From the IMG/VR virus record IMGVR_UViG_3300017714_000002: a DNA stretch of 64,000 bases. The stretch is one strand, 5' to 3'. This DNA comes from an uncultured virus (IMG/VR IMGVR_UViG_3300017714_000002) (Duplodnaviria; Heunggongvirae; Uroviricota; Caudoviricetes). Made by a program: the position numbers and the translations under genes. Shown here one piece after another: positions 1 to 64,000 of this stretch. The notes below the pieces were generated by a model that worked only from the letters and a program-made list of their open reading frames with translations, was not told the origin of the DNA and did no database searches. Position 1 is the stretch's first letter, and each line of letters begins with the position of its first letter.

Positions 1-1
1 A

Positions 2-2839
2 GGATTAACAGCAACACTTAATATTACAACAGAAGGAAACCCAAATAGATATACTATTAATTGGGGTGATGGAGATGTTACAACAGCTACAACTGATAGT
101 ACTCCAACACACGTTTATAATAACAGTGATAATTCTCCTTTTGATGTGCAAGTTACAGCATTTCATGATCAAGGTGTAGGAGCTGGTAGCTCACAATCAA
201 AAACAAGAGAAGATTATATTTCAATTTTTACCGCCAACCCAGTAGTTAGTTTTGTCGCATTTGACTCACTAACAGGCGGTTCACAGGTTACTACCTGGAA
301 CGACGGTGATACTGTCTACTTCCAAAATACAACAACGAACACAGCCGGAGCAACAATCCAATATACTTGGAATTGGGGCGACGGTTCTGCGGACGATGTT
401 ATATCTGACAACTCAGTTTCAGGTGGTAGTGCTGGTCCGAGGATAGCTCACACATTCTCGGCCAGCACACTCACAGACGTTACTCGTACAGTATCATTAA
501 CACTTGATGCACACGATACAATGACACAAAGTTTACTACCACTAAATGGTAGTGACTCATTTAAAATCTATGATACACATACTCCAGATACAACTTCAGA
601 TATTACAACAGGTATTAATGAAGAATCATCAAATGGATTAGATGTTACATTTACAAACAACACAGAAGCTACTATAGGAAGTTATGCAGATTATGGTATA
701 ACTTATAGATGGGATTTTGGAGATGGAACAATAGAAACAGTTAATGTAGGATCGGGTCAAGCAGGAGATACAGGCAGTACGATAACACACAAATATACAT
801 TAACAAATAATAATACACCTCAAGATTATACAGGTAATTTACAAGTAATAAGTGGACACTCAAGCAGTCCATTTACAAGTTCGTCGTTTAGTATACACGT
901 TGAGCCAGACGTAAGAGCAAACATATCTGGAACGGCAGTACAAGTATCAGACAAGAATGGAGATAACCAGTTTGATGTTTATGATGGATTTGATTATTTA
1001 GGTAATAACAGAGCAATAGTAGAAGTCACAGATACTTCAGAAAATAAAGATAGTGCTGAATTTAATTGGAATGATGGAAGTTCTAATGATACAACAACTA
1101 CTGAAGGATCTATACAACATGACTTCTCAGGCAAAACACCTGGTAACTATCAACTAGATTATACAGCTAGTGGTACACCAGATATAACAGCTCAAACAGA
1201 TACACAGAATTTAACGTTTCAAGTTCATGCAGTTCCTACTGCTCCAGACGGACTTGGAAATAAAACAATTTCACTAGTAGATCCTGCACAAGGTACTGAT
1301 CCAAAATTAGCATATAATTTCACAGATAATAGTGCAACGTCACCATTAACAGCAGGTGATGATTTGGATACAAATACTGCAAGAAGATATACTAGTGGAA
1401 CACTTGACACAACAATAGCTGAAAATGCATATAATGGATTAGCGGGTACTGTAACTGCAATAGTAAATGGTACACCAAATGGATCAACAACCTTTTCTAC
1501 TTCCCTCAATGAAACTGGTACATTTAATGATTTAGTGATCACTCAACAAGATGATGCTCACAATACAATAAGTGCTTCAACATACCCAACTGGTTTCTAT
1601 CAAACATTTGATTCAAAAATTTCTAAACCATTTGCAGAGTATGCTATTGGTGTTAATGATCAGAGAATAGAACATAGTACAACAGGTGAAACAAATTACG
1701 TAACAGTTATGTGTGATGATCTAACAGACGTACCTACACTTGATAATACTAGTTCTATTCTTTCTGAAAGTGTTTCAGGAACTTATAGATACATATCAGG
1801 TATACCATATTATAATACAGGAAATCCAAAATTAATATTATCTGGATTAAATGTATCAAATTGGATAGGACAAGCATATAGAGATACTAATAATGTTTTA
1901 GAAATTAGTAATGGTACTAATGTAGAAGGTACCTCAGCTGGTACAATTCAAACACAATTTAAAGACTATGCGGACTTAGAAGATGCTTCATATCTAGTAA
2001 GTGGTATACCAACAGCTAACACATTAAGTTATTCGTTTGCTGATCAAACTATTGATATTACACAATCAAATATTGCGGCAATAGAAACTATTAAAGCTAG
2101 AATAAAAAATGTTAACGGAACAAGTAGTTATACAGAATTTGATACAAAAGTACAAGTACATAGATCTAATCCAACAGGTGTAATAGAAGATAGTATTCCT
2201 GTAGCGGGTAGTTTAGGTAATGGAACAATAACAGATAATGCAATACGTATAGCAGATTTTGTTTCAGATAGTACAGACAATCCAACAATAGTAGGTTCAA
2301 CAGATTATACAGCTACACCATTTACTGGTGCAGTAAGTGTAAGTGGAACACAAGAAGCAACTGTACGTTGGGGAACATTAGAACACAATACAACAGATTA
2401 TTCAACTGGGTATCTTCCAGTTGGCCCTGATAGAAGTGCAGACACAGGAACACAATATTTTACATTCGCATTCCGTAGACAGGTTGTAGCTAACTTTAGT
2501 ATTACAATTAATACAAATGGAATAAGTGGATTATGGATTGCGGCACCAGGTACTACCGTTGACGGTGCAAGTGGATTAAATGGTTGGATAGATGGTACAG
2601 CTCAATACGCAGGTGTTGGTGTTCCAGGTAGTAACACAGGCTCAGGTGGTAATGGTAGTGATGGTTGTGCATTAACAGGTGCAGACGTTATTCCAACTAA
2701 TTCAAGTATTAACTCAACTTATACAATGACATTAGGTAGTGAGAATATGAGTAATGCAACTAATAATGTTGTATTGATTAGAATAGCATTAGAAGCAGGA
2801 AAACAAATTACAAATTTACAAATAGGGGAGTCTAACTAA
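2..2839 (+). CDS. Large virion structural protein with PKD/Ig-like repeats (5'-truncated by window edge)
   Basis: The frame is open from base 2 (GLTATLNITTEGNPNRYTINWGDGD...), so the GTG at 146 is not the true start. Repeated PKD-type motifs (YTWNWGDGS, YRWDFGDGT, FNWNDGS); T/S/G/N-rich beta-type composition. Confidence 0.75.
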   Translation, partial: GLTATLNITTEGNPNRYTINWGDGDVTTATTDSTPTHVYNNSDNSPFDVQVTAFHDQGVGAGSSQSKTREDYISIFTANPVVSFVAFDSLTGGSQVTTWNDGDTVYFQNTTTNTAGATIQYTWNWGDGSADDVISDNSVSGGSAGPRIAHTFSASTLTDVTRTVSLTLDAHDTMTQSLLPLNGSDSFKIYDTHTPDTTSDITTGINEESSNGLDVTFTNNTEATIGSYADYGITYRWDFGDGTIETVNVGSGQAGDTGSTITHKYTLTNNNTPQDYTGNLQVISGHSSSPFTSSSFSIHVEPDVRANISGTAVQVSDKNGDNQFDVYDGFDYLGNNRAIVEVTDTSENKDSAEFNWNDGSSNDTTTTEGSIQHDFSGKTPGNYQLDYTASGTPDITAQTDTQNLTFQVHAVPTAPDGLGNKTISLVDPAQGTDPKLAYNFTDNSATSPLTAGDDLDTNTARRYTSGTLDTTIAENAYNGLAGTVTAIVNGTPNGSTTFSTSLNETGTFNDLVITQQDDAHNTISASTYPTGFYQTFDSKISKPFAEYAIGVNDQRIEHSTTGETNYVTVMCDDLTDVPTLDNTSSILSESVSGTYRYISGIPYYNTGNPKLILSGLNVSNWIGQAYRDTNNVLEISNGTNVEGTSAGTIQTQFKDYADLEDASYLVSGIPTANTLSYSFADQTIDITQSNIAAIETIKARIKNVNGTSSYTEFDTKVQVHRSNPTGVIEDSIPVAGSLGNGTITDNAIRIADFVSDSTDNPTIVGSTDYTATPFTGAVSVSGTQEATVRWGTLEHNTTDYSTGYLPVGPDRSADTGTQYFTFAFRRQVVANFSITINTNGISGLWIAAPGTTVDGASGLNGWIDGTAQYAGVGVPGSNTGSGGNGSDGCALTGADVIPTNSSINSTYTMTLGSENMSNATNNVVLIRIALEAGKQITNLQIGESN

Positions 2840-4029
2840 TGGCAATTAGTGATAATCAAAAAATTGACTACCTATTTAAGAAGATTGGTTATGGTGCTAC
2901 TAAAACAGATATTAATGCCAATAAGTTAGCGGCCAACGAAGCAATAGCAAGTCCACTTTTATTACGTGGTGATAAAGTTTGGGCAGAAGCAGGTAGCATA
3001 CCAGCAGTAAAACCATCAGCAGATACAACACAGGTAAAATTATATAATGCTGTTGAGTGTTCAGAAGATATTACATCAACAGGAAATAGAACATGGAAAA
3101 CAAGTATTACAGATTGGATAACTCCAGAATTTGGTAGTACATATCTAGTAAGTGTTTACATACATGATACTAACGATTCAGCAGGTGCTGAAAGTTTAGC
3201 TAACAAAGTATTTGTAACAGGTAGTGGTAATAATGACGAATGGTTCTTTGATTATCAATCTGGTGTACTAAACTTTATTGGTGATAGTTTACCAAATGGT
3301 AAATCATTTACAGGTAAAAGTGTATATATAAGTGGAGCAGTATATCAAGGTAGATTTGGTGTAGGTGATGCAACAGTAACGCAAGGCTTACAAGATCAAA
3401 TTGATAGTATCATTCAAAATACTGATCCAGCGGCACTTGACTCTTTAAGTGAAATTGTTACAGCCTTTCAAGGCGCTGATAGTGCATTCGCAACAAGCAC
3501 AGAATTAACTGACTTAGAAGCACTATTAAGAAATGATTTAGCATTCCCATCAACTAGTATAGAGCCAGCACAAACATTTACAGGTGATGGCACAACAACA
3601 GAATATCAATTAACAGCTAGTGATTTACCTTCAGTAGAAGCTATTGATGTATACGTAGACGATGTATTACAAAGACCAGATGTATTCTCAATAGATTCAA
3701 ATAAAAAACTAGTATTTAATGTTACACCAGATAATGGTGCAGATATATATGTAAAGTATAGATTTCATTTTGCAAGTATTACAGCATTTCCTGATAACTG
3801 CATAGAAAATAGACATCTAAACTTGATATATAATAGTAGTCAGTATGCTGGCGACAATAGTACAACACAATATACTATTCCAACTGGTCATACTGTACAT
3901 AGTATATTAGTAATTGTAGATGGAGCAATACTTCCTCCTACAGATTATAGTATACTAGGAGCTACATTAACTCTTAATAATGCTCCATCAACTGGAGCGG
4001 TTGTAGACTTCAGATTTCTTCCAATTTAA
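2839..4029 (+). CDS. Virion structural/fibre-associated protein
   Basis: Start overlaps the upstream stop (TAATG), with SD GGGGAG. Carries the TDPAALDSLSEIVTAFQ fibre motif and two 'F/YxGDG/NxTTxY..V.VD' beta repeats typical of large T4-like phage virion proteins. Confidence 0.65.
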   Translation: MAISDNQKIDYLFKKIGYGATKTDINANKLAANEAIASPLLLRGDKVWAEAGSIPAVKPSADTTQVKLYNAVECSEDITSTGNRTWKTSITDWITPEFGSTYLVSVYIHDTNDSAGAESLANKVFVTGSGNNDEWFFDYQSGVLNFIGDSLPNGKSFTGKSVYISGAVYQGRFGVGDATVTQGLQDQIDSIIQNTDPAALDSLSEIVTAFQGADSAFATSTELTDLEALLRNDLAFPSTSIEPAQTFTGDGTTTEYQLTASDLPSVEAIDVYVDDVLQRPDVFSIDSNKKLVFNVTPDNGADIYVKYRFHFASITAFPDNCIENRHLNLIYNSSQYAGDNSTTQYTIPTGHTVHSILVIVDGAILPPTDYSILGATLTLNNAPSTGAVVDFRFLPI

Positions 4030-4064
4030 ACAATATCATAATATATAATAAACAGCAATATTGA

Positions 4065-4071
4065 ATAAATA
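4065..4071 (+). promoter_or_regulatory. T4-type late promoter box (ATAAATA)
   Basis: Intergenic ATAAATA upstream of the long fibre gene. The same box recurs before most structural genes. Confidence 0.7.
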
Positions 4072-4177
4072 CATTGTATGGGTTTTACGGCCTATGCAGA
4101 ATACTTACTTTATGTACGTATTCTTTTGCTTATAAAGATTATAGGCAAATCAAATATATTTGATTGGAGAAATCTCT

Positions 4178-7100
4178 ATGGCTTTTAGACAAATTAAGAG
4201 TCCGGCGTTGGCTAACCAAGCGGTTATCGATACCAAACTTGATGCGAGTTCAGTTTCAGGCCAAACTGCAACTACATCAGCAAACAACTTAGATGCTTTC
4301 CTTTTACACGACAATGCGACTTCAGCTCTGAAAAGTATTACAGCGGCAAATTTTATTGGTTCATTTACAACTGATGATATTACCGAAGGTTCAAGTAATG
4401 AATACTTTACAGATGCAAAAGCTCAATCAGCAGTAGCGGCAGACATTGCTACAGCAGTGGCGGCAGAAGCAGTGATAGCACGTGCGGCTGAACTTCAGAA
4501 CGCAAATGATATCGCGGCTGAAACGTCAAGAGCGACAGCGGCAGAGGGTGTAAATGCGACGGACATCGCAAGTGAAATAAGCAGAGCTACAGCGGCAGAA
4601 TCCGCTCTAGATACAGCTTATAAAGCGGCAGATGCTGGATTACAAACTCAAATAACAAACATTATATCAAACGTTGACCCTGCGGCATTAGACAGTTTAT
4701 CTGAAATTGTTGCAGAATTTCAATCTCAAGATAGTGCATTGACTGCGGCAATAACAGCTAACTCGACTTTAATTACAAACGAGACAGCTAGAGCTCAAAC
4801 TGCAGAACAAGCAAATGCAACTGCAATTAGTACAGAAGCAACAAGAGCACAAGGCGCTGAAGCAACTAACGCATCTGATATTTCAACAGAAGCGGCAACT
4901 GCTAGAGCGGCTGAAAATGCACTTGATGCTAGAGTAACTGCTAATGAAGGTGACATTACTACACTAACAACTGGATTGGCGGCGGAAATATCTGCTACAG
5001 ACGGTGAAGTTTCACAACTACAAACCGACTTAGCGGCAGAAGTTACACGTGCATCAGGAGCTGAATTAGCAAATGCACAAGACATTGCAAACGAAGCGAC
5101 TGCAAGAGCAAATGCAGATACAGCGGTAAGAACAGACTTTGCAACAGCAGATGCAACAACTTTAGCATCAGCACAAACATACGCAGATACAGCAGAAGCA
5201 GATGCAATCGCTACAGCGGCGGCAGATGCAACTACAAAAGCAGACGCGGCACAAGCGGCGGCTGAAGCACACGCAGATACAGTATCAGCGGCAGAGACAG
5301 CGGCTATCAATACAGCGGTAGCAGTAGTTGACGCTAAAGTTACTACAAATGCTTCAGATATTAGTGCGTTAGAAACAGTAGTTGGTGATGTAGCAAATAC
5401 ACCACTTGATACTACAGCAACATCAATTGGTGCGGCTATCAACGAACTTCACGGTGAGATTGATACTAACACTACAGATATTGCAACTAACACAGCTGAT
5501 ATCGCAACTAATACAGCTGACATTGCAACTGAAACAGCTAGAATTGATAACATTCTAACTAACACAGACCCAGCGGCACTTGACTCACTGACTGAAATCG
5601 TTACAGCTTTCCAAGCTGGTGATTCAGCGGCAACAGCGGCAATTAACGCAAACGCAACTGCTATTTCGCAGAATGCTTCAGACATCACAACTGGTGACGC
5701 GGCATTACAAACAAATATCAATGCGGAGTCTACAAGAGCACAAGCGGCTGAAGGTGTTAATGCGGCGGCAATAGCGGCAGAAACAACAAACAGACAAGCA
5801 GGAGATGCATCAACTTTAGCATCAGCACAAGCATATGCTGATACAGCTGAAGCAGACGCGATTTCAACTGCGGCGGCTGATGCAACTACAAAAGCAGATG
5901 CGGCAGAAGCAAATGCAATCGCAGACAGTGATGCGGCAGACGTAGCACTAATGGGTGATGCAACACTAGACGGTACAGCAGGTAATACTGTAACAGATAG
6001 AATTGCAACAGCTAAAGCGGGTGCAGAAGCAACAGCAGAAGCTTATACTGACCAAGAAGTTCTAACTGAAAAGACTAGAGCACTTGCGGCAGAAGCGGCA
6101 AACACACTAGCTATTACAGCTAACACTGGTGATATAGCAACTAACGCGACAGACATTGCAACTAACGCAAGTGACATTGCAACAGAAACAGCAGACAGAA
6201 TTGCGGGTGACGCAACTCTAACTACTGCTATTTCAAATGAAGCGTCAACAGCTAGAGCGGCAGAACTTGCTAACGCACAAGCGGTAACAGCAGAAGAAAC
6301 AAGAGCACTTGCGGCAGAAGCGGCAAACGCAACAGCAATAGCAAACGAGGTATCTCGTTCAACTACTGCTGATTCAACGCACACAGCTAACATTGCAACT
6401 AACACTAACGATATTGCTACTAACTTAACAAGTATCAATAACGAAGTAGCTAGAGCAACAACAGCTGAAGCGACACTTCAAAGTAACATCGACACGGAAA
6501 CAGCTAGAATTGATTCAATCCTAACTAATACGGATCCGGCGGCGTTAGATTCACTAACTGAAATTGTTTCAGCATTCCAAAGTGCTGATAGTACAATCAA
6601 TGGTGCAATCACAAGTCTAAGTAATACTGCTTCAACAGACAGAGCGTTAATTCGTACTGAATTTGCGGCGGCTGACACAGCATTAGACACACGTCTAACA
6701 GCTGAAGAAGGCAAAGTATCTACTTTAGAAACACAAGCAGGTAGTGCGGCACTACAGACAACTGCACAAACGTTATCAGAAGCGATCAACGAACTGAACT
6801 CAGGTACAGCGGCTGATTTAACTTCTGTTAATAACGCAATTGATGCAGTAGAAACTGGTGCAGGTTTACAAAGTGACGGTTCTTACTCAGCACACTCAGG
6901 AACACACGCAATTGATTCAGCTTCATCATTACATGATGCAGACTCTAAATTAGATGCGGCAATCCTAGCTGAAAAAACAAGAGCTGAAGCGGCAGAAGCA
7001 ACACTAACTACAAATGTTTCAGCAAATGCAACAGCAATCTCTGGTAATACAGCAGACATTGCAACTAATGCAACAGCAATCGCAACTAATGCATCTGACA

Positions 7101-8908
7101 TCTCTACTAACGCGGCAGACATAGCGTCTGAAGCAAGTACAGCTAGAGCGGCAGAATCAGCGAATGCAAACGCAATTACAGCAGAAGCAACTACAGCAAG
7201 AGCGGCTGAACAAGCAAATGCAACAGCTATCGCAAATGAGTCAACAAGAGCTCAAGCGGCAGAAGCGGCAAATGCAACTGATATCGCAGACAACTTAACT
7301 GAAATTACAGCTACACAAGCTGGCGCAGGTTTAGGTGTTGATGGTACATATTCAGCAAATGCAACAGCAGACTACATCTCAACTGCATCATCATTGAAAG
7401 ATGCTGATAACAAGTTAGATGCGGCTGTTAAAGCAGAAGAAACTAGAGCTACAGCGGCAGAAGGTGTGTTAACTACAAACCTAGCAACTGAAGTAACTAG
7501 AGCTCAAACTGCAGAACAAGCTAATGCGGCAGATATTGCTACAGAAACAGCTAGAGCAACAGCGGCGGAAGCGGCTAATGCAACGTCTATTTCAACAGTA
7601 GCAACAGACTTGGCAACAGAAGTGACACGTACAGACGCTTTAGTAGTCACAGTTAACGATATTATCAGTAACACGGATCCAGCGGCGCTAGATTCATTAA
7701 CTGAAATCGTTACTGCTTTCCAAAATGCAGACAGCACACTAACAGGTACAGTAGCGGCAAACGCAACTGCCATTACTAACCTAAGTACAGCTTTAACAAG
7801 CGAAGTAAATGACAACGACACAGACCACGCGGCGGCGACAACTGACAGGGCGGCTATCCGTACTGAGTTTGCGGCGGCTGATGCGGCTCAAGACACAGTA
7901 ATCGCAACTAAACTAGCACTTGCTGGTGGAACAATGAGTGGCGATATTGCTATGGGCGGTCAACTAGTAACAGGTTTAGGAACAGCGGCCAATCCAGGTG
8001 ACGCAGTATCTAAAGCAGTACTAGATGCGGCAATTTCAGCACAAGACATCTCTACTAATACTACAGATGACTTAGCTGAAGGTTCAAACCTATACTACAC
8101 TGATGCCAGAAGCAGAGCGGCAATTAGTGTTAATGACGTTGCAGGCGCAGGCTTAGTAAGCTACGATAACAGCACAGGTGTTATCTCGGTTGACACTAAC
8201 GAATCAGTCCTAGACTTAACAGATGTATCTGATACAGATTACACTAACAAAGACGGATACGTATTAGCAGTTAACTCAAATGAAGACGGTATGGAACTGA
8301 AAAACCCGTTAAATGTTTTCTCAACACAAGAGAGAATGACAATTAATGGTGATGGATCTGCAACGCAGTATTCATTAACTTTCACTACAACACAAGACCA
8401 AGCAATGGTTTTTGTTGGTGGTGTTATTCAGGATCCATCAACTCACTACACTATCGATAGTGCGGCGAAAACTATCACGTTTAACTCAGCAGTACCAGTT
8501 GGTACACAAATTGTTGTGTTATCACCAGGTGCAGGACTTAACCCAGTACTACTTGCTAACTCAGTATCATTCGACAAACTAGCGGCTGATATTAAAGCAT
8601 ACGTACAAAAAGGTGAAGTATCAGCTTCCGGTTCAACTACAGTTGATTCATTCAACGGTGCGTTGTATCGTTCAGCGAAATACATCATGCAGGTTGATGA
8701 CGGCGCAGGTAACTATGAGACACGTGAAGCTTTAGTAGTACATGATGGTAGTACTGCATACATTACAGAGTACGCAATGGTTTATACTGGTGCAGACTTA
8801 ATTGGTGATGCAAGTGTTACTATGAACGGAAACCAAGTTGAATTAACTTACACTCCGACAAGTGGTACAGCTACAGTTAAAGTGATCGCTACTTACATTG
8901 ATGTGTAA
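4178..8908 (+). CDS. Long Ala/Thr-rich coiled-coil tail fibre-like protein
   Basis: The ATG at 4178 has SD GGAGA (4166-4170). Heptad-like repeats (ETARAxAAE, NATDIA), four DPAALDSL(S/T)EIV motifs, TDD(I/L)xEGSxNxY(F/Y)T motifs, and a C-terminal 'YRSAKY..QV...VVHDG..AYITEY' virion domain. Confidence 0.75.
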   Translation: MAFRQIKSPALANQAVIDTKLDASSVSGQTATTSANNLDAFLLHDNATSALKSITAANFIGSFTTDDITEGSSNEYFTDAKAQSAVAADIATAVAAEAVIARAAELQNANDIAAETSRATAAEGVNATDIASEISRATAAESALDTAYKAADAGLQTQITNIISNVDPAALDSLSEIVAEFQSQDSALTAAITANSTLITNETARAQTAEQANATAISTEATRAQGAEATNASDISTEAATARAAENALDARVTANEGDITTLTTGLAAEISATDGEVSQLQTDLAAEVTRASGAELANAQDIANEATARANADTAVRTDFATADATTLASAQTYADTAEADAIATAAADATTKADAAQAAAEAHADTVSAAETAAINTAVAVVDAKVTTNASDISALETVVGDVANTPLDTTATSIGAAINELHGEIDTNTTDIATNTADIATNTADIATETARIDNILTNTDPAALDSLTEIVTAFQAGDSAATAAINANATAISQNASDITTGDAALQTNINAESTRAQAAEGVNAAAIAAETTNRQAGDASTLASAQAYADTAEADAISTAAADATTKADAAEANAIADSDAADVALMGDATLDGTAGNTVTDRIATAKAGAEATAEAYTDQEVLTEKTRALAAEAANTLAITANTGDIATNATDIATNASDIATETADRIAGDATLTTAISNEASTARAAELANAQAVTAEETRALAAEAANATAIANEVSRSTTADSTHTANIATNTNDIATNLTSINNEVARATTAEATLQSNIDTETARIDSILTNTDPAALDSLTEIVSAFQSADSTINGAITSLSNTASTDRALIRTEFAAADTALDTRLTAEEGKVSTLETQAGSAALQTTAQTLSEAINELNSGTAADLTSVNNAIDAVETGAGLQSDGSYSAHSGTHAIDSASSLHDADSKLDAAILAEKTRAEAAEATLTTNVSANATAISGNTADIATNATAIATNASDISTNAADIASEASTARAAESANANAITAEATTARAAEQANATAIANESTRAQAAEAANATDIADNLTEITATQAGAGLGVDGTYSANATADYISTASSLKDADNKLDAAVKAEETRATAAEGVLTTNLATEVTRAQTAEQANAADIATETARATAAEAANATSISTVATDLATEVTRTDALVVTVNDIISNTDPAALDSLTEIVTAFQNADSTLTGTVAANATAITNLSTALTSEVNDNDTDHAAATTDRAAIRTEFAAADAAQDTVIATKLALAGGTMSGDIAMGGQLVTGLGTAANPGDAVSKAVLDAAISAQDISTNTTDDLAEGSNLYYTDARSRAAISVNDVAGAGLVSYDNSTGVISVDTNESVLDLTDVSDTDYTNKDGYVLAVNSNEDGMELKNPLNVFSTQERMTINGDGSATQYSLTFTTTQDQAMVFVGGVIQDPSTHYTIDSAAKTITFNSAVPVGTQIVVLSPGAGLNPVLLANSVSFDKLAADIKAYVQKGEVSASGSTTVDSFNGALYRSAKYIMQVDDGAGNYETREALVVHDGSTAYITEYAMVYTGADLIGDASVTMNGNQVELTYTPTSGTATVKVIATYIDV

Positions 8909-8940
8909 GGAGTATATCGCTTCTTAAGTAACCAAACTTA

Positions 8941-8974
8941 AAGGGGCGTAACAAATTAAGGTTACGCCTCTTTT
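8941..8974 (+). terminator. Intrinsic terminator
   Basis: AAGGGGCGTAAC-N8-GTTACGCCTCTT stem followed by Ts. Confidence 0.75.
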
Positions 8975-9018
8975 AAAGTAGCTTTATTATCAAAGTTGAT
9001 AATACTGCTAGAAAAAGA

Positions 9019-9025
9019 ATAAATA
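9019..9025 (+). promoter_or_regulatory. Late promoter box
   Basis: ATAAATA about 50 nt upstream of the 9078 start. Confidence 0.65.
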
Positions 9026-9077
9026 CTTTGCTACTCAATGTGGCAATAACTTTTTTGATCAAAAAGGAGTCATAAAA

Positions 9078-11123
9078 ATGGCACAAAGAAAATTTATAAT
9101 TGACGGTGGTTTTAAAACTGATGACGCCTCAGAATTACTAGCCAATTTAACGATGGGTGGTTCAATCCTACCTGACGTTGATTCGGATGGTACAACTGGT
9201 TACGACTTGGGTTCTACTACTGCAAAATGGAAAGATTTATACCTTTCTCAAGGATCACTTTACATTAATAACCAAAAAGTAATCCATGATGATTCAGGTA
9301 CAATCGTTCTTAAAGCAGATACGGACCAAGGCTTAACTGTTAAAACTGAGGGCACAGGAGTAATTACCCTGCAATCAACACAAACAGTAAATGTCGCTGG
9401 TACTTTACAGATGCTAGATGGCAAAAACATCACTTCAAGTGGTGGAACTTCAGTTGGTTTTGGTGACAAAATTGACATGAATTCAAACAAGATAATAAAT
9501 GTTCCAAATCCGACAGACGGTGGGGACGTTTCTAACAAAACTTATGTGGACTTACAGATTTCAAACGTAGTCAACGGTGCACCAGGTGCGTTAGATACAT
9601 TGAACGAATTAGCAAACGCCTTAGGTGATGACGCTAATTTCTCAACTACAATAACTAATAACATTGCGGCAAACGCAAGTGCTATTACTGCTCTACAAAC
9701 TACAAGTAGCAATAATGGTACTGCAATGACTACAGCTCAAGCAGATATTATTGCTAATACAACAGCTATATCTTCTGAAGCAACTACAGCTAGAGCGGCA
9801 GAAGCCACTTTAACTACAAACCTAGCGGCAGAAACTACAGCTAGGGTAGCTTTTGAAACATCTGCAACTGCAGACATTGGTTTAAAAGCGGCGAAGACTT
9901 ATGTTGATTCACAAGACGCGGCATTAACATCTACACTACAAAGTTATGCAGATACAGCTGAAGCAGATGCTGTTACTTCTGCTAACTTATATACAGACGG
10001 TAGAGAAACTGCAATTACAACAGCTTATACTAGTGCAATATCAGTACTTACAACTGATGATGTTCCTGAATCAGGATCACCAACTAATGTATACTTTACT
10101 GACGCAAGAGTAGATACTGCATTAGGTACAGTTGGCGCAGACATTCTTCCTGCAACAACTGAAACTTACAACTTAGGTTCAGCAACAAATCGTTGGAATA
10201 AACTATTCCTAAAAGGTTCAACAATTGACCTAGGTGGTGTAGACATTTCAGCTTCAGGTGGCGGTATGTCAGTTGGTGGTTCAGACATGGCTACTCAAGC
10301 ATATGCAGACCAAGCAGAAGCAGATGCGATTACAACAGCAGTAGCTAATATTAAAGGCAATGCTCTAGACATGGGTGCTAATGATATTACTACAACTGGT
10401 AAAGTTAAATTTGCTAACGTTTACGCGACAGACGGCGATCTACCAGCGGCGGGTACATACCACGGTATGTTTGCTCACGTACATGATGGTGGAAAAGCTG
10501 TTTTTGCTCACGCAGGTAACTGGGTGGAACTAGCTAAACAATCAGATCTTACAACTGCGGTTAACAACCTTGTAGATTCAGCACCAGGTGCTTTAGATAC
10601 ATTGAATGAACTAGCGGCGGCAATGGGTGATGATGCTAACTTTAGTACAACAATGACTAACAACCTAGCAAGTAAAGCGGCAACAGGTACTAACATGATA
10701 GCTGGTAACGGCTTAACAGGTGGTGGTACACTAGCAAGTGATCGTACATTTAACGTCGGTGGCGGAAATGGTATCACAGTAAGTGCAGATGGCATAGCTA
10801 TGTCAGGTTCATATACTGGTGACTTTACAGCAACTGGTGATGTTACAGCATACTCAGATGAGAGCTTAAAAAGAAACATTCAAGTAATTGATGGTGCTCT
10901 AGGAAAAGTAGAGAATATTAGTGGTTACACTTGGAACAGAATTGCAGATGATTCAAGAGCAACAGGTGTTGTTGCCCAAGAATTAGAAGCAGTACTTCCA
11001 GAAGCAGTACACACTGATGCAACTGGTTTAAAATCAGTAGCATATGGTAACATTACAGGTCTACTAATTGAAGCGGTTAAGGAATTATCAGCTCAAGTAG
11101 CAGAACTTAAAGCTAACAAGTAA
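9078..11123 (+). CDS. Tail fibre protein with C-terminal intramolecular chaperone (peptidase S74-like)
   Basis: Two APGALDTLNELA(N/A)A(L/M)GDDANF motifs and a YHGMFAHVH..FAHAGNWVEL module. C-terminus AYSDESLKRNI...GVVAQELEAVLPEAV...VAYGNITGLLIEAVKEL is the classic S74 pattern. Confidence 0.85.
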   Translation: MAQRKFIIDGGFKTDDASELLANLTMGGSILPDVDSDGTTGYDLGSTTAKWKDLYLSQGSLYINNQKVIHDDSGTIVLKADTDQGLTVKTEGTGVITLQSTQTVNVAGTLQMLDGKNITSSGGTSVGFGDKIDMNSNKIINVPNPTDGGDVSNKTYVDLQISNVVNGAPGALDTLNELANALGDDANFSTTITNNIAANASAITALQTTSSNNGTAMTTAQADIIANTTAISSEATTARAAEATLTTNLAAETTARVAFETSATADIGLKAAKTYVDSQDAALTSTLQSYADTAEADAVTSANLYTDGRETAITTAYTSAISVLTTDDVPESGSPTNVYFTDARVDTALGTVGADILPATTETYNLGSATNRWNKLFLKGSTIDLGGVDISASGGGMSVGGSDMATQAYADQAEADAITTAVANIKGNALDMGANDITTTGKVKFANVYATDGDLPAAGTYHGMFAHVHDGGKAVFAHAGNWVELAKQSDLTTAVNNLVDSAPGALDTLNELAAAMGDDANFSTTMTNNLASKAATGTNMIAGNGLTGGGTLASDRTFNVGGGNGITVSADGIAMSGSYTGDFTATGDVTAYSDESLKRNIQVIDGALGKVENISGYTWNRIADDSRATGVVAQELEAVLPEAVHTDATGLKSVAYGNITGLLIEAVKELSAQVAELKANK

Positions 11124-11141
11124 TTATATTACTAATATATT

Positions 11142-11174
11142 AAAGCGAGTGTAAGAAATTACACTCGCTTTTTT
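11142..11174 (+). terminator. Intrinsic terminator
   Basis: AAAGCGAGTGTAA-GAAA-TTACACTCGCTTT followed by a T-run. Confidence 0.85.
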
Positions 11175-11235
11175 AATGACTATACAATACTTTAAAAAGC
11201 GATAAATAGTATTATAATTAGCTGTAGGAGCAAAA

Positions 11236-13014
11236 ATGGCATTTAGAAAGATACAAGTAAGTAATTTACAAAGCACAGAATCTGCTGTCAAAGACCCTTT
11301 ACTAATACTTAATCAAGATTCATCAGAAGATGTTGATTCTGGTTTTTTATCAAAGAGAGGTATAAGCACATATTCTGGGCTTGTTCGTGACTCATCTACA
11401 GCAAAGTTCTTTTTAATTGAAGGAATTAATTTAGTATCAAACTCTCTTAATGATATTAGTGCAGTAGATGGTACATTAACAAAAGGTACACTAGAATTAA
11501 ATTCTCTAAATGCTACAACAATATATGTAACAAGTCCAAGTGGTGCAATACATACAACAAATTTAGTAACAGAAAATATTGGCTATTGGCCAGCAGATCC
11601 AACAGATACATCAAAACATATTTTAACAGTTGGTAATGCAAATACACCTGCTGAATACATAGGTAATTCAACAGGTTTGCATACAGGTACAGTTACACTT
11701 ACTGGAATGTTTGATGCTACTAATGGAACTACACTAGGTAATTGGAACGGTTCGGTTTACGATATAACTGGTGCAAATAAAATTTTAGAAAGCGGAACCG
11801 GTAATTTAGATTCTGCCCTAACAGTTGATACAGCAACCGCAACAACATTAAATGCAGGTACTACTAATATTAGTGGCATTGCTACATTTACTGGAGGTAG
11901 TGTAGATTTTACTGGAACAAGTACATTAGGTAATTGGAACGGTGCAGTTTATGATAGAACTGGTAGCACACTTATCATTGAAGATGATGCAACACCAGGA
12001 CCTATTGTTCATGCAGACTTAGATGGTAATGTTACAGGTACTGTATCAGATATTTCAAATCATGGAATACAAAGTTTATCAGATGTTGATAGTACAGATA
12101 CATCTGCTACTGGTGATATGCTATTGTATGATGGATCACAATGGGGACTTGTAAACTATGAAGATGAAATCAATACACGTATTACAGCAAACAATAATAG
12201 TTTAACTGCAACAAGTTTATCAGATATTGGTTTTACAGGCGACACCGTTGCTAATGGAGACTTTCTTTTATATGACAGTAGCACAAGTAAATTTGGATAT
12301 GTAAATTTTGCAAATGAAGTTAACGCATATGCAGATGCTAGAATTGCCTCTACAAATAGTAGCCACGTTTCATTTGGTAGTAGTATTAGTGCTACTGCAT
12401 TTGAAGGTAAACTATATGATACCAATGGCAATGTTATTATGGACAACACCAGTGGCAATGTAGGCATTGGTGGCAAAACAGCATCTTTTGATGAATTTGA
12501 CGGTGACTTACATGGTGAAGTAATTCACCCAACTACTGGTGCCAAAGTAATTGATATGCAATACTCAACACCAATTTATACAGGTAATGTAGTAGGGGTA
12601 TTACAAGGTGTAATTTATAACTCTAACGGAAACCCTGTACTAGATAACGGTTCAATAAGTGGAACTCCAAACTTTGGCGGAAATGTATCAGGTGATATAG
12701 ATTCAAATGGTGCATCAACATTTAGTGGTAGTGTTAATTTCACAGGTGCTACAATAACTGGGTTACCAGCAGATTTATCAACTCGTACCACAGACGATTT
12801 AGCAGAAGGTACTACTAGAAAATATTATACAGATGCTAGAGTAGATGCAAGAATATCAACTAGCTTTGTTTTACCAAAAGGAACTACAGCACAAAGACCA
12901 GCAAGTCCAGTAGAAGGACAAATGTATTTTAACACAGAAACAAGGATGTTTGAGGGTTGGGATGGACTAGATTGGCAACAACTTGTACCTTCTCAATTTC
13001 AAAGTACACCATAA
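11236..13014 (+). CDS. Tail fibre/virion structural protein
   Basis: Late box at 11202-11208 and SD AGGAG. N-terminus MAFRKI matches neighbouring fibre genes. Contains TTDDLAEG..YYTDARV and a C-terminal LPKGTTAQRP...GQMYFNT...FEGWDG motif. Confidence 0.7.
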   Translation: MAFRKIQVSNLQSTESAVKDPLLILNQDSSEDVDSGFLSKRGISTYSGLVRDSSTAKFFLIEGINLVSNSLNDISAVDGTLTKGTLELNSLNATTIYVTSPSGAIHTTNLVTENIGYWPADPTDTSKHILTVGNANTPAEYIGNSTGLHTGTVTLTGMFDATNGTTLGNWNGSVYDITGANKILESGTGNLDSALTVDTATATTLNAGTTNISGIATFTGGSVDFTGTSTLGNWNGAVYDRTGSTLIIEDDATPGPIVHADLDGNVTGTVSDISNHGIQSLSDVDSTDTSATGDMLLYDGSQWGLVNYEDEINTRITANNNSLTATSLSDIGFTGDTVANGDFLLYDSSTSKFGYVNFANEVNAYADARIASTNSSHVSFGSSISATAFEGKLYDTNGNVIMDNTSGNVGIGGKTASFDEFDGDLHGEVIHPTTGAKVIDMQYSTPIYTGNVVGVLQGVIYNSNGNPVLDNGSISGTPNFGGNVSGDIDSNGASTFSGSVNFTGATITGLPADLSTRTTDDLAEGTTRKYYTDARVDARISTSFVLPKGTTAQRPASPVEGQMYFNTETRMFEGWDGLDWQQLVPSQFQSTP

Positions 13015-13035
13015 ATAGTAGTAGAGGATATATAA

Positions 13036-14679
13036 ATGGCATTTAAAATTGGAAACAAAATAGTATTACACGACGCAGATCCTAGTGCAACATTATTAAC
13101 AAACAGTAATTTAGATCAGTTACAAATTAATGGAGTAGATGTGTTCACGCATGATGGTACTACAGTTACATTACAGAATGTTGAGATACCATCTCAAAAT
13201 GCAACAAATGCAAGTTTAACAGCAAGTGTTAATACTAATACAGCAAACATTGCTACTAATACAGCAAATATTGCATCTAATGCTACAGCGATATCAAATA
13301 ATACTACAGCAATATCAAATAATGCTACAGCGATATCAAATAATGCTACAGCCATTACAAATAATGCTACAGCGATATCAAATAATGCTACAGCTATTAT
13401 AAACAACGAAACAGCAATTAATAATAATGTTACAGCAATAGCAAACACACTAGTAGATGCAAAAGCATATACAGATACACGTGAAACAGCAATTACTACA
13501 GCATATACATCAGCTATAGCGTCATCTACATCAAGTGGTAGTACAGCGGCAAACTCATATACAGATACAGAAATTGCTACAGCTACAGCAAGTATAACTA
13601 CAGCATATCAAACTTATACAGATACAGCTGAAGCAGATGCAATTAGTACAGCTAACACTTATACAGATACTAGAGAAGTAGCAATAACTACAGCATATGA
13701 AACATATACAGATACAGCAATATCAAATTTAGTTGATACAGCTCCAACAACATTAGATACATTAAATGAATTAGCGGCGGCACTTGGTGACGATGCAAAC
13801 TTCTCAACAACAATAACAACTTCAATAGCAACAAAATTAGCTACAGCAGATTTTACAAGTACAGCAGATACTTGGTTAGGTACTAAAGATACAGGAGATT
13901 TAGCAGAAGGCTCTAATTTATATTATACAGATGCTAGAGTAGATTCTAGAATAACAGCAAACGCAAGTGGAACAATTACAAATTCAGATTTAGATATGAA
14001 CGGTAATAAAGTTTTATTTTCTAACGTCTATGCAACAATAGGTGATCTTCCAAGTGCAAGTACATATCATGGAATGTTTGCTCATGTACACGCAACAGGC
14101 AAAGGATATTTTGCTCATGCAGGTAACTGGGTAGAACTAGCTAATGCAAGTGAAGTATTTGATGGAAACTATAGCTCTTTATCAGGTGTTCCTAGTTTTG
14201 CAACAGTAGCAACGTCAGGTGATTATAGCGACCTTAGTAATAAACCAACAATTCCAACAGACAATAATCAATTAGCAAATGGTGCAGGATATGTTACAAC
14301 TGATACAAACACAACATATACAGCAGGCAATGGATTATCATTAAGTGGAACAGAATTTTTAATGAGTGGTAGTTACACAGGTGACTTTACAGCAACTGGT
14401 GATGTTACAGCATACTCAGATAAAAGATTAAAAAGAAATATTGAAACTATTACAAATGCAGTAGATACAGTAAGTAAATTACGTGGTGTACATTTTGAAA
14501 AAGATGGTAGAAATAGTACTGGTGTAATAGCACAAGAAGTAGAAGAAATATTGCCTCAAGTAGTACATACAGCTCCAGATGGAATGAAATCAGTAGCATA
14601 TGGTAATATAGTAGGTATTTTAATAGAAGCTATAAAAGAGCAACAAAAAGAGATAGAAGAATTAAAGAAAAGATTATAA
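13036..14679 (+). CDS. Tail fibre protein with C-terminal S74-like chaperone
   Basis: Late box at 13011-13017. NNATAIS heptads, APTTLDTLNELAAALGDDANF, YHGMFAHVH..FAHAGNWVEL, ATVATSGDYSDLSNKP, and C-terminal AYSDKRLKRNI...GVIAQEVEEILPQVV. Confidence 0.85.
   Translation: MAFKIGNKIVLHDADPSATLLTNSNLDQLQINGVDVFTHDGTTVTLQNVEIPSQNATNASLTASVNTNTANIATNTANIASNATAISNNTTAISNNATAISNNATAITNNATAISNNATAIINNETAINNNVTAIANTLVDAKAYTDTRETAITTAYTSAIASSTSSGSTAANSYTDTEIATATASITTAYQTYTDTAEADAISTANTYTDTREVAITTAYETYTDTAISNLVDTAPTTLDTLNELAAALGDDANFSTTITTSIATKLATADFTSTADTWLGTKDTGDLAEGSNLYYTDARVDSRITANASGTITNSDLDMNGNKVLFSNVYATIGDLPSASTYHGMFAHVHATGKGYFAHAGNWVELANASEVFDGNYSSLSGVPSFATVATSGDYSDLSNKPTIPTDNNQLANGAGYVTTDTNTTYTAGNGLSLSGTEFLMSGSYTGDFTATGDVTAYSDKRLKRNIETITNAVDTVSKLRGVHFEKDGRNSTGVIAQEVEEILPQVVHTAPDGMKSVAYGNIVGILIEAIKEQQKEIEELKKRL
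13237..13446 (+). repeat. About 10 tandem degenerate 21-nt units encoding 7-aa coiled-coil heptads (N-A-T-A-I-S-N)
   Basis: The unit AATGCTACAGCGATATCAAAT occurs three times exactly, with degenerate copies on either side, all in frame. Confidence 0.9.
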
Positions 14680-14769
14680 ACTGCTATATAACACGAGCTA
14701 TATAGATAAATAATACTACAAGCAATATGCTTGTAATTAACGTTAATTACAATTTGACAGGAGAATAAT

Positions 14770-14958
14770 ATGTCGACATTACCAGCAACCGGTTCAACAA
14801 TTTCAATGTCAACTGTGCGTAACTATTTTGGATTAAGTGGTACAGTATCACTGAGCCAATTAGGTAACACAATATCACCGTCAGTGACGTCAAATATCAA
14901 ACTTTCAGCTACCTTTGGTGGTTGGCAGTATCCGTCAGCAACTGGTGGTCACCCATAA
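14770..14958 (+). CDS. Small 62-aa S/T/G-rich protein (likely fibre-tip/virion accessory)
   Basis: Has its own late box (14706-14712), SD AGGAG and a downstream hairpin. LPATGSTISMSTVRNYFG resembles N-termini of small proteins that follow S74 fibre genes. Confidence 0.6.
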   Translation: MSTLPATGSTISMSTVRNYFGLSGTVSLSQLGNTISPSVTSNIKLSATFGGWQYPSATGGHP

Positions 14959-14979
14959 GAAATTGTATAAAATAATTTT

Positions 14980-15018
14980 AGTAAGCACGTTGTTTATACT
15001 TGACAACGTGCTTACTTT
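14980..15018 (+). terminator. Hairpin (14-bp perfect arms) overlapping a sigma70 -35 box
   Basis: AGTAAGCACGTTGT-N9-ACAACGTGCTTACT followed by TT. Confidence 0.65.
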
Positions 15019-15046
15019 AATGTAAAATAAATACACTATATAAATA
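15000..15046 (+). promoter_or_regulatory. sigma70-type promoter plus late boxes
   Basis: TTGACA(15000)-N17-TAAAAT(15023); ATAAATA at 15027 and TATAAATA at 15039. Confidence 0.65.
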
Positions 15047-15087
15047 CTATGACTAATAGTAGAGTAAACTCAACACAGGAGAAAACA

Positions 15088-15507
15088 ATGATTAGAACTC
15101 GATACGAGATTGAAACGTTCGTACTTGGAGCACACCCGTCTCCAGCCAGAAAGGCACAAGTACTTACACAAGAGCTAATGAAAGCTCGTGAAACATCACA
15201 CCCAGATCTTCCAGTACTAGAAGCAATTTATAAAGATTTTTCTGCAGAACATAATGTAGAAGATCTTACAAAAGATATTGAATCCACTGAAGAAGAATAT
15301 TGGGTACACAGATTAGCAAAACTAGCGGCAATTGATATTCTTACAATTGGTAAGGTACAACCAGAGCATATGGCTTATATGGTTGCATTGCCAGATGAAG
15401 CTTTTAAGGCATCGGTTAAAGAAGCTACAAGTATTGCTAAACAATTAAATTATGAGGTTCAACAAATTGAAGCTGAACTTCAAGCAGATTTAGCATCTGC
15501 AAAATAA
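15088..15507 (+). CDS. Hypothetical protein (possibly fibre assembly-associated)
   Basis: The ATG at 15088 has SD AGGAG. Helical protein with a YWVHRLAKLAAIDILTIG motif; function unknown. Confidence 0.55.
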   Translation: MIRTRYEIETFVLGAHPSPARKAQVLTQELMKARETSHPDLPVLEAIYKDFSAEHNVEDLTKDIESTEEEYWVHRLAKLAAIDILTIGKVQPEHMAYMVALPDEAFKASVKEATSIAKQLNYEVQQIEAELQADLASAK

Positions 15508-15512
15508 TCTGA

Positions 15513-16163
15513 ATGGTATCAACACCATCATTTTATCATAAAAAAAACAACTCCGCTAATGTAGCTATTTGCGTTCCTGTGCGAGATAATGTTACTGCGG
15601 TTTTTGCTTACAGTCTTGCTATGCTTCAACGAAAGTGTGGTGAGGCTGGATTAGCAACTTCTCTCCATTTTAATATGGGTAGTGAAGTTACTATGCAAAG
15701 ACAACAGTTAGTATCTGAAGCATTGGAAACAAATTGTACTCACATTATGTGGATTGATTCTGATATGAACTTTCCAGTAGATACCCTAAATATATTATTA
15801 GCGGCAGACAAAGATATTGTTGCTGGAAATTATTCAACAAGAGTTCCACCACATAGACCTGTTGCTTTTAGAAGTAAGAACAATTTAGATGACAGAGTTT
15901 TTACTGGTACAGGCGTAGAAAAAGTATGGGCTGTTGGAAGTGGAATGATGTTAGTAAAAAGAGAAGTTTATAAAAAACTATCTTCGCCTTTTTATAAGAT
16001 TGAATACTCTGAGGATTATTCAAGTTTAATAGGAGAGGACGTATATTTTTGTACAAGAGCTAATGAGGCAGGATATGAAGTATATGTAAGTCACGAACTG
16101 AGTGACAAGATAGCACATATAGGAACACGTGCATTTACAGTTAAAGGCGATTGCAATGATTAA
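15513..16163 (+). CDS. Glycosyltransferase family 2-like (GT-A fold)
   Basis: VAICVP at the N-terminus, HIMWIDSD (DxD), GSGMMLVKREV, GEDVYFC and the C-terminal H-I-G. Confidence 0.85.
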   Translation: MVSTPSFYHKKNNSANVAICVPVRDNVTAVFAYSLAMLQRKCGEAGLATSLHFNMGSEVTMQRQQLVSEALETNCTHIMWIDSDMNFPVDTLNILLAADKDIVAGNYSTRVPPHRPVAFRSKNNLDDRVFTGTGVEKVWAVGSGMMLVKREVYKKLSSPFYKIEYSEDYSSLIGEDVYFCTRANEAGYEVYVSHELSDKIAHIGTRAFTVKGDCND

Positions 16164-17247
16164 TATAAAAAATAACCAAAGAGAATTTACAGGACAGAAC
16201 GTTGTCACACCTTGGGATAGACTCAAAAAATTTATGTTTGGAAGTTACCCAATTATTAAAACACCAATAAGATTAAAAGATGAAGACGATATTTTAGATT
16301 TAGCAAAAAAGTATAAAGATGAAGCAGACATGGCTTGGGTTGTGTTTGATGAAATTGAAGTTAACCCAAAATTTCCTTGGCACTATAGGCCAAGTGATTT
16401 AGGTAAAAAAGTTATTCACACGTTTCCTAGAGTAGTTAAAAGAACAAACAGACCAGTAAGTTGGGGAGATGTTAGATTAGTTCCTACTAACGGAGTTTCT
16501 CATGGTGAGGTAGAAAATAAATTGGTAGCAAGTTTTCACGTTGCAGAATTTGATATCTTTATGATTAGTTACCACGAAGCTGAAGCAGATGAGAATTTTC
16601 AAAAGTTAAAAAACAGATTTAAAGATGCACAACACGTAAAGAACGTTGAAGGTATTGGTAATGCTCATAAACGTGTAGGTGAATTAGCAAAAACTGAAAT
16701 GGTTTATATTGTTGATGCAGATGCAGACATTATGGGTGACTTTAGTTTTGACTATATTCCACCAATGAGTAAAAGAAAAAATACAACATATGTATGGAGT
16801 GCTAGAAATCCAGTAAATGGATTAGAGTATGGATATGGTGGTGTTAAATTATTTCCAAAAGTTCAATTATTAGAGCTAGGGCACGAATTACCAGATTATA
16901 CAACTGGTGCAAGTTTTTATCAACCTATTGCAGATGTATCAAACATTACAAGATTTAATAAAGATCCATATAGAACATGGCGTAGTGCATTCCGTGAATG
17001 TGTTAAACTAGCAAGTTCAGTTAATCCTAACCAAAAACAAAAAGAAACAGATGAAAGATTAGAAACATGGTGTACCACAGATGTTGGAGCTCGTTTTGGT
17101 CGTTACTGTTTAAAAGGTGCATTAGAAGGCAAGGAATATGGAATAGCAAACAAAGACGATAACGAAGCATTAACTAAAATTAATGACTTTGAATGGTTAC
17201 GTGAACAATTTGTTGCTAGTATGAAAAAGAGGGTCACTGACCAGTAA
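16156..17247 (+). CDS. Glycosyltransferase-like protein
   Basis: The ATG at 16156 overlaps the upstream gene. C-terminal half has FMISYHE...VYIVDADAD (DxD), YGYGGVKLFP and WRSAFREC, a phage GT-A-like pattern. Confidence 0.55.
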   Translation: MINIKNNQREFTGQNVVTPWDRLKKFMFGSYPIIKTPIRLKDEDDILDLAKKYKDEADMAWVVFDEIEVNPKFPWHYRPSDLGKKVIHTFPRVVKRTNRPVSWGDVRLVPTNGVSHGEVENKLVASFHVAEFDIFMISYHEAEADENFQKLKNRFKDAQHVKNVEGIGNAHKRVGELAKTEMVYIVDADADIMGDFSFDYIPPMSKRKNTTYVWSARNPVNGLEYGYGGVKLFPKVQLLELGHELPDYTTGASFYQPIADVSNITRFNKDPYRTWRSAFRECVKLASSVNPNQKQKETDERLETWCTTDVGARFGRYCLKGALEGKEYGIANKDDNEALTKINDFEWLREQFVASMKKRVTDQ

Positions 17248-17541
17248 ATGACACAATGGTTTCGAAATGCAATTCATCATTTAAAAGTAGAAACAGGTTG
17301 GGGCTACTTTTATCACTTGTGGCATAGTATTCAAAATACATGGTCTTTATTAGTAATAGCATTTAAAAGTTTAGTACACGGATTATTTCCTTGGATATGG
17401 AAGGCAGATGCACCTAAAGGTGTTATTAAAATGTATCATCAAATTATGAGAATAGAACATATTGCTAAAATGGACAAATTAAGAGAGATACCAAAAAATG
17501 AACGATATAAATCCAATAAATCTATTAACCCTACTGAATAG
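17248..17541 (+). CDS. Small membrane-associated protein, DUF6356-like
   Basis: HL..TG.GYFYH...LVHGLFPW pattern plus a hydrophobic helix. Confidence 0.45.
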   Translation: MTQWFRNAIHHLKVETGWGYFYHLWHSIQNTWSLLVIAFKSLVHGLFPWIWKADAPKGVIKMYHQIMRIEHIAKMDKLREIPKNERYKSNKSINPTE

Positions 17542-18085
17542 TTATGGCGATATAGTAGAATTAAACCAGAAGTTAGATTCAGATCAAGTAATAAAAGAAC
17601 TTGAGAGATTAGAATGGGAAAAAGGACCTAACGGTAAACAAGGTATTAACTTAACAGGTCCAGAAAAAGGACTTGGACTTGAAGATAAAAATAAACACGA
17701 GCAAGATCAACCAGTAAATGAAAACTTATTAAAATGTACTGCATTATATGATTTTTTTACACAATGGTCAGACCTAGCTAGATGCAGAGCAGTAAAATTA
17801 GAAGCTGGTAGCTTCTTTACTATGCACAGAGACGCATTTAGATTTAATCCACAAATAAGAATTTTTATTCCACTTAATAAAACAGAAATACATCAATGGA
17901 ATTTTTTATACGAAGAAAGACGTGTAGAATTTAAACCAGGTGTTCCGTATGTATTAAATACTCGTAAGCAACATGGAAGTTTTGCAATGGAAGGTGGAAT
18001 ATATCATATATTAATGAGCTTATATTTAACTGAAGCTAACCTTAAAACAATTATAAATTCGTTACCAAACTGTAAGGAAAGATAA
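17498..18085 (+). CDS. 2OG-Fe(II) oxygenase (Asp/Asn beta-hydroxylase-like)
   Basis: R.R..KLEAG.F..HRD (HxD), RIFIPLN, and the distal His in NTRKQHGS. Confidence 0.75.
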   Translation: MNDINPINLLTLLNSYGDIVELNQKLDSDQVIKELERLEWEKGPNGKQGINLTGPEKGLGLEDKNKHEQDQPVNENLLKCTALYDFFTQWSDLARCRAVKLEAGSFFTMHRDAFRFNPQIRIFIPLNKTEIHQWNFLYEERRVEFKPGVPYVLNTRKQHGSFAMEGGIYHILMSLYLTEANLKTIINSLPNCKER

Positions 18086-19038
18086 TGAAAGAAAAAACAG
18101 ATAAAAATTATTATAGTGGTGAAAAAATTGATGATTTAGTTGATGCAGTTAAAAAAGCAGAACATACAAAACAAGAAGGTGTAACGCAACAAGACGAGTC
18201 ATACGAAAAAGTAATGTATAGTGACGAACGAATGGAAGAACATAAGAAGATGGATAACATCTTTAAAGTAGATGGGGTTCCAAGTAGATGGGAACATAAT
18301 AAATTACGTGCTAATTGGCATTTTGATCCATTTGCAGATCCAAACGAAGAAACCTTTGTAATACCTTGTAGATTTGAAGGAGACTTTGAACCAGCAGTTA
18401 GATATGCAGTAGAACATTCAAAAGAAATGACTATAGGAAACTATAGAAATAGAAATTTAAGCAAACAAGACAAAGACTTGCATGACGGTGAGATACAAGA
18501 CGTTCTAAATGCATCTGGTAAAGAAGATGTAAGTAGTATGTATCATGATATGATTGTAAGAAGTAGGTTTAAAGAAGGTGAAGAGAATTATTATGCTCAA
18601 CGTAACCCTGCACCAGAGTATGAAATATTATTACGAATGATTGATACATTAGAAGTAGAAGTACATCAGTCAAGAATGCATATACAAAAATTAGGACAAG
18701 TTACACCTATACATATTGATCAACAAATGAGATATGCAAGACCAGGTTGGCGTAAAGTATGGACTGATGCAGGTGCAGACAAGAATCCTTTAAAATTAAG
18801 AAGATTCCTAGTTCATTTACAAGATTGGGATTATGGTCATGTATGGCAGTTTGGTAACACTTACCATCAAGGATATAAAGCAGGTACTTGTATAACTTAC
18901 GATTGGTGTAATATGCCACATGGTACAGCCAACTTTGGATTTACTCCAAGAGTAACATTTCAATTTACAGGCTTTGTAAGTGATAAAGTACAACATATGA
19001 TTGATAACCCAGATCCTAACAGAATTATAAAAGTATGA
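18085..19038 (+). CDS. 2OG-Fe(II) oxygenase-like protein
   Basis: QKLGQVTPIHID (HxD), RRFLVHLQDW, and MPHGTAN..PRVTFQ (distal H and R). Confidence 0.7.
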   Translation: MKEKTDKNYYSGEKIDDLVDAVKKAEHTKQEGVTQQDESYEKVMYSDERMEEHKKMDNIFKVDGVPSRWEHNKLRANWHFDPFADPNEETFVIPCRFEGDFEPAVRYAVEHSKEMTIGNYRNRNLSKQDKDLHDGEIQDVLNASGKEDVSSMYHDMIVRSRFKEGEENYYAQRNPAPEYEILLRMIDTLEVEVHQSRMHIQKLGQVTPIHIDQQMRYARPGWRKVWTDAGADKNPLKLRRFLVHLQDWDYGHVWQFGNTYHQGYKAGTCITYDWCNMPHGTANFGFTPRVTFQFTGFVSDKVQHMIDNPDPNRIIKV

Positions 19039-19844
19039 TAGAAAAAGACTTTCCAGATAAACAAGACTCACGATATCACTACAAACAAACACTAAGGCCT
19101 GAAAAACAAATAAGAGAACCAAATACTAGTACAAAGTATTACGGAAGACATGATACAGGAAACAAGTGTAAAGTAGGTGAAGGTGGATCAGATCATTTTA
19201 CACATGGTGCTATACAAGAACTTGATTGGGATAACGATCCAAAATTAGACTTTGAGTATACATGGAACAAATATGGATATAGAGGACCAGATGATTTAAC
19301 CAATATAGGAATACTATTTGCAGGATCAAGTTTACTACTTGGTACAGGATTACCATATGAAAAATCAATACCTTATTTAGTTTCAAAAGAACTTGGATTA
19401 GATCATTTCAATTTAAGTGACTTTGATACTCTTACAGATATGGCAGATAAGTTATTTGACTTGACAAACTTAAATCCAAAGTATATTATATTAAATGACT
19501 TCTGGGGTATAAATGATACCAATTGGCTTATGCGTTATTGGATACCAAAAGAAAAAGATACAAAAGTAGTAAAAGAAGTAAGAGAAACTTTTAAAAACAG
19601 TAATGGTAAAATATTTAAAATGTTCGAACTAGCATTAAAACAAACATTTCCAAATTCAAAGTATTTTATACTACAACCTAATGAAAGACGAAAGCATTGG
19701 TTTTATGATTACGAGCCAAAAGATATTAAATCAATATATTACACACAAGAAGAAATGATAGACCTGGCTAGAGATCAAACACATCCTGGTCCAAAAACAC
19801 ACAAATATTTAACAGAGAAAATTATTAATGAATTATCAAGGTGA
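19035..19844 (+). CDS. SGNH/GDSL-like hydrolase or acyltransferase
   Basis: NKYGYRG, FAGSSLLLGTG (block I-like), and ARDQTHPG (DxxH). Confidence 0.6.
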   Translation: MIEKDFPDKQDSRYHYKQTLRPEKQIREPNTSTKYYGRHDTGNKCKVGEGGSDHFTHGAIQELDWDNDPKLDFEYTWNKYGYRGPDDLTNIGILFAGSSLLLGTGLPYEKSIPYLVSKELGLDHFNLSDFDTLTDMADKLFDLTNLNPKYIILNDFWGINDTNWLMRYWIPKEKDTKVVKEVRETFKNSNGKIFKMFELALKQTFPNSKYFILQPNERRKHWFYDYEPKDIKSIYYTQEEMIDLARDQTHPGPKTHKYLTEKIINELSR

Positions 19845-20541
19845 AGATCTAATTATAGTAACAGGAGCTCCAGGTTCTAGATGGAGTGGAGTTATACGTT
19901 TATTAAGTCTTATATGTAAAGATATTAATATGACTGATAACACACCTAGACGTGTTTATGAAAAAAGAGATGCAGAAGGTAAAGTAATTGGTTGGCATAG
20001 GGGTGCATATTGGGGTCCACATAATCAATATGGACATAAGTTTGATAAACTTAACACACTATCTAAAGAAGAAGTATTAAAAGAATTTAAAGAACCGTTT
20101 GCTGATTGGGATACAGGAAAGAAGATTATTAAGAGTCATTGGTTTGCATATCACTTACCTCAACTAAGACAAATGTTTCCAAAAGCTACTATGTGGTCGT
20201 TTTATGAAAAAGATAAAGAATGTTTTGAATGGTGGCATCACGTAGGCGGTTGGGATATATACTTTCCAAATTATACGTGGTATGTTGATGATGATAGAAT
20301 GATGCAACAAATTGGTATAGAAAATAATAATATAAAAGATTTCTTTGATTTAAAACGTTATGCTGGTTGGAAAGAAGCAGTAACACAATTAGGCTTATCC
20401 ACAGATATAAGAACTATATCAGAAATAATGGAACTTGATCCAGATTTTGATAAAATACACAAAAATGATAATGAAGAAGTTTATAATGCTTTCTTAGATG
20501 AAATGTTTACTAGAAAAGAAATGGGTATTATAACTTCGTAG
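19828..20541 (+). CDS. Sulfotransferase-like/P-loop fold protein
   Basis: N-terminal IIVTGAPGSRWS resembles a 5'-PSB loop; also IIKSH. The assignment is weak. Confidence 0.4.
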   Translation: MNYQGEDLIIVTGAPGSRWSGVIRLLSLICKDINMTDNTPRRVYEKRDAEGKVIGWHRGAYWGPHNQYGHKFDKLNTLSKEEVLKEFKEPFADWDTGKKIIKSHWFAYHLPQLRQMFPKATMWSFYEKDKECFEWWHHVGGWDIYFPNYTWYVDDDRMMQQIGIENNNIKDFFDLKRYAGWKEAVTQLGLSTDIRTISEIMELDPDFDKIHKNDNEEVYNAFLDEMFTRKEMGIITS

Positions 20542-20959
20542 AGTGTTGCTCGAACACAGTTTTTATTTTCTTTATAAATTGTTTTGAATTACATTGTATT
20601 TTAGCACCAGGGTGTAATGGTCTAGGCCAATTACCTATTTTAACCCAACAATAACCATCACTTTCATTATTCAGTATAGGAATAAACTCTTCTTCTACAG
20701 TTACAACAAAACTATGGTATATAAATTTTTTGTTAGGACTTGTGAATTTATTGATAGGTATAACTTTTTTAATATCCGGAACTAATCCTAGTTCTTCTTC
20801 AATTTCTCTATACAACGTATCAATTGGTTTTTCATTATTATCTGATTTTCCTCCAAAGAAGCCCCACGTTCTAGGGTGGTTAACTTCACCACTACGGTGT
20901 TGAAGCATAACTCTTCCTGTATCTGTGCTAAGAAATATACATCCTGCGGCTGTAATCAT
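20528..20959 (-). CDS. NUDIX hydrolase
   Basis: Nudix box GGKSDNNEKPIDTLYREIEEELG. Probable start is the ATG at 20959 (MITAAG). Confidence 0.9.
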   Translation of the reverse strand: MITAAGCIFLSTDTGRVMLQHRSGEVNHPRTWGFFGGKSDNNEKPIDTLYREIEEELGLVPDIKKVIPINKFTSPNKKFIYHSFVVTVEEEFIPILNNESDGYCWVKIGNWPRPLHPGAKIQCNSKQFIKKIKTVFEQHSTKL

Positions 20960-21048
20960 ATTTTTGTTATCCAATGTGAACAATCGTCGTGTGGGTCATC
21001 ACAACTATAAGTAAAGTCTCCAGAAACCTGCATTATATACGCCTTCAT
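20956..21048 (-). CDS. Putative 30-aa overlapping peptide MKAYIMQVSGDFTYSCDDPHDDCSHWITKI
   Basis: Starts inside the 3' end of the gp15-like gene in another frame, fills the intergenic gap, and its TGA overlaps the NUDIX ATG (ATGA). Confidence 0.35.
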   Translation of the reverse strand: MKAYIMQVSGDFTYSCDDPHDDCSHWITKI

Positions 21049-22366
21049 AACTATTAACCCACTCTGAACCATTCCACTCTAGTTGGTCGCTACTTGATAA
21101 GTTTGTAACGTGTTGGGTATCACTTACACTACTGCTATCAAAACTAACATTCCAAGTTGAACCGTTATATTCAATAACATCATATTTATTAGCTACTAAC
21201 CCACTCCATATTGGTGTAGAAGGAATAGGATTAATTAGTATGTAACGTTGTCCAGTGACAGCACTAGGAACAGTTCCATCGCCTGGATAATTAATTGATG
21301 GATCTAAAATAGCATTTACGGCATTTAGTGTATTAGTAGGTAAAGTTGAAGGATCAATATCTACGATTAGTAAATTAGGATCACTTGGATGTTCGTCTAA
21401 TCGTCCTATAATATCTTCATCTTTAGCACCTGGATCTTTTGATTTTCTAAGTCTTAGTTGACTTATTCCAGGTCGTAATACTCCAAATGGAGTAAGTTCT
21501 TTGGCCCATTCTAATACATTACCGTCATCATCTAAATTGCTTCCATTAGCATTTAATAGTTGAAGGTTGTTGTTTTCATATTTTACTTTTCTATCTTCAT
21601 ATGTTACAACTGTATATTGTAAAGTTTCGTTATTAAATGGTTGTTCAGCTTTAAATAGATCTAAGTTTTCATCATCTAAGTTATAAAGTTCACTTATAAT
21701 CGTATGAATTAGTTTTTGTTGTTTTACCTTTGCAGGAGGATTTATATAAACTGGTATATCAAATGACATTGTAGCTACATCAATAATATCGTCAATACTT
21801 GATCCAACACTTCTTGTACTCCAGGTAGTATTAGTAAGTTCTACGTGAGATAACGCAGTCCAGTCTAGTGGACTAGCATTTGTTCTAATATCTAATGTAG
21901 GATTAAATAAAACAAGCATTTGTTCTAGTAACTGTAATTTTTGATCTGTATTTGATGACCATACATCTGCGTTCATTTGCATTATGTAAGGAACTGGAGC
22001 ATGACGTTCTACAGTATAGCTATTGCCTTTTTCGTTTTTATATTCTCCAGTAGTTTGGTCATACTTTTTTTCGTATACTTGAACTTTATCTACATGATCT
22101 TGATATGTACGTCTTTCTGGTACTAAATTTAAATTTGTTACATAACAACTTATAAATGGAACAGTATTCATAATGTTTTCACTGTTCTCTCTTGTTATGT
22201 GAGCCGCCATTCTGTTTATATCACCATAACGTACTGGAACTTTATGAAATACTGGAAGACCTGATTCTTCATTTTTACCCATTTGTACACTGAAGCCACT
22301 AAACAATCTTATAAATTGTTGAATGTATCTTCTTATTTGTTTATCATAAAAGTATTGTTGGCTCAT
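21005..22366 (-). CDS. gp15: Tail sheath stabiliser/terminator, T4 gp15-like, with C-terminal extension
   Basis: YFYDKQIRRYIQQFIRLFS...KVPVRYG...PVPY...QKLQLLEQMLVLFNP pattern; adjacent to the neck gene. Confidence 0.7.
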   Translation of the reverse strand: MSQQYFYDKQIRRYIQQFIRLFSGFSVQMGKNEESGLPVFHKVPVRYGDINRMAAHITRENSENIMNTVPFISCYVTNLNLVPERRTYQDHVDKVQVYEKKYDQTTGEYKNEKGNSYTVERHAPVPYIMQMNADVWSSNTDQKLQLLEQMLVLFNPTLDIRTNASPLDWTALSHVELTNTTWSTRSVGSSIDDIIDVATMSFDIPVYINPPAKVKQQKLIHTIISELYNLDDENLDLFKAEQPFNNETLQYTVVTYEDRKVKYENNNLQLLNANGSNLDDDGNVLEWAKELTPFGVLRPGISQLRLRKSKDPGAKDEDIIGRLDEHPSDPNLLIVDIDPSTLPTNTLNAVNAILDPSINYPGDGTVPSAVTGQRYILINPIPSTPIWSGLVANKYDVIEYNGSTWNVSFDSSSVSDTQHVTNLSSSDQLEWNGSEWVNSYEGVYNAGFWRLYL

Positions 22367-23433
22367 TTGTTAAAATCACTTTTTGGTTTAATAACTTGGG
22401 ATAGAGGCTGACGTTCTGGAAACTCTTGATCGTCAATAATTGTTGTAGCCTTATTATTAATAAAGCTACTAGCATTGTAAGTTCTATCACTCCAAGTTTG
22501 TTCAGTAACATTGTCATATAATCTATGCCATTTGCTTCCACGTCTTACAAATAGTCTATTAGGAGTAAAGTCTGTTCTAATAAAATATTCTCCATCTTTG
22601 GGATTTCCTGGAAACTGGTCACCTTGTTGTAAAGCTTCACCGTGTTTGTATTCGTTATCAACTTCTTCTTGGCCAAATAAATGTTCAGCAAGTGGCAAAC
22701 CTAATGGATCAGCTTCTTCAGCACTTTTCACAATAGCATTACTGATATTAAGTTCTGTTTTGTAAGCACTAACTTTATTTTTAAGGCTTCCTGGATCTTT
22801 AGCACTACCAAGTATATCTTTGTATTCTTGTGTATCTGTTAATGGTGCTACTTTAATTCTCCAAATATGTGGATACCAAGTCTGTGAAAATCCTTCACTA
22901 CCCCTAGCGGCATCTTGAACTACATAAAATTTATTAATAGCATCTCTGTCGTTGCTTAATAAAAGTTCATCTCTTAAATGAGGCAATTCAATAACATCAC
23001 CTGGCATTAATCTTCTACCTAATTTTTCTACCATATCATTGATATGAAAACTTATAAACAAAGTATCGTTGGTTAAGAATAATCCAAATTGAGTTAAATC
23101 AAAGTCATTGTCACTAACATTATATACTCCACGAAGATCAAAAATATCAGGATCATATTTACGATCTCTATTTTCCATAAACAGTAAGTCTTGAATATTT
23201 GTTTCATCAATTATACCTTCTGGATTTATTTCTTCTCCGGTTGTATTGTCTATTTCTAAACCACTGCCGTAGTTCGGCTCACTAGGATCATTATTGCCTT
23301 GTTGAGGTTGTGGACCCAAATACTTATGGACGTGTATAGCCGTACCGCCTATATCGAACTGTTCTCGTATAGTTCTGTCCATGAATTTGTAATCATTACC
23401 TTTATAAGGCTTATATAGTGTAAAACGTGGCAT
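22363..23433 (-). CDS. gp14: Neck/head-closure protein, T4 gp14-like
   Basis: DLLFMENRDRKYD, LTQFGLFL..D, GRRLMPGDVIELPH; lies next to the gp15-like gene. Confidence 0.6.
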   Translation of the reverse strand: MPRFTLYKPYKGNDYKFMDRTIREQFDIGGTAIHVHKYLGPQPQQGNNDPSEPNYGSGLEIDNTTGEEINPEGIIDETNIQDLLFMENRDRKYDPDIFDLRGVYNVSDNDFDLTQFGLFLTNDTLFISFHINDMVEKLGRRLMPGDVIELPHLRDELLLSNDRDAINKFYVVQDAARGSEGFSQTWYPHIWRIKVAPLTDTQEYKDILGSAKDPGSLKNKVSAYKTELNISNAIVKSAEEADPLGLPLAEHLFGQEEVDNEYKHGEALQQGDQFPGNPKDGEYFIRTDFTPNRLFVRRGSKWHRLYDNVTEQTWSDRTYNASSFINNKATTIIDDQEFPERQPLSQVIKPKSDFNK

Positions 23434-23454
23434 ATGGTTTTCCTTGTTATGTTG

Positions 23455-23493
23455 TATTTATGCCTTTTGAACCCAATGTGATATGGATAAATA
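23455..23493. promoter_or_regulatory. Back-to-back divergent late promoter boxes
   Basis: TATTTAT (23455-23461, minus strand, toward gp14) and ATAAATA (23487-23493, plus strand, toward sbmA). Confidence 0.65.
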
Positions 23494-23524
23494 TTATATA
23501 CCCACATAATATAAGGAAAACAAT

Positions 23525-24493
23525 ATGTTTAGATTTTACACAGAAAGAAAATGGTTACTATGGGCTTGGATAGGTTCAGCAATCATTTTATCATCATTAT
23601 GGGTTCAAGTTAAAATTGATGTCAAAATAAATGAATGGTTTGGCCAATTTTACGATATGATCCAAAAAGCACTAGCTACACCTAATGCAATCACTATAGG
23701 TGAGTATTGGGCTAGTTTAGGAACTTTTATATATCTAGCAATGATATATGTCGCACTAGCAGTAGTGATAAGTTATTTTACTGCACACTTCTTATTTAGA
23801 TGGAGAACTGCAATGGTAGAGTGGTATCATGCAGTATATGATAAAGCAAGAAAAATTGAAGGAGCGGCACAAAGGGTTCAAGAAGATACTATTAAGTTTT
23901 CCAGAATAATGGAATCACTTGGTACAAGTTTAATTGAATCAATTATGGTTATGGTACAGTTTGTACCTATATTATTTGGACTATCAGTAGGTATTCCTAT
24001 CTTCTTCTTTGGAGATTGGCAGTACGGATTGATTACAGGTGCAATAGTATGGAGTGTTGGAGGCACTTTATTTTTAATAGGACTAGGATGGCTACTTAGA
24101 CTCGTGGGTGTAGAATATGATCTACAAAAGAAAGAAGCGGCCTATAGAAAGATACTAGTTATAGCAGAAGATGACGATACTGTTAGACCAAAAAGAATAG
24201 ATGAATTATTTGCAGACGTTAGAACAATTCACTTTAAATCATATATAAGATACTTATATTTTAATGTAGGCAGAATTGCTTATTTACAAGCTAATGTTTT
24301 ATCTGCTTATGTATTTTTAGCACCAGCCATTGTTGCAGGTGTAGTAACACTTGGCGTTATGCAACAAATAATAAGAGCATTTGGAAGAGTAGAAGGGTCG
24401 TTGCAATATTTACTTAAAGCATGGCCTACAATTATTGAACTTGCAAGTGTATATAAACGTTTACGTGAATTTGAAAGACAAATCACTAAATAA
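23525..24493 (+). CDS. sbmA: SbmA/BacA-family inner-membrane peptide transporter
   Basis: FRWRTAM..WY...IEGAAQRVQEDT.KF matches the SbmA/BacA signature. Also INEWFGQFYDMIQKAL, QKKEAAYRK.LV..ED, WPTIIELASVYKRLREFE, and multiple TM segments. Confidence 0.9.
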   Translation: MFRFYTERKWLLWAWIGSAIILSSLWVQVKIDVKINEWFGQFYDMIQKALATPNAITIGEYWASLGTFIYLAMIYVALAVVISYFTAHFLFRWRTAMVEWYHAVYDKARKIEGAAQRVQEDTIKFSRIMESLGTSLIESIMVMVQFVPILFGLSVGIPIFFFGDWQYGLITGAIVWSVGGTLFLIGLGWLLRLVGVEYDLQKKEAAYRKILVIAEDDDTVRPKRIDELFADVRTIHFKSYIRYLYFNVGRIAYLQANVLSAYVFLAPAIVAGVVTLGVMQQIIRAFGRVEGSLQYLLKAWPTIIELASVYKRLREFERQITK

Positions 24494-24509
24494 TCATATA
24501 GGAGATTTT

Positions 24510-25004
24510 ATGAAACAAATTAGTCTATCCATAGGATCAGACCATAGAGGAATGAAACTAAAAGATCAAATATCAAAATGGTTAATACCAATTGATAGCG
24601 ATATTGGAACTAGATTTAATATAGATCTATTTCATGATATTGGACCATACGACGATAAAAAGAAAGTTAACTATCCTAGAGTAGTTGAAACCTTTTTAAA
24701 AGATTATGCAACACCAGATAAAATAAAAGCAGGATGGCAAGTATACAATGCAGGTATACTTATATGTGGATCTGGTTTTGGTATGTCAATAGCAACTAAC
24801 AGGCATCCGTTAATAAGGTCTGTAGTATGTAGAAGTGCAAAAGAAGCAGAAATGTCTCGTAAACATAATGACGCTAATGTATTATGTCTAGGTGCAGATT
24901 TTACAAGTTTTGCTCAAGCAAAGAAAATATGCGAAGCATTTTTTACTACTAAATTTGAAGGTGGTAGACATCTGACAAGAATAAAAAGTATAGGAAATTA
25001 TTAA
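24510..25004 (+). CDS. rpiB: Ribose-5-phosphate isomerase B (RpiB/LacAB family)
   Basis: The ATG at 24510 has SD GGAG. Motifs IGSDHRG..LK, GILICGSGFGMSIATNR, SRKHNDANVLCLG and FEGGRH..R. Confidence 0.92.
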   Translation: MKQISLSIGSDHRGMKLKDQISKWLIPIDSDIGTRFNIDLFHDIGPYDDKKKVNYPRVVETFLKDYATPDKIKAGWQVYNAGILICGSGFGMSIATNRHPLIRSVVCRSAKEAEMSRKHNDANVLCLGADFTSFAQAKKICEAFFTTKFEGGRHLTRIKSIGNY

Positions 25005-25005
25005 T

Positions 25006-26208
25006 ATGAAGATTTGCATCATAGGAGGCGGAACTACAGGATGGTGGGCCGCTGGTTACATAGAGCATAACTTTCCAGATTATGATATAACACTTATTGA
25101 AAGTAGTGATATACCAATAGTTGGCGTAGGTGAAAGTACACTTCCTATGATCAAAACTTTTTTTGATAGTTTTGGTATGCAAGAAGAAACATGGATGTCA
25201 AAATGTGATGCTATACACAAACATGGTAATATAAAACAAGGTTGGGATAAACCAGATGGTGATGAATTTAAATTTACATTTTGGTTTAATGATGATAATG
25301 TATTTGAAGATTGGTATAAGAAGTACAAAGCAGGTGAAGTTACAAAACATCAAATCAACGAAGAACTGTATGATGCCAAAGGTTGGAGAGCAGTAGCATA
25401 TCATTTACACGCAGAAGAAGCAGGGCGTATAGTAAAAGAAAATTGTAAAAATGTAAAACATATTGTACAAACACTTGATAAAAGACCAGAGGGGTATGAC
25501 TTATATATTGATTGTACAGGTTTCCGTAGACAATTTGTCAACGATAAAACTGAAGTAGAAATACATGAAAAGCATTTAGTTAATAGTGCTTGGGTTTGTC
25601 CATTTGAGCTAGATGAACATATTCCATATACTAGAAGTATAGCACGTGATTATGGTTGGCAATTTAAAATTGGATTAACTTCTCGTATTGGTACTGGTTA
25701 TGTTTATAGTGATAAGCATATTAGTAATGAAGATGCACTAGAAGAGTTTAAAGATTATACAAAAGACTTAACACCATTTATGGGTAAACAACCACGTAAT
25801 ATTAAATGGAATCCTAATTGGTTAAAGAATCCATGGGCAGGCAATACGGTTGCTATAGGGCTTAGTCAAGGCTTTATTGACCCATTAGAATCAAATGCAT
25901 TGTTTATGATACAATATAGTATTACGACGCTTGTAGAGTGCTTAAAACGCGAATATGACGCCAAAACTTACAATAGAATGATCAACAGAGTTTGGAAAGA
26001 AAACAGTGATTACATATTACATCACTATGCATTATCTAACAGAGACGATACAAGTTTCTGGAAAGAATATACAGATATGGATATGAGTGAAACTGTATGG
26101 GAACACTATAAAAAGACTGGAAACAAATATACTAATCTTTATCCCGATGCTATATGGGCAACACTAGCTCTTTACTACGATAATTTCAAGCATTTTTCCG
26201 GAAAATAA
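25006..26208 (+). CDS. Flavin-dependent tryptophan halogenase-like protein
   Basis: IIGGGTTGW (FAD), PIVGVGEST, AIHKHG (catalytic-Lys region), IDCTGF, GWQFKIGL (WxWxIP-like), RIGTGYVYS, and IGLSQGFIDPLES. Confidence 0.88.
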   Translation: MKICIIGGGTTGWWAAGYIEHNFPDYDITLIESSDIPIVGVGESTLPMIKTFFDSFGMQEETWMSKCDAIHKHGNIKQGWDKPDGDEFKFTFWFNDDNVFEDWYKKYKAGEVTKHQINEELYDAKGWRAVAYHLHAEEAGRIVKENCKNVKHIVQTLDKRPEGYDLYIDCTGFRRQFVNDKTEVEIHEKHLVNSAWVCPFELDEHIPYTRSIARDYGWQFKIGLTSRIGTGYVYSDKHISNEDALEEFKDYTKDLTPFMGKQPRNIKWNPNWLKNPWAGNTVAIGLSQGFIDPLESNALFMIQYSITTLVECLKREYDAKTYNRMINRVWKENSDYILHHYALSNRDDTSFWKEYTDMDMSETVWEHYKKTGNKYTNLYPDAIWATLALYYDNFKHFSGK

Positions 26209-26230
26209 TCAACAAAAAACAAAAAAAGAT

Positions 26231-26322
26231 GTAAGTCCTTGATTTTTAAGGGTTTTTTTCTGCTGAATAAGGTTGACATATAAGACGTCTTACTGTAAAC
26301 TGTAAGTATAGTTAGAAATAAA
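26231..26322 (+). promoter_or_regulatory. sigma70-type early promoter with upstream 26-bp motif, spacer palindrome and conserved leader
   Basis: TTGACA(26273)-N17-TAAACT(26296); palindrome TAAGACGTCTTA at 26281-26292; GTATAGTTAGAAATAAA at 26306-26322. Confidence 0.75.
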
Positions 26323-26332
26323 GGAGCAATAA

Positions 26333-26683
26333 ATGAAATATAAACTTTTTCAAATTCACGTTACAAAAGCAGAGCATGATAAAATTAATGCTGAAGGTCA
26401 TAATTCTGTAGAAAAGCATAAACTTAAACTTGATATGTCTTTCGCTAGAGATAATACTTCATCAATTGCTAAAGAAGCATTTGACAAAGGTTATTATACA
26501 CACGTTTCAAATATTACAACTGAAAAAGGTCTTGAAGGTGTATTTGAAGTAGGTAATATTGGTCCAGAAGAAAATATTGAAAGACTTCACCCTATGTATT
26601 CAACTTCAGTAGGTGATATTGTTGTTGATCCTGAAGGTAACAAACACGTTGTTGCTAGTTTAGGTTTCCAAGAGGTAGTATAA
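26333..26683 (+). CDS. Hypothetical protein (YodL-like motif)
   Basis: SD AAGGAG. The YSTSVGDIVV motif resembles the YodL-like S(L)SVGDVV. Confidence 0.5.
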   Translation: MKYKLFQIHVTKAEHDKINAEGHNSVEKHKLKLDMSFARDNTSSIAKEAFDKGYYTHVSNITTEKGLEGVFEVGNIGPEENIERLHPMYSTSVGDIVVDPEGNKHVVASLGFQEVV

Positions 26684-26877
26684 TGAAACTCCAACCTGAA
26701 GAAGTAGTTGAAGCTATTGCTCGTTTAGATCACGAAAGCAAACAAGAATTCGCAAACATCTTAGTAACTAAATGGTCCACACTTGCTGGTCATGTATCAT
26801 CCATGATTGACCGAGAATTGCAAGATTTAGACGTAAACAACCATTTTTCTGCCAAAGATGATATATACAAAAAATAA
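26683..26877 (+). CDS. Hypothetical protein
   Basis: Coupled start (TAATG) with SD GAGG. Confidence 0.6.
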   Translation: MKLQPEEVVEAIARLDHESKQEFANILVTKWSTLAGHVSSMIDRELQDLDVNNHFSAKDDIYKK

Positions 26878-26893
26878 CTAAAGGAGATTTCTG

Positions 26894-28201
26894 ATGGGAC
26901 TATTAAAGTCCGCGAAAAGAAAGAAGCCAAGAGCTTCAGTATATCGCACACCTAAATCTAAACTACAAGAACCTAAATGGGATGGTTGGGAAGAATGGTC
27001 TGGTGAACAATTTCATCGAGCATCTAGTTCAGCTAATAGCTGGTATTATGAACATTATAAAACTAGTGAACTACAAGAACACATTTGGCCTTGGATGTTG
27101 GCTAATGGATATGATAAGCAACATATTCGTAAAGCTAAAGCAGGTGCAGTTCACCTATCAGCAGTAGTAGGTTATAATTGTAGACAGTTGACATTAGGTA
27201 AACCGGATTATAATGAAAAAGAAGATCAGTATTGGGATAGTTTACCAGGTACAATGGGTAAAATGCAACCCACATCTGATTTTTTACATAAACAAATTAA
27301 AAAAGCAATGATAGATGGAGAAGAAAAAGTAGAAGAAGCAGAAAAACAGAAAGCTGAAGAAGAACGTAAACTGGCTATAAAGAAACAGCCTAGTATACAA
27401 GACCGTCTTCATCATGCTTCTTTAGAAATGACATTGCCTATTGAAGAATTTTTAGATAGTTGGTATACTAATTATGATAAAAAAGCATTAGACGATTTTG
27501 ATCCAGCTAAACTGTTTCGTAGACTGGGTGTAAAAACAGCTCATGCTAGAATTATAAGAAATTACTATACTCCTGGGTTGCAAGAAATGGAAGATTTAAA
27601 TAGTCCTCCTACAAAAGCTCAACTTGATAAAATGGATGAAAAAGAAAAAGACATTGCAGAACAGTTACAAGAAGGATATGACCATTTAGATAGTAAACAA
27701 AAAAAATTAGCTCTACAATGTTTTAGAAAAATCGTTGATGCTTGTGATATACTAGAAGCTGAAGGAAAAGCTAATCGTAAAACACGTAAAGTTAGATTAA
27801 AAAGTCCAGAAGACATTGTTAAAAAACTTAAATTTAAACAAAGCGATACAACACATGGTTTGGCTAGTGTAGAACCTAGTAATATACCTTATACACGTAT
27901 CTTAGTAGTGTTTAATACAAAGAATCGTAAGCTAGGAGCTTATTATGCTAAAAATGTAGACCCACTTAATGCTAGAAGACCTGGTACAGGGTTAAGTGTT
28001 AAAGGAACTACAATAACAGGTTATGATGAGACCAAAAGTATACAAATGACACTACGAAAACCAAGTGAATTCTTACCAGAAATCAAAAAAGCTACTAGAC
28101 ATAAGTTTGAGAAGCAATTTGAGACTCTCAAAACAACTCAAACCAAACTAAACGGTAGAATTAACAACGAGACCATCCTATTAGCCTGCTACGATAAGTA
28201 A
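26894..28201 (+). CDS. Hypothetical protein (early operon)
   Basis: 435-aa ORF with SD AAGGAG; no recognisable catalytic motif. Confidence 0.7.
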   Translation: MGLLKSAKRKKPRASVYRTPKSKLQEPKWDGWEEWSGEQFHRASSSANSWYYEHYKTSELQEHIWPWMLANGYDKQHIRKAKAGAVHLSAVVGYNCRQLTLGKPDYNEKEDQYWDSLPGTMGKMQPTSDFLHKQIKKAMIDGEEKVEEAEKQKAEEERKLAIKKQPSIQDRLHHASLEMTLPIEEFLDSWYTNYDKKALDDFDPAKLFRRLGVKTAHARIIRNYYTPGLQEMEDLNSPPTKAQLDKMDEKEKDIAEQLQEGYDHLDSKQKKLALQCFRKIVDACDILEAEGKANRKTRKVRLKSPEDIVKKLKFKQSDTTHGLASVEPSNIPYTRILVVFNTKNRKLGAYYAKNVDPLNARRPGTGLSVKGTTITGYDETKSIQMTLRKPSEFLPEIKKATRHKFEKQFETLKTTQTKLNGRINNETILLACYDK

Positions 28202-28240
28202 AATCTGATAAATACAATACGTAGTAGGAGAAACTAACAT

Positions 28241-28981
28241 ATGGCGAATGCATTTAACAAACTTCAAAAAGAAATAGAACTTCGTATGGGTGGAGGAATG
28301 ATTGATGTTGAGCTAGATCCGGAACATTATGAACTAGCAATAAACAAGTCATTACAAAAATACCGTCAACGTGCAGAAAATGCAGTTGAAGAGAGTCTAA
28401 TGATTCTTGAAATGATTGAAGGTCAAGCAGAATACACATTACCAGAAGAAGTAATGGAAGTTAAAGACATTTACAGACGTACAACAGGCGTAAGCAGTGG
28501 TACTGGTAACGATATTGAGCCTTTCCAAGCGGCGTATCTAAATACATACCTATTAGGTAGTACACGTAATGGTGGATTATCAAGTTTTGATTTTTTACAA
28601 CAAAATAGAGAAACAATGGGTAGACTTTTTGGTGCAGAATTATTGTTTACTTGGAGACCTCAAGATAAAAAGTTAATCCTACATAGAAAAATTAAAGCAG
28701 ATGACAATGCAGTTCTGCATTGTTACAATTACAGACCAACTGAAAGTTTATTAGAAGACACTTATGCAAGTCCTTGGCTAAAAGACTATGCCTTTGCTCA
28801 TGCTAAGATGATTTTATCAGAAGCAAGAGGTAAGTTTACTCAAATAGCAGGTCCACAAGGTGGAACTACAATGAACGCAGATCAATTAAGAGCTGATGCA
28901 CAGGCTGAGATTGATAAACTTGAAACTGAACTAACATTATACAACGATGGTAGTACAGGTTTAGGTTTTGTAATAGGATAA
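28241..28981 (+). CDS. gp13: Neck protein, T4 gp13-like
   Basis: Late box at 28208. LRMGGGMIDVELD, WLKDYAFAHAK..L...RGKF..IAGPQGG.TMN, and a C-terminal GFVIG. Confidence 0.8.
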   Translation: MANAFNKLQKEIELRMGGGMIDVELDPEHYELAINKSLQKYRQRAENAVEESLMILEMIEGQAEYTLPEEVMEVKDIYRRTTGVSSGTGNDIEPFQAAYLNTYLLGSTRNGGLSSFDFLQQNRETMGRLFGAELLFTWRPQDKKLILHRKIKADDNAVLHCYNYRPTESLLEDTYASPWLKDYAFAHAKMILSEARGKFTQIAGPQGGTTMNADQLRADAQAEIDKLETELTLYNDGSTGLGFVIG

Positions 28982-28985
28982 TCAA

Positions 28986-29618
28986 ATGCAATTAGGCAAA
29001 TACCACTGTACTATAGATGAGATTACGTATGACCGTAATGAGTTATTAGAATTTGTAAATCAACATAGACATAACATAATGCAATTTGGTGATTATATGC
29101 AATATCTATCTCCAGAAAAAAGAGAATTTAAAGGACGTGATGGTATGAATGCTATTGCAGTTCAAAAAACTGAAGGTAAAGATTTACTAGAATATCCTGT
29201 AGTGAAAAAATATGTGGATATGTTTAATTTTGCACAACCCATTGCTCCACGTGATATTGATTTACTACATTATGATCCAGGATACTCATTTCATCCACAT
29301 ACTGATCATTATATGTGGTGTGGTATAATGTTTCCTATTGAGCCAGAAGATGCAGGTGAGCCAATTAGTTTTTATAGTAGAGAAGGTCAAGAACCAGAAC
29401 GTAATGTAAACTATGAAAAAAGAGGTTGGACTGACGAAGACATAGAATACAACCATTACTATAGTAATAAACACCCTACCCTTTTCAACGGAATGATTGT
29501 ACATGGTGTTCCAAAGATATCTAGAGAGAGAATATACCTAAGAATTAAAGTCTTAGGAGAAAAGTTTGAAAACGTAGTAGAAAAACTAAAAAATAAAAAC
29601 TTTGTGATTGACAATTAA
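28986..29618 (+). CDS. 2OG-Fe(II) oxygenase-like protein
   Basis: YDPGYSFHPHTD (HxD) and LFNGMIVHGV...ERIYLRI (distal H and R). Confidence 0.7.
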   Translation: MQLGKYHCTIDEITYDRNELLEFVNQHRHNIMQFGDYMQYLSPEKREFKGRDGMNAIAVQKTEGKDLLEYPVVKKYVDMFNFAQPIAPRDIDLLHYDPGYSFHPHTDHYMWCGIMFPIEPEDAGEPISFYSREGQEPERNVNYEKRGWTDEDIEYNHYYSNKHPTLFNGMIVHGVPKISRERIYLRIKVLGEKFENVVEKLKNKNFVIDN

Positions 29619-29636
29619 CCCAAAACTCATTATAAT
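29608..29636 (+). promoter_or_regulatory. sigma70 promoter (perfect consensus), leaderless configuration
   Basis: TTGACA-N17-TATAAT, then 6 nt, then the ATG at 29643. Confidence 0.8.
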
Positions 29637-29642
29637 AATAGT

Positions 29643-30281
29643 ATGAAAAAAGTAATAGGTATATGTGGCCTTATTGGTCATGGAAAAGATACAGCCGCAG
29701 GATTCCTAATTGAAGAAGGATTTCAAAGAGTAAGTTTTGCTGGAGTATTAAAAGATGCCTGTGCTAATATATTTGGTTGGGATAGAATACTTCTAGAAGG
29801 CAACACCACTGAAAGTAGAGCATTTAGAGAACAAACAGATGAATGGTGGAGTAAACGTTTAGATATACCTAACTTTACACCACGTTATGCACTTCAGTAT
29901 GTTGGTACAGATGTATTAAGAACACATTTTCATCCAGACATATGGGTAGCGGCTTGTGAAAGACAAGTACAACAGACAGAAAAAAATGTAGTTATAAGTG
30001 ATTGTAGATTTTTTAATGAACTTGATGCAATTCAAAACATGGGTGGCCGAACTGTAGTAGTATGGAGAGAAGAAAAACCAGAATGGTGGCACAATGCTTC
30101 AGAGCTAAATCATGCTAACTACAAAAAGAAATCAAATATGGTAGATAGTATGAAATCAAATTATCCAGATGTACACAAAAGTGAATGGAGCTGGGCAGGT
30201 TGGGATTTCGATTTACAATTAGATAATAACTCAACATTAGAATCATTTAAAACACAGACAATCAGTAAAATTATAGAATAA
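29643..30281 (+). CDS. gp1: Deoxynucleoside monophosphate kinase (T4 gp1-like)
   Basis: IGICGLIGHGKDT P-loop, SFAGVLKD, TPRYALQYVGTD, VISDCRFFNE, and HKSE. Confidence 0.9.
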   Translation: MKKVIGICGLIGHGKDTAAGFLIEEGFQRVSFAGVLKDACANIFGWDRILLEGNTTESRAFREQTDEWWSKRLDIPNFTPRYALQYVGTDVLRTHFHPDIWVAACERQVQQTEKNVVISDCRFFNELDAIQNMGGRTVVVWREEKPEWWHNASELNHANYKKKSNMVDSMKSNYPDVHKSEWSWAGWDFDLQLDNNSTLESFKTQTISKIIE

Positions 30282-30305
30282 ATACTATAAAGAAGGATTT
30301 ATAGT

Positions 30306-31058
30306 ATGGACAACTTAACTAAAGTTAAAGACTTTATTAACGATTGTAAACAGTATCAACATTATCAATTTTTAAAACCAGTACCAGATTATTTTGTTGG
30401 ATGGCAAGAACATCCACGAGTAAAACGTGACTATTGTAAATGGATTATGACTGAATCAAATTGTCCTACATTATTACTTGATATAGAATTTCCACATAAA
30501 GAAGTAGCTAAAGAAGCTGAAGCATTATTAGATAGATATATTAAACATAGAGGAGATATACATCCTGGTTGGGCAAGTATTGCAGTACATGGACAAGGTT
30601 CTCAATATACTGATTCACCAGATGCTTATATAGAACAAGGAGTATTTACAAAAGAAGACAGTCCACCATTTGATTGGACCGATATAGCTGATCAATGTCC
30701 TGTAACTGTAGAGTGGTTAAAGAAATGGCCATTTGAGAAGTTACACAGATGTAGATTTATGTTGTTAGAACCAAATGGTTATATAAAACCACACGTAGAT
30801 TTTAAACAAAGAAAATTAGCCGCATTCAATATAGCAATAACAAACCCAGACGGTGTAGAGTTTGCCATGCAAGACGCAGGACTAGTTCCGTGGAAACCCG
30901 GAGATGTAAGAGGAATAGACGTAGGTAGGCATCATTCAGTCATTAACAATAGTGATAAAAATAGAATACACATGATCGTTCACGGTCATTGGGGAGAAGG
31001 GTTTGAAGATCTAATTTGTCGTAGTTTTGATCGTCTATTAAGCACAATTAAAACATAA
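30306..31058 (+). CDS. Asp/Asn beta-hydroxylase-like 2OG-Fe(II) oxygenase
   Basis: Late box at 30278. CPVTVEWL, RCRFMLLEPNGYIKPHVD (HxD), and HHSVINNSDKNRIHMIVHG. Confidence 0.85.
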   Translation: MDNLTKVKDFINDCKQYQHYQFLKPVPDYFVGWQEHPRVKRDYCKWIMTESNCPTLLLDIEFPHKEVAKEAEALLDRYIKHRGDIHPGWASIAVHGQGSQYTDSPDAYIEQGVFTKEDSPPFDWTDIADQCPVTVEWLKKWPFEKLHRCRFMLLEPNGYIKPHVDFKQRKLAAFNIAITNPDGVEFAMQDAGLVPWKPGDVRGIDVGRHHSVINNSDKNRIHMIVHGHWGEGFEDLICRSFDRLLSTIKT

Positions 31059-31161
31059 TTTAACTCTGTAACCGGGGTTTTTACACGATTTTAAATAAAT
31101 ACTACATATAAGAGATTACTAAACAATTAGAATAATCTAATATTTTAAAAAGGAGCATATC

Positions 31162-33591
31162 ATGGCAAATCTTGTTTCACCTGGCGTACAGGTAACAGTA
31201 ACAGACGAATCAGTATACGGCCCAGCAGGCGCTGGTACGGTTCCAATGTTGTTTATTGCCACTGGTCAGGACAAGGTTGATCCAACCCTTACTGAGTCAG
31301 ACGGCATAGCGAAATATACAAAGTCTGCTAATGCAAACAAGCCAATATTAGTTACATCACAGAGAGAATTAACTCAATACTTTGGTAATGTTGACTTCCG
31401 TAAGGTAAGTGGAACAGTACAACAAGGTGATGAAACTAACGAATATGGTTTATTAGCGGCATACTCATTCTTAGGTCAAGCCTCAGCGGCATACATCTCA
31501 CGTGCAGATGTTGATTTAAATGAATTAAGACCGGCTTCATCAGAGCCAACAGGAGATCCAGCAAATTTAACATACTGGATTAAACCTTCAACTTCATCAT
31601 TTGGTATTTGGAAGTATAGTACTGCAAATACTGCTTGGGAAGAACAAACTCCAACAGTTGAAATTACATCAAGTGGTGCACCTACTGCGTCAGTAGTAAC
31701 AGGTGGATATCACGTTGTATTAGAAAATGGTTCAGCTGGAACAACAATAAAATATTTTGCGGCTAGTGGCGGAGCATGGGTTGATAACTTTGGCCCAACA
31801 ATGGCACCACACTATTCAGCACCAAGTTCACCATCAGATGGTGACGTTTGGATTAAAACTACAAAACCAGGTGGTGGATTGGACTTAGACGTTCAATTAT
31901 TTACAACATCAGCAGGTAACTTTGTTAAACAAAGTGTAGTTTATGTACAAGACACAGCACCGGCAGGTACAACTTCGGATGTATTTGCAGACGGTACTTC
32001 AGCAACTGCAAGAACATTAATTGATGGAGATATCTGGATGGATATTTCTTCAACTGATGCATCATTAATCTTAAACAGATATGATAGTATTGGAAATGGT
32101 TTTGATCAGGTTGCAACAGATCCATCAGTAGCAACTGGCGGTTATGTAATGGAAGTTAAAACAACAGAACCAGTAGGTGCACCAGTAAATGGTACACTAT
32201 GGTTTGACCCAGATGTAAATGAATTAGCAGTTTACGAAGTAGTAAGCGATTCAGGAACACAAAAATGGCAAAGAGCATCAGACGTACAATACGTTACAAC
32301 TGCACCAACAACAGATGGTTCAGGCGGTTCTTTATCAGCAGGTGACTATTGGATAGATACAGATGCTTCAGGGTATCCTGTAATTTACAGACACAATGGT
32401 ACTGCTTGGGTAGCAAAAGATAAAGCAGATCAATCAACTGCGGCAGGCGTAGTATTTGGAGATATTACTGCAAATGATACGACAGCAGGCGCATTTGAAG
32501 CAACTCTATTAGCAGGTGCACCAGATCCATTAACACACCCAGTAGGAATTACTGGACTTAATATGTGTAGATCAGGTGGAACAGTTAGAGAATATAATTC
32601 AGCTCTAACTACAACTTGGAAATGGAGAAACAAAGCAGGTAATCAAGCAGATGGCAGTGGTTCATTTGGTAGAATTGCACAAAGAAAAGTAGTAGTAACA
32701 GCTATGCAGGCTTCGGCAGGTGTAAGTGAACTACAACAAGATACAATTCAATTCCGTTTACTTGCGGCACCAGGTTATCCTGAACTATATGATGAAATGG
32801 TTTCATTGAACAGTAATAGAGATGAAACTGCATTTATCATTGTTGATGCACCATTCCGTTTAAATCCAACAGAAGCAGTATCTTGGATTCAAGGAACAGG
32901 CGCAACTACAAATGGTGAAAACGGCCTAGTAACAAAGAATACTTACTCAGCAGTTTATTATCCACACGCATACACAACTAATCCTGTAACAGGTGATAAC
33001 GTTGTAGCACCAGCATCACACATTGCATTATACACTTATGCGTATAGTGACAATGTATCATTTCAATGGTTTGCACCAGCTGGTCTAACACGTGGTGTTG
33101 TACAAAATGCATCAAATGTTGGATACTTAAATAGCGAAGATGAGTTTGTGTCACTAGCAGTAACTCAAGGTCAAAGAGACTCAATGTATGATAAAAAATT
33201 AAACCCAATAGCTAAATTTCCTGCAGAAGGTGTTGTAGTATTTGGACAAAAATCATTACACGCGAGTGCCTCAGCATTAGACAGAGTTAATGTTGCTAGA
33301 TTAACAGCTTACCTAAGAGAACGTTTTGCAGTTATTTCAAGACCGTTCTTGTTTGAGCCAAATGATACTAGTACTAGAGCAAATGCTAAACAAGTATTTG
33401 ACGGTTTCCTAGCTAATATTTTACAACAACGTGGAATATATGACTTTGCAGTAGTTTGTGATACAACAAACAATACGCCGGCTAGAATAGACGCCAATGA
33501 ATTTTACATTGATGTTGCTATTGAGCCAACTAAAGCGGCAGAGTTTATTTACATTCCAATTAGAATTGTAAACACTGGCGAATTAAGCTAA
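31162..33591 (+). CDS. gp18: Tail sheath protein
   Basis: Late box at 31095. LVSPGVQVTVTDES, WFAPAGLTRG, FGQKSL....SALDRVNVARL, FLFEPND..TR, VVCDTTNNTP..ID, and P.KAAEFIYI. Confidence 0.95.
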   Translation: MANLVSPGVQVTVTDESVYGPAGAGTVPMLFIATGQDKVDPTLTESDGIAKYTKSANANKPILVTSQRELTQYFGNVDFRKVSGTVQQGDETNEYGLLAAYSFLGQASAAYISRADVDLNELRPASSEPTGDPANLTYWIKPSTSSFGIWKYSTANTAWEEQTPTVEITSSGAPTASVVTGGYHVVLENGSAGTTIKYFAASGGAWVDNFGPTMAPHYSAPSSPSDGDVWIKTTKPGGGLDLDVQLFTTSAGNFVKQSVVYVQDTAPAGTTSDVFADGTSATARTLIDGDIWMDISSTDASLILNRYDSIGNGFDQVATDPSVATGGYVMEVKTTEPVGAPVNGTLWFDPDVNELAVYEVVSDSGTQKWQRASDVQYVTTAPTTDGSGGSLSAGDYWIDTDASGYPVIYRHNGTAWVAKDKADQSTAAGVVFGDITANDTTAGAFEATLLAGAPDPLTHPVGITGLNMCRSGGTVREYNSALTTTWKWRNKAGNQADGSGSFGRIAQRKVVVTAMQASAGVSELQQDTIQFRLLAAPGYPELYDEMVSLNSNRDETAFIIVDAPFRLNPTEAVSWIQGTGATTNGENGLVTKNTYSAVYYPHAYTTNPVTGDNVVAPASHIALYTYAYSDNVSFQWFAPAGLTRGVVQNASNVGYLNSEDEFVSLAVTQGQRDSMYDKKLNPIAKFPAEGVVVFGQKSLHASASALDRVNVARLTAYLRERFAVISRPFLFEPNDTSTRANAKQVFDGFLANILQQRGIYDFAVVCDTTNNTPARIDANEFYIDVAIEPTKAAEFIYIPIRIVNTGELS

Positions 33592-33614
33592 TAAGACACT
33601 TACAATAATAAATT

Positions 33615-33652
33615 AAAGGGCTACTATTTTTTAATAGTAGCCTTTTTCTTTT
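33615..33652 (+). terminator. Intrinsic terminator after sheath gene
   Basis: AAAGGGCTACTATT-TTTT-AATAGTAGCCTTT followed by a T-rich tail. Confidence 0.8.
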
Positions 33653-33663
33653 AGTACTTTCTG

Positions 33664-33720
33664 ATAAATACTAATGCAAATTGCAATGCATTGTAGTTCA
33701 GATGGACTACAGTTTTTTTT
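33664..33720 (+). promoter_or_regulatory. Late promoter followed by terminator-like leader hairpin (possible attenuator)
   Basis: ATAAATA at 33664; TTGTAGTTC-AGAT-GGACTACAG followed by T8 (33691-33720), upstream of the 33743 start. Confidence 0.5.
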
Positions 33721-33742
33721 AAAAATTAAAAAGGACAATACC

Positions 33743-34411
33743 ATGGTAAAAATAGAACAAAACAAAATCATCGCTACTCCAGTTTCTGAAGGATTAACTT
33801 TTAATCCAGCGAAGACAACTGATATGGCGTTTGATACAAACTTCCTTTTTGGTTCAGCAGGTGACATCATTGAATTAGATGCGTGGGTACCTAACAACGC
33901 AGTCGAGCAAATTGATGCTATGAATGCTGACCCAGCAAAAATTCTACGTTCTCGTGTAAGTGGCGATTATAATGGTCCTAAAGAAGGTCATGAATATAGT
34001 GTAATTCCAGAAAATTGGGATTTACCAGCACACACAGAATCACTAGGTTGTTTAATTTACAACAAAGGTGATTATCTTGCACCACATAGAGATAAGTGGA
34101 GACAAGTAACTCCAGACGGAATAACAGGCGATTCATTTAGAATGATTTGCCATTTAAATCATACTAATTCTGCAGAATTTCATTTTGTAGTTGACGGTAA
34201 AATTTTCAAACCAGAAGCACGTAGATGGTATGCAATTAACACAAGAAAAGTTCATTATGGATTTTCTTTTGTTGATGGTGTATATCACTTATCGTGTGCA
34301 TTAAGTCTCGATGACAATTTACGTGCAAACACAGTAGAATGGTTATTAGACAAATTACCATATGCTCACCCAGCAACAGACCGTAAGGGTGTTGACTGTG
34401 CAAGAAACTAA
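33743..34411 (+). CDS. 2OG-Fe(II) oxygenase-like protein
   Basis: The ATG at 33743 has SD AAGGA. YNKGDYLAPHRD (HxD), FRMICHLN and INTRKVHYG. Confidence 0.7.
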   Translation: MVKIEQNKIIATPVSEGLTFNPAKTTDMAFDTNFLFGSAGDIIELDAWVPNNAVEQIDAMNADPAKILRSRVSGDYNGPKEGHEYSVIPENWDLPAHTESLGCLIYNKGDYLAPHRDKWRQVTPDGITGDSFRMICHLNHTNSAEFHFVVDGKIFKPEARRWYAINTRKVHYGFSFVDGVYHLSCALSLDDNLRANTVEWLLDKLPYAHPATDRKGVDCARN

Positions 34412-34422
34412 GGAGAACTAAA

Positions 34423-34737
34423 ATGGCCGATGAATTTAGATTTAGAATCAGAAAAGCCCCAGGTAATCCTCACGCATCAGTTGACGCTTTTAAAGCATCT
34501 CCTGCATTTACTACAATCACAAATGCAGTAGCAGGAAAACCTGAATCAGTAGGTACTGTATATGTTTCATATAAATTATATGAAGGATCAGTATGGGTAA
34601 GATATGATTTTGACGACGAAGATGCAAGACTAGCATTTAGACAATACATACTAGACGCTGGCATTGATCTTGGCGATACTCCGGGTAGATTAGGAATGGA
34701 TCACGAGTCCTTCCCTACATACGGATTTTTAGCATAA
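34423..34737 (+). CDS. Hypothetical protein
   Basis: SD AAGGAG; 104-aa ORF with high-expression-like codon usage. Confidence 0.65.
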   Translation: MADEFRFRIRKAPGNPHASVDAFKASPAFTTITNAVAGKPESVGTVYVSYKLYEGSVWVRYDFDDEDARLAFRQYILDAGIDLGDTPGRLGMDHESFPTYGFLA

Positions 34738-34750
34738 TATTATTACACAA

Positions 34751-34822
34751 TTTGGCAGGTTACAACTAGTAGCCTGTCAAATTACCTAAAAATAGGCTTC
34801 TTTTACTGAAGCCTATCTTTTT
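34751..34822 (+). terminator. Two consecutive hairpins/terminator
   Basis: TTTGGCAGGTTAC-N5-GTAGCCTGTCAAA, then ATAGGCTTC-N7-GAAGCCTAT-CTTTTT. Confidence 0.7.
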
Positions 34823-34887
34823 GAACACTGATTTGATAAATACAATATAAGATAAACAATACTACAGTAGTATATAGGAGAAATAAA

Positions 34888-35496
34888 ATGGCTGTAATTA
34901 CAAATTTTGGAGTACCAACAGACTCTTCAGCAGGAACAACTTTAATGCCTAAATTAAGTTATAGGTTCAGAGTTACCTTTGAAGATCTTGGTGGTGCAAC
35001 ATCAACAGATGAAGTAACTCAGAACGTTATTAGTGCAGGCAGACCGTCAATGACACATGAAGAAGTCGTAGTAGATTCTTACAACTCAAAAATGTATCTT
35101 GCAGGTAAACACGCCTGGGAACCAATTTCAATCGTATTCAGAGATGACATGAAATCAAATGTTATTAAGAAAATTGGTAACCAATTAAATAGACAAGTTG
35201 ACCATGCAGATCAACACAGTTCAATTTCAGGTAATGCATATAAATTTGGTGTAACATTAGAAACACTAGATGGTGCAAATGGTAGTACATCACCAACTGT
35301 ATTTGATAAGTGGGAATTGCAAGGTTGTTATATTGCTAACGTTCAGTACGGTGATCTAAACTATGCAGATTCAACAATGATCCAAGTAACTATCCAATTA
35401 AGATATGATAGTGCGGTTCATTCAATCGATGGTAACGACGCATTAAGTGAAAAATCTGCATCTAGCGACTCAGCACAATCTGGCGCTACTAGATAA
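34888..35496 (+). CDS. gp19: Tail tube protein
   Basis: Late box at 34836. PKLSYRFRV.F, YLAGKHAWEPISI.FRDD, WELQGC, DLNY, and IQLRYD. Confidence 0.85.
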   Translation: MAVITNFGVPTDSSAGTTLMPKLSYRFRVTFEDLGGATSTDEVTQNVISAGRPSMTHEEVVVDSYNSKMYLAGKHAWEPISIVFRDDMKSNVIKKIGNQLNRQVDHADQHSSISGNAYKFGVTLETLDGANGSTSPTVFDKWELQGCYIANVQYGDLNYADSTMIQVTIQLRYDSAVHSIDGNDALSEKSASSDSAQSGATR

Positions 35497-35512
35497 CAGA
35501 TAGGAACCACTG

Positions 35513-36394
35513 ATGGCAATCGGCGACTCAGCATATAAAGTCTATAGTCAAGATCAGCGAAGAGGTGAAATCGACGCAGTACCAAGAAATAAATATTCTT
35601 TTACTGTTTCATTAAATTATATAGACAGCCCAACTCCGTTGAGTCTTGTTAGAATTGCAAACGTGCAGATACCAACCTATGTTTATAGGTCGCAAACACT
35701 GAATGCATATAACGCAAAGAAAACTGTTCTTACTGGTATTGATTATACTCCTATAACTCTTACCGCATATGATACTAAAGACGCAGTTTTAGAAAAGTTT
35801 TTAAAAGACTATACAGCTCATTATGTTGATGGTCCTTTAAACAACGACGATTATAGTGCATTCTTAACTAATCCAAAAGGAATTAAAACTCCTGAATCTA
35901 GAAACTTTATAAGAAGCATAATTATTACTAGAAAAGATGCAAAAAATCTAGAAAACGTTATTGAAATATATAATCCATACATTACAAATATTGATGCTGA
36001 TACATTAGATTATTCAGATAGTTCTCCAGCAATTTATAGACTTACATTTACATATGAAGGTTTTAAAATTTTAAGTGAAGGTCAAGCTACAACAGAAGCT
36101 GAAATATTACAAGCAGAAGAATTTGCAAATGCGGCTACTGCTGATGATGGATTTGTAGAAGTTGATGACTTTGCAGAGTATGAAGTTGATAAAAATGATG
36201 CTGAAAATATTGAAGACTTAAAAACAACAGGTAAAGTAACTAGTAATCAGAAACAGTTAAAAGAGTTACCGGATGTTAATGAAACTTCTAATCCAGACAA
36301 CCTAAAGAGATTTAAAGGTAAACTCAAGACAGGTGAAGCAATTAGAAACATTAATGGAGTATCATATATAGTACCTGCACCAATTAAAAGATAA
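35513..36394 (+). CDS. Tail-tube-like baseplate/tube initiator (gp48/gp54-type)
   Basis: Follows gp19 and shows a tube-fold-like pattern (VQIP.Y...TLNAYN.K......IDY.PITLT.YD; NPYIT.ID.DTLDYS....LTFTYE). Confidence 0.6.
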   Translation: MAIGDSAYKVYSQDQRRGEIDAVPRNKYSFTVSLNYIDSPTPLSLVRIANVQIPTYVYRSQTLNAYNAKKTVLTGIDYTPITLTAYDTKDAVLEKFLKDYTAHYVDGPLNNDDYSAFLTNPKGIKTPESRNFIRSIIITRKDAKNLENVIEIYNPYITNIDADTLDYSDSSPAIYRLTFTYEGFKILSEGQATTEAEILQAEEFANAATADDGFVEVDDFAEYEVDKNDAENIEDLKTTGKVTSNQKQLKELPDVNETSNPDNLKRFKGKLKTGEAIRNINGVSYIVPAPIKR

Positions 36395-36407
36395 TAAGGT
36401 TAGGTAA

Positions 36408-36854
36408 ATGAAAAAATTTCAACAAGGACAATACACACCTAGTAACCCAGCTAAATACTTAGGTAAAAGAGTTCCAAAGTACAGAAGTGGATGGGAACTT
36501 GCAGTTATGCGAATGTGTGATAATCATCCTTCTATATTAGGTTGGGGTAGTGAAACACACAGAATTCCATATAAGAATCCACTTACTGGTAAACAGAGTA
36601 CATATGTGCCAGACTTGCTAATTGTCTATAAAGATAAAAAAGGTACAAACCACGCAGAGTTTGTAGAGATAAAACCAGCAAGTCAAACATTAGGTGAAGC
36701 AAAAACACAGGCACAAAAAGCGGCGGCAGTAGTTAATCACGAAAAGTGGAAAGCGGCTAATGCATACTGCAAAGCTAAAGGCATGGGTTTTAGAGTAATA
36801 ACTGAAAAACAAATCTTTAATAAACCGCAGAATTCTAAAAGGAAACGAAAATGA
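36408..36854 (+). CDS. gp4: Head completion nuclease (T4 gp4/TnsA-like PD-(D/E)XK)
   Basis: NPAKYLG, YRSGWE, WGSE..RIPY, YVPDL, VEIKP, KWKAA..YC...G..FRVITE. Confidence 0.85.
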   Translation: MKKFQQGQYTPSNPAKYLGKRVPKYRSGWELAVMRMCDNHPSILGWGSETHRIPYKNPLTGKQSTYVPDLLIVYKDKKGTNHAEFVEIKPASQTLGEAKTQAQKAAAVVNHEKWKAANAYCKAKGMGFRVITEKQIFNKPQNSKRKRK

Positions 36855-37393
36855 CAAAAAAATTAGAGGAAGAATTAAACTTACCAAGTTTGGAAGAATT
36901 ACTTCCTGACGATGAACCTGAAAAAGCACCAACTGCTGACGAAATTAAACAAGAAATTGAAAAGTATAAAGGCGACCTAAGTATGGTTGAAAGAGCAGAT
37001 GCGGCACTACCAACAGTAGAAGGTTTAGAACAACTAGATAGAGAAATGGATGAATATGCAGGTAAAGCAATGGATACATTTGAAGATTTAGTTGATCTTG
37101 GTAAAAATGTTGAAGACAGACACGCGGCTCCTATATTTGATAGTGCAAGTAAAATGTTAACTGCGGCACTACAGGCTAAAGAAGCTAAAATGACTAAAAA
37201 GATGAAAATGATAGAATTACAAATGCGTCAAGCTAGACTTATTAAAGATAGCGAAAAAATAGATGCATATGTGCAGGCTAGACGCAGAGAAGCAGGATTA
37301 GATGAAGAAGAAATAGCCGAAGGACGTATTATTGGCGATAGAACTGCAATGTTAGCAGAAATTATGAAAAATCTTCCTGAAAATGATAAATAG
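36851..37393 (+). CDS. Probable terminase small subunit
   Basis: Helical protein upstream of the large terminase, with a C-terminal G...GDR..ML pattern. The call is positional and motif-level only. Confidence 0.45.
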   Translation: MTKKLEEELNLPSLEELLPDDEPEKAPTADEIKQEIEKYKGDLSMVERADAALPTVEGLEQLDREMDEYAGKAMDTFEDLVDLGKNVEDRHAAPIFDSASKMLTAALQAKEAKMTKKMKMIELQMRQARLIKDSEKIDAYVQARRREAGLDEEEIAEGRIIGDRTAMLAEIMKNLPENDK

Positions 37394-37413
37394 TATTATA
37401 GGAGAAATACGTA

Positions 37414-37911
37414 ATGAAGACGTTTAAAGAATATTTAACAGAATCTAAAAAATCATGGAAGTTTAAAATTAAAACTGTACATGAACTTACCGACGAACAA
37501 TGTGATCGTATTGAGAAGCACCTTACAAAGTATGACTCAACAGGACTTGGTGCTGTGAAGAAAACAATACTACAAAGTGCACCACGTGATTTCCCTAATC
37601 ATAAAGGATATGAAGTATTTACATATGAATTTGAAACTGATAGAGTAGCAAGTGGATGGCAAATACAAAATGATATCCGTAATATGATGGGAGTATCGCA
37701 TACAGGCTTTAAAGTAAAAGGCGAACACGAACCGGATGAAGAAATTCCAGCAGGTAAGCAAGAAGAATATAAAGTTAAGTTAGCAGATGAAAAATATTCA
37801 GAACAAGAAAAAGTCGACCATAAAGATCATTATGGTGAAGATCATAAATCGAAATTTATTGAAGAACTTTTAAAGTTACGTAAGAAAGACCAAAAGGAGA
37901 ATGGACAATGA
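37414..37911 (+). CDS. Late hypothetical (probable head-internal) protein
   Basis: Late box at 37386; N-terminal MKTFKEYLTE typical of T4-like prohead-processed proteins. Confidence 0.55.
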   Translation: MKTFKEYLTESKKSWKFKIKTVHELTDEQCDRIEKHLTKYDSTGLGAVKKTILQSAPRDFPNHKGYEVFTYEFETDRVASGWQIQNDIRNMMGVSHTGFKVKGEHEPDEEIPAGKQEEYKVKLADEKYSEQEKVDHKDHYGEDHKSKFIEELLKLRKKDQKENGQ

Positions 37912-39383
37912 GTGATTTAGATAGATTACTAAAGCTGTCTGGAATGAACGCTCAGAACCAGACTCAAGAAACAGATAATAGAGAATTCAAAGAAGCCGTA
38001 GGTGAGTTTGCAAAACCAATTTATGATTTAATTGATGAATTAGGTGCAGATGCTAATAACCCAGTATTAGATGAATTAATCAGATATATGAGCGGCGATC
38101 AAATTAAAGATTTTGTAGCAGATTTTAGACGTCATCATGAAATGAATGATACAGAAGAGTCAGTTGAACCAACTGAACCATCAACAGAAGAAGGTAATAA
38201 ATTTTCAGGCGAATTAGCACAAGCAAAAAAAGATGGCGAAGATGAGTTTGAAGTAGATGGTGAAAAATATAAAGTTAAAAAAGAAGAATTTATTGATGAT
38301 TTAGAAGAAGATGATTTAGAAGAAATTACTGATAAACAAAAAACATTACCACCAGCATTACAAAAAGCTATTAAAGACAAAGAAGAAAAAGAAGCTAAAA
38401 AAGATGAATCAGTAGAAGAAATTGAAGAAGCAACTGGTAAATGCGAAGACTGTGGTTGTATTATAGACAACCCTAAACCAGGTTGCGATTGCCCAAATGA
38501 TGCACATGACGCAAGTCAAGACAACTGGGTTAAAGAAGCAAACAGATTAAGAGAGCTTTCAGGAATGTCTTCAATTGAAGAAGAAACTCCAGTAGAAGAA
38601 GTTCCAGTAGAAGAAGTTCCAGCAGAAGAAACTCCAGCAGAAGAAGCACCAGTACAAGAAGCAAATAAATCTATTCCAGTTAATAAATTAATTCCATTAG
38701 CAGGAGATAGTATCTGGGATAAAGAAGGTGAAAACCCAAAACAAGTTAAAGTAGATTCAATTACTATTATGAATCCATATGAAGATGGCGGATATATGAA
38801 CGACGAAGAAGACGATAGTTATAGATCAGTAACCGTTGAACATGATGGACCTTGGGACATCTACACAGACTCAGGTTTTGAAAAAGCAATTTCTGAACTA
38901 GTTGGTTTTGAAGTAGGCTTTACAGAACAAGGTATGCAAGAAGACGGTTTAGCTAGTATGGAAGGTATGATGAATGATAGTATCAAATCAGAAGCTTTCG
39001 CAAACTACAAACCAAACAGATTTAAAGATATGCCAAAAGGCATGAATGAAGAAGATAAAGTAGAAAAAGAAGAAGAAACAATTGAAGAGGCTCCAACCAT
39101 GGATACAACACAACTAATTACACTTCTTAAAAATTCAGGTTTAACTGAAGCTGAGATCAAACAAAGAGTTGACGAGTGGGCAAACACACCAGAAGTAGGT
39201 GCATCAGAAGACAAAGAAACTAGTCATGGTGAACCATATGAGAATTTTGCACAATCAGTTAATTTAAGTTTGAAAAAATACTTAGATGCAGAAGATTTCA
39301 AAGTAGGCTTAAAAGAACATAAAGTTGAAGATATCAAAGAAGCATATAAGAAGTCAAAAAAAGATAAAAAAGACAAGAAATAA
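37908..39383 (+). CDS. Highly acidic protein, probable prohead core/scaffold-like
   Basis: E/D-rich; two RL(L/R)(K/E)LSGM motifs; EGNKFSGELAQAKKDGEDEFEVDGEKYKV. Confidence 0.5.
   Translation: MSDLDRLLKLSGMNAQNQTQETDNREFKEAVGEFAKPIYDLIDELGADANNPVLDELIRYMSGDQIKDFVADFRRHHEMNDTEESVEPTEPSTEEGNKFSGELAQAKKDGEDEFEVDGEKYKVKKEEFIDDLEEDDLEEITDKQKTLPPALQKAIKDKEEKEAKKDESVEEIEEATGKCEDCGCIIDNPKPGCDCPNDAHDASQDNWVKEANRLRELSGMSSIEEETPVEEVPVEEVPAEETPAEEAPVQEANKSIPVNKLIPLAGDSIWDKEGENPKQVKVDSITIMNPYEDGGYMNDEEDDSYRSVTVEHDGPWDIYTDSGFEKAISELVGFEVGFTEQGMQEDGLASMEGMMNDSIKSEAFANYKPNRFKDMPKGMNEEDKVEKEEETIEEAPTMDTTQLITLLKNSGLTEAEIKQRVDEWANTPEVGASEDKETSHGEPYENFAQSVNLSLKKYLDAEDFKVGLKEHKVEDIKEAYKKSKKDKKDKK
38580..38654 (+). 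repeat. Five 15-nt tandem units encoding EE(T/V/A)P(V/A)
   Basis: GAAGAAACTCCAGTA GAAGAAGTTCCAGTA GAAGAAGTTCCAGCA GAAGAAACTCCAGCA GAAGAAGCACCAGTA. Confidence 0.85.
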
Positions 39384-39402
39384 CATTTTCCCTCCCGAAA
39401 AA

Positions 39403-39431
39403 TAACCGTGCGGTGTATTAACTGCACGGTT
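39403..39431 (+). terminator. Hairpin before terminase late promoter
   Basis: TAACCGTGCGGT-N5-ACTGCACGGTTA; TATAAATA follows at 39438. Confidence 0.55.
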
Positions 39432-39463
39432 AATTCATATAAATACAATGCAGGAGGATTAAC

Positions 39464-41020
39464 GTGGCAGTAGACACAAAATTAACCAAAACCCCTTATA
39501 GAAAAGAAAAATATACAGAAGCTCAACTTACTGAGTTAGCTAGATGTGCCAATGACCCAAAATATTTTATGAGGGAGCATTGTTATATTCAACATCCTAC
39601 TCAAGGACGTCTAAAATTTGATCTATATAATTTTCAAGACGAGCTAGTAGACGTATATCATAAAAATAGATACAGTATTAGTATGTTAGCCAGACAAATG
39701 GGTAAGAGTACCTGTGCGGCAGGTTACCTGTTATGGTATGCTATGTTTAATCCTGATCAAACAATTTTAGTAGCGGCACACAAATATGCAGGTGCTAGTG
39801 AAATTATGCAACGTGTTAGATTTGCATACGAAACACTTCCAGACTTTATACGTGCTGGTGTAACAAGTTACAATAAAGGTAGTTTAGAGTTTGATAACGG
39901 TAGTCGTATTATTGCACAGTCAACAACAGAAAACACAGGTAGAGGTTTATCTATTTCATTAGTATACTTAGACGAGTTTGCATTTGTTAGACCAAACATA
40001 GCTAAAGAGTTTTGGACCTCACTTTCACCTACACTAGCAACAGGTGGTAAATGTATTATTACAAGTACACCAAACATGGATGACGATCAGTTTGCACAAA
40101 TTTGGCGAGACTCATTAAAGAATCAAGATGAATTTGGAAACGAAACTGCTACTGGTATAAATGGATTTGCTCATTATCAAGCAACTTGGGAAGCTCACCC
40201 AGATAGAGATGAAGATTGGGCTGAAGTTGAATTAGGAAAAATTGGCGAAGAAAGATTTAGACGTGAACATAAATGTGAATTTATTGCATTTGATGAAACA
40301 CTAATTGATAGTATTAGACTTGCAAATATGGAAGCAAGGGACCCTTACGCAACAGCAGGTCAAGTTAGGTGGTATGCACCATTAGCAAAAGGTAAACTTT
40401 ATATGATAGCATTGGATCCAAGTTTAGGCACAGGAGGAGATAATAGTGCTATACAAGTTTATCAAATGCCAGGAATGAAACAAATGGCAGAGTGGATGCA
40501 CAATAGAACTACTGTACAAGGACAGATTAAAATTTTACGTGAGATTGCACAATACATTGAAAGTGAAACAAATAACGATTGTGAAATATATTATAGCATG
40601 GAAAATAATACACTTGGTGAAGCGGCCCTGGTTACAGTAGAAGAACAAGGAGAAGAAAACTTTCCTGGTACATTTTTAACTGAAACAAGACAGCATGGAA
40701 ATGCTAGAAGATACAGAAGAGGCTTTACTACAACACATAAATCAAAAATATCAGCTTGTGCTAAACTAAAGCATTGGATTGAAACTGATAAGTTAGAGGT
40801 AGCAAGTAAGCCTCTATTAAGAGAATTAAAAACATTTATAGCTAGAGGAAATAGCTATTCAGCTAAAGATGGCGAAAATGATGACTTGGTAATGTCATTA
40901 GTATTAATAGTACGTATGAGTATGGAAGTATCAAAATACGAAGAAAGTGCATTTGAATACCTTAATGACGACTTTGAAGATGATGACGGTATGGAACCAA
41001 TGCCATTTAGCCTACTATAA
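39464..41020 (+). CDS. gp17: Terminase large subunit
   Basis: GTG start with SD GGAGG. LYNFQ adenine motif, LARQMGKS Walker A, YLDEFAF Walker B, ITSTPN, RNase H-like ALDPSLG.GGD and NDDLVM. Confidence 0.95.
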   Translation: MAVDTKLTKTPYRKEKYTEAQLTELARCANDPKYFMREHCYIQHPTQGRLKFDLYNFQDELVDVYHKNRYSISMLARQMGKSTCAAGYLLWYAMFNPDQTILVAAHKYAGASEIMQRVRFAYETLPDFIRAGVTSYNKGSLEFDNGSRIIAQSTTENTGRGLSISLVYLDEFAFVRPNIAKEFWTSLSPTLATGGKCIITSTPNMDDDQFAQIWRDSLKNQDEFGNETATGINGFAHYQATWEAHPDRDEDWAEVELGKIGEERFRREHKCEFIAFDETLIDSIRLANMEARDPYATAGQVRWYAPLAKGKLYMIALDPSLGTGGDNSAIQVYQMPGMKQMAEWMHNRTTVQGQIKILREIAQYIESETNNDCEIYYSMENNTLGEAALVTVEEQGEENFPGTFLTETRQHGNARRYRRGFTTTHKSKISACAKLKHWIETDKLEVASKPLLRELKTFIARGNSYSAKDGENDDLVMSLVLIVRMSMEVSKYEESAFEYLNDDFEDDDGMEPMPFSLL

Positions 41021-41058
41021 TGCTTAAAATGATAAATACATTAAAGGATAACTAAACA

Positions 41059-42534
41059 ATGGAATTATCGACAGAAATTTTTAATATACTAAAAGGCGCT
41101 AATATCAAATTAAAACTTTTTGATGCAATGGGTGCTAAAACACTAGATCCTGAATCAGCATCTAGATTTTATGCATACGAAGATGACTTTTTAGTAACAA
41201 AAAGAATTGAAAATGAAGATACTGAAATTGTAGTTCAAGCAGGTGCAGACTTTAGTTTTGATAAAAACAAAGCCATGCTTGACAGTATAAAGAAAGCAGG
41301 ACATAACGCCATGGCAGAATATAACGTAAGAAAATTTGATAAAAACATAGTTCCAAAAGACTTTGTAGCTGAAGGCTATGAAAAAACTTGTTTAAATACT
41401 ATTAAAGATGCAGGACTAGATGGTTTCTTTAATAATGGAACATTATACATTGAAGGTGGTAAAGCTGATGTACAATCAGCTAGAGAAGCTATACAAGCTG
41501 AACCAGATATTTACAAAGCACCACCTATTGCTAAAGATACAGACTATTATGGAATGAATGATTTTACTGAAACAGTAAATGAAGCATATAGAAAAGCAAC
41601 AGGTACATTAAAATCAAGTTATGTTATGTTTCCAGAATCAACAAGATTAGTTATCAGACACAATAAAGCAGTAGATGAAGAAGTACGTGGTAGTAGATCA
41701 CGTAACATCAAAGGCTTGTTTATTGAAAATTCAACAGGTGAAAGATTTAAATTCCCATACAAATATTTAAATGGTGCAAAAGCTATGGCCAACCATGTAA
41801 GTCATGGTGGTACACCATATGATGCAATTGGTGAATCAATTTTACAACTTTGTGAAGAAATAGCTCAAGTGAATACATTTGTTAAACACGTTCGTTCAAA
41901 CAAATTAGTTAACGAAACTAACGAAAAAATTGTAGAAACTTGTAAGAGCAAATTAAAAGGTTTAAAACATACTATAGAAAGTTTACAAACATCAAAAGGT
42001 TACAGTAATTTTGAAGCTAAAACTCCAATCGTTGAAAATTCAGATAAACCGGTTGACATTGCGGATAAATTCATGTACAATACGTTTAAGAATGCAGATA
42101 TGAATGCAGTTCTTGAAACAATAGCTCGTATAGTAAAGGAAGCAGATTCTATGGATGATATGGTTAATGACGCAATTATGAAGTTATACGGAATGATCAA
42201 AGATAAAGTTGATTTTAAACTTAATATTGATCCAGCAGATCCGGATCATCCAGATAACGAAGATCCTATTAAATACTCAGGTGGAATGGGTGCTCAAGCA
42301 AAATTAAGTAGTTTACTATCTTACCTTGCTATGAACAGTAAGAATGATGAAGCATTTAACCATTTAAGTTTAATTGGTAGCGAATTACATCGTTTACCAC
42401 AACAAAAACTTAGTCTGGTAAACAAAATGGCTATATTCTTAGACAAGCATTATAAAGCACCGTCTAAAGAACAAGCACCAGCTGAAAGCATAGTAGAATC
42501 ATCGGTAAAAAGTTTACGTAGAAAAGTTGCGTAA
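41059..42534 (+). CDS. Late hypothetical protein
   Basis: Late box at 41032; RSRNIKGLFIENSTGERFKFPYKYLNGAKAMANHV motif. Function unknown. Confidence 0.65.
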   Translation: MELSTEIFNILKGANIKLKLFDAMGAKTLDPESASRFYAYEDDFLVTKRIENEDTEIVVQAGADFSFDKNKAMLDSIKKAGHNAMAEYNVRKFDKNIVPKDFVAEGYEKTCLNTIKDAGLDGFFNNGTLYIEGGKADVQSAREAIQAEPDIYKAPPIAKDTDYYGMNDFTETVNEAYRKATGTLKSSYVMFPESTRLVIRHNKAVDEEVRGSRSRNIKGLFIENSTGERFKFPYKYLNGAKAMANHVSHGGTPYDAIGESILQLCEEIAQVNTFVKHVRSNKLVNETNEKIVETCKSKLKGLKHTIESLQTSKGYSNFEAKTPIVENSDKPVDIADKFMYNTFKNADMNAVLETIARIVKEADSMDDMVNDAIMKLYGMIKDKVDFKLNIDPADPDHPDNEDPIKYSGGMGAQAKLSSLLSYLAMNSKNDEAFNHLSLIGSELHRLPQQKLSLVNKMAIFLDKHYKAPSKEQAPAESIVESSVKSLRRKVA

Positions 42535-42541
42535 AAAGTAC

Positions 42542-42570
42542 TTGACAGTAAGTACTATAAACTGTATACT
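42542..42570 (+). promoter_or_regulatory. sigma70-type promoter for gp32 operon
   Basis: TTGACA-N17-TATACT; the -35 is embedded in the inverted repeat AGTACTT-N6-AAGTACT (42537-42556). Confidence 0.75.
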
Positions 42571-42665
42571 GTACAGGCTAACAAAGGCAAACGTAATCAA
42601 TAGATTACACTAAAAAGTTAACACAGAGTTAACTTACTATTATAGGCTAATAAAGGAGATACATT

Positions 42666-43682
42666 ATGGCATCTTTAGCAGATATCCGTGCTAAATTACA
42701 GGCACAAGAAACAAAGAGCACAAGCTCTAACATGGCGTCAGATAACGCCATCTTCGCTCACTGGAACATACCAGAGGGCACATCAGCAACACTTAGATTC
42801 TTACCAGACGCAGACGAGAACAATACTTTCTTTTGGAAAGAAAGACAAATGATTCGTTTGAGTTTTCCTGGTGTAAAGGGTCAAGACGAAACTAAACCAG
42901 TAACAGTACAGGTTCCGTGTGTGGAAATGTGGGGAGAACAATGCCCAGTTCATGCAGAAATCCGTCCTTGGTTTAAAGATACGACTATGGAAGATATGGG
43001 TCGTAAATATTGGAAAAAACGTTCATACATTTTCCAAGGTTTTGTAACTGCAAGTGATATGCAGGAAGACAGTCTTCCAGAAAATCCAATCAGACGATTT
43101 GTTATTTCACCTCAGATTTATAAAATTATCAGCTCAGCATTAATGGATCCTGAATTTCAGGAGATACCAACTGATTACGAAGCAGGTACTGATTTCACAG
43201 TTAAGAAATCTACCAAAGGTCAGTATGCTGATTATTCAACATCTAATTGGGCTCGTAGAGAACGTAGTCTAGATCAAGCAGAACGTGATGCTATTGCAAA
43301 ACACGGTTTGTTTAATCTAAATGACTTCCTTCCTAAGAAGCCAGATGCAGAATCGCTAAATGCAATTTTTGAAATGTTTGAAGCGAGTGTAGATGGACAA
43401 CTATATGATCCAGAACGTTTTGGTTCTTATTATCGTCCATATGGTGTAGATGCACCAAGTGGTAGTTCACCTAAGCCAGAAGCTAAGGTAGTTGAAACTA
43501 CTGCTAGTACACCGCAACCAGCACCGCAACCGGCGCCAGTAGCACCCGTTGCTCCAACGCCAGCACCAGCGGCACCAGTAGTTAACAAGGAACCAGAAAT
43601 GGCAACTGCTACTGCGGCACCAGCAGGTGATGCACCGAGTGCTCAAGACATTTTAGCGGCTATTAGAAATAGAAAGCAGTAA
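42666..43682 (+). CDS. gp32: Single-stranded DNA-binding protein, T4 gp32-like
   Basis: ATLRFLPD, C......CPV, RKYWKKRSY, G.DFTVKK, YADYSTS.W, and a Pro/Ala linker; upstream of UvsX. Confidence 0.85.
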   Translation: MASLADIRAKLQAQETKSTSSNMASDNAIFAHWNIPEGTSATLRFLPDADENNTFFWKERQMIRLSFPGVKGQDETKPVTVQVPCVEMWGEQCPVHAEIRPWFKDTTMEDMGRKYWKKRSYIFQGFVTASDMQEDSLPENPIRRFVISPQIYKIISSALMDPEFQEIPTDYEAGTDFTVKKSTKGQYADYSTSNWARRERSLDQAERDAIAKHGLFNLNDFLPKKPDAESLNAIFEMFEASVDGQLYDPERFGSYYRPYGVDAPSGSSPKPEAKVVETTASTPQPAPQPAPVAPVAPTPAPAAPVVNKEPEMATATAAPAGDAPSAQDILAAIRNRKQ

Positions 43683-43690
43683 TTAAATCT

Positions 43691-43717
43691 AGAGTGTAGC
43701 TTCGGCTACACTCTTTT
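43691..43717 (+). terminator. Intrinsic terminator with C(UUCG)G tetraloop
   Basis: AGAGTGTAGC-TTCG-GCTACACTCT-TTT. Confidence 0.9.
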
Positions 43718-43735
43718 AACAAGGAGAAAAAACAT

Positions 43736-44827
43736 ATGGCAAAACCATTTGACGTAAGTAAATTCCGTAAGAGTATTACAAAGTCAGTTCCAGGTCTTTC
43801 AGTAGGCTTTAATGATCCTGACACTTGGATATCTACAGGAAATTATACATTAAATAAACTTATCAGTGATGACTTTCATAAAGGTATTCCACTTGGTAAG
43901 GTAACAGTACTTGCAGGAGAATCAGGTGCTGGTAAATCATTTATTGCGGCAGGAAATGTTGTAAAAAATGCACAAGACCAAGGCATATTTGTTATTCTAA
44001 TTGATAGTGAGAATGCACTAGATGAGAAATGGCTACACGCCTTGGACGTAAATACAGATCCAGATAAACTACTAAAACTAAACATGAGTATGATTGATGA
44101 TGTTGCTAAAACAGTTAGTGACTTTATGAGAGATTACAAAGCAGAATATGCTGAAAAAGAAAAAGAAGAAAGACCTAAGGTGTTGTTTGTTGTAGATAGT
44201 TTGGGTATGTTGTTAACACCAACAGATGTTGATCAGTTTCAAAAAGGTGATATGAAAGGTGACATGGGTCGTAAGCCTAAAGCACTAACATCACTTGTTA
44301 GAAATACTGTTAATATGTTTGGTGAATATAATGTTGGTATGTTATGTACTAACCATACATATGCATCGCAAGATATGTTTGATCCAGATGATAAAATATC
44401 AGGTGGACAAGGCTTTATCTATGCAAGTAGTATTGTTATTGCAATGCGTAAACTCAAATTAAAAGTTGATGCAGACGGTAATAAGACCAGTGAAGTACAT
44501 GGTATTAGAGCGGCCTGTAAAGTAATGAAAACAAGATATAGTAAACCATTTGAAAGTGTACAAGTTGAAATTCCTTATGAAACAGGAATGAGTCCACACA
44601 GTGGTTTAGTAGACTTCTTTGAAGGTAAAGGTGCCCTCAAAAAAACTGGAAACAGATTAGAATATACTAGTCCTGTTACAGGAGAAGTAGTAACAAAGTT
44701 CCGTAAGGCTTGGGCAAGTAATGAAGCAGATCACTTGGATCTAGTTATGTCGGAATGGGATAAGCAACCTCAAGATGTGCAAGATGCACTTCCAGAACAA
44801 GAAGCACCTGAAGTAACAGAGGAGTAA
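43736..44827 (+). CDS. uvsX: RecA-like recombinase
   Basis: ISTGNYTLN, AGESGAGKS Walker A, IDSENALD, VVDSLG, TNHTY, and SGGQG.IYASS. Confidence 0.95.
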   Translation: MAKPFDVSKFRKSITKSVPGLSVGFNDPDTWISTGNYTLNKLISDDFHKGIPLGKVTVLAGESGAGKSFIAAGNVVKNAQDQGIFVILIDSENALDEKWLHALDVNTDPDKLLKLNMSMIDDVAKTVSDFMRDYKAEYAEKEKEERPKVLFVVDSLGMLLTPTDVDQFQKGDMKGDMGRKPKALTSLVRNTVNMFGEYNVGMLCTNHTYASQDMFDPDDKISGGQGFIYASSIVIAMRKLKLKVDADGNKTSEVHGIRAACKVMKTRYSKPFESVQVEIPYETGMSPHSGLVDFFEGKGALKKTGNRLEYTSPVTGEVVTKFRKAWASNEADHLDLVMSEWDKQPQDVQDALPEQEAPEVTEE

Positions 44828-44829
44828 AG

Positions 44830-45108
44830 ATGAATATAACAGATGGAGACTTTGAATTATTGTTTAATCTGTATGATGAAGCTAAAGAATTTATTAGTGA
44901 AAAGGATAAACCTGAATTTGCTAATAAATTCGTTTATCATCTAGCTGACTATGGTTTTGAAATTAAAACTGCGGCAAAAGAAATAGCTGATCATTGTGAT
45001 TACCTTGCAGATGCAATGGACGAATATATAGAAAACAACGATGATGATGAAGATCCGTATGATGACTATAGTGAAGGCTATAGTGATGATGACGATGAGC
45101 AATATTAA
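44830..45108 (+). CDS. Hypothetical acidic protein
   Basis: SD GAGGAG; lies between uvsX and uvsY. Confidence 0.6.
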   Translation: MNITDGDFELLFNLYDEAKEFISEKDKPEFANKFVYHLADYGFEIKTAAKEIADHCDYLADAMDEYIENNDDDEDPYDDYSEGYSDDDDEQY

Positions 45109-45110
45109 TT

Positions 45111-45569
45111 ATGAGTGTATGGTATCGTAAAGTAACTGCAAATTTAAGCGAGATAGTTGAAACTATTTCTCATTTTGAGAAAGAAATTGATCAAGCTCGT
45201 TTTGAATGTGGAATGAAAGGCAATCTCGAAAAGCATAGTAGAGAGATGCCTGGTGTTGTGGAGCATAGATTTAATCAGTTACAGGAAGTAGAAGCAATAC
45301 TAGAGTTTCTCAATACTGAAATGAGAAAACTACGTGCTAAAACGTTCAGAAAATACTTGGAAAATTATAATAAAGCATTAAGCAGTAGAGATGCAGAAAA
45401 GTATGTGGATGGAGAACAAGAAGTAGTTGATTTGCAGTACCTAATCAAGGATTTTAGTTTAGTACGTAATCGATACATAGGGATTATTAAGGCTTTAGAA
45501 GCTAAAGGCTTTCAAATAAACAACATAGTTAAGCTAAGAGCGGCTGGTTTAGAAGATATTTCGTTATAA
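45111..45569 (+). CDS. uvsY: Recombination mediator, UvsY-like
   Basis: Helical 152 aa protein with SRDAEKYVDGE and IIKALEAKGFQINNIVKLR at the C-terminus; located near uvsX and uvsW. Confidence 0.75.
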   Translation: MSVWYRKVTANLSEIVETISHFEKEIDQARFECGMKGNLEKHSREMPGVVEHRFNQLQEVEAILEFLNTEMRKLRAKTFRKYLENYNKALSSRDAEKYVDGEQEVVDLQYLIKDFSLVRNRYIGIIKALEAKGFQINNIVKLRAAGLEDISL

Positions 45570-45583
45570 CGCCATATTATTGG

Positions 45584-45622
45584 TTGACAAAAATTTTTTT
45601 AAGCCGTATAATTAACGTATAG
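45584..45622 (+). promoter_or_regulatory. sigma70 promoter (perfect consensus)
   Basis: TTGACA-N17-TATAAT-N4-GTATAG. Confidence 0.8.
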
Positions 45623-45668
45623 ATTGTAAAAACCAACAGGGCGGACATCCCAAACACAGGAGCAAACT

Positions 45669-46382
45669 ATGCCAAAAAATTTATTTAATAATATCACTAC
45701 ATTAGATGTGATGTGTGCTTCTGTTGAAGTATACAAGTCACAAGGATTCATTAAAAGTGGACATGGTTATACAGATACTGATCATGCGAGTGGTGAACCA
45801 GTAAAAATAGATGATAACAAAACTATGATGTTATCTCTATTAAAAGCAACAGATGCTGGTAAAACAAATTTCACAACAGAAACTGTAGAAGAAGCTAATA
45901 ATCTAATTAATAGTATTAATGGTAAATTAATGCTAAAAAAGATGACAAATACTCTTAACAATTTTGAGAGCAATGTTGTTAAAGCATTATCAGAAGCTGA
46001 CGTGAATAAGTTTTCAATAAGCATTATTGCAAGTTTACCACATAGTGTTAGTATTGACAAAAAACGTGAAGTTATTGCAGATCGTATGTCAGGTCTAAAA
46101 CACAGTAGCCAATATTTTGGTGAAAAAGGTAAACGTTTTGATATTGATGTAGAAGTACTTGATGTTAAATTTATTCAAACTAGTAATGTCTATATGATTT
46201 CTACTTGTTATGCAGAAAAAGATATTGTTAAGTTTTGGTGGAGAGATCAGCCAGATATTAGTGATATTATTGCTAACAAAACTATTAAGATTCGTGCTAC
46301 AGTTAACAAGCATGAACTATCTAAATATACAGGTGCCAAAGAAACTATGGTAAACCGTGTTAAAATTTTAAGTATTGCATAA
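45669..46382 (+). CDS. Hypothetical early protein (possible C-terminal OB-like fold)
   Basis: SD AGGAG; beta-rich C-terminus. Confidence 0.6.
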   Translation: MPKNLFNNITTLDVMCASVEVYKSQGFIKSGHGYTDTDHASGEPVKIDDNKTMMLSLLKATDAGKTNFTTETVEEANNLINSINGKLMLKKMTNTLNNFESNVVKALSEADVNKFSISIIASLPHSVSIDKKREVIADRMSGLKHSSQYFGEKGKRFDIDVEVLDVKFIQTSNVYMISTCYAEKDIVKFWWRDQPDISDIIANKTIKIRATVNKHELSKYTGAKETMVNRVKILSIA

Positions 46383-46708
46383 TGGTTGATATACTTATAA
46401 AATCTGTTGTAGGTGGATTACTAATTGGTATAGTAAGTACATTAGCACAAAAGAATCCAACAGCCGGTGCATTTATAATGGGAATACCATTGGTAAGTTT
46501 TATTACATTGGTAATTATGCATTATAGTGGAGTAGATTTTCAAACTTTAAAAACATTTAGTTATCAAACCGTATACTTTGTATTGGTAAGCCTAGTTTTC
46601 TTTCCTTTATTCATTTGGTTTTATCCAGGTGGATTTTGGGTAGCACTTATTTCTAGTGCAACAGGTGTTGGTATAATGATGGCAATCCTAGCAAAAATAA
46701 TTGCTTGA
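46382..46708 (+). CDS. Small integral membrane protein (DUF3147-like)
   Basis: About 4 hydrophobic helices; K..VGGLLI..VS.LA.K.P..GA.I.GIPLVS pattern. Confidence 0.6.
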   Translation: MVDILIKSVVGGLLIGIVSTLAQKNPTAGAFIMGIPLVSFITLVIMHYSGVDFQTLKTFSYQTVYFVLVSLVFFPLFIWFYPGGFWVALISSATGVGIMMAILAKIIA

Positions 46709-46733
46709 CATATTTCGCATTTTATTATATAGT
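46705..46733 (+). promoter_or_regulatory. sigma70-type promoter
   Basis: TTGACA-N17-TATAGT. Confidence 0.65.
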
Positions 46734-46786
46734 AATAGTTAATTTAATTTATTAAATTAATTTAATAAAAACAAGGGAGAAATAAA

Positions 46787-47047
46787 ATGGCAAGATCAAA
46801 TGCAAAAGGTGCTACTTTCTTTTCAGAAGGTACACAAAATCAAAGAATCCTAGCTAATTTCTGGGGTACAGGAAGTACGTTCACAATGAACGATCTAAGA
46901 AATGACTTAGATATTGCTTCTCCAGCGGCAAGGTTACTTGAGCTAAAAGAAGCTGGCTTTAACGTAAAAGCTAAAGCAGTTGATTCAGGCGCAGTAGGCA
47001 GACCTGAGATGGAATATTCAATTCCAAGAAGAAGAGTAGTAGCATAA
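46787..47047 (+). CDS. Small winged helix-turn-helix DNA-binding protein
   Basis: TQNQRILA...FT..DLR..LDIASPAARLLELKEAGFNV pattern; monocistronic unit. Confidence 0.6.
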   Translation: MARSNAKGATFFSEGTQNQRILANFWGTGSTFTMNDLRNDLDIASPAARLLELKEAGFNVKAKAVDSGAVGRPEMEYSIPRRRVVA

Positions 47048-47060
47048 TTAAGTTACTAAC

Positions 47061-47094
47061 AGAAAAAAGGCCCATTTTTTTTGGGCCTTTTTCT
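47061..47094. terminator. Bidirectional-type terminator
   Basis: AAAAAAGGCCCA-T7-TGGGCCTTTTT. Confidence 0.75.
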
Positions 47095-47105
47095 ATGAAA
47101 AACAA

Positions 47106-47217
47106 AAAACCCAATAAAATCAAGGGTTTACACTCCAAAAAAAATTAAAAAAAAGTGCATAAAAAGGTTGACTTTTCTACCAAGATATCTTATTATATAT
47201 GTATAGTTAGAAATAAA
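47106..47217 (+). promoter_or_regulatory. Early promoter sharing motifs with 26231-26322
   Basis: TTGACT(47168)-N17-TATTAT; palindrome AAGATATCTT; GTATAGTTAGAAATAAA at 47201-47217; inverted 26-bp motif at 47106-47131. Confidence 0.75.
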
Positions 47218-47239
47218 CATTAAGAAATAGGAGTCGTAA

Positions 47240-48103
47240 ATGGCACAATTAAAAAGACAAAGAAAAAACAAAAAAGGCGAGACAATCGTTGAAGTTCTTC
47301 CTACTAAAGTAAAAGACAATCCTAACGAGACTGATGAGCAAATCATAGAACGTATGAGAGAAAGGTTCTCTATACTTGATGATATGACACAAGCTTCAAT
47401 AGATGGTGTTGTTAGAGGTATGGTAGTAACAGGCCCTCCAGGCGTAGGTAAATCATTTGGTGTTGAACAAGTTCTAGAAAAGAATTCATTGTTTGATGTA
47501 CTAGGTGGTAATAAAGCAAAATTTGAAACTGTAAAGGGTGCTTCTAGTGCAATAGGTTTGTACAAAGTTCTTTACAATAATGCAGACAAATCAAACGTAT
47601 TAGTACTTGATGACTGTGATACAGTACTATATGATGAAACTAGTTTGAACTTGTTGAAAGCGGCTTTGGATTCTAGTAAGAAAAGAAAGCTATGTTGGAA
47701 TACAGATTCAGCTCTATTAAGACGTGAAGGTATACCTGATACATTTGAATTTAATGGTTCAGTTATATTCATCACTAACCTTAAGTTTGATAATGTAAGA
47801 GGTAAAATTAAAGATCACCTTGATGCTATAATGTCAAGATGTCATTACTTAGATCTTACTATGGATACAACTAGGGAGAAAGTTCTTAGATGTAAGCAAA
47901 TAGTTAAAGACGGTATGCTTAACGAGTATATGTTCAGCGAAGCTGAAAAAGATGATGTAATGAATTTCATGATCGATAACAAAGATAAGATGAGAGAAAT
48001 AAGTTTGAGAATGGTTACCAAACTTGCAGATCTTAAAAAGTCTATGGGTGACAAGTGGAAAAGAACCGCTGAAGTTACTTGTATGAGGCGAACTGTTTCT
48101 TAA
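47240..48103 (+). CDS. P-loop (AAA+-like) ATPase
   Basis: GPPGVGKS Walker A, LVLDDCD Walker B, IFITN sensor-1, and AIMSR arginine-finger-like motif. Confidence 0.8.
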   Translation: MAQLKRQRKNKKGETIVEVLPTKVKDNPNETDEQIIERMRERFSILDDMTQASIDGVVRGMVVTGPPGVGKSFGVEQVLEKNSLFDVLGGNKAKFETVKGASSAIGLYKVLYNNADKSNVLVLDDCDTVLYDETSLNLLKAALDSSKKRKLCWNTDSALLRREGIPDTFEFNGSVIFITNLKFDNVRGKIKDHLDAIMSRCHYLDLTMDTTREKVLRCKQIVKDGMLNEYMFSEAEKDDVMNFMIDNKDKMREISLRMVTKLADLKKSMGDKWKRTAEVTCMRRTVS

Positions 48104-48121
48104 AACAGTTTTCTAACTATA

Positions 48122-48152
48122 GAAGAGGGGTGAAATTCCCCTCTTCGCTTTT
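48122..48152 (+). terminator. Intrinsic terminator
   Basis: GAAGAGGGG-N7-CCCCTCTTC-GCTTTT. Confidence 0.75.
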
Positions 48153-48173
48153 CAATGTTTTTTCTCAAATTCA

Positions 48174-48202
48174 TTGACAATTCAACATAAGTACTGTAAT
48201 AT
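48174..48202 (+). promoter_or_regulatory. sigma70-type promoter, leaderless configuration
   Basis: TTGACA-N17-TAATAT-N6-ATG(48209). Confidence 0.7.
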
Positions 48203-48208
48203 ATAAAT

Positions 48209-49660
48209 ATGAAATGTAAGATAACTCTGAAAGATGAAGTGAATTGCAAAGTAGAAGGCTTAGATATAGACACACGTAGAAAGTGTGAAAAAGAATTAAA
48301 GTTTTTTCTTCCTTATGCATATCACGTACCAGCTTTTAAGCTAGGTAGATGGGATGGATGTACGTCTTATTTCACTATAGGTGGAATTACGTATACTAAC
48401 CTATTAGATAAAGTATTGCCTATTATTATGGGACAGGGTTATGAAATAGATCTAAATGACTTACGTTTTAAATATGACTTTCAATTTGATCCTGTAGATG
48501 AAAACACATTTGAAAACAAAGTGTGGCCAGAAGGTCATGTTGTTGCAGGCGAGCCTGTAATTTTAAGAGACTATCAAGTAGAAATTATTAACAAGTATCT
48601 AGCAACACCACATTGTCTACAGGAGATAGCTACAGGTGCCGGTAAGACGTTAATAACCGCGGCATTAAGCAACAAAGTAGAAAAGTATGGAAGGAGCATT
48701 GTTATTGTACCTAATAAAGATTTAGTTACACAAACATATGCTGATTATGCAAATTTAGGATTAGATGTTGGCGTTTATTATGGCGACAAAAAAGAATTAG
48801 GACACACCCATACTATTTGTACTTGGCAGAGTTTAAACAGTATAAGAAAAAGATTTAAAGAAGGAGAATCAGATTTAAGTTTACAAGATTTTGCAGAAGA
48901 TGTAGTATGTGTAATAGTTGACGAAGTACATCAAGCAAAAGCAGAAGTATTAAAAGAATTACTAACAAAAGATTTTTCAAACATTCCACTAAGATGGGGT
49001 TTAACAGGCACTATACCAAAAGCTGATCATGAGAAGGTTAGTTTACAGGCTTGTTTAGGAGAAGTTACACACAAACTGGCGGCAAGTGAACTACAAGAAA
49101 AAGAAGTTCTAAGTCAATGTCATGTTAATGTAGTGCAATTAAAAGAAGTATCAGAATACAACAATTATCAAAGCGAACTAACTTACCTAACTACTAATGC
49201 TTCACGTATGAAGTATATAAGTGGTTTAATTAAAAAAGTATCTGCTTCTGGTAATACTCTTGTATTAGTAGATAGAATCAAAGCAGGTCAGCTAATATGC
49301 GATAATATAGCTGAAGCTAACTTTGTTAGTGGTGAGATGAAAACTACTACACGTAAAGATCATTATGACGACATTAATGAGGGAACTAATCAAATTGTTG
49401 TAGCAACATATGGTGTTGCGGCAGTAGGTATTAATATTCCACGTATATTTAATCTTGTTTTAATAGAACCAGGAAAGAGCTTTGTTAGAGTAATACAAAG
49501 TATTGGACGTGGTATTAGAAAAGCAGAAGACAAAGATAATGTGCAGATATGGGATATTACAAGTTCAGCTAAATTTAGTAAAAGACATCTTACAGAACGT
49601 AAGAAATTTTACAAAGAAGCAAATTATCCATTTACTATTGAAAAAGTAAATTGGCTTTAA
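48209..49660 (+). CDS. uvsW: SF2 DNA helicase, UvsW-like
   Basis: LRDYQ, ATGAGKT, VDEVH, GLTGT, GINIP and QSIGRGIR. Confidence 0.92.
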   Translation: MKCKITLKDEVNCKVEGLDIDTRRKCEKELKFFLPYAYHVPAFKLGRWDGCTSYFTIGGITYTNLLDKVLPIIMGQGYEIDLNDLRFKYDFQFDPVDENTFENKVWPEGHVVAGEPVILRDYQVEIINKYLATPHCLQEIATGAGKTLITAALSNKVEKYGRSIVIVPNKDLVTQTYADYANLGLDVGVYYGDKKELGHTHTICTWQSLNSIRKRFKEGESDLSLQDFAEDVVCVIVDEVHQAKAEVLKELLTKDFSNIPLRWGLTGTIPKADHEKVSLQACLGEVTHKLAASELQEKEVLSQCHVNVVQLKEVSEYNNYQSELTYLTTNASRMKYISGLIKKVSASGNTLVLVDRIKAGQLICDNIAEANFVSGEMKTTTRKDHYDDINEGTNQIVVATYGVAAVGINIPRIFNLVLIEPGKSFVRVIQSIGRGIRKAEDKDNVQIWDITSSAKFSKRHLTERKKFYKEANYPFTIEKVNWL

Positions 49661-49669
49661 GGAATAAAA

Positions 49670-50170
49670 ATGAAAATATTAACAGTAGACAACAATACGT
49701 ATGAACTTGACGACATACCAGATACAATAGAAGATTTAAGATACAGTATTTTAGATTATAGTAATCCTAGTCATATAGATTATTATTTTATACCACTTGT
49801 ATTCTTAGAAAGTTTTTATGCACCAGCGGCAGTACTTAAAATTGGTGAATACCAAATTACTATGCCATTAGACTGGAGTGTAGTAATATGCGATCCAAGT
49901 GTTGGAGATCCAGAAGTAGTAAGTTTAATGAGCTTAAACGATAGAGGATTTAGTGTATTTGCATTTAATCCTATTACAGGATATACACCCAAGTTTATGG
50001 ATATTCAAATTACCAATATTTATACTGACGTAAAATGGTATGCACCTAAATTAAAATTTGGACATTTACTAAATGTTCCATTAAGTGATAAACCAAATGC
50101 ACCATGTGTATTATTTGTTAAAAAAGCAAATAAACTACCGGAGGTACTTGACATAAGTGAACTTTGGTAG
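49670..50170 (+). CDS. Hypothetical protein
   Basis: SD AAGGA; 166-aa ORF. Confidence 0.65.
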   Translation: MKILTVDNNTYELDDIPDTIEDLRYSILDYSNPSHIDYYFIPLVFLESFYAPAAVLKIGEYQITMPLDWSVVICDPSVGDPEVVSLMSLNDRGFSVFAFNPITGYTPKFMDIQITNIYTDVKWYAPKLKFGHLLNVPLSDKPNAPCVLFVKKANKLPEVLDISELW

Positions 50171-50174
50171 TATT

Positions 50175-50360
50175 ATGAAGAAACAACAAGAAGATCCATT
50201 TAAACCAAAAGATACTTGTAGCATATGTGATAGTAAGTACAATGAAGATGCAGGTGGAATACAAGGACACTTTGGTATATTACCAGTTACATTTTGTGAA
50301 TGGTGTTACAGTAGCATATACGATATGATAGCACAAGACATAAAGGCAAATGATGAGTAA
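50175..50360 (+). CDS. Small CxxC...CxxC protein
   Basis: ATG at 50175; CSICD...FCEWC. Confidence 0.55.
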   Translation: MKKQQEDPFKPKDTCSICDSKYNEDAGGIQGHFGILPVTFCEWCYSSIYDMIAQDIKANDE

Positions 50361-50808
50361 GCTAGATATTAAGAGTGAAATGAGAGCAATTGATACCAAA
50401 GATAGAAAATGGTACAATAGTCTTACAGATGAAGAAAAAGGTAAATTAAGTCTTTGGCCGTTAATGAGATATACAAGTAGTGCAGGTGATAAAAACTTTA
50501 CAGAGCATTACTTAGAATGGACTAATGAAGTAGTCAATGTTCATTTTAATAAATTACGACAACATCCTGAATTACAGTTTAAACTATTACAATTAGTAGG
50601 ACTTGGCAAACCTACATTTCATCCTTGGATAGCACCGGGTAAACGAGGTAAGAAAAATAAGATACAAGAGTGGGTAGTTAAAAACTACAGTCAATTAAAT
50701 GATGACGAAGTTGATATTTTTATAAGCAATAAAACTAAAGAAGACTTTATTGAGTTATTTGAGGAATACGGAATGACTAAAAAAGAAATAAAAGAGTTAT
50801 TAAAATGA
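50350..50808 (+). CDS. Hypothetical protein, possibly clamp-loader small subunit (gp62-like)
   Basis: W.LMRYTS...N......HPELQF.LL...G...FHPWI pattern and size are reminiscent of gp62; weak call. Confidence 0.4.
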   Translation: MMSKLDIKSEMRAIDTKDRKWYNSLTDEEKGKLSLWPLMRYTSSAGDKNFTEHYLEWTNEVVNVHFNKLRQHPELQFKLLQLVGLGKPTFHPWIAPGKRGKKNKIQEWVVKNYSQLNDDEVDIFISNKTKEDFIELFEEYGMTKKEIKELLK

Positions 50809-51131
50809 AATACAATATAATGGATATTGGTGGAGAAGTTATTAAAGATAACGAAACTTACATATTAAAAGATAACAAGTTATTAAACAACCTAGTATTA
50901 AGCAGTACAGAATTACACCCATATAAGTCAACACGTGGGCATAACCATAGTGGACAAGAAGAAGTATATTACTTTGTTAAAGGAGCTGGTACTATGTGGC
51001 TAGATGATAAAGAGATGTTTGTACAAGCTGGTGATGTTGTGTTAATTGAAGATGGAGTGCATCATAGAGTCAAATGTGGACCACAAGGTTTATATTTTGT
51101 TTGTGTATTTGATGGCAAAAGGAATCATTAA
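50805..51131 (+). CDS. Cupin-domain protein
   Basis: GHNHSGQEEVYYFVKGAG...GDVVLIEDGVHHRV cupin motifs 1 and 2. Confidence 0.85.
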   Translation: MKYNIMDIGGEVIKDNETYILKDNKLLNNLVLSSTELHPYKSTRGHNHSGQEEVYYFVKGAGTMWLDDKEMFVQAGDVVLIEDGVHHRVKCGPQGLYFVCVFDGKRNH

Positions 51132-51802
51132 TGTTTAAGTGTAACTATTGTGGAAAATCATTTGCAAAAGAAAGCACACTATCAGTACATATGTGTGAAC
51201 AAAAACGTAGGTTCATGCAAAAAGATGAAAAGCACGTACAATTAGGATTTAGGTCTTATCAATTATTTTATAGAATAGGTACTAATTCTAAAAATGAAAA
51301 GACATATGATGAATTTGCAACAAGTCCATATTATACTGCATTTGTAAAATTTGGTTATTATTGTAGAGATATTGGAATAGATGATGTTCCAGCATTTACA
51401 GAATGGCTAGTTAGGAATTCAGTAAGGCTAGATCATTGGAATAGAGATTCACAATTTAAGAAGTGGATGAAAGAACGTTTAAAAACAGAAAGTGTAGATA
51501 GAGGTGTAGAACGTACTATATTATTTTTACAAGAATGGGCAAAAGAAAACGATACAACCTATAACAAATATTTTACAAAAATATCTACAAATTTAGCCGT
51601 ATTTCATATTTGTAGTGGAAAGATATCTCCTTGGGTATTGTTTCATAGTAGCGAAGCACAAGTTATGATTGATAATTTTAGTACAGAACAATTAAAAATG
51701 GTTAATGAATTTTTAGAAATAGACTATTGGCAAAGAGCCATGAGTGTAAACCCACAAGATAGTAGATGGGTTACGGAGATATTGCAAAAAGCAGAATTAT
51801 GA
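51131..51802 (+). CDS. Hypothetical protein with N-terminal zinc finger
   Basis: FKCNYCGKSF..ESTL.VHMC. Confidence 0.65.
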   Translation: MFKCNYCGKSFAKESTLSVHMCEQKRRFMQKDEKHVQLGFRSYQLFYRIGTNSKNEKTYDEFATSPYYTAFVKFGYYCRDIGIDDVPAFTEWLVRNSVRLDHWNRDSQFKKWMKERLKTESVDRGVERTILFLQEWAKENDTTYNKYFTKISTNLAVFHICSGKISPWVLFHSSEAQVMIDNFSTEQLKMVNEFLEIDYWQRAMSVNPQDSRWVTEILQKAEL

Positions 51803-51891
51803 TAATACCAATACTTTGTATATTGTGTTGTTTTATAATTCCTGTATACTTGTTATACAAAATGAATAAAGAGGATCCAAATGATAGTTAA
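51799..51891 (+). CDS. Putative 30-aa membrane peptide MIIPILCILCCFIIPVYLLYKMNKEDPNDS
   Basis: ATGA overlap with the upstream stop; fills the gap and overlaps the start of the next gene; one TM helix. Confidence 0.45.
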   Translation: MIIPILCILCCFIIPVYLLYKMNKEDPNDS

Positions 51892-52465
51892 TACAGATAT
51901 TGATATTGATGTAGCAGATAGAAACAGACTTTTAAAATTAATTAAAGGTACTACTGCTATGATATTAAAAGAAAACAAACAAACAAAACATAATACAGGC
52001 GTATACTTTCATGATATGCCTAGTAATCCATTTACAGGACTATCTAGTGTAGACTACAAAGAAGCAGAAGATATGGGTTACTTTAAAATTGATGTACTTA
52101 ATGTTGGCTTGTATAAAGATATAAAATCAAAAGAACATCTTAATCAACTGTTAGCAATGGAGCCAATGTGGGAGTTGTTAGAGCATAAAGAGGTAGTAGA
52201 AAAATGCTTTCATATACATAAACATTTTGATATAGTTAACACTTTAAAACCTAAAAGTGTTGAACAATTAGCGGCAGTACTAGCAGTAATAAGACCTGCT
52301 AAACGTCATTTGTTAAAACAAAATTGGAATAATATAAATGAAAATGTTTGGAAAAAGCCATCAGGCGATGAATACTTTTTTAAAAAAGCTCATGCTCATG
52401 CATATGCATTAGCTATTGTCTTACAATTAAATATGATGGCTACGGGCCTTTCTTTACAAGATTAA
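51881..52465 (+). CDS. dnaE: Miniature DNA polymerase III alpha (family C) catalytic-core protein
   Basis: TDIDIDVADR, KHNTGVY, GYFKIDVLNV, PKSVEQLAAVLAVIRP and YFFKKAHAHAYA occur in the same order as DnaE PDFDVDF, KHAGGV, GLVKFDFLGL, P..FED..A..AL.RPG and YGFNKSHS.AYA. Confidence 0.8.
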   Translation: MIVNTDIDIDVADRNRLLKLIKGTTAMILKENKQTKHNTGVYFHDMPSNPFTGLSSVDYKEAEDMGYFKIDVLNVGLYKDIKSKEHLNQLLAMEPMWELLEHKEVVEKCFHIHKHFDIVNTLKPKSVEQLAAVLAVIRPAKRHLLKQNWNNINENVWKKPSGDEYFFKKAHAHAYALAIVLQLNMMATGLSLQD

Positions 52466-52811
52466 TACTTCTACGTTTTATACGTTTAGTAATACTATTA
52501 CTTAATCTAACTTCGGGCCCAGCAATTACTTCCATTTGTTTAACATTAAAACTTTGTACACAATGGGCAAAGTTCCATCTATTAAGTAATGCAATGTTTA
52601 TTGGAAGTTTTCTATTAGTTTCCCACCACCATTCTTCACCTAATTCTAAAAATTTCATTTTTTCATACTCTTCGCTAAGACGATCGTAGATGTACATACT
52701 AGCCACGTGACTATCTATATTCTGCATTATACCCAGGTATTCGTTGTTGGCATACTCAATGACGGTTAAGAATGGATATTGCTCTAAGAGTTTCTGATGT
52801 TTGGTTTGCAT
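52440..52811 (-). CDS. Hypothetical protein
   Basis: 123-aa ORF with YPFLT, FLELGEEWWWETNRKLPINI; convergent overlap with the dnaE-like gene; CTAAATA box upstream on the minus strand. Confidence 0.65.
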   Translation of the reverse strand: MQTKHQKLLEQYPFLTVIEYANNEYLGIMQNIDSHVASMYIYDRLSEEYEKMKFLELGEEWWWETNRKLPINIALLNRWNFAHCVQSFNVKQMEVIAGPEVRLSNSITKRIKRRSINLVKKGP

Positions 52812-52872
52812 TCTATAGGTATTTAGCCTTTTGAAATCTCCACTTTGGATAAATACTACATAGGAGCAATAT

Positions 52873-53706
52873 ATGTCAAATTACGGAACTACATACCAAG
52901 TTAATCAAGAAGGCGATCTTTATACATTAGAAGATCACGGAACACCAGCAGGACAAGCAAAATACGCAGGTGCAAAAGGTACCGCAGTTAATAGTCCTAT
53001 GAATTATAGATTCTTAAAACTGTTTCGTGGATTTGATAATGAGTTTTTCTTTTTTATTAAAAATCAAGATAGAAAACCAGTAATGTTACAAGGTACAACA
53101 GTATATTGTTCTTTTATTGATAGAGACGATAGGTCAACTACAATAAGTAAGAAAGCAATTATCACAGATTATATACAAGGTGGTATTAAAGTAATAATAA
53201 CAGTAGGTGAAAGTGGAAGATTTTCACAAGGACATTATGATTTAGTGTTTAGTTATACTACGGATACAGGACTAACAGTTCCATTATTTTGTGATTTAAA
53301 TATGAGACCTAACTTTACTGTAGATGTAAGTGAAGAAGGTGACGCATTACCACTTACTACACAAGCAGATGAGAACTTTCAACAACAAACAGTAAACAAT
53401 CAAACATTCTATTACAGTAGTTCATTAAAAGCAACAGGTTATTATGATAAACCAAATGGATTAGTAACAATAGGAGTATATGGTACAGGTTATACTGGTA
53501 ATTTTTATATGCAAGGTACTTTAAGTGATAACCCTACAGAACCAGATTGGTTTGATATCACACTTGGTACAAATACTCAAACATATTTTCCATATTTAAA
53601 CCATACAGGTATAGATCCTTGGACTTTTCGAACAAACGTTAAATATCTAAGAGCAAAATTTACTCAATCAGCAGGAACACTTGACAAAGTCGTAATTAGA
53701 GTGTAA
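52873..53706 (+). CDS. Late virion-like protein
   Basis: Late box at 52849 and SD AGGAG; beta-rich T/G/Y composition. Confidence 0.6.
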   Translation: MSNYGTTYQVNQEGDLYTLEDHGTPAGQAKYAGAKGTAVNSPMNYRFLKLFRGFDNEFFFFIKNQDRKPVMLQGTTVYCSFIDRDDRSTTISKKAIITDYIQGGIKVIITVGESGRFSQGHYDLVFSYTTDTGLTVPLFCDLNMRPNFTVDVSEEGDALPLTTQADENFQQQTVNNQTFYYSSSLKATGYYDKPNGLVTIGVYGTGYTGNFYMQGTLSDNPTEPDWFDITLGTNTQTYFPYLNHTGIDPWTFRTNVKYLRAKFTQSAGTLDKVVIRV

Positions 53707-53709
53707 TAT
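53681..53709 (+). promoter_or_regulatory. sigma70-type promoter, leaderless configuration
   Basis: TTGACA-N17-TAATAT-N6-ATG(53716); lies inside the 3' end of the upstream gene. Confidence 0.7.
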
Positions 53710-53715
53710 ACACTT

Positions 53716-54726
53716 ATGACTTTAATGAATGACTACGTTCGAACTCTGATACCTACTAACTGGCGAAGTAACCCCAATGGGTGGGTTTCTGGTAATTGTC
53801 CTATGTGTGTAAGAAACGGTGAAAGCAGGCCAGATACAAAAGGCAGAGGTGGTTTTTATTTTGAAGAAGATCATTTTCAATATAATTGTTTTAATTGCAA
53901 TTATAAAACAGGGTATACACAACATAATAGAATAACAAACAAATTAAAAAAATTATTAACTATATTAGGTGCAGATGAAAACGATATACATCGTATTCAA
54001 CTAGAGTTATTACGTGAGCAAGATGTTGCTACGTTATTAATTAAAAAAGAAAAACCAAAGCAATTAAATATTGGTTGGGATAAAAAAGATTTACCAGAGG
54101 GTGCAAAGCCGTTTATGGAATTTAAAGATCCTGATCAAAATTGGATTGATGCAGTATCATATTTAACTAGTAGAGGATTTGATGTAACTGACTCTAGACT
54201 TATGTATAGCCCTAGTAAACAATTTGGTAGAATGAACAGAAGATTTATTATACCATTTACGTATAAGAATGATATAGTAGGCTATACTGCTAGATGGATA
54301 GGAACTCCACCTAAGGAAGTAGCAAAATATTATAATCAACAACCTAAAGCAGATTTTGTATATGGGCTTGATAGGCAAACAAGAAATAGAGAAATGGTTA
54401 TAGTTACAGAAGGTCAACTTGATGCTATAGTAACAGATGGTTGTGCTACAGGTAGAAATAATATAAACGAAGAACAGGCTGAGATATTAAAAAGCCTTGA
54501 TAAAGAAATTATAGTATTACCAGATTTAGATGAACCTGGTAAAATGATGTGTAAGTCTGCTATAAAACATGGTTTCAGTGTATCCTTTCCAGAATGGAAA
54601 GATTGTAAAGATGCAAGTGATGCCTTGACAAAATACGGAAGATTGTATACAATAAGAAGTATTATAAATAGTAGGCACAAAAATCCAACAAAAATTGAAC
54701 TATTAATGAGGAAGGTTTGCAAATGA
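53716..54726 (+). CDS. gp61: DnaG-type primase (Zn finger + TOPRIM)
   Basis: CPMC...CFNC, RRFIIPF...VGYTAR...KYYN, VTEGQLD, PDLD and KDASD; directly upstream of the helicase. Confidence 0.85.
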   Translation: MTLMNDYVRTLIPTNWRSNPNGWVSGNCPMCVRNGESRPDTKGRGGFYFEEDHFQYNCFNCNYKTGYTQHNRITNKLKKLLTILGADENDIHRIQLELLREQDVATLLIKKEKPKQLNIGWDKKDLPEGAKPFMEFKDPDQNWIDAVSYLTSRGFDVTDSRLMYSPSKQFGRMNRRFIIPFTYKNDIVGYTARWIGTPPKEVAKYYNQQPKADFVYGLDRQTRNREMVIVTEGQLDAIVTDGCATGRNNINEEQAEILKSLDKEIIVLPDLDEPGKMMCKSAIKHGFSVSFPEWKDCKDASDALTKYGRLYTIRSIINSRHKNPTKIELLMRKVCK

Positions 54727-56123
54727 ACGAAGGTAAAGAATATTCAGTAGATCTACAAAGATTGTTTGTAGAATTCTTGTCACAAGATCAAGATTTATTT
54801 GTTAGAGTAAATGCAATATTAAATCCTGAATTCTTTGACAGAGAGCTACGTAAAACCGTCGAATTTGTACAAAGTCATGCAACAGAATATCAAGCATTGC
54901 CTACACTAGATCAAATTAAAGCAATCTCAAATTTAGAACTACAGCCATTAAAAGATGTTGATGATAGACATAAGAAATGGTTTATAGATGAGTTTGAAAT
55001 ATTTTGTAGACATAAAGCATTAGAAAGTGCAATTTTAAAAAGTGCTGATCTTTTAGAAAAGGGCGAATATGGTCCTGTAGAAAGAATGGTAAAAGAAGCA
55101 GTACAATTAGGTTTAGCAAAACATATGGGTACAGATTATTGGAAAAGTCCAGCTGAACGTATTGAACGTATAAGAAATCAAAGAGGTGGTATTAGCACAG
55201 GTTGGGCTGAAGTAGATAAAAAACTATATGGTGGATTTAACAGAGGAGAATTAAATATATTTGCCGCACCGTCAGGTGGTGGTAAAAGTTTGTTCTTACA
55301 GAATTTGGCATTGAACTGGGCACTAGCAGGGCAAAATGTAATTTATATTAGTTTAGAATTAAGTGAAGAACTATGTAGTATGCGATTAGATAGTATGCTA
55401 ACAGGAATGAATACCAGAGAAGTATTTAAAAATGCAGATGATGTAGATTTAAAAGTTCGTATGCAAGGTAAAGATGCGGGTAAATTGCAAATTGTACAAT
55501 TACCTAATGGTATTACAGTTAACACTATTACAAGTTTTATTAAAGAGTATGAAGTAAAAAACAATATAAAAATTGATGGAGTATGTGTTGATTACTTAGA
55601 CTTAATGATGCCAGCACAGAGCAAAGTAAGTCCAAGTGATCTGTTTATTAAAGACAAGTTTGTATCAGAAGAATTGCGTAATTTTGCAGTAGAAAATGAT
55701 ATATTACTAGCGACAGCATCTCAGTTAAACAGAAGTGCAGTAGAAGAAGTAGAATTTGATCACTCTCATATTGCTGGTGGTTTAAGTAAAATTCAGACAG
55801 CAGATAACGTTATTGGTATTTTTAGTAGCCAAGCAATGCGTGAAAGAGGCAGATATCAAATACAGTTTATGAAGACTAGAAGTAGTAGTGGAGTGGGGCA
55901 AAAAGTAGACCTAGCATTTGACGTATCTGGGCTTCGTATTAGCGATTTAGCAGAAGAAGAGCAAGGATCTGTAGCTAATCAACCTAGTGCTATGTTTGAA
56001 AAAATTAAAGCACAGAACAAAGTAACCCATCAAGAGAAGAGTATAGCTGAAAATAGTGTAGTAGAGAACACATTATCTGGACACGACAAACTTCGAAGTA
56101 TGCTGAAAAGAAGTAATAATTAG
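54723..56123 (+). CDS. gp41: Replicative DnaB-like helicase
   Basis: ATG at 54723 (ATGA overlap). ISTGW..VD..LYGG, APSGGGKS, SLELSE, VDYLDLM, TASQLNR and KTR. Confidence 0.93.
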   Translation: MNEGKEYSVDLQRLFVEFLSQDQDLFVRVNAILNPEFFDRELRKTVEFVQSHATEYQALPTLDQIKAISNLELQPLKDVDDRHKKWFIDEFEIFCRHKALESAILKSADLLEKGEYGPVERMVKEAVQLGLAKHMGTDYWKSPAERIERIRNQRGGISTGWAEVDKKLYGGFNRGELNIFAAPSGGGKSLFLQNLALNWALAGQNVIYISLELSEELCSMRLDSMLTGMNTREVFKNADDVDLKVRMQGKDAGKLQIVQLPNGITVNTITSFIKEYEVKNNIKIDGVCVDYLDLMMPAQSKVSPSDLFIKDKFVSEELRNFAVENDILLATASQLNRSAVEEVEFDHSHIAGGLSKIQTADNVIGIFSSQAMRERGRYQIQFMKTRSSSGVGQKVDLAFDVSGLRISDLAEEEQGSVANQPSAMFEKIKAQNKVTHQEKSIAENSVVENTLSGHDKLRSMLKRSNN

Positions 56124-56163
56124 ATAAATACAGTTATAAGTAAATTATTACTGGAGAGATACA

Positions 56164-56412
56164 ATGAAAAAACGCACTCGTAGCTTGTTAGAGGAAATAA
56201 ACTCTTTAGCACCTAAGAAAGATAAAAACGCAATCCTTGAGAGTAGAGGTACCAATGCTATCAGTAGTATTATCAATATTCTTGAAATGATTGATGCAAA
56301 TTTTGATTCTGAAACAGCTCAAGATTTAAACAAAAGGATTATGTTAAGTATTAAAAATAGAGATCCCGAACGTTTTAATCGAGGTATCAAAAAAATCAGG
56401 ACATCAAGATGA
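56164..56412 (+). CDS. Late hypothetical protein
   Basis: Late box at 56124; SD GGAG. Confidence 0.6.
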   Translation: MKKRTRSLLEEINSLAPKKDKNAILESRGTNAISSIINILEMIDANFDSETAQDLNKRIMLSIKNRDPERFNRGIKKIRTSR

Positions 56413-57560
56413 AAATAAAAGAAATACTATTTGTTGGGTCTAAGAAACGTAAATCCAGAGATAACAGAAAACACAGAATTATTCAAAAAGATTTGTACAA
56501 AGCAAATCTTAAAGAAAACGCAAGAATACAACATCTTGAAGATTTAATTCTTCGTGATGGGGTAGCAGGCGGTAAAAAAGCAATCAGTACACTACATCAA
56601 GTTGAACAAAATCCTGGTTCAGTTACTATTAAATGGGACGGAAGACCAGCAATAGTATTTGGGCGTAATGAAAAAGGTGAATTTGTTTTAACTGATAAAT
56701 CAGGATTTGGTGCAGTAAAATATAATGGTAGAGTAACTAGTTCTAAAGGACTAGAAGATATGATAGTTAACAGAAACCCAGATAATGCAGACTTTGCAAA
56801 AACAATGGGTGGTATATGGGATAAAGTAGAAAGCACAGTTCCAGAAGGATTCAGAGGTTACGTTATAGGTGACCTATTATGGATGAACAAGCCTACTGAA
56901 GAAAATAATAAAATTACTCTTATGCCAAATACTACAAAGTATGAAGTTGTTGCTAATAGTGATATTGGCAAAAAGATACTCGCAAGTGAAGTAGGAGTTG
57001 TAATACATAAAGCTATAGGATTAGATGGTACTACTAGCAATGTTGATATGGGACAGTTCCAACAAGGAGCAACAATGATTATGCCACCAGTTACAATGCA
57101 AAAATCACCTGGAGTAGATCTACCTCAAGTAGATGAATTAGAAAATTATTTAAATAAGAATGCAAAAGCAATAGATGATTTATTCAATGTACCAGCAGAA
57201 CTTAAAATGAAAAATTTTGGTGAGATACTTTATCAATATATAAATGCTAGTGTAAAAAATAAATCACTAGATAATCTAGGAGCAAATTTTGTACAATGGG
57301 TACAAAGTAGTAATTTATCTGAACCTAAAAAAGAGAGATTATTAGATTATGTAAATACTAAAGCAAAAGGCTTTAATGCTACATTTAGTTTTATTAAGGG
57401 AATTAAGACTGTAAAAAATAAAGTAATTGAATTATTAGATAATCAAAAAGCTGATATACAAGCAGTAAAAGATGGCGAAGGTTATGTAGTAGATAAAGAT
57501 GTTAAGTTGGTTAATAGATCAACATTCTCACAAGCAAATTTTGCAAGGAATAATCCATGA
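56409..57560 (+). CDS. DUF6267-like protein with ligase/nucleotidyltransferase-type motifs
   Basis: RIQHLED, TIKWDGRPAIVFG (KxDG), GDLLW, GEGYV and VKLVNR..FS. Confidence 0.6.
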   Translation: MKIKEILFVGSKKRKSRDNRKHRIIQKDLYKANLKENARIQHLEDLILRDGVAGGKKAISTLHQVEQNPGSVTIKWDGRPAIVFGRNEKGEFVLTDKSGFGAVKYNGRVTSSKGLEDMIVNRNPDNADFAKTMGGIWDKVESTVPEGFRGYVIGDLLWMNKPTEENNKITLMPNTTKYEVVANSDIGKKILASEVGVVIHKAIGLDGTTSNVDMGQFQQGATMIMPPVTMQKSPGVDLPQVDELENYLNKNAKAIDDLFNVPAELKMKNFGEILYQYINASVKNKSLDNLGANFVQWVQSSNLSEPKKERLLDYVNTKAKGFNATFSFIKGIKTVKNKVIELLDNQKADIQAVKDGEGYVVDKDVKLVNRSTFSQANFARNNP

Positions 57561-58321
57561 GCAAAGAAAAATATACATTAGAACAATATTCGGCAATGCA
57601 AGGCGGACACGAAATGCCCAAAGATAGCGAAGAGCCGTATTTAGAATTTATTAATTCATTAGGCGAAGCTAGAATGTTTCGAACTCGTGATATGATTAAA
57701 GCTCAAGGTGCTAGATCATTAACAGATCATGTTTTTGTAAGTATGATGAGTTTATACGCAATGGCAAATGATTACAAATATGCACCAGTAGCAAAAGAAT
57801 ATGCACGTAGAACAAGTATGTTTTCAAATTGGAATAAACCTAGTCCTAGTGGAACAGATTTATATCAAACAATACACTCTACATTAAAACCCACAGGATT
57901 AGCTGATTCAGAAGCAGATAAGTTATTACTTGCTAAAGTTAATGTAGAACAAAAAAGAATTAGAAACTTTTTAAAACAAATTGAATCAGGAAAGATAAAC
58001 ACAGGACAAGCACAGGCTTTCTTTTATAGATTAGAAAAAAATTTAGCAATACAAGATCCAAAACTAAAAGCGGCTAGAAGACTAGTAGGTGAGTGGGATA
58101 CTTTAAATACTACTCAAAGACAATTAGCGGCTACACAATTAACAAAATATTTTAGATTAAATGCTAGAAGAAGTGATTTAAATCCAATATTTACAAAGTA
58201 TGCAAACGAAGCAGGATTAGAGATAGACAATAAGAAAAAAGGTAGTATAGGTAAACGTATTGCACGTGGAGCGGCGGCATTTGCGGCTGGATATACTGCT
58301 GGTAAAATGACAGGTATGTAA
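57557..58321 (+). CDS. Late hypothetical protein
   Basis: ATGA overlap; 254-aa ORF. Confidence 0.6.
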   Translation: MSKEKYTLEQYSAMQGGHEMPKDSEEPYLEFINSLGEARMFRTRDMIKAQGARSLTDHVFVSMMSLYAMANDYKYAPVAKEYARRTSMFSNWNKPSPSGTDLYQTIHSTLKPTGLADSEADKLLLAKVNVEQKRIRNFLKQIESGKINTGQAQAFFYRLEKNLAIQDPKLKAARRLVGEWDTLNTTQRQLAATQLTKYFRLNARRSDLNPIFTKYANEAGLEIDNKKKGSIGKRIARGAAAFAAGYTAGKMTGM

Positions 58322-58322
58322 T

Positions 58323-58781
58323 ATGGCAGTTTCAAGGCCAGTTGAAGTATTAACAGGCTCAACTGATTTTTATACGGTTTACACCTTGATTGATATAACA
58401 GATTCTGGTGTAGTAAGTCCAAAAACAAGTGCAAGTGGGTATTTCCAAGCACAGAACTTGAATACATTTATCCAAAGTATTAGTCTAAGATCTCAACCAG
58501 TTTTAAGTAGTGTACAAATTTTAGATTCGCAAGATATAAGCAAATATGAATTTGGCACAAATTTTACAGGCACTCATACCGTATGGGTGTTAAAATTTGC
58601 TAGTGAGACAGCAGATGCATGGAAAAAAGATAATAATGACGTTTATATGTTAAAAGAAGACTTTGATAAAATGCCAATACACGAAGATTTAAACGAAACA
58701 ATAAGCATTGATCCAGAGATAATTGACACAAATACAGTGAATAAGAAAAATACTTACTTTAAATATAGTGAAAACATATAA
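58323..58781 (+). CDS. Hypothetical protein
   Basis: YTLIDITDSG...QAQNLNTFIQSISLRSQP; 152-aa ORF. Confidence 0.6.
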   Translation: MAVSRPVEVLTGSTDFYTVYTLIDITDSGVVSPKTSASGYFQAQNLNTFIQSISLRSQPVLSSVQILDSQDISKYEFGTNFTGTHTVWVLKFASETADAWKKDNNDVYMLKEDFDKMPIHEDLNETISIDPEIIDTNTVNKKNTYFKYSENI

Positions 58782-58860
58782 ATAGTAGTAGAGTACGAAT
58801 GATTGTACTCATACAAATCAGCTCTTAATAAGACGCTGTCAAAGAATGTGAGAACATAAT

Positions 58861-59148
58861 ATGGCAATGAATCAGTCAAGGCTTGAGCGTGAAAATCTAG
58901 AGGCACACGTTGATCTGTGTGCGGAAAGGTATCGCGTGTTGGAAGAAAAATTAAATAGATTAGAAACTAAAGTGGATGGCTTAACTACGGCTATGAGTAA
59001 AGTAGCAGAAAAGCAAACATCAGCAAGTATGTCTAGTAACAAGCTAATCATTGGAGCCGCGGCAACGGTTATTGCAGGATTGCTCTCAACAATAGTATTG
59101 TTGTTACTAAATTTAAATACAGTAACTCCGTTATTGGGTGCAGGTTAA
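58861..59148 (+). CDS. Coiled-coil plus C-terminal TM protein (holin/XhlA-like architecture)
   Basis: TATAAATA at 58777. LEAHVDLCAERY..LEEKLNRLETKVD followed by a hydrophobic helix. Confidence 0.5.
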   Translation: MAMNQSRLERENLEAHVDLCAERYRVLEEKLNRLETKVDGLTTAMSKVAEKQTSASMSSNKLIIGAAATVIAGLLSTIVLLLLNLNTVTPLLGAG

Positions 59149-59435
59149 TGTTATTAAATGAGTCGTACAATACAGTAATTTCTGAAGCAAAATTAATTTT
59201 TGCTAGAAGAGGTAAAGCTGTAACTAGGAAGTTTCGTTGCACAGTTGGTATTCGTAAGAATAGAATTGTAGCAAATCCTAGTCAATGTGCGGCACCTATG
59301 GATCTCAAAAAGAGATTCGTAATGAGAAAAACAAGAGCACAAAAAGGTGCTCGTATGCAAAAGGCGGCAGTACGTTCTAAAAGGTTAAATCCTGCAAGTC
59401 GTATTGTTGCTAGATTAAACAAAGCTAGAGGTTAA
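59148..59435 (+). CDS. Small highly basic late protein
   Basis: K/R-rich after VISE; coupled start. Confidence 0.6.
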   Translation: MLLNESYNTVISEAKLIFARRGKAVTRKFRCTVGIRKNRIVANPSQCAAPMDLKKRFVMRKTRAQKGARMQKAAVRSKRLNPASRIVARLNKARG

Positions 59436-59436
59436 G

Positions 59437-59949
59437 ATGGAAATAGTAAATAATAGTACAGTAGATAGTGTAATAGATTATGCTAACGTTAAGTTCGGAT
59501 TAGAACTTAAAAAAGATGACATCATGGAACAATTAAAAGGGTTATCTTTTGGCGATACACTTAACTTATTAGATTCAATTAAAAATGAAGACAATGATAA
59601 ATTTTCATCAATTATAGATTTAAGTAGAGTCAATGAAGCTGGGTATGGAACAATACAAACAGCCAAGCCAAGTAATGCTACAATTAGAGCATCAAACAAC
59701 GGCAATGATCAAAGAGACTTTACTAATGCACAACAAGATGCAAAAAGAGATTCAAGTAACCCACAAAGATATGTAGCGGGTTCAAATAAACAACCAACTG
59801 GTCAAGGAGCAGTAAGAGCAGGTAGTGCAGATCCAGATGATATTGAAAGAGCTGAAAACAAATATAAATCAGATGCAAACCAGCAACAATCAAATATAAA
59901 TGCACAAGAAATTGAAAGACTTAAACAATTGGCAATGGGAGGTCGTTAA
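59437..59949 (+). CDS. Hypothetical protein
   Basis: SD GAGG; 170-aa ORF. Confidence 0.6.
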   Translation: MEIVNNSTVDSVIDYANVKFGLELKKDDIMEQLKGLSFGDTLNLLDSIKNEDNDKFSSIIDLSRVNEAGYGTIQTAKPSNATIRASNNGNDQRDFTNAQQDAKRDSSNPQRYVAGSNKQPTGQGAVRAGSADPDDIERAENKYKSDANQQQSNINAQEIERLKQLAMGGR

Positions 59950-60158
59950 TGAAAACGATTGAACAACCCGGAGGCATTCCAGTATTCATCTCAGTTCACG
60001 AAAGTGAATGTTATGAGAATTTGTTAGAACGTAAATGCAAAGACGATCTAAACGAACGAGATTTAATTTTAATTCAAAACTTGGTTAACAAAAATGTTGT
60101 TAAAAAAATAGTTGAGAATAATAAAGTATTCTATGAAAGAATGAAAGGGAGCCTATAA
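59949..60158 (+). CDS. Hypothetical protein
   Basis: Coupled TAATG start; SD GGAGG. Confidence 0.55.
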   Translation: MKTIEQPGGIPVFISVHESECYENLLERKCKDDLNERDLILIQNLVNKNVVKKIVENNKVFYERMKGSL

Positions 60159-60766
60159 TGCCAACACACGAAGAAACAAAAGGAATGAAAGAACTTATTC
60201 AAAAGTTAAATGAGAGTTCAAAAGTTCCTACAGAAACTGAACAAAAAAGCAATCCAGAATTAAAAGCAAATTTGTTGAATAGTGTTAGCAAAAATGCTAA
60301 AGGTATGTATGACATACTGCAAAAACTAGACGAAGCTACAACACAAGTGGCTAAAGAAGCAGTAGAAGAAACATATGAAGATCCTACAATGGCTGTAGCA
60401 ACAAAGCAAGGAAATAGTGTAAAGATTGCAGAATATGAGATCACTATGGACAAAGAACAAGTTGTTCCAGGTATTAAAAAGATGTTTTATACTATCAAGG
60501 AAGATGGTAAAGTATTGCACGAACAAATTGCATTATTTGAAACGGCAATGGGAATAGTAAAAGGTATGATGCATGGCAAGACAAGTAATATTAAACAATT
60601 ACTTGATTTAGATGTACGTTATGGTAGTCAACTAGCTGAAGCGGCGTTTTACAAGCAAAAATCCAAAGTAAGTGCAGGATTTAAGCTAGATTTAGCAATG
60701 GCCAAGCAAGGTCAAGCGGTTCAGAAGATGAACGAAGCCAAAAAACAGATCAAATCCTGCCTATAA
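60158..60766 (+). CDS. Hypothetical protein
   Basis: Coupled start; SD GGGAG. Confidence 0.6.
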   Translation: MPTHEETKGMKELIQKLNESSKVPTETEQKSNPELKANLLNSVSKNAKGMYDILQKLDEATTQVAKEAVEETYEDPTMAVATKQGNSVKIAEYEITMDKEQVVPGIKKMFYTIKEDGKVLHEQIALFETAMGIVKGMMHGKTSNIKQLLDLDVRYGSQLAEAAFYKQKSKVSAGFKLDLAMAKQGQAVQKMNEAKKQIKSCL

Positions 60767-60809
60767 GCATAAATACAATATATTAAGAAAAACCTGAAGG
60801 GGTCAAATT

Positions 60810-61577
60810 ATGGATTTAAAAAATTTAGAAGTAAACAAAATAACGAAATTAGATTCAGTTCTAAAAGAAGTATTTGGTGTTAACTTTAACTTTGGTGCAG
60901 ACGGTGCCAAGCTACAAAAAGTTAAGACATTTACAGAATCTAAAATCAAGTCATTACGTGATAATGGTATCGCAGTAAATGACAAACAATATCAGAAGTT
61001 ATTGTTAGTATTAGAAGGTATAAAAGAAGCTATGTCAAATAAACCAGTAATGGAAAGCGAATTGGACCAAGCTGAAGTACTTCTAGCCGCAAAACAAATG
61101 GCTGACGACTTACAAAAAATGGCTGAAAATTTAGCAAGTATGCAAGTAGAAGAACTAATGAGTATTACTAACGCAATGAAAGAAGAAGTTGGTACTGCTG
61201 AAGCTGAAGCATTCTCACAGAGTGCTGAAATGGCAATTGGTACAGCTCTTGATGCAGTTAAAAAAGCCAATGATGATGTAAGTAACGCAGTATTAGTAGC
61301 ACAAGGTCAAGCACCAGCAACAGATATGAGTATGGAGCCTGCACCTGAAGCACCTATGGATATGGATGCAATTGATGCACCTGCTGAAGAACCAGCTGGT
61401 GATGATTTTGAAGGTGCTGATGCCGCTAGTGCAGAGTCAGATGCTGAAGGTAGAGAGATGAAAGAAGAATCAGTTGATCCTTACCTAAAAGCAATCAAGA
61501 TGGTTAAAGAAGCACAATCAGAAGGTAAAATTAGCAAAGACGTTCTTAAAAAAGCATTTGCGGAACTAAAGAGGTAA
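60810..61577 (+). CDS. Late acidic protein (possible scaffold/core)
   Basis: Late box at 60769; ESELDQAEVLLAAKQMADDLQKMAE followed by an acidic Pro/Ala linker. Confidence 0.55.
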   Translation: MDLKNLEVNKITKLDSVLKEVFGVNFNFGADGAKLQKVKTFTESKIKSLRDNGIAVNDKQYQKLLLVLEGIKEAMSNKPVMESELDQAEVLLAAKQMADDLQKMAENLASMQVEELMSITNAMKEEVGTAEAEAFSQSAEMAIGTALDAVKKANDDVSNAVLVAQGQAPATDMSMEPAPEAPMDMDAIDAPAEEPAGDDFEGADAASAESDAEGREMKEESVDPYLKAIKMVKEAQSEGKISKDVLKKAFAELKR

Positions 61578-61582
61578 TTAAC

Positions 61583-61912
61583 GTGAGGTACTCTCAACTC
61601 TTCGAATTAAATTCTGAAGTAGATTCAAAAGTTATTGATCTACTCTCAATTCTAAGTAGTGAAGGTGTAGATAGTATTCCTCTAGAATCTTTAGTTAAAG
61701 AACTTAAAGCTATGGGTGTTGATGCTGATAACGAATCATTATTTGATGAGATATCAAATTTACCTATAGTTAATAATATAAAAGATGGAATGGTTTATTT
61801 TAATACTTCAAGTCTTGATGCTAGTAATTTAAACAAGGTTGACCCCGAAAAAGCAGATAAGACCGTAACTAATATGGCTAAGAAGCAAGTTAAAAAAGAG
61901 TTAAACAAATGA
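61583..61912 (+). CDS. Hypothetical protein
   Basis: GTG start with SD GAGGT. Confidence 0.55.
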   Translation: MRYSQLFELNSEVDSKVIDLLSILSSEGVDSIPLESLVKELKAMGVDADNESLFDEISNLPIVNNIKDGMVYFNTSSLDASNLNKVDPEKADKTVTNMAKKQVKKELNK

Positions 61913-62526
61913 GTGTAGGACTAAACGCGGCACAAGCTAGATCAAAAGCATCACAAGATATGATTGTGTTTACTGAAACACAAGAAATAATGAAAGAAAT
62001 TATTTCACAGAGTGCATTAGGTAATTTTGAAGCATATGTAGATGATACTACAACAATGACAGAAGCTACGCCAAGTGTTCAAAAAATAGGAACTGCACTA
62101 AATCCAACAATAACAGTAGGTGACACTTTAATTTTTGATAATAATACAATAACATTAGGCACCACAGGAACATCATTAAACGCAATAGTAGCAGATATCA
62201 ACGATGCAGGAGTTGCAGGTTTAACGGCTTCAAAGGATAGTAATTACTTGATACTTACTATAACTGAGCCACAAGGTTCAACTTGGTCATATGAGATAGG
62301 TGCAGGAACTGCAAATACAGCTCTAGGATTTGTAGCAGGTGTATACAGTATATCTAATCCTACAAGTGTTGATTATTTTAATATTTGGCAAGGTACTGCC
62401 ACTGATCGTGGACTAACAAATCAAATGGAACAAGTAATTAAATATTTTCAAAACCTAGGATACAAAATAGAAAGACTAACTAATACTAATACCAGTAAAA
62501 CTTTTAAATGGTATGTATATTGGTAA
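61909..62526 (+). CDS. Probable virion structural protein
   Basis: T/G-rich (TITLG.TGTSLNAIVADINDAGVAG...); ends W.VYW. Confidence 0.55.
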   Translation: MSVGLNAAQARSKASQDMIVFTETQEIMKEIISQSALGNFEAYVDDTTTMTEATPSVQKIGTALNPTITVGDTLIFDNNTITLGTTGTSLNAIVADINDAGVAGLTASKDSNYLILTITEPQGSTWSYEIGAGTANTALGFVAGVYSISNPTSVDYFNIWQGTATDRGLTNQMEQVIKYFQNLGYKIERLTNTNTSKTFKWYVYW

Positions 62527-62549
62527 TCAACAAAATCTCAAATAACTCA

Positions 62550-62578
62550 TTGACATTTCTATAGAAGGCACATATACT
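62550..62578 (+). promoter_or_regulatory. sigma70-type promoter, leaderless configuration
   Basis: TTGACA-N17-TATACT-N6-ATG(62585). Confidence 0.7.
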
Positions 62579-62584
62579 ATGAGT

Positions 62585-63265
62585 ATGTTAAAAATAAAAT
62601 CCCCTTATGATTATAAAGAATTTAAAAGAACCTCAGTAGACGGGAAACGTCTATATGAGAATCCTTGGGGCGATCCTGTTCCAAGTGTAACCACTATTTT
62701 AAGTGCAACCCAATCAGCAGATAAAAAAGCAGGATTGGCTAGATGGAAAAAACGTGTAGGAGATGCTGAAGCACAACGTATTGTAACTGAAGCATCTAAT
62801 GTTGGATCTGTAATGCATAATATATTAGAAAAATGGTTTAAAAATGAAGAATACAATCCAGGAAACAATATGGTCCATAAACAAGCAAAAGGTATGGCAC
62901 AAGTTGTAATAGACAATGTGGAACCTGATATTAGCGAAGTGTGGGGATCAGAGGTTAATTTAGTAGCAAAAGATTTATATGCAGGTACAACAGATTTAGT
63001 TGGAGTATATAAAGGTAAACAAACTATCATGGACTTTAAACAGACCAATAAACCTAAAAAACGTGAATGGATTGATGATTATTTCCTACAAGGAGCGGCC
63101 TATGCAAACGCCCACAATGAAATGTATGGAACAAACATATCAAACATAGCTGTTTTTATGTGCAGTAGAGCAGGTGAGTTTCAATTATTTGAAGCAGATA
63201 GTACAGAATTTAAACAATGGGAACTTAAATGGGCCGAACGTTTAGAACAATTTTATAATCTATAA
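62585..63265 (+). CDS. PD-(D/E)XK exonuclease
   Basis: PSVTTILS, GSVMH, YAGTTDLVG, IMDFKQT and YFLQGAAYA. The start is placed at the second ATG from promoter geometry. Confidence 0.88.
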   Translation: MLKIKSPYDYKEFKRTSVDGKRLYENPWGDPVPSVTTILSATQSADKKAGLARWKKRVGDAEAQRIVTEASNVGSVMHNILEKWFKNEEYNPGNNMVHKQAKGMAQVVIDNVEPDISEVWGSEVNLVAKDLYAGTTDLVGVYKGKQTIMDFKQTNKPKKREWIDDYFLQGAAYANAHNEMYGTNISNIAVFMCSRAGEFQLFEADSTEFKQWELKWAERLEQFYNL

Positions 63266-63295
63266 AGATAAATACATTATATTAAGGAATAAACA

Positions 63296-64000
63296 ATGAC
63301 AACAACGACAGCTAGAATGACAGTTAGAAAAGGTAATTTGGCAGATTTGCCAAAATTACTACCAGGTGAATTTGGACTTGCACAAGACATTCAAAGATTA
63401 TTCATAGGACAAGCTTCAGTAAATGGAACTTGCCAAGTAAGTAATAGTGATGCAACGACAGCTAAAGTAGAATTTACTTCAGCAAACGGCGATCCTATTG
63501 ATTTAGATTTAATCGCTAATTTAGATCAGTATACTTATGGAATCACAGTTAACCCAGCAAGTGATAATATTTCTATAACAGGTAATAACATAACATTCAA
63601 GGATGCAGTTGCATCATTCTCGCATGGCTTATCTTCAACTCCTACATCTAGTACAGTTTTTGAACTTTACTATAATAAAGAAGTTGGCTACCATGCAGAA
63701 GCATTCCCAAATCCAGTACAGTCTCAAAGTCTAAACAAACTGACAGCAGATTCTGCAGGACCTAAAGAATCAGGAATTGAATTTATTTGTGCAAATAAAG
63801 ATAAGATTACTATTGATTATAGTTTAACAACAACGTCAGCTTCAAGACACGGACAGTTATCAATCCTAATTGATGACAATGCTGGCGTTCCTACAACAAG
63901 CTCAATCAAAGACGTATATGACATCAGCAATGGCGCAATGCCTTTAGTCTTTAGTCTTTCACATAATAGTACAGACAAATTTAGTTTAATGTTTGATACT
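63296..64000 (+). CDS. Late virion protein with Mtd-N-like start (3'-truncated)
   Basis: Not in the ORF track because it has no stop in the window. Late box at 63268, SD AAGGA; MTTTTARMTVRKGNLADLPKLLPGEFGLAQDIQRLFIG; the frame appears open to the window end. Confidence 0.7.
   Translation, partial: MTTTTARMTVRKGNLADLPKLLPGEFGLAQDIQRLFIGQASVNGTCQVSNSDATTAKVEFTSANGDPIDLDLIANLDQYTYGITVNPASDNISITGNNITFKDAVASFSHGLSSTPTSSTVFELYYNKEVGYHAEAFPNPVQSQSLNKLTADSAGPKESGIEFICANKDKITIDYSLTTTSASRHGQLSILIDDNAGVPTTSSIKDVYDISNGAMPLVFSLSHNSTDKFSLMFDT

Follow-up and report, generated by a model that had tools for sequence, protein, structure and literature searches.

Complete absence of GCWGC and flank-dependent loss of other short words in an uncultured marine jumbo phage suggest restriction-type selection and a possible base modification

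Given a stretch of 64,000 bases of viral DNA with 34.8% G+C (the whole of which we call the window), why should the word GCWGC be missing from it while GCSGC abounds? Exact counts in the window are 0 for GCAGC, 0 for GCTGC, 135 for GCGGC and 8 for GCCGC. We compared these counts with 500 rounds of a codon shuffle performed within each gene and amino acid, a design that preserves the proteins; its protein-identity check returned False, which may be attributable to codons in short gene overlaps. The shuffles give an expectation of 109.7 ± 4.7 (sd) GCWGC sites, with a range of 98 to 121, and of 38.5 ± 4.7 GCSGC sites, with a maximum of 51, so the 143 GCSGC sites are in excess. A maximum-order Markov model expects 97 GCWGC sites in the window. 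When every 4- to 6-mer expected 8 or more times is ranked (300 shuffles), GCAGC/GCTGC is the strongest outlier, with z = -22. A sequence-only reading of this DNA had proposed that GCWGC is avoided and had suggested a scan of this kind; both the amino-acid-preserving shuffle and the scan bear the proposal out.

Codon usage reveals how the word was lost. Alanine codons that precede a codon not beginning with GC are mostly GCA (933) or GCT (496), with only 64 GCC and 71 GCG, whereas before a GCN codon we count 128 GCG, 8 GCC, 0 GCA and 0 GCT, such that 136 of 136 are GCS. The preference for GCG is tied to a following GC and is not independent of it. The sequence-only reading was therefore correct about lone alanine codons and about the first codon of Ala-Ala pairs, and each of the eight positions that it had singled out carries GCGGC or GCCGC. 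Recoding is densest in an alanine-rich ORF of 1582 amino acids (positions 4160..8908, + strand; 23.7% Ala), which had been called a fibre gene with dozens of forced alanine pairs; this ORF contains 69 Ala-Ala pairs, 69 GCGGC and 0 GCWGC, and has no family match. Nor does the word appear in the other two reading frames, where GGT AGT is chosen over GGC AGC and where glutamine flanked by a final G of the preceding codon and an initial C of the next is encoded by CAA in 14 of 14 cases. At 131 positions where relatives have GCWGC, the window shows GCGGC at 26 and GCCGC at 2. The loss of GCWGC thus occurs by synonymous choice and not by protein change, since 136 Ala-Ala pairs remain, and these data support the conclusion that selection acts on the word itself, with synonymous changes in all three frames removing it. 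Mutational decay, in which deamination of methylated cytosines would wear the word GCWGC away in the absence of selection, would fit with the cytosine methylases that excerpts of the literature describe as the cognate methyltransferases of GCWGC enzymes. However, the main change turns GCW into GCS by a substitution of the central base that C-to-T mutation does not produce, the loss is total, and amino acids are kept in every frame. We regard decay as highly improbable.

The window comes from a T4-like marine jumbo myovirus. We used its large terminase (39464..41020, + strand; phrog_36964, E 8e-132) as the query for placing the phage and for finding relatives. This protein is 53.7% identical to that of the Pseudomonas phage PA5oct group, and by that measure PA5oct is the closest cultured relative. 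The tail sheath (31162..33591, + strand; phrog_10581, E 1.6e-203) shows 37-38% identity to those of Atu_ph07 and PA5oct. A megablast comparison of 12 kb of the window with deposited phages gave no match. A relative of 204,772 bases is estimated to be 56% complete, which corresponds to a full genome of about 360 kb. Near-identical DNA occurs in 20 sequencing runs of seawater or viral metagenomes (19 studies), as short-read data or contigs, and 589 stretches related to the terminase occur among viral contigs. The phage is thus common in seawater, and its clade is represented by hundreds of fragments among viral contigs. These records bear on the possibility of a sequencing or assembly artefact such as recurrent miscalling of a modified word, a kind of error that published work documents for nanopore data. 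Seven independent contigs (L001-L007; 89-100% identity) all lack GCWGC, as one would not expect from miscalls, and the near-identical DNA recurs in many runs and studies. In addition, miscalls to GCSGC would alter amino acids in two of the three frames, and those frames use synonymous alternatives instead. We give an artefact virtually no credence.

The absence also extends along the lineage. A near-identical 124-kb record (G001) has 0 GCWGC versus 171 expected, and a record whose terminase is 70% identical to that of the window (G003) has 0 versus 131 expected. On a quick terminase tree, the zero-GCWGC state requires at least 4 changes. Which words are purged varies among G001, G003 and two further records, G005 and G006. 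Such variation with lineage is what host-specific pressure would be expected to produce. G006 is a mosaic.

Restriction-site avoidance in phages is textbook biology, and what is seen in virulent dsDNA phages resembles the present case in that short palindromes (4-7 bp) fall far below a composition- and codon-preserving expectation, the removal is silent, and the set of words varies between related phages. Here, by contrast, no site is left in 64 kb, where about 110 would be expected, or in 124 kb, where 171 would be, and about ten words are involved at once, most of them flank-dependent. The purged word is the recognition sequence of the Type IIP enzymes TseI and ApeKI (GCWGC) and of BbvI-type enzymes (GCAGC), which are Type IIS. 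The two types are not distinguishable here, as GCAGC is the reverse complement of GCTGC. GCNGC cutters are excluded, as had been said at the outset. PMC3643589 gives the TseI cut as G^CWGC, and PMC4926085 names ApeKI and TseI as GCWGC cutters. In a first layer, restriction-type selection by a marine host population would have removed target words by synonymous recoding, and GCWGC would have been lost completely and nine other words conditionally. The purge itself is a statistical fact, and restriction is the cause that we infer for it. Could the phage instead encode a GCWGC nuclease that destroys host DNA, while carrying no such site itself? G001 does carry two staphylococcal-nuclease homologues and a SegE-like GIY-YIG endonuclease, but we know of no 5-bp-specific cutter in these families, no restriction-enzyme-like gene was found in 124 kb, and the purge covers about ten words, not the same ones in every relative. 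Self-avoidance of this type is very unlikely.

The words purged are GCWGC, CATG, CASTG, CAATTG, CTTAAG, CTWAG, AAGCTT, GCGC, GCWWGC and AGCGT, and the enzymes with specificities equivalent to those other than GCWGC are HindIII, HhaI, NlaIII, MfeI, AflII, TspRI and NspI. Restriction-type selection, as first proposed, therefore gains from the word-specific synonymous removal and from the purging of other short palindromic words, while its restriction to a single motif was too narrow. The nine words other than GCWGC are missing only where neither strand has a G-purine step within the site or next to it; the window also lacks RCATGY, RCASTGY, RCAATTGY, RCTTAAGY, HAAGCTTD, HGCGCD, HGCWWGCD and HAGCGTD. 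Across these nine families, the window has 5 sites that lack a G-purine step versus 149.3 expected, 180 with a step on one strand versus 208.2, and 65 with a step on both strands versus 69.4, such that sites with any G-purine step are near expectation (245 versus 278). For eight families in G001, the corresponding observed/expected values are 6/232, 352/395 and 123/132.

All five no-step survivors in the window are RCTWAGY sites with an abutting GA or GGC. ACTTAGC at 5028..5034 and at 8070..8076 has a G directly 5' that creates an abutting GA, and GCTTAGT at 8151..8157 has a G directly 5' that creates an abutting GGC. A second GCTTAGT, at 25860..25866, has an abutting GGC on its top strand together with an abutting GA on its bottom strand, and the C that directly follows ACTTAGT at 42408..42414 creates a GA that abuts this site on the bottom strand. 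The same dependence on flanks is seen in relatives. Observed/expected values for HAAGCTTD are 0/24.4 in G001, 0/16.0 in G003, 0/24.2 in G005 and 0/37.6 in G006, those for HGCGCD are 0/31.3, 0/31.8, 0/45.3 and 0/59.4, respectively, and GAAGCTT and GGCGC persist. Even the GCWGC sites that survive in G005 obey the flank rule, with HGCWGCD at 15/164 versus GGCWGCD at 23/34.

The rule emerges when no motif is chosen beforehand: 10 of 10 purged 6-mers are without a G-purine step versus 473 of 1873 other 6-mers (Fisher p 1e-6), and the same is true of 34 of 50 purged 7-mers versus 1263 of 5554 others, although the purged families share sequence features and so represent fewer independent events than these word counts suggest. 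For the untargeted cores CATATG, CTATAG and CACGTG, the flanks make no difference. Partial depletion despite an internal GA is seen for TCTAGA (22/43 observed/expected), ATCGAT (6/17) and TTCGAA (12/24), and the GGY refinement is uneven for CATG, with RCATGGR at 26/47 in G001, 0/25 in G002 and 20/25 in G003. Two candidate accounts of parts of the word set were rejected. The link of GCG to GCG-GCN pairs failed to account for the depletion of AGCGY and WGCGCW, as the depletions held under nulls that forbid GCWGC, and a single spacing series of a GCW half-site, comprising GCWGC, GCWWGC and WGCGCW, was dropped because wider spacings are normal.

It seems probable to us that two layers are present, namely a restriction-type purge and a context-specific base modification that shields the surviving sites. 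In the second layer, the phage may modify G in 5'-GA-3' and 5'-GGY-3'; the altered base would block cleavage, and only sites beyond the reach of the modification would have needed deletion. The conditional words survive where at least one strand has a G-purine step within the site or directly next to it, as expected if GA/GGY modification blocks cutting, and survival is statistically tied to GA or GGY in or beside the site, as in site protection within a fixed short G context. GCWGC has no internal G-purine step, and a flanking G does not save it in this lineage. This modification we infer from the statistics of sites alone.

The competing explanation is plain site avoidance with no modification, in which host enzymes read longer flanked words (RCATGY, RCASTGY, RCAATTGY, RCTWAGY, WGCGCW and HAAGCTTD). 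RCATGY is a real specificity, that of NspI, the flank rule is imperfect for CATG followed by GGR, and no modification gene was detected in five partial records. On the other hand, nine unrelated cores would all need flanks that reduce to one rule of no G-purine step, HAAGCTTD and HGCGCD are unlike the specificities of palindromic enzymes, and one flank rule holds in four records that differ in the words they have purged. We consider plain avoidance unlikely.

Within the two-layer reading, the complementary C in TC or RCC is, on sequence alone, an equal candidate for the modified base. A shield formed by cytosine modification in 5'-TC-3' and 5'-RCC-3' fits all flank results equally because the statistics are symmetric between strands. 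No cytosine methyltransferase was found with PF00145 or PF01555 in the five partial records, however, and to our knowledge there is no precedent for a TC/RCC-specific phage cytosine modification. Context-specific replacement of G at GA and GGC is already documented, and the cytosine version of the shield is, in our judgment, quite improbable.

A shield at G would have parallels in other phages. The passages of PMC7544227 on phage CAjan report preQ0 at GA and GGC, which closely matches the context predicted here (GA plus GG followed by a pyrimidine); according to the same passages GGT is cut in CAjan, whereas it seems protective in the window phage. Phage iggy has a strict GA motif in the portion of PMC10484667 that concerns it, and for PA5oct, the relative of the window phage, portions of PMC12191111 mention a suspected modified G in GA and/or GG. 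Unlike the window phage, PA5oct shows none of these depletions in a 100-kb sample. We found no report in print that pairs motif depletion with deazaguanine; such an absence is not proven.

Unlike DpdA-type 7-deazaguanine phages, in which DpdA, QueC and FolE would be looked for, this lineage shows none of the three in partial records. The TGT/DpdA profile PF01702 has no match in five of five records (19-56% complete; phage DpdA may escape the profile), QueC has none above cut-off in five of five (estimated 19-56% complete), and FolE is found in none of five (estimated 19-56% complete). A PTPS/QueD-like gene is present in one of five records, G006, with 50.6 bits in Pfam and 34 bits versus an NCBIfam QueD cut-off of 89. 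The radical SAM genes that were tested belong to the twitch-domain type and are not QueE. Next to ClpX/S21/ClpS there is a gene group at the place that FolE and QueD occupy in PA5oct. No methyltransferase of the PF00145 (C5), PF01555 (N4/N6) or PF02086 (Dam) type scores above cut-off in G001, G002, G003, G005 or G006, and no methyltransferase gene is present among the ORFs of the window. A T4 gp1-like deoxynucleoside monophosphate kinase (29643..30281, + strand; phrog_139, E 1.6e-43; PF21448) is the sole nucleotide-handling gene in the window possibly bearing on unusual bases.

The sequence-only reading had expected the avoidance to act as a fingerprint for host prediction. That expectation is unrealised, because no host or host restriction system was found and because 120-kb samples of each of three marine alphaproteobacterial genomes, picked by their likeness to a phage gene, show no depletion of the purged words. 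GANTC is avoided in the same samples. None of the candidate hosts showed a gene for a TseI/ApeKI- or BbvI-like enzyme, and a literature search for GCWGC in marine methylomes returned only an m4C methylase of freshwater Chloroflexi. The only lead to the host is a cellular-type SbmA/BacA-like transporter gene (23525..24493, + strand; PF05992, 459 bits), whose product has 88-89% amino acid identity to uncultured marine Alphaproteobacteria with loci of 35% G+C and 82-85% to Pelagibacter, among the matches listed. ClpP, by contrast, is closer to the Pelagibacter genome G010 and the Puniceispirillaceae genome G011 (58-60% versus 50%). We make no host call.

The avoidance described here is of a known kind, but it is complete, many-worded and under one flank rule. 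Read from the DNA letters, the surviving sites may be the footprint of a base modification (of G in GA/GGY or of the paired C) made by enzymes that profiles for TGT, QueC and FolE would not recognise and that may form a new system, and the purged words may list about ten restriction specificities in the marine host population; we hold this fuller interpretation tentatively, at slightly less than an even chance. From the flank rule one can predict, in a form open to testing, at which positions an uncultured phage would mark its DNA and which cutters its hosts would use. The predicted motifs, with GA and GGY shielded and GCWGC unshieldable, would be checkable directly on environmental DNA.

Neither GCAGC nor GCTGC occurs on either strand of the window by exact count, and GCGGC and GCCGC occur 135 and 8 times, respectively. 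The sequence-only reading had claimed a genome-wide avoidance of GCWGC, and this claim withstands comparison with a protein-preserving null in which synonymous codons were shuffled within gene and amino acid (500 shuffles; the protein-identity check came back False, probably owing to codons in short gene overlaps): 109.7 ± 4.7 GCWGC sites (range 98-121) are expected in the window and none is observed, and 143 GCSGC sites are observed versus 38.5 ± 4.7 expected. A maximum-order Markov model gives an expectation of 97 GCWGC sites. When all 4- to 6-mers in the window were scanned for depletion, GCAGC/GCTGC was the top outlier (z = -22), and further words were also purged.

The recoding is silent. 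When the next codon begins with anything other than GC, alanine is written as GCA 933, GCT 496, GCC 64, and GCG 71 times in the window; before a second alanine codon, it is written as GCG 128 times, GCC 8 times, and GCA or GCT never. The earlier argument from codon choice is therefore exact: the preference for GCG hinges on the next codon, all 136 Ala-Ala pairs begin with GCG or GCC, and all eight positions cited for the argument bear GCGGC or GCCGC. The ORF at 4160-8908 has 69 GCGGC for its 69 Ala-Ala pairs. The other two frames of the window also lack GCWGC, with GGT AGT used instead of GGC AGC and CAA used in 14 of the 14 cases where CAG would create a site.

The window's ORFs are those of a T4-like contractile-tailed phage, with genes for sheath, tube, terminase, UvsX, UvsY, a gp32-like protein, primase, and helicase. 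Terminase identity is 53.7% with Pseudomonas jumbo phage PA5oct and 48-50% with Atu_ph07 and Phosso, and the sheath is 37-38% identical to its counterparts in PA5oct and Atu_ph07. A megablast search with 12 kb of the window matched no deposited phage; a relative of the terminase is encoded in 589 of 598 candidate stretches (viral contigs). Two tail-fibre ORFs, at 9078-11123 and 13036-14679, have in common a C-terminal domain with matches to the same long-tail-fibre distal-subunit families. Strand asymmetry is strong (A 24,045 vs T 17,710; G 12,428 vs C 9,817) and accompanies near-total gene placement on one strand.

Reverse-complemented, the window matches positions 32776-96780 of viral record G001 at 99.93% identity; the record comprises 124,177 bases, an estimated 34% of a genome. 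G001 contains no GCWGC and 221 GCSGC sites, and contigs L001-L007, with 89-100% nucleotide identity to the window, all lack GCWGC. Twenty listed runs, from 19 studies and labelled seawater, marine or viral metagenome, contain near-identical DNA, and 13 of them are marked as its possible sources. Because such DNA recurs across runs and GCWGC is absent from G001 and these contigs, it is unlikely that the absence is an artefact.

We compared G001 with four further viral records, the five being estimated as 19-56% complete. GCWGC is observed 0 times against 171 expected in G001, 0 against 68 in G002, 0 against 131 in G003, 38 against 200 in G005, and 167 against 328 in G006, and GCSGC is above expectation in all five. 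The survivors in G005 are mostly GGCWGC. In G006, clean and normal 5-kb stretches are interspersed (for example, 0 GCWGC versus 17.5 expected, with 20 GCSGC, at 150-160 kb; 74 versus 100 at 190-200 kb), a pattern suggesting that purged and unpurged lineages have recombined. At least four changes of the zero-GCWGC state are needed on a quick terminase tree of 75 rows, in which the window lies within an eight-row clade that has zero GCWGC throughout. Only selection on the words themselves accounts jointly for the silent recoding, the central-base GCSGC excess, and the lineage-specific pattern; decay by deamination, a nuclease of the phage's own, and an artefact each leave one or more of the three unexplained.

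The pattern is restriction-site avoidance, a known kind of pattern, but it differs from the usual form in that removal in the window is complete, involves about ten words, and depends on flanking bases. GCWGC is given as the TseI/ApeKI site (PMC3643589, PMC4926085), and BbvI-type enzymes could fit its purging as well. Because GCG is bound up with GCG-GCN, the nulls for further words were built to forbid GCWGC. With these nulls, G001 contains 0 RCATGY versus 58.7 expected, 0 WGCGCW versus 25, 2 GCWWGC versus 33, 5 AGCGTW versus 53, and 1 ACTWAGT versus 22; neighbouring words, among them ACATGA, CCATGC, GGCGCA, and GCAGGC, show no depletion, with counts at expectation. Among the five records, RCATGY and ACTWAGT are purged only in G001, G002, and G003, and RCASTGY only in G001 and G002; WGCGCW is purged and AAGCTT depleted in all five, and HAAGCTTD is absent from the four tested. 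Milder shortfalls include A/T runs in the window (AAAA 0.87, AAAAA 0.80, and AAAAAA 0.65 of codon-shuffle expectation; low in G001 too) and CCTC/GAGG and GGGA/TCCC (0.65-0.66 of expected; window and G001). TCGA is at 0.45-0.78 of expected in the five records and several other CpG-bearing words are low in G001, which looks like a general CpG-junction bias distinct from the flank-conditional purges.

We tested the hypothesis that the purged words are those beyond the cover of a partial guanine modification. For palindromic cores ending in G, sites were sorted by their flanking bases. In G001, CATG is observed 0 times against 59 expected with R..Y flanks, 168 against 173 with one protected strand, and 53 against 73 with Y..R flanks; likewise, R..Y flanks leave 0/28 (observed/expected) CASTG, 1/16 CAATTG, and 0/6 CTTAAG. 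No flank effect was found for CATATG, CTATAG, or CACGTG in G001. For cores in which every G precedes C, survival is set by a G directly outside the site: in G001, G003, G005, and G006, respectively, HAAGCTTD is at 0/24.4, 0/16.0, 0/24.2, and 0/37.6 and HGCGCD at 0/31.3, 0/31.8, 0/45.3, and 0/59.4, and GAAGCTT (11/14.2 in G001) and GGCGC persist. An A or G after the site's G is protective (RCATGA 97/88, RCATGG 71/87), and a C or T is not (RCATGC 0/38, RCATGT 0/78). GG protects mainly before a pyrimidine (GGR 2/27.8, GGY 42/35.5 for CASTG, CAATTG, and CTWAG together in G001), CATG being less clean on GGR (RCATGGR 26/47 in G001, 0/25 in G002, 20/25 in G003).

Across nine families in the window, sites without a G-purine step (a G followed by a purine, in or beside the site) number 5 against 149.3 expected, compared with 180/208.2 for a step on one strand and 65/69.4 for a step on both; GA or GGC abuts the site in all five no-step survivors. 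In a motif-free test, the step is absent from 10/10 purged 6-mers versus 473/1873 others (p = 1e-6) and from 34/50 purged 7-mers versus 1263/5554 others, but the purged words form just four to seven families, so independent events are fewer than these k-mer counts. The same pipeline gave observed/expected ratios near 1 for the flank classes in 100 kb of PA5oct and in 120 kb each of three marine alphaproteobacterial genomes, and it also picked up the GANTC depletion for which Alphaproteobacteria are known.

A possible pointer to the host is the SbmA/BacA-like transporter gene of the phage, which shares 88-89% identity with genes of uncultured marine Alphaproteobacteria (loci 35% G+C) and, among the matches listed, 82-85% with Pelagibacter records. 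We take this similarity as a lead only to a possible alphaproteobacterial host; ClpP points elsewhere, and the purged words are not avoided in the three marine alphaproteobacterial genomes sampled (120 kb each). The transporter belongs to a run of cellular-type genes at 23525-26208 and 30306-31058, with RpiB, a tryptophan-halogenase-family protein, and an Asp/Asn beta-hydroxylase-like protein.

Published precedents exist for base modification in such contexts: phage CAjan is described as carrying preQ0 at GA and GGC (PMC7544227) and phage iggy as having a strict GA motif (PMC10484667), and PA5oct is suspected of modified G at GA and/or GG (PMC12191111). Among the papers listed in a literature search, none dealt with flank-dependent avoidance as the trace left by a partial modification. 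Profile searches of the five partial records matched no TGT/DpdA, QueC, FolE, or DNA methyltransferase, and a QueD-like gene, a weak match, is present in G006 only. The 205 kb of G006 also contain 19 matches to radical SAM families, many clustered in C1:1-25000 and others scattered (loci L216, L219, and L222), and an ORF tested among them encodes a twitch-domain radical SAM protein (NF033640, 317 bits); G003 and G005 have three such matches each and G001 none. Outside the window, G001 encodes ClpX, IF3, ribosomal protein S21, and ClpS (L161:1700-6454) beside a glutamine amidotransferase, a cytidylyltransferase-like protein, and an IMPDH/GMP-reductase-family dehydrogenase. In PA5oct, ClpX, S21, and ClpS instead adjoin GTP cyclohydrolase I and QueD, and the different trio in G001 is a candidate purine-modifying gene group.

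Judging from the site counts, the occurrence of one flank rule over nine unrelated cores would be most simply explained by a cleavage-blocking base modification in a short context. Partial depletion of some GA-containing words counts against such a modification, as does the outcome of the profile searches, which matched no modifying enzyme in the five partial records beyond the weak QueD-like gene of G006. The predicted modification may also lie on the paired C rather than on G. Base modification in a short context would block cleavage at the sites it covers, and only sites beyond its cover would then need to be deleted.

Follow-up and report, generated by a model that had tools for sequence, protein, structure and literature searches.

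A compact polymerase gene of an uncultured marine jumbo phage probably encodes the C-terminal unit of a split minimal DNA polymerase III alpha

The DNA analysed here (hereafter the window) is a stretch of 64,000 nucleotides from an uncultured virus of the Caudoviricetes (IMG/VR record IMGVR_UViG_3300017714_000002), and one of its genes encodes a 194-residue protein with the catalytic motifs of the bacterial replicase DnaE. Is this protein a complete palm-only polymerase, as the initial annotation proposed, or one part of a larger enzyme? We take it, with a probability of roughly 0.85, to be the C-terminal unit (C-unit) of the split minimal DNA polymerase III alpha (Pol III alpha) that group 2.2 jumbo phages encode in two genes, an enzyme that would serve as a low-processivity accessory polymerase. 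Its identity as this C-unit is well supported and very probable, and its activity and role are what we infer from it. The gene and the neighbours that bear on the question are as follows.

48209..49660, plus strand: UvsW-like DNA helicase, the first gene of a conserved module; its homologue is annotated UvsW-like in phage 121Q
51131..51802, plus strand: 223-residue protein with an N-terminal C2H2 zinc finger (phrog_11058), the upstream neighbour of the C-unit
51871..51875, plus strand: Shine-Dalgarno-like GAGGA, read directly, with 5 nt between it and the ATG of the polymerase gene
51881..52465, plus strand: probable C-unit of a split minimal Pol III alpha, from its PHROG family (phrog_11778, E 3.1e-69), profile alignment and structural model
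52440..52811, minus strand: convergent ORF of 123 residues (phrog_11637) with no Pfam match, 26 nt of which overlap the polymerase gene at its 3' end
53716..54726, plus strand: DnaG-type primase
54717..56123, plus strand: DnaB-like replicative helicase

The polymerase gene opens with ATG and closes with TAA, and direct reading bears out the Shine-Dalgarno sequence, start and stop first reported for it. Five DnaE-type motifs follow one another in the order originally described, namely DIDID (residues 6-10), KHNTGV (36-41), YFKIDVL (67-73), PKSVEQLAAVLAVIRP (124-139) and FKKAHAHAYA (167-176). They supply the Mg-binding aspartate triad D6/D8/D71 together with K69, and a minimal set of fingers residues (R138-P139 and K168/K169/H171). 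This is a real gene and not a chance ORF, given the 34.8% G+C of the window, thousands of homologues, 415 matching clusters at 50% identity and a dN/dS of 0.076. No ORF of at least 25 residues lies in another frame within it. Parts of the gene are also covered, with 0 differences, by RNA-library contigs from two runs belonging to different studies (X1, 52007-52313; X7, 52122-52309); DNA carry-over into such libraries is possible, and the contigs are compatible with transcription without proving it. A scan of positions 50800-53800 returned 12 promoter-like sites, fewer than the 16.9 expected, and no terminators.

The relation to DnaE emerges from profiles and models. As a single sequence, the protein has 0 matches in the PDB by phmmer and falls into 0 Pfam families (no match at E<=1). 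In PHROGs it belongs to phrog_11778, 'DNA polymerase', with a profile length of 197. We aligned the window protein with 87 full-length cluster representatives and 4 closer proteins (alignment A1, n=92, 31-90% identity; 63 of the 150 listed representatives were omitted as fragments or, in one case, as a fused form). When the A1 profile was searched against the PDB, Pol III alpha chains made up the top 9 of 11 matches (E 2.3e-5 to 3.5e-4). Its positions 55-140 align to residues 539-641 of Escherichia coli DnaE, which include K553, D555 and the FRP motif, and positions 155-178 to residues 743-767 (FNKSHSAAYAL). On the solved E. coli structure (2hnh), HMMER places K69/D71 on K553/D555, R138-P139 on FRP 638-640 and FKKAH 167-171 on FNKSH 756-760, so that the alignments support the motif mapping of the initial annotation. 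D6 and D8 are the equivalents of D401 and D403, since the DFDID of a fused homologue, described below, aligns to E. coli D401/D403/D405.

An AlphaFold2 model of the C-unit built with A1 (pLDDT 95.2, pTM 0.87) superposes on solved Pol III alpha and PolC. In Foldseek the 15 top-ranked chains were of the Pol III alpha type; their E-values were weak (best 1.5e-3), and the search by itself yielded nothing at E<=1e-3. All three catalytic acidic residues of the C-family core (E. coli D401, D403 and D555) and both fingers motifs are present. The PHP domain, thumb, clamp-binding motif and OB domain are absent, as had been proposed: the protein spans only E. coli residues ~397-788, so that ~390 DnaE residues are compressed into 194, with roughly half removed and no room for a thumb. 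A short hairpin probably takes the place of the thumb, judging from the secondary structure of the model and the aligned ranges. The suggestion that the gene is compacted holds, and it has not decayed. The C-unit is the second half of the palm plus the much reduced fingers of a DnaE-type, C-family polymerase.

What the polypeptide lacks is as telling as what it keeps. It begins ~5 residues ahead of the DxD strand, and the first half of a Pol-beta-like palm, including the GRGS motif that binds the triphosphate, is therefore missing. The reading of this ORF as a whole palm fails at this point, because in relatives the N-terminal half, with an invariant GVGRGSS, is a separate and distant gene. 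This partner (N-unit) is a protein of 158-184 residues that ends ...GVGRGSSVASY...KYELDIKEFLK and is encoded 30-224 kb from the C-unit. At the far end of this range, a PF07733 search of the complete Phosso genome found it as a 177-residue ORF (97210-97743) ending ...GVGRGSSVASYVLFLIGIHRVNSITYELDFDEFLN, annotated 'DnaE-like DNA polymerase III alpha' and lying 224 kb from the C-unit gene. The gap is ~30 kb in 121Q and Vibrio phage 2.275.O, 44 kb in PA5oct and 183 kb in Atu_ph07. In a 205-kb IMG/VR record (G003), the C-unit shares 74% identity with that of the window, and a 168-residue N-unit, also matched by PF07733, is encoded ~117 kb away.

The break point is fixed. Among 20 N-units, GVGRGSSV and KY-LDIKEF are invariant and every protein stops directly past EFLK or EFIR; the EFLK end corresponds to E. 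coli L392, and C-units take up ~5 residues before the DxD. The N-unit profile aligns to E. coli DnaE 256-392 (E 0.012), with GVGRGSS corresponding to the G359-S364 region. The two units also occur together. By tblastn, the N-unit of G003 has matches in 119 phage records, compared with 96 for the C-unit, and the tallies by host genus are equal for Escherichia (34/34), Pseudomonas (11/11), Salmonella (8/8), Erwinia (8/8), Xanthomonas (4/4) and Yersinia (4/4). The N-unit tally alone also includes Bacillus (13) and Clostridium (5), matches that may come from phages with a whole DnaE. Among the matches listed, 33 of the 40 C-unit records recur among the 60 N-unit records.

Rare single-chain homologues join the two halves directly. 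Three metagenomic proteins of 375-376 residues, P0210 (375 residues) with P0272 and P0273 (78-81% identical), have both units in a single polypeptide, connected by a 10-residue linker. PF07733 covers P0210 residues 97-207 (E 4.8e-16), and in phmmer its residues 106-205 match E. coli DnaE 319-417 (E 3.5e-6) across the split point, with GVGRGSS on GPGRGSG (359-365) and DFDID on D401-D405. The AlphaFold2 model of P0210 (pLDDT 84.6) is mostly above 85 over residues 81-375 and poor over the first 80; what AlphaFold knows of DnaE structures may have helped it, and in the alignment used, A6, the N-unit rows are misplaced over their last ~9 residues. PF02811 is absent from the fused forms. Since 3 fused clusters were found as opposed to hundreds that are split, separate genes are the normal state. 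The two units are probably parts of one enzyme. The first ~80 residues of the fused forms, like those of the N-units, are poorly modelled and have no matches.

Two other candidates were set aside. P0271 (350 residues) resembles a fusion in length; its N-terminal 160 residues have neither a GS motif nor a Pfam match, and we read it as an over-extended gene call. An intein-split, trans-spliced polymerase was rejected as well, as there are no split-intein segments at the break: the N-units stop directly after EFLK, the C-units have ~5 residues ahead of the DxD, and a 10-residue linker is all that the fused forms need. The initial annotation had allowed for the missing DnaE domains being encoded elsewhere as a split or intein-containing gene; for the N-terminal palm half a split gene is what relatives show, with no intein.

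Where, then, is the partner in the phage from which the window comes? The window, 100% of whose sampled words recur there, lies in a linear 124-kb fragment (G001) estimated to be 34% complete, which implies a phage genome of probably ~350 kb. Neither N-unit queries nor PF07733 found a match in this record, in agreement with the earlier statement that the window holds no other DnaE piece, nor in a second record (G002, 221 kb) whose C-unit is 93% identical. The search for a family B DNA polymerase (PolB) that the initial annotation called for had a divided outcome, with none in the 124-kb record and an ORF of 897-1013 residues in each of G002, G003 and Phosso. In G003, the C-unit (150,057-150,638), PolB (54,408-51,718) and N-unit (33,381-32,878) follow one another in this order on one strand, with PolB ~95 kb from the C-unit and the N-unit 18 kb beyond PolB; the distance between N-unit and PolB is 16-20 kb in G003, G008, G009 and G010. 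G002 has the same spacing between C-unit (115,204) and PolB (209,566-212,259) and ends at 221,643, and G001 extends just 44 kb beyond the C-unit on the side of PolB and the N-unit. Gene order in relatives would accordingly put the N-unit past the ends of both contigs, which would explain why it is unseen in them, and the N-unit of the window phage is predicted to lie off the contig. None of the IMG/VR contigs with a PolB at least 95% identical to that of G002 reaches the needed 16-20 kb.

The family to which the C-unit belongs is large and conserved. In a collection of 5.8 billion proteins, 7896 of 8000 scored candidates are homologues at E<=1e-3, and the 120 matches listed range from 149 to 206 residues, mostly 194. 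An exhaustive search of representatives at 50% identity gave 415 clusters at E<=1e-3, 270 at 1e-10 and 78 at 1e-30. By tblastn, the 96 cultured phage records with a match are all jumbo phages at <60% identity, 95 of them matching over at least 80% of the query; they include Phosso, the PA5oct group, Atu_ph07, XacN1 and the 121Q/PBECO4 group, and several of their C-units already bear the label 'DnaE-like DNA polymerase III alpha' or 'DNA polymerase'. The best cultured match is that of Phosso (49.7%), and identity to the copies in Phosso, PA5oct, Atu_ph07 and 121Q is 40-50%. Among prokaryote genome contigs, a single-protein query, which reaches close relatives only, found no relative. Numbering at least 7896 sequences, and 415 clusters at 50% identity, the minimal Pol III alpha family is very frequent among jumbo phages, marine and other.

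Could so reduced a protein be a catalytically dead relic, or a structural or regulatory subunit that has merely kept a DnaE-like shape? The extreme reduction of the C-unit and the full family B replicase of its relatives would fit such a protein, but residues D6, D8, K69 and D71, along with P139, are invariant across the 92 diverse sequences of A1, with D10, H37, G40, R138, K141, K168, H171 and others at least 90% conserved. The claim of a DnaE-derived palm with all three catalytic aspartates kept is correct. In pairwise Nei-Gojobori comparisons, dN/dS is 0.076 against the nearest distinct allele (dS 0.49) and 0.07-0.24 in 40 unsaturated comparisons, with 5 more saturated (45 distinct alleles remained once duplicates among 80 IMG/VR loci had been collapsed; Phosso and one mis-extended locus were left out), so that the dN/dS check proposed at the outset speaks against a relic. 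The N-unit motif GVGRGSS is likewise invariant (n=20), and the family spans thousands of metagenomic sequences. On this evidence a relic or a purely structural protein is hardly credible.

The surroundings of the gene are those of a replication module. The window carries jumbo-myophage genes, among them tail sheath and tube and the large terminase, and the T4-like replication and recombination gene set of group 2.2 jumbo myophages, including a gp32-like single-stranded DNA-binding protein (42666), UvsX (43736) and UvsY (45111). The module runs from the UvsW-like helicase through orf49670, orf50350, the zinc-finger ORF 51131, the C-unit and the convergent ORF 52440 to, after a structural protein, the primase, the DnaB-like helicase and orf56164. 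As the initial annotation had suggested checking, synteny holds: the order is kept in Phosso, PA5oct and 121Q despite C-units that are just 40-50% identical. Of the cluster context first described, the UvsW-like helicase, primase and DnaB-like helicase stand, and the clamp-loader likeness of the AAA+ protein upstream of them is weak. That protein (47240-48103, plus strand) belongs to phrog_1250 ('unknown function', E 2.4e-83), with weak matches to a clamp loader (phrog_168, E 3.3e-4) and to DnaC-like proteins (E ~1e-4).

The immediate neighbours are themselves conserved. The protein of ORF 51131, found directly upstream of the C-unit in Phosso, PA5oct and 121Q, combines an uncharacterised C-terminal domain with a single C2H2-type finger (PF00096, E 2.5e-5, just under the cut-off), and the convergent ORF 52440 is 51% identical in Phosso, 40% in PA5oct and 32% in 121Q. 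In the ESM Atlas, both flanking proteins returned clusters of their own families or nothing. Between the zinc-finger ORF and the polymerase gene, overlapping the start of the latter by 11 nt, is a 41-codon ORF (51766-51891, plus strand) for a hydrophobic peptide; tblastn places counterparts of 50-72% identity at the same site in relatives with C-units of 74-93% identity, and it may be a real small membrane-protein gene. The replication module also includes a 108-residue cupin-domain protein (50805-51131, plus strand; PF07883, E 1.4e-12), for which tblastn found no match in the module regions of Phosso, PA5oct and 121Q. Elsewhere in the window, a 400-residue ORF (25006-26208, plus strand) assigned to phrog_2928, 'tryptophan halogenase' (E 7.8e-87), sits amid phage structural genes, and a 1582-residue ORF (4160-8908, plus strand) with no PHROG family at E<=1e-5 lies beside tail-fibre-like genes.

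Taken together, these data suggest how a two-gene enzyme could work. The N- and C-units would associate non-covalently and rebuild one Pol-beta-like active site, in which the N-unit would hold the triphosphate of the dNTP and the C-unit the two metals and the primer-template. Thumbless and clampless, the enzyme would be a short-patch, low-processivity DNA polymerase beside a T4-type family B replicase, with primer extension or gap filling as its task, at the fork or in recombination-dependent replication. This is the most likely task because the C-unit gene lies within a conserved helicase-primase module, and any role beside PolB is conjecture. A more specific proposal is that the enzyme is a primosome-coupled primer extender, taking RNA primers from the DnaG-type primase and passing short stretches of DNA to the family B replicase, in which case the zinc-finger protein 51131 and the 123-residue protein 52440 could be extra subunits. 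In Firmicutes, DnaE extends RNA primers and hands over to PolC. We regard this specific assignment as unlikely.

Two further readings depart from a split templated polymerase. One keeps the two units and changes their chemistry, making them a Pol-beta-fold nucleotidyltransferase for template-independent tailing, priming or nucleotide-signal synthesis, and seems improbable to us. The other, nearest to the initial annotation, is a 'bare palm' nucleotidyltransferase, active alone or with the zinc-finger protein. The ORF's own Shine-Dalgarno sequence, start and stop, the presence of all three aspartates in the C-unit, its confident and compact monomer model, the failure to find an N-unit across the 124 kb surrounding the gene and the conserved position of the zinc-finger ORF all speak for it. 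The missing palm half and its separate gene in relatives speak for two units, and nothing beyond conserved neighbourhood ties 51131 to the enzyme, so that its proposed part as a partner subunit finds no support. We consider a stand-alone enzyme very improbable. The original observation is confirmed and its interpretation partly supported, and the main value of the analysis is as a corrective on annotation: the apt label for the gene at 51881 is 'split minimal Pol III alpha, C-terminal unit', not a novel stand-alone polymerase.

Nor is the family itself new, as it has been known since 2021. The novelty suggested for this gene falls away, since Iyer, Anantharaman, Krishnan, Burroughs and Aravind (Iyer et al. 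2021, Viruses 13:63, PMC7824862) described exactly this split minimal Pol III alpha in group 2.2 jumbo phages. In their account it accompanies a family B polymerase and was proposed to aid synthesis of one strand or to act in repair, and the minimal form was suggested to be ancestral. If so, the minimal Pol III would be a living model of a proto-C-family polymerase; no smaller relative of the bacterial replicase core is known than this family, which is split within the palm. According to the marine jumbo-phage survey of Weinheimer and Aylward (2022, PMC9123017), PF07733 occurs in 51.9% of cluster PGC_A. In the literature searched, we found no biochemical or genetic test of the protein, no measured polymerase activity, heterodimer or expression timing for any family member, and nothing on its job beside PolB or on which came first, the split or the rare fused state; the PA5oct omics and PaBG papers make no statement about it.

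Set beside known systems, the gene corresponds most closely to the split Pol III alpha of group 2.2. Like that system as Iyer et al. present it, it has the same phrog_11778 and the same 'Mg2+- and DNA-template-binding' C-terminal unit of ~190-200 residues starting at the DxD strand, within the same T4-like replication gene set, and the close relatives of the window phage have the family B polymerase. On these points there is no difference in kind, the window phage being an uncultured marine lineage known as a fragment. Bacterial DnaE, Pol III alpha and PolC (PDB 2hnh, 3e0d, 4iqj, 5lew and 3f2b) are single chains of ~1160 residues, whereas the minimal form has ~360 residues in two chains and no PHP domain, thumb, clamp-binding motif, OB domain or tau-binding tail, with about half of the fingers gone. 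In cyanobacteria, DnaE is encoded by two distant genes whose products carry split-intein pieces and are spliced to a full-length protein. The minimal Pol III likewise draws a C-family catalytic subunit from two distant genes, but it has no intein pieces, its break falls within the palm and its product is minimal. Jumbo phages also offer a parallel of their own in the split family B DNA polymerase of chimalliviruses (bioRxiv 2026, PMC13648687), which is assembled from separately encoded pieces; as reported there it is a family B enzyme with an RRM-like palm and the main replicase of the nucleus-forming group 1, and in each of these respects the minimal Pol III differs.
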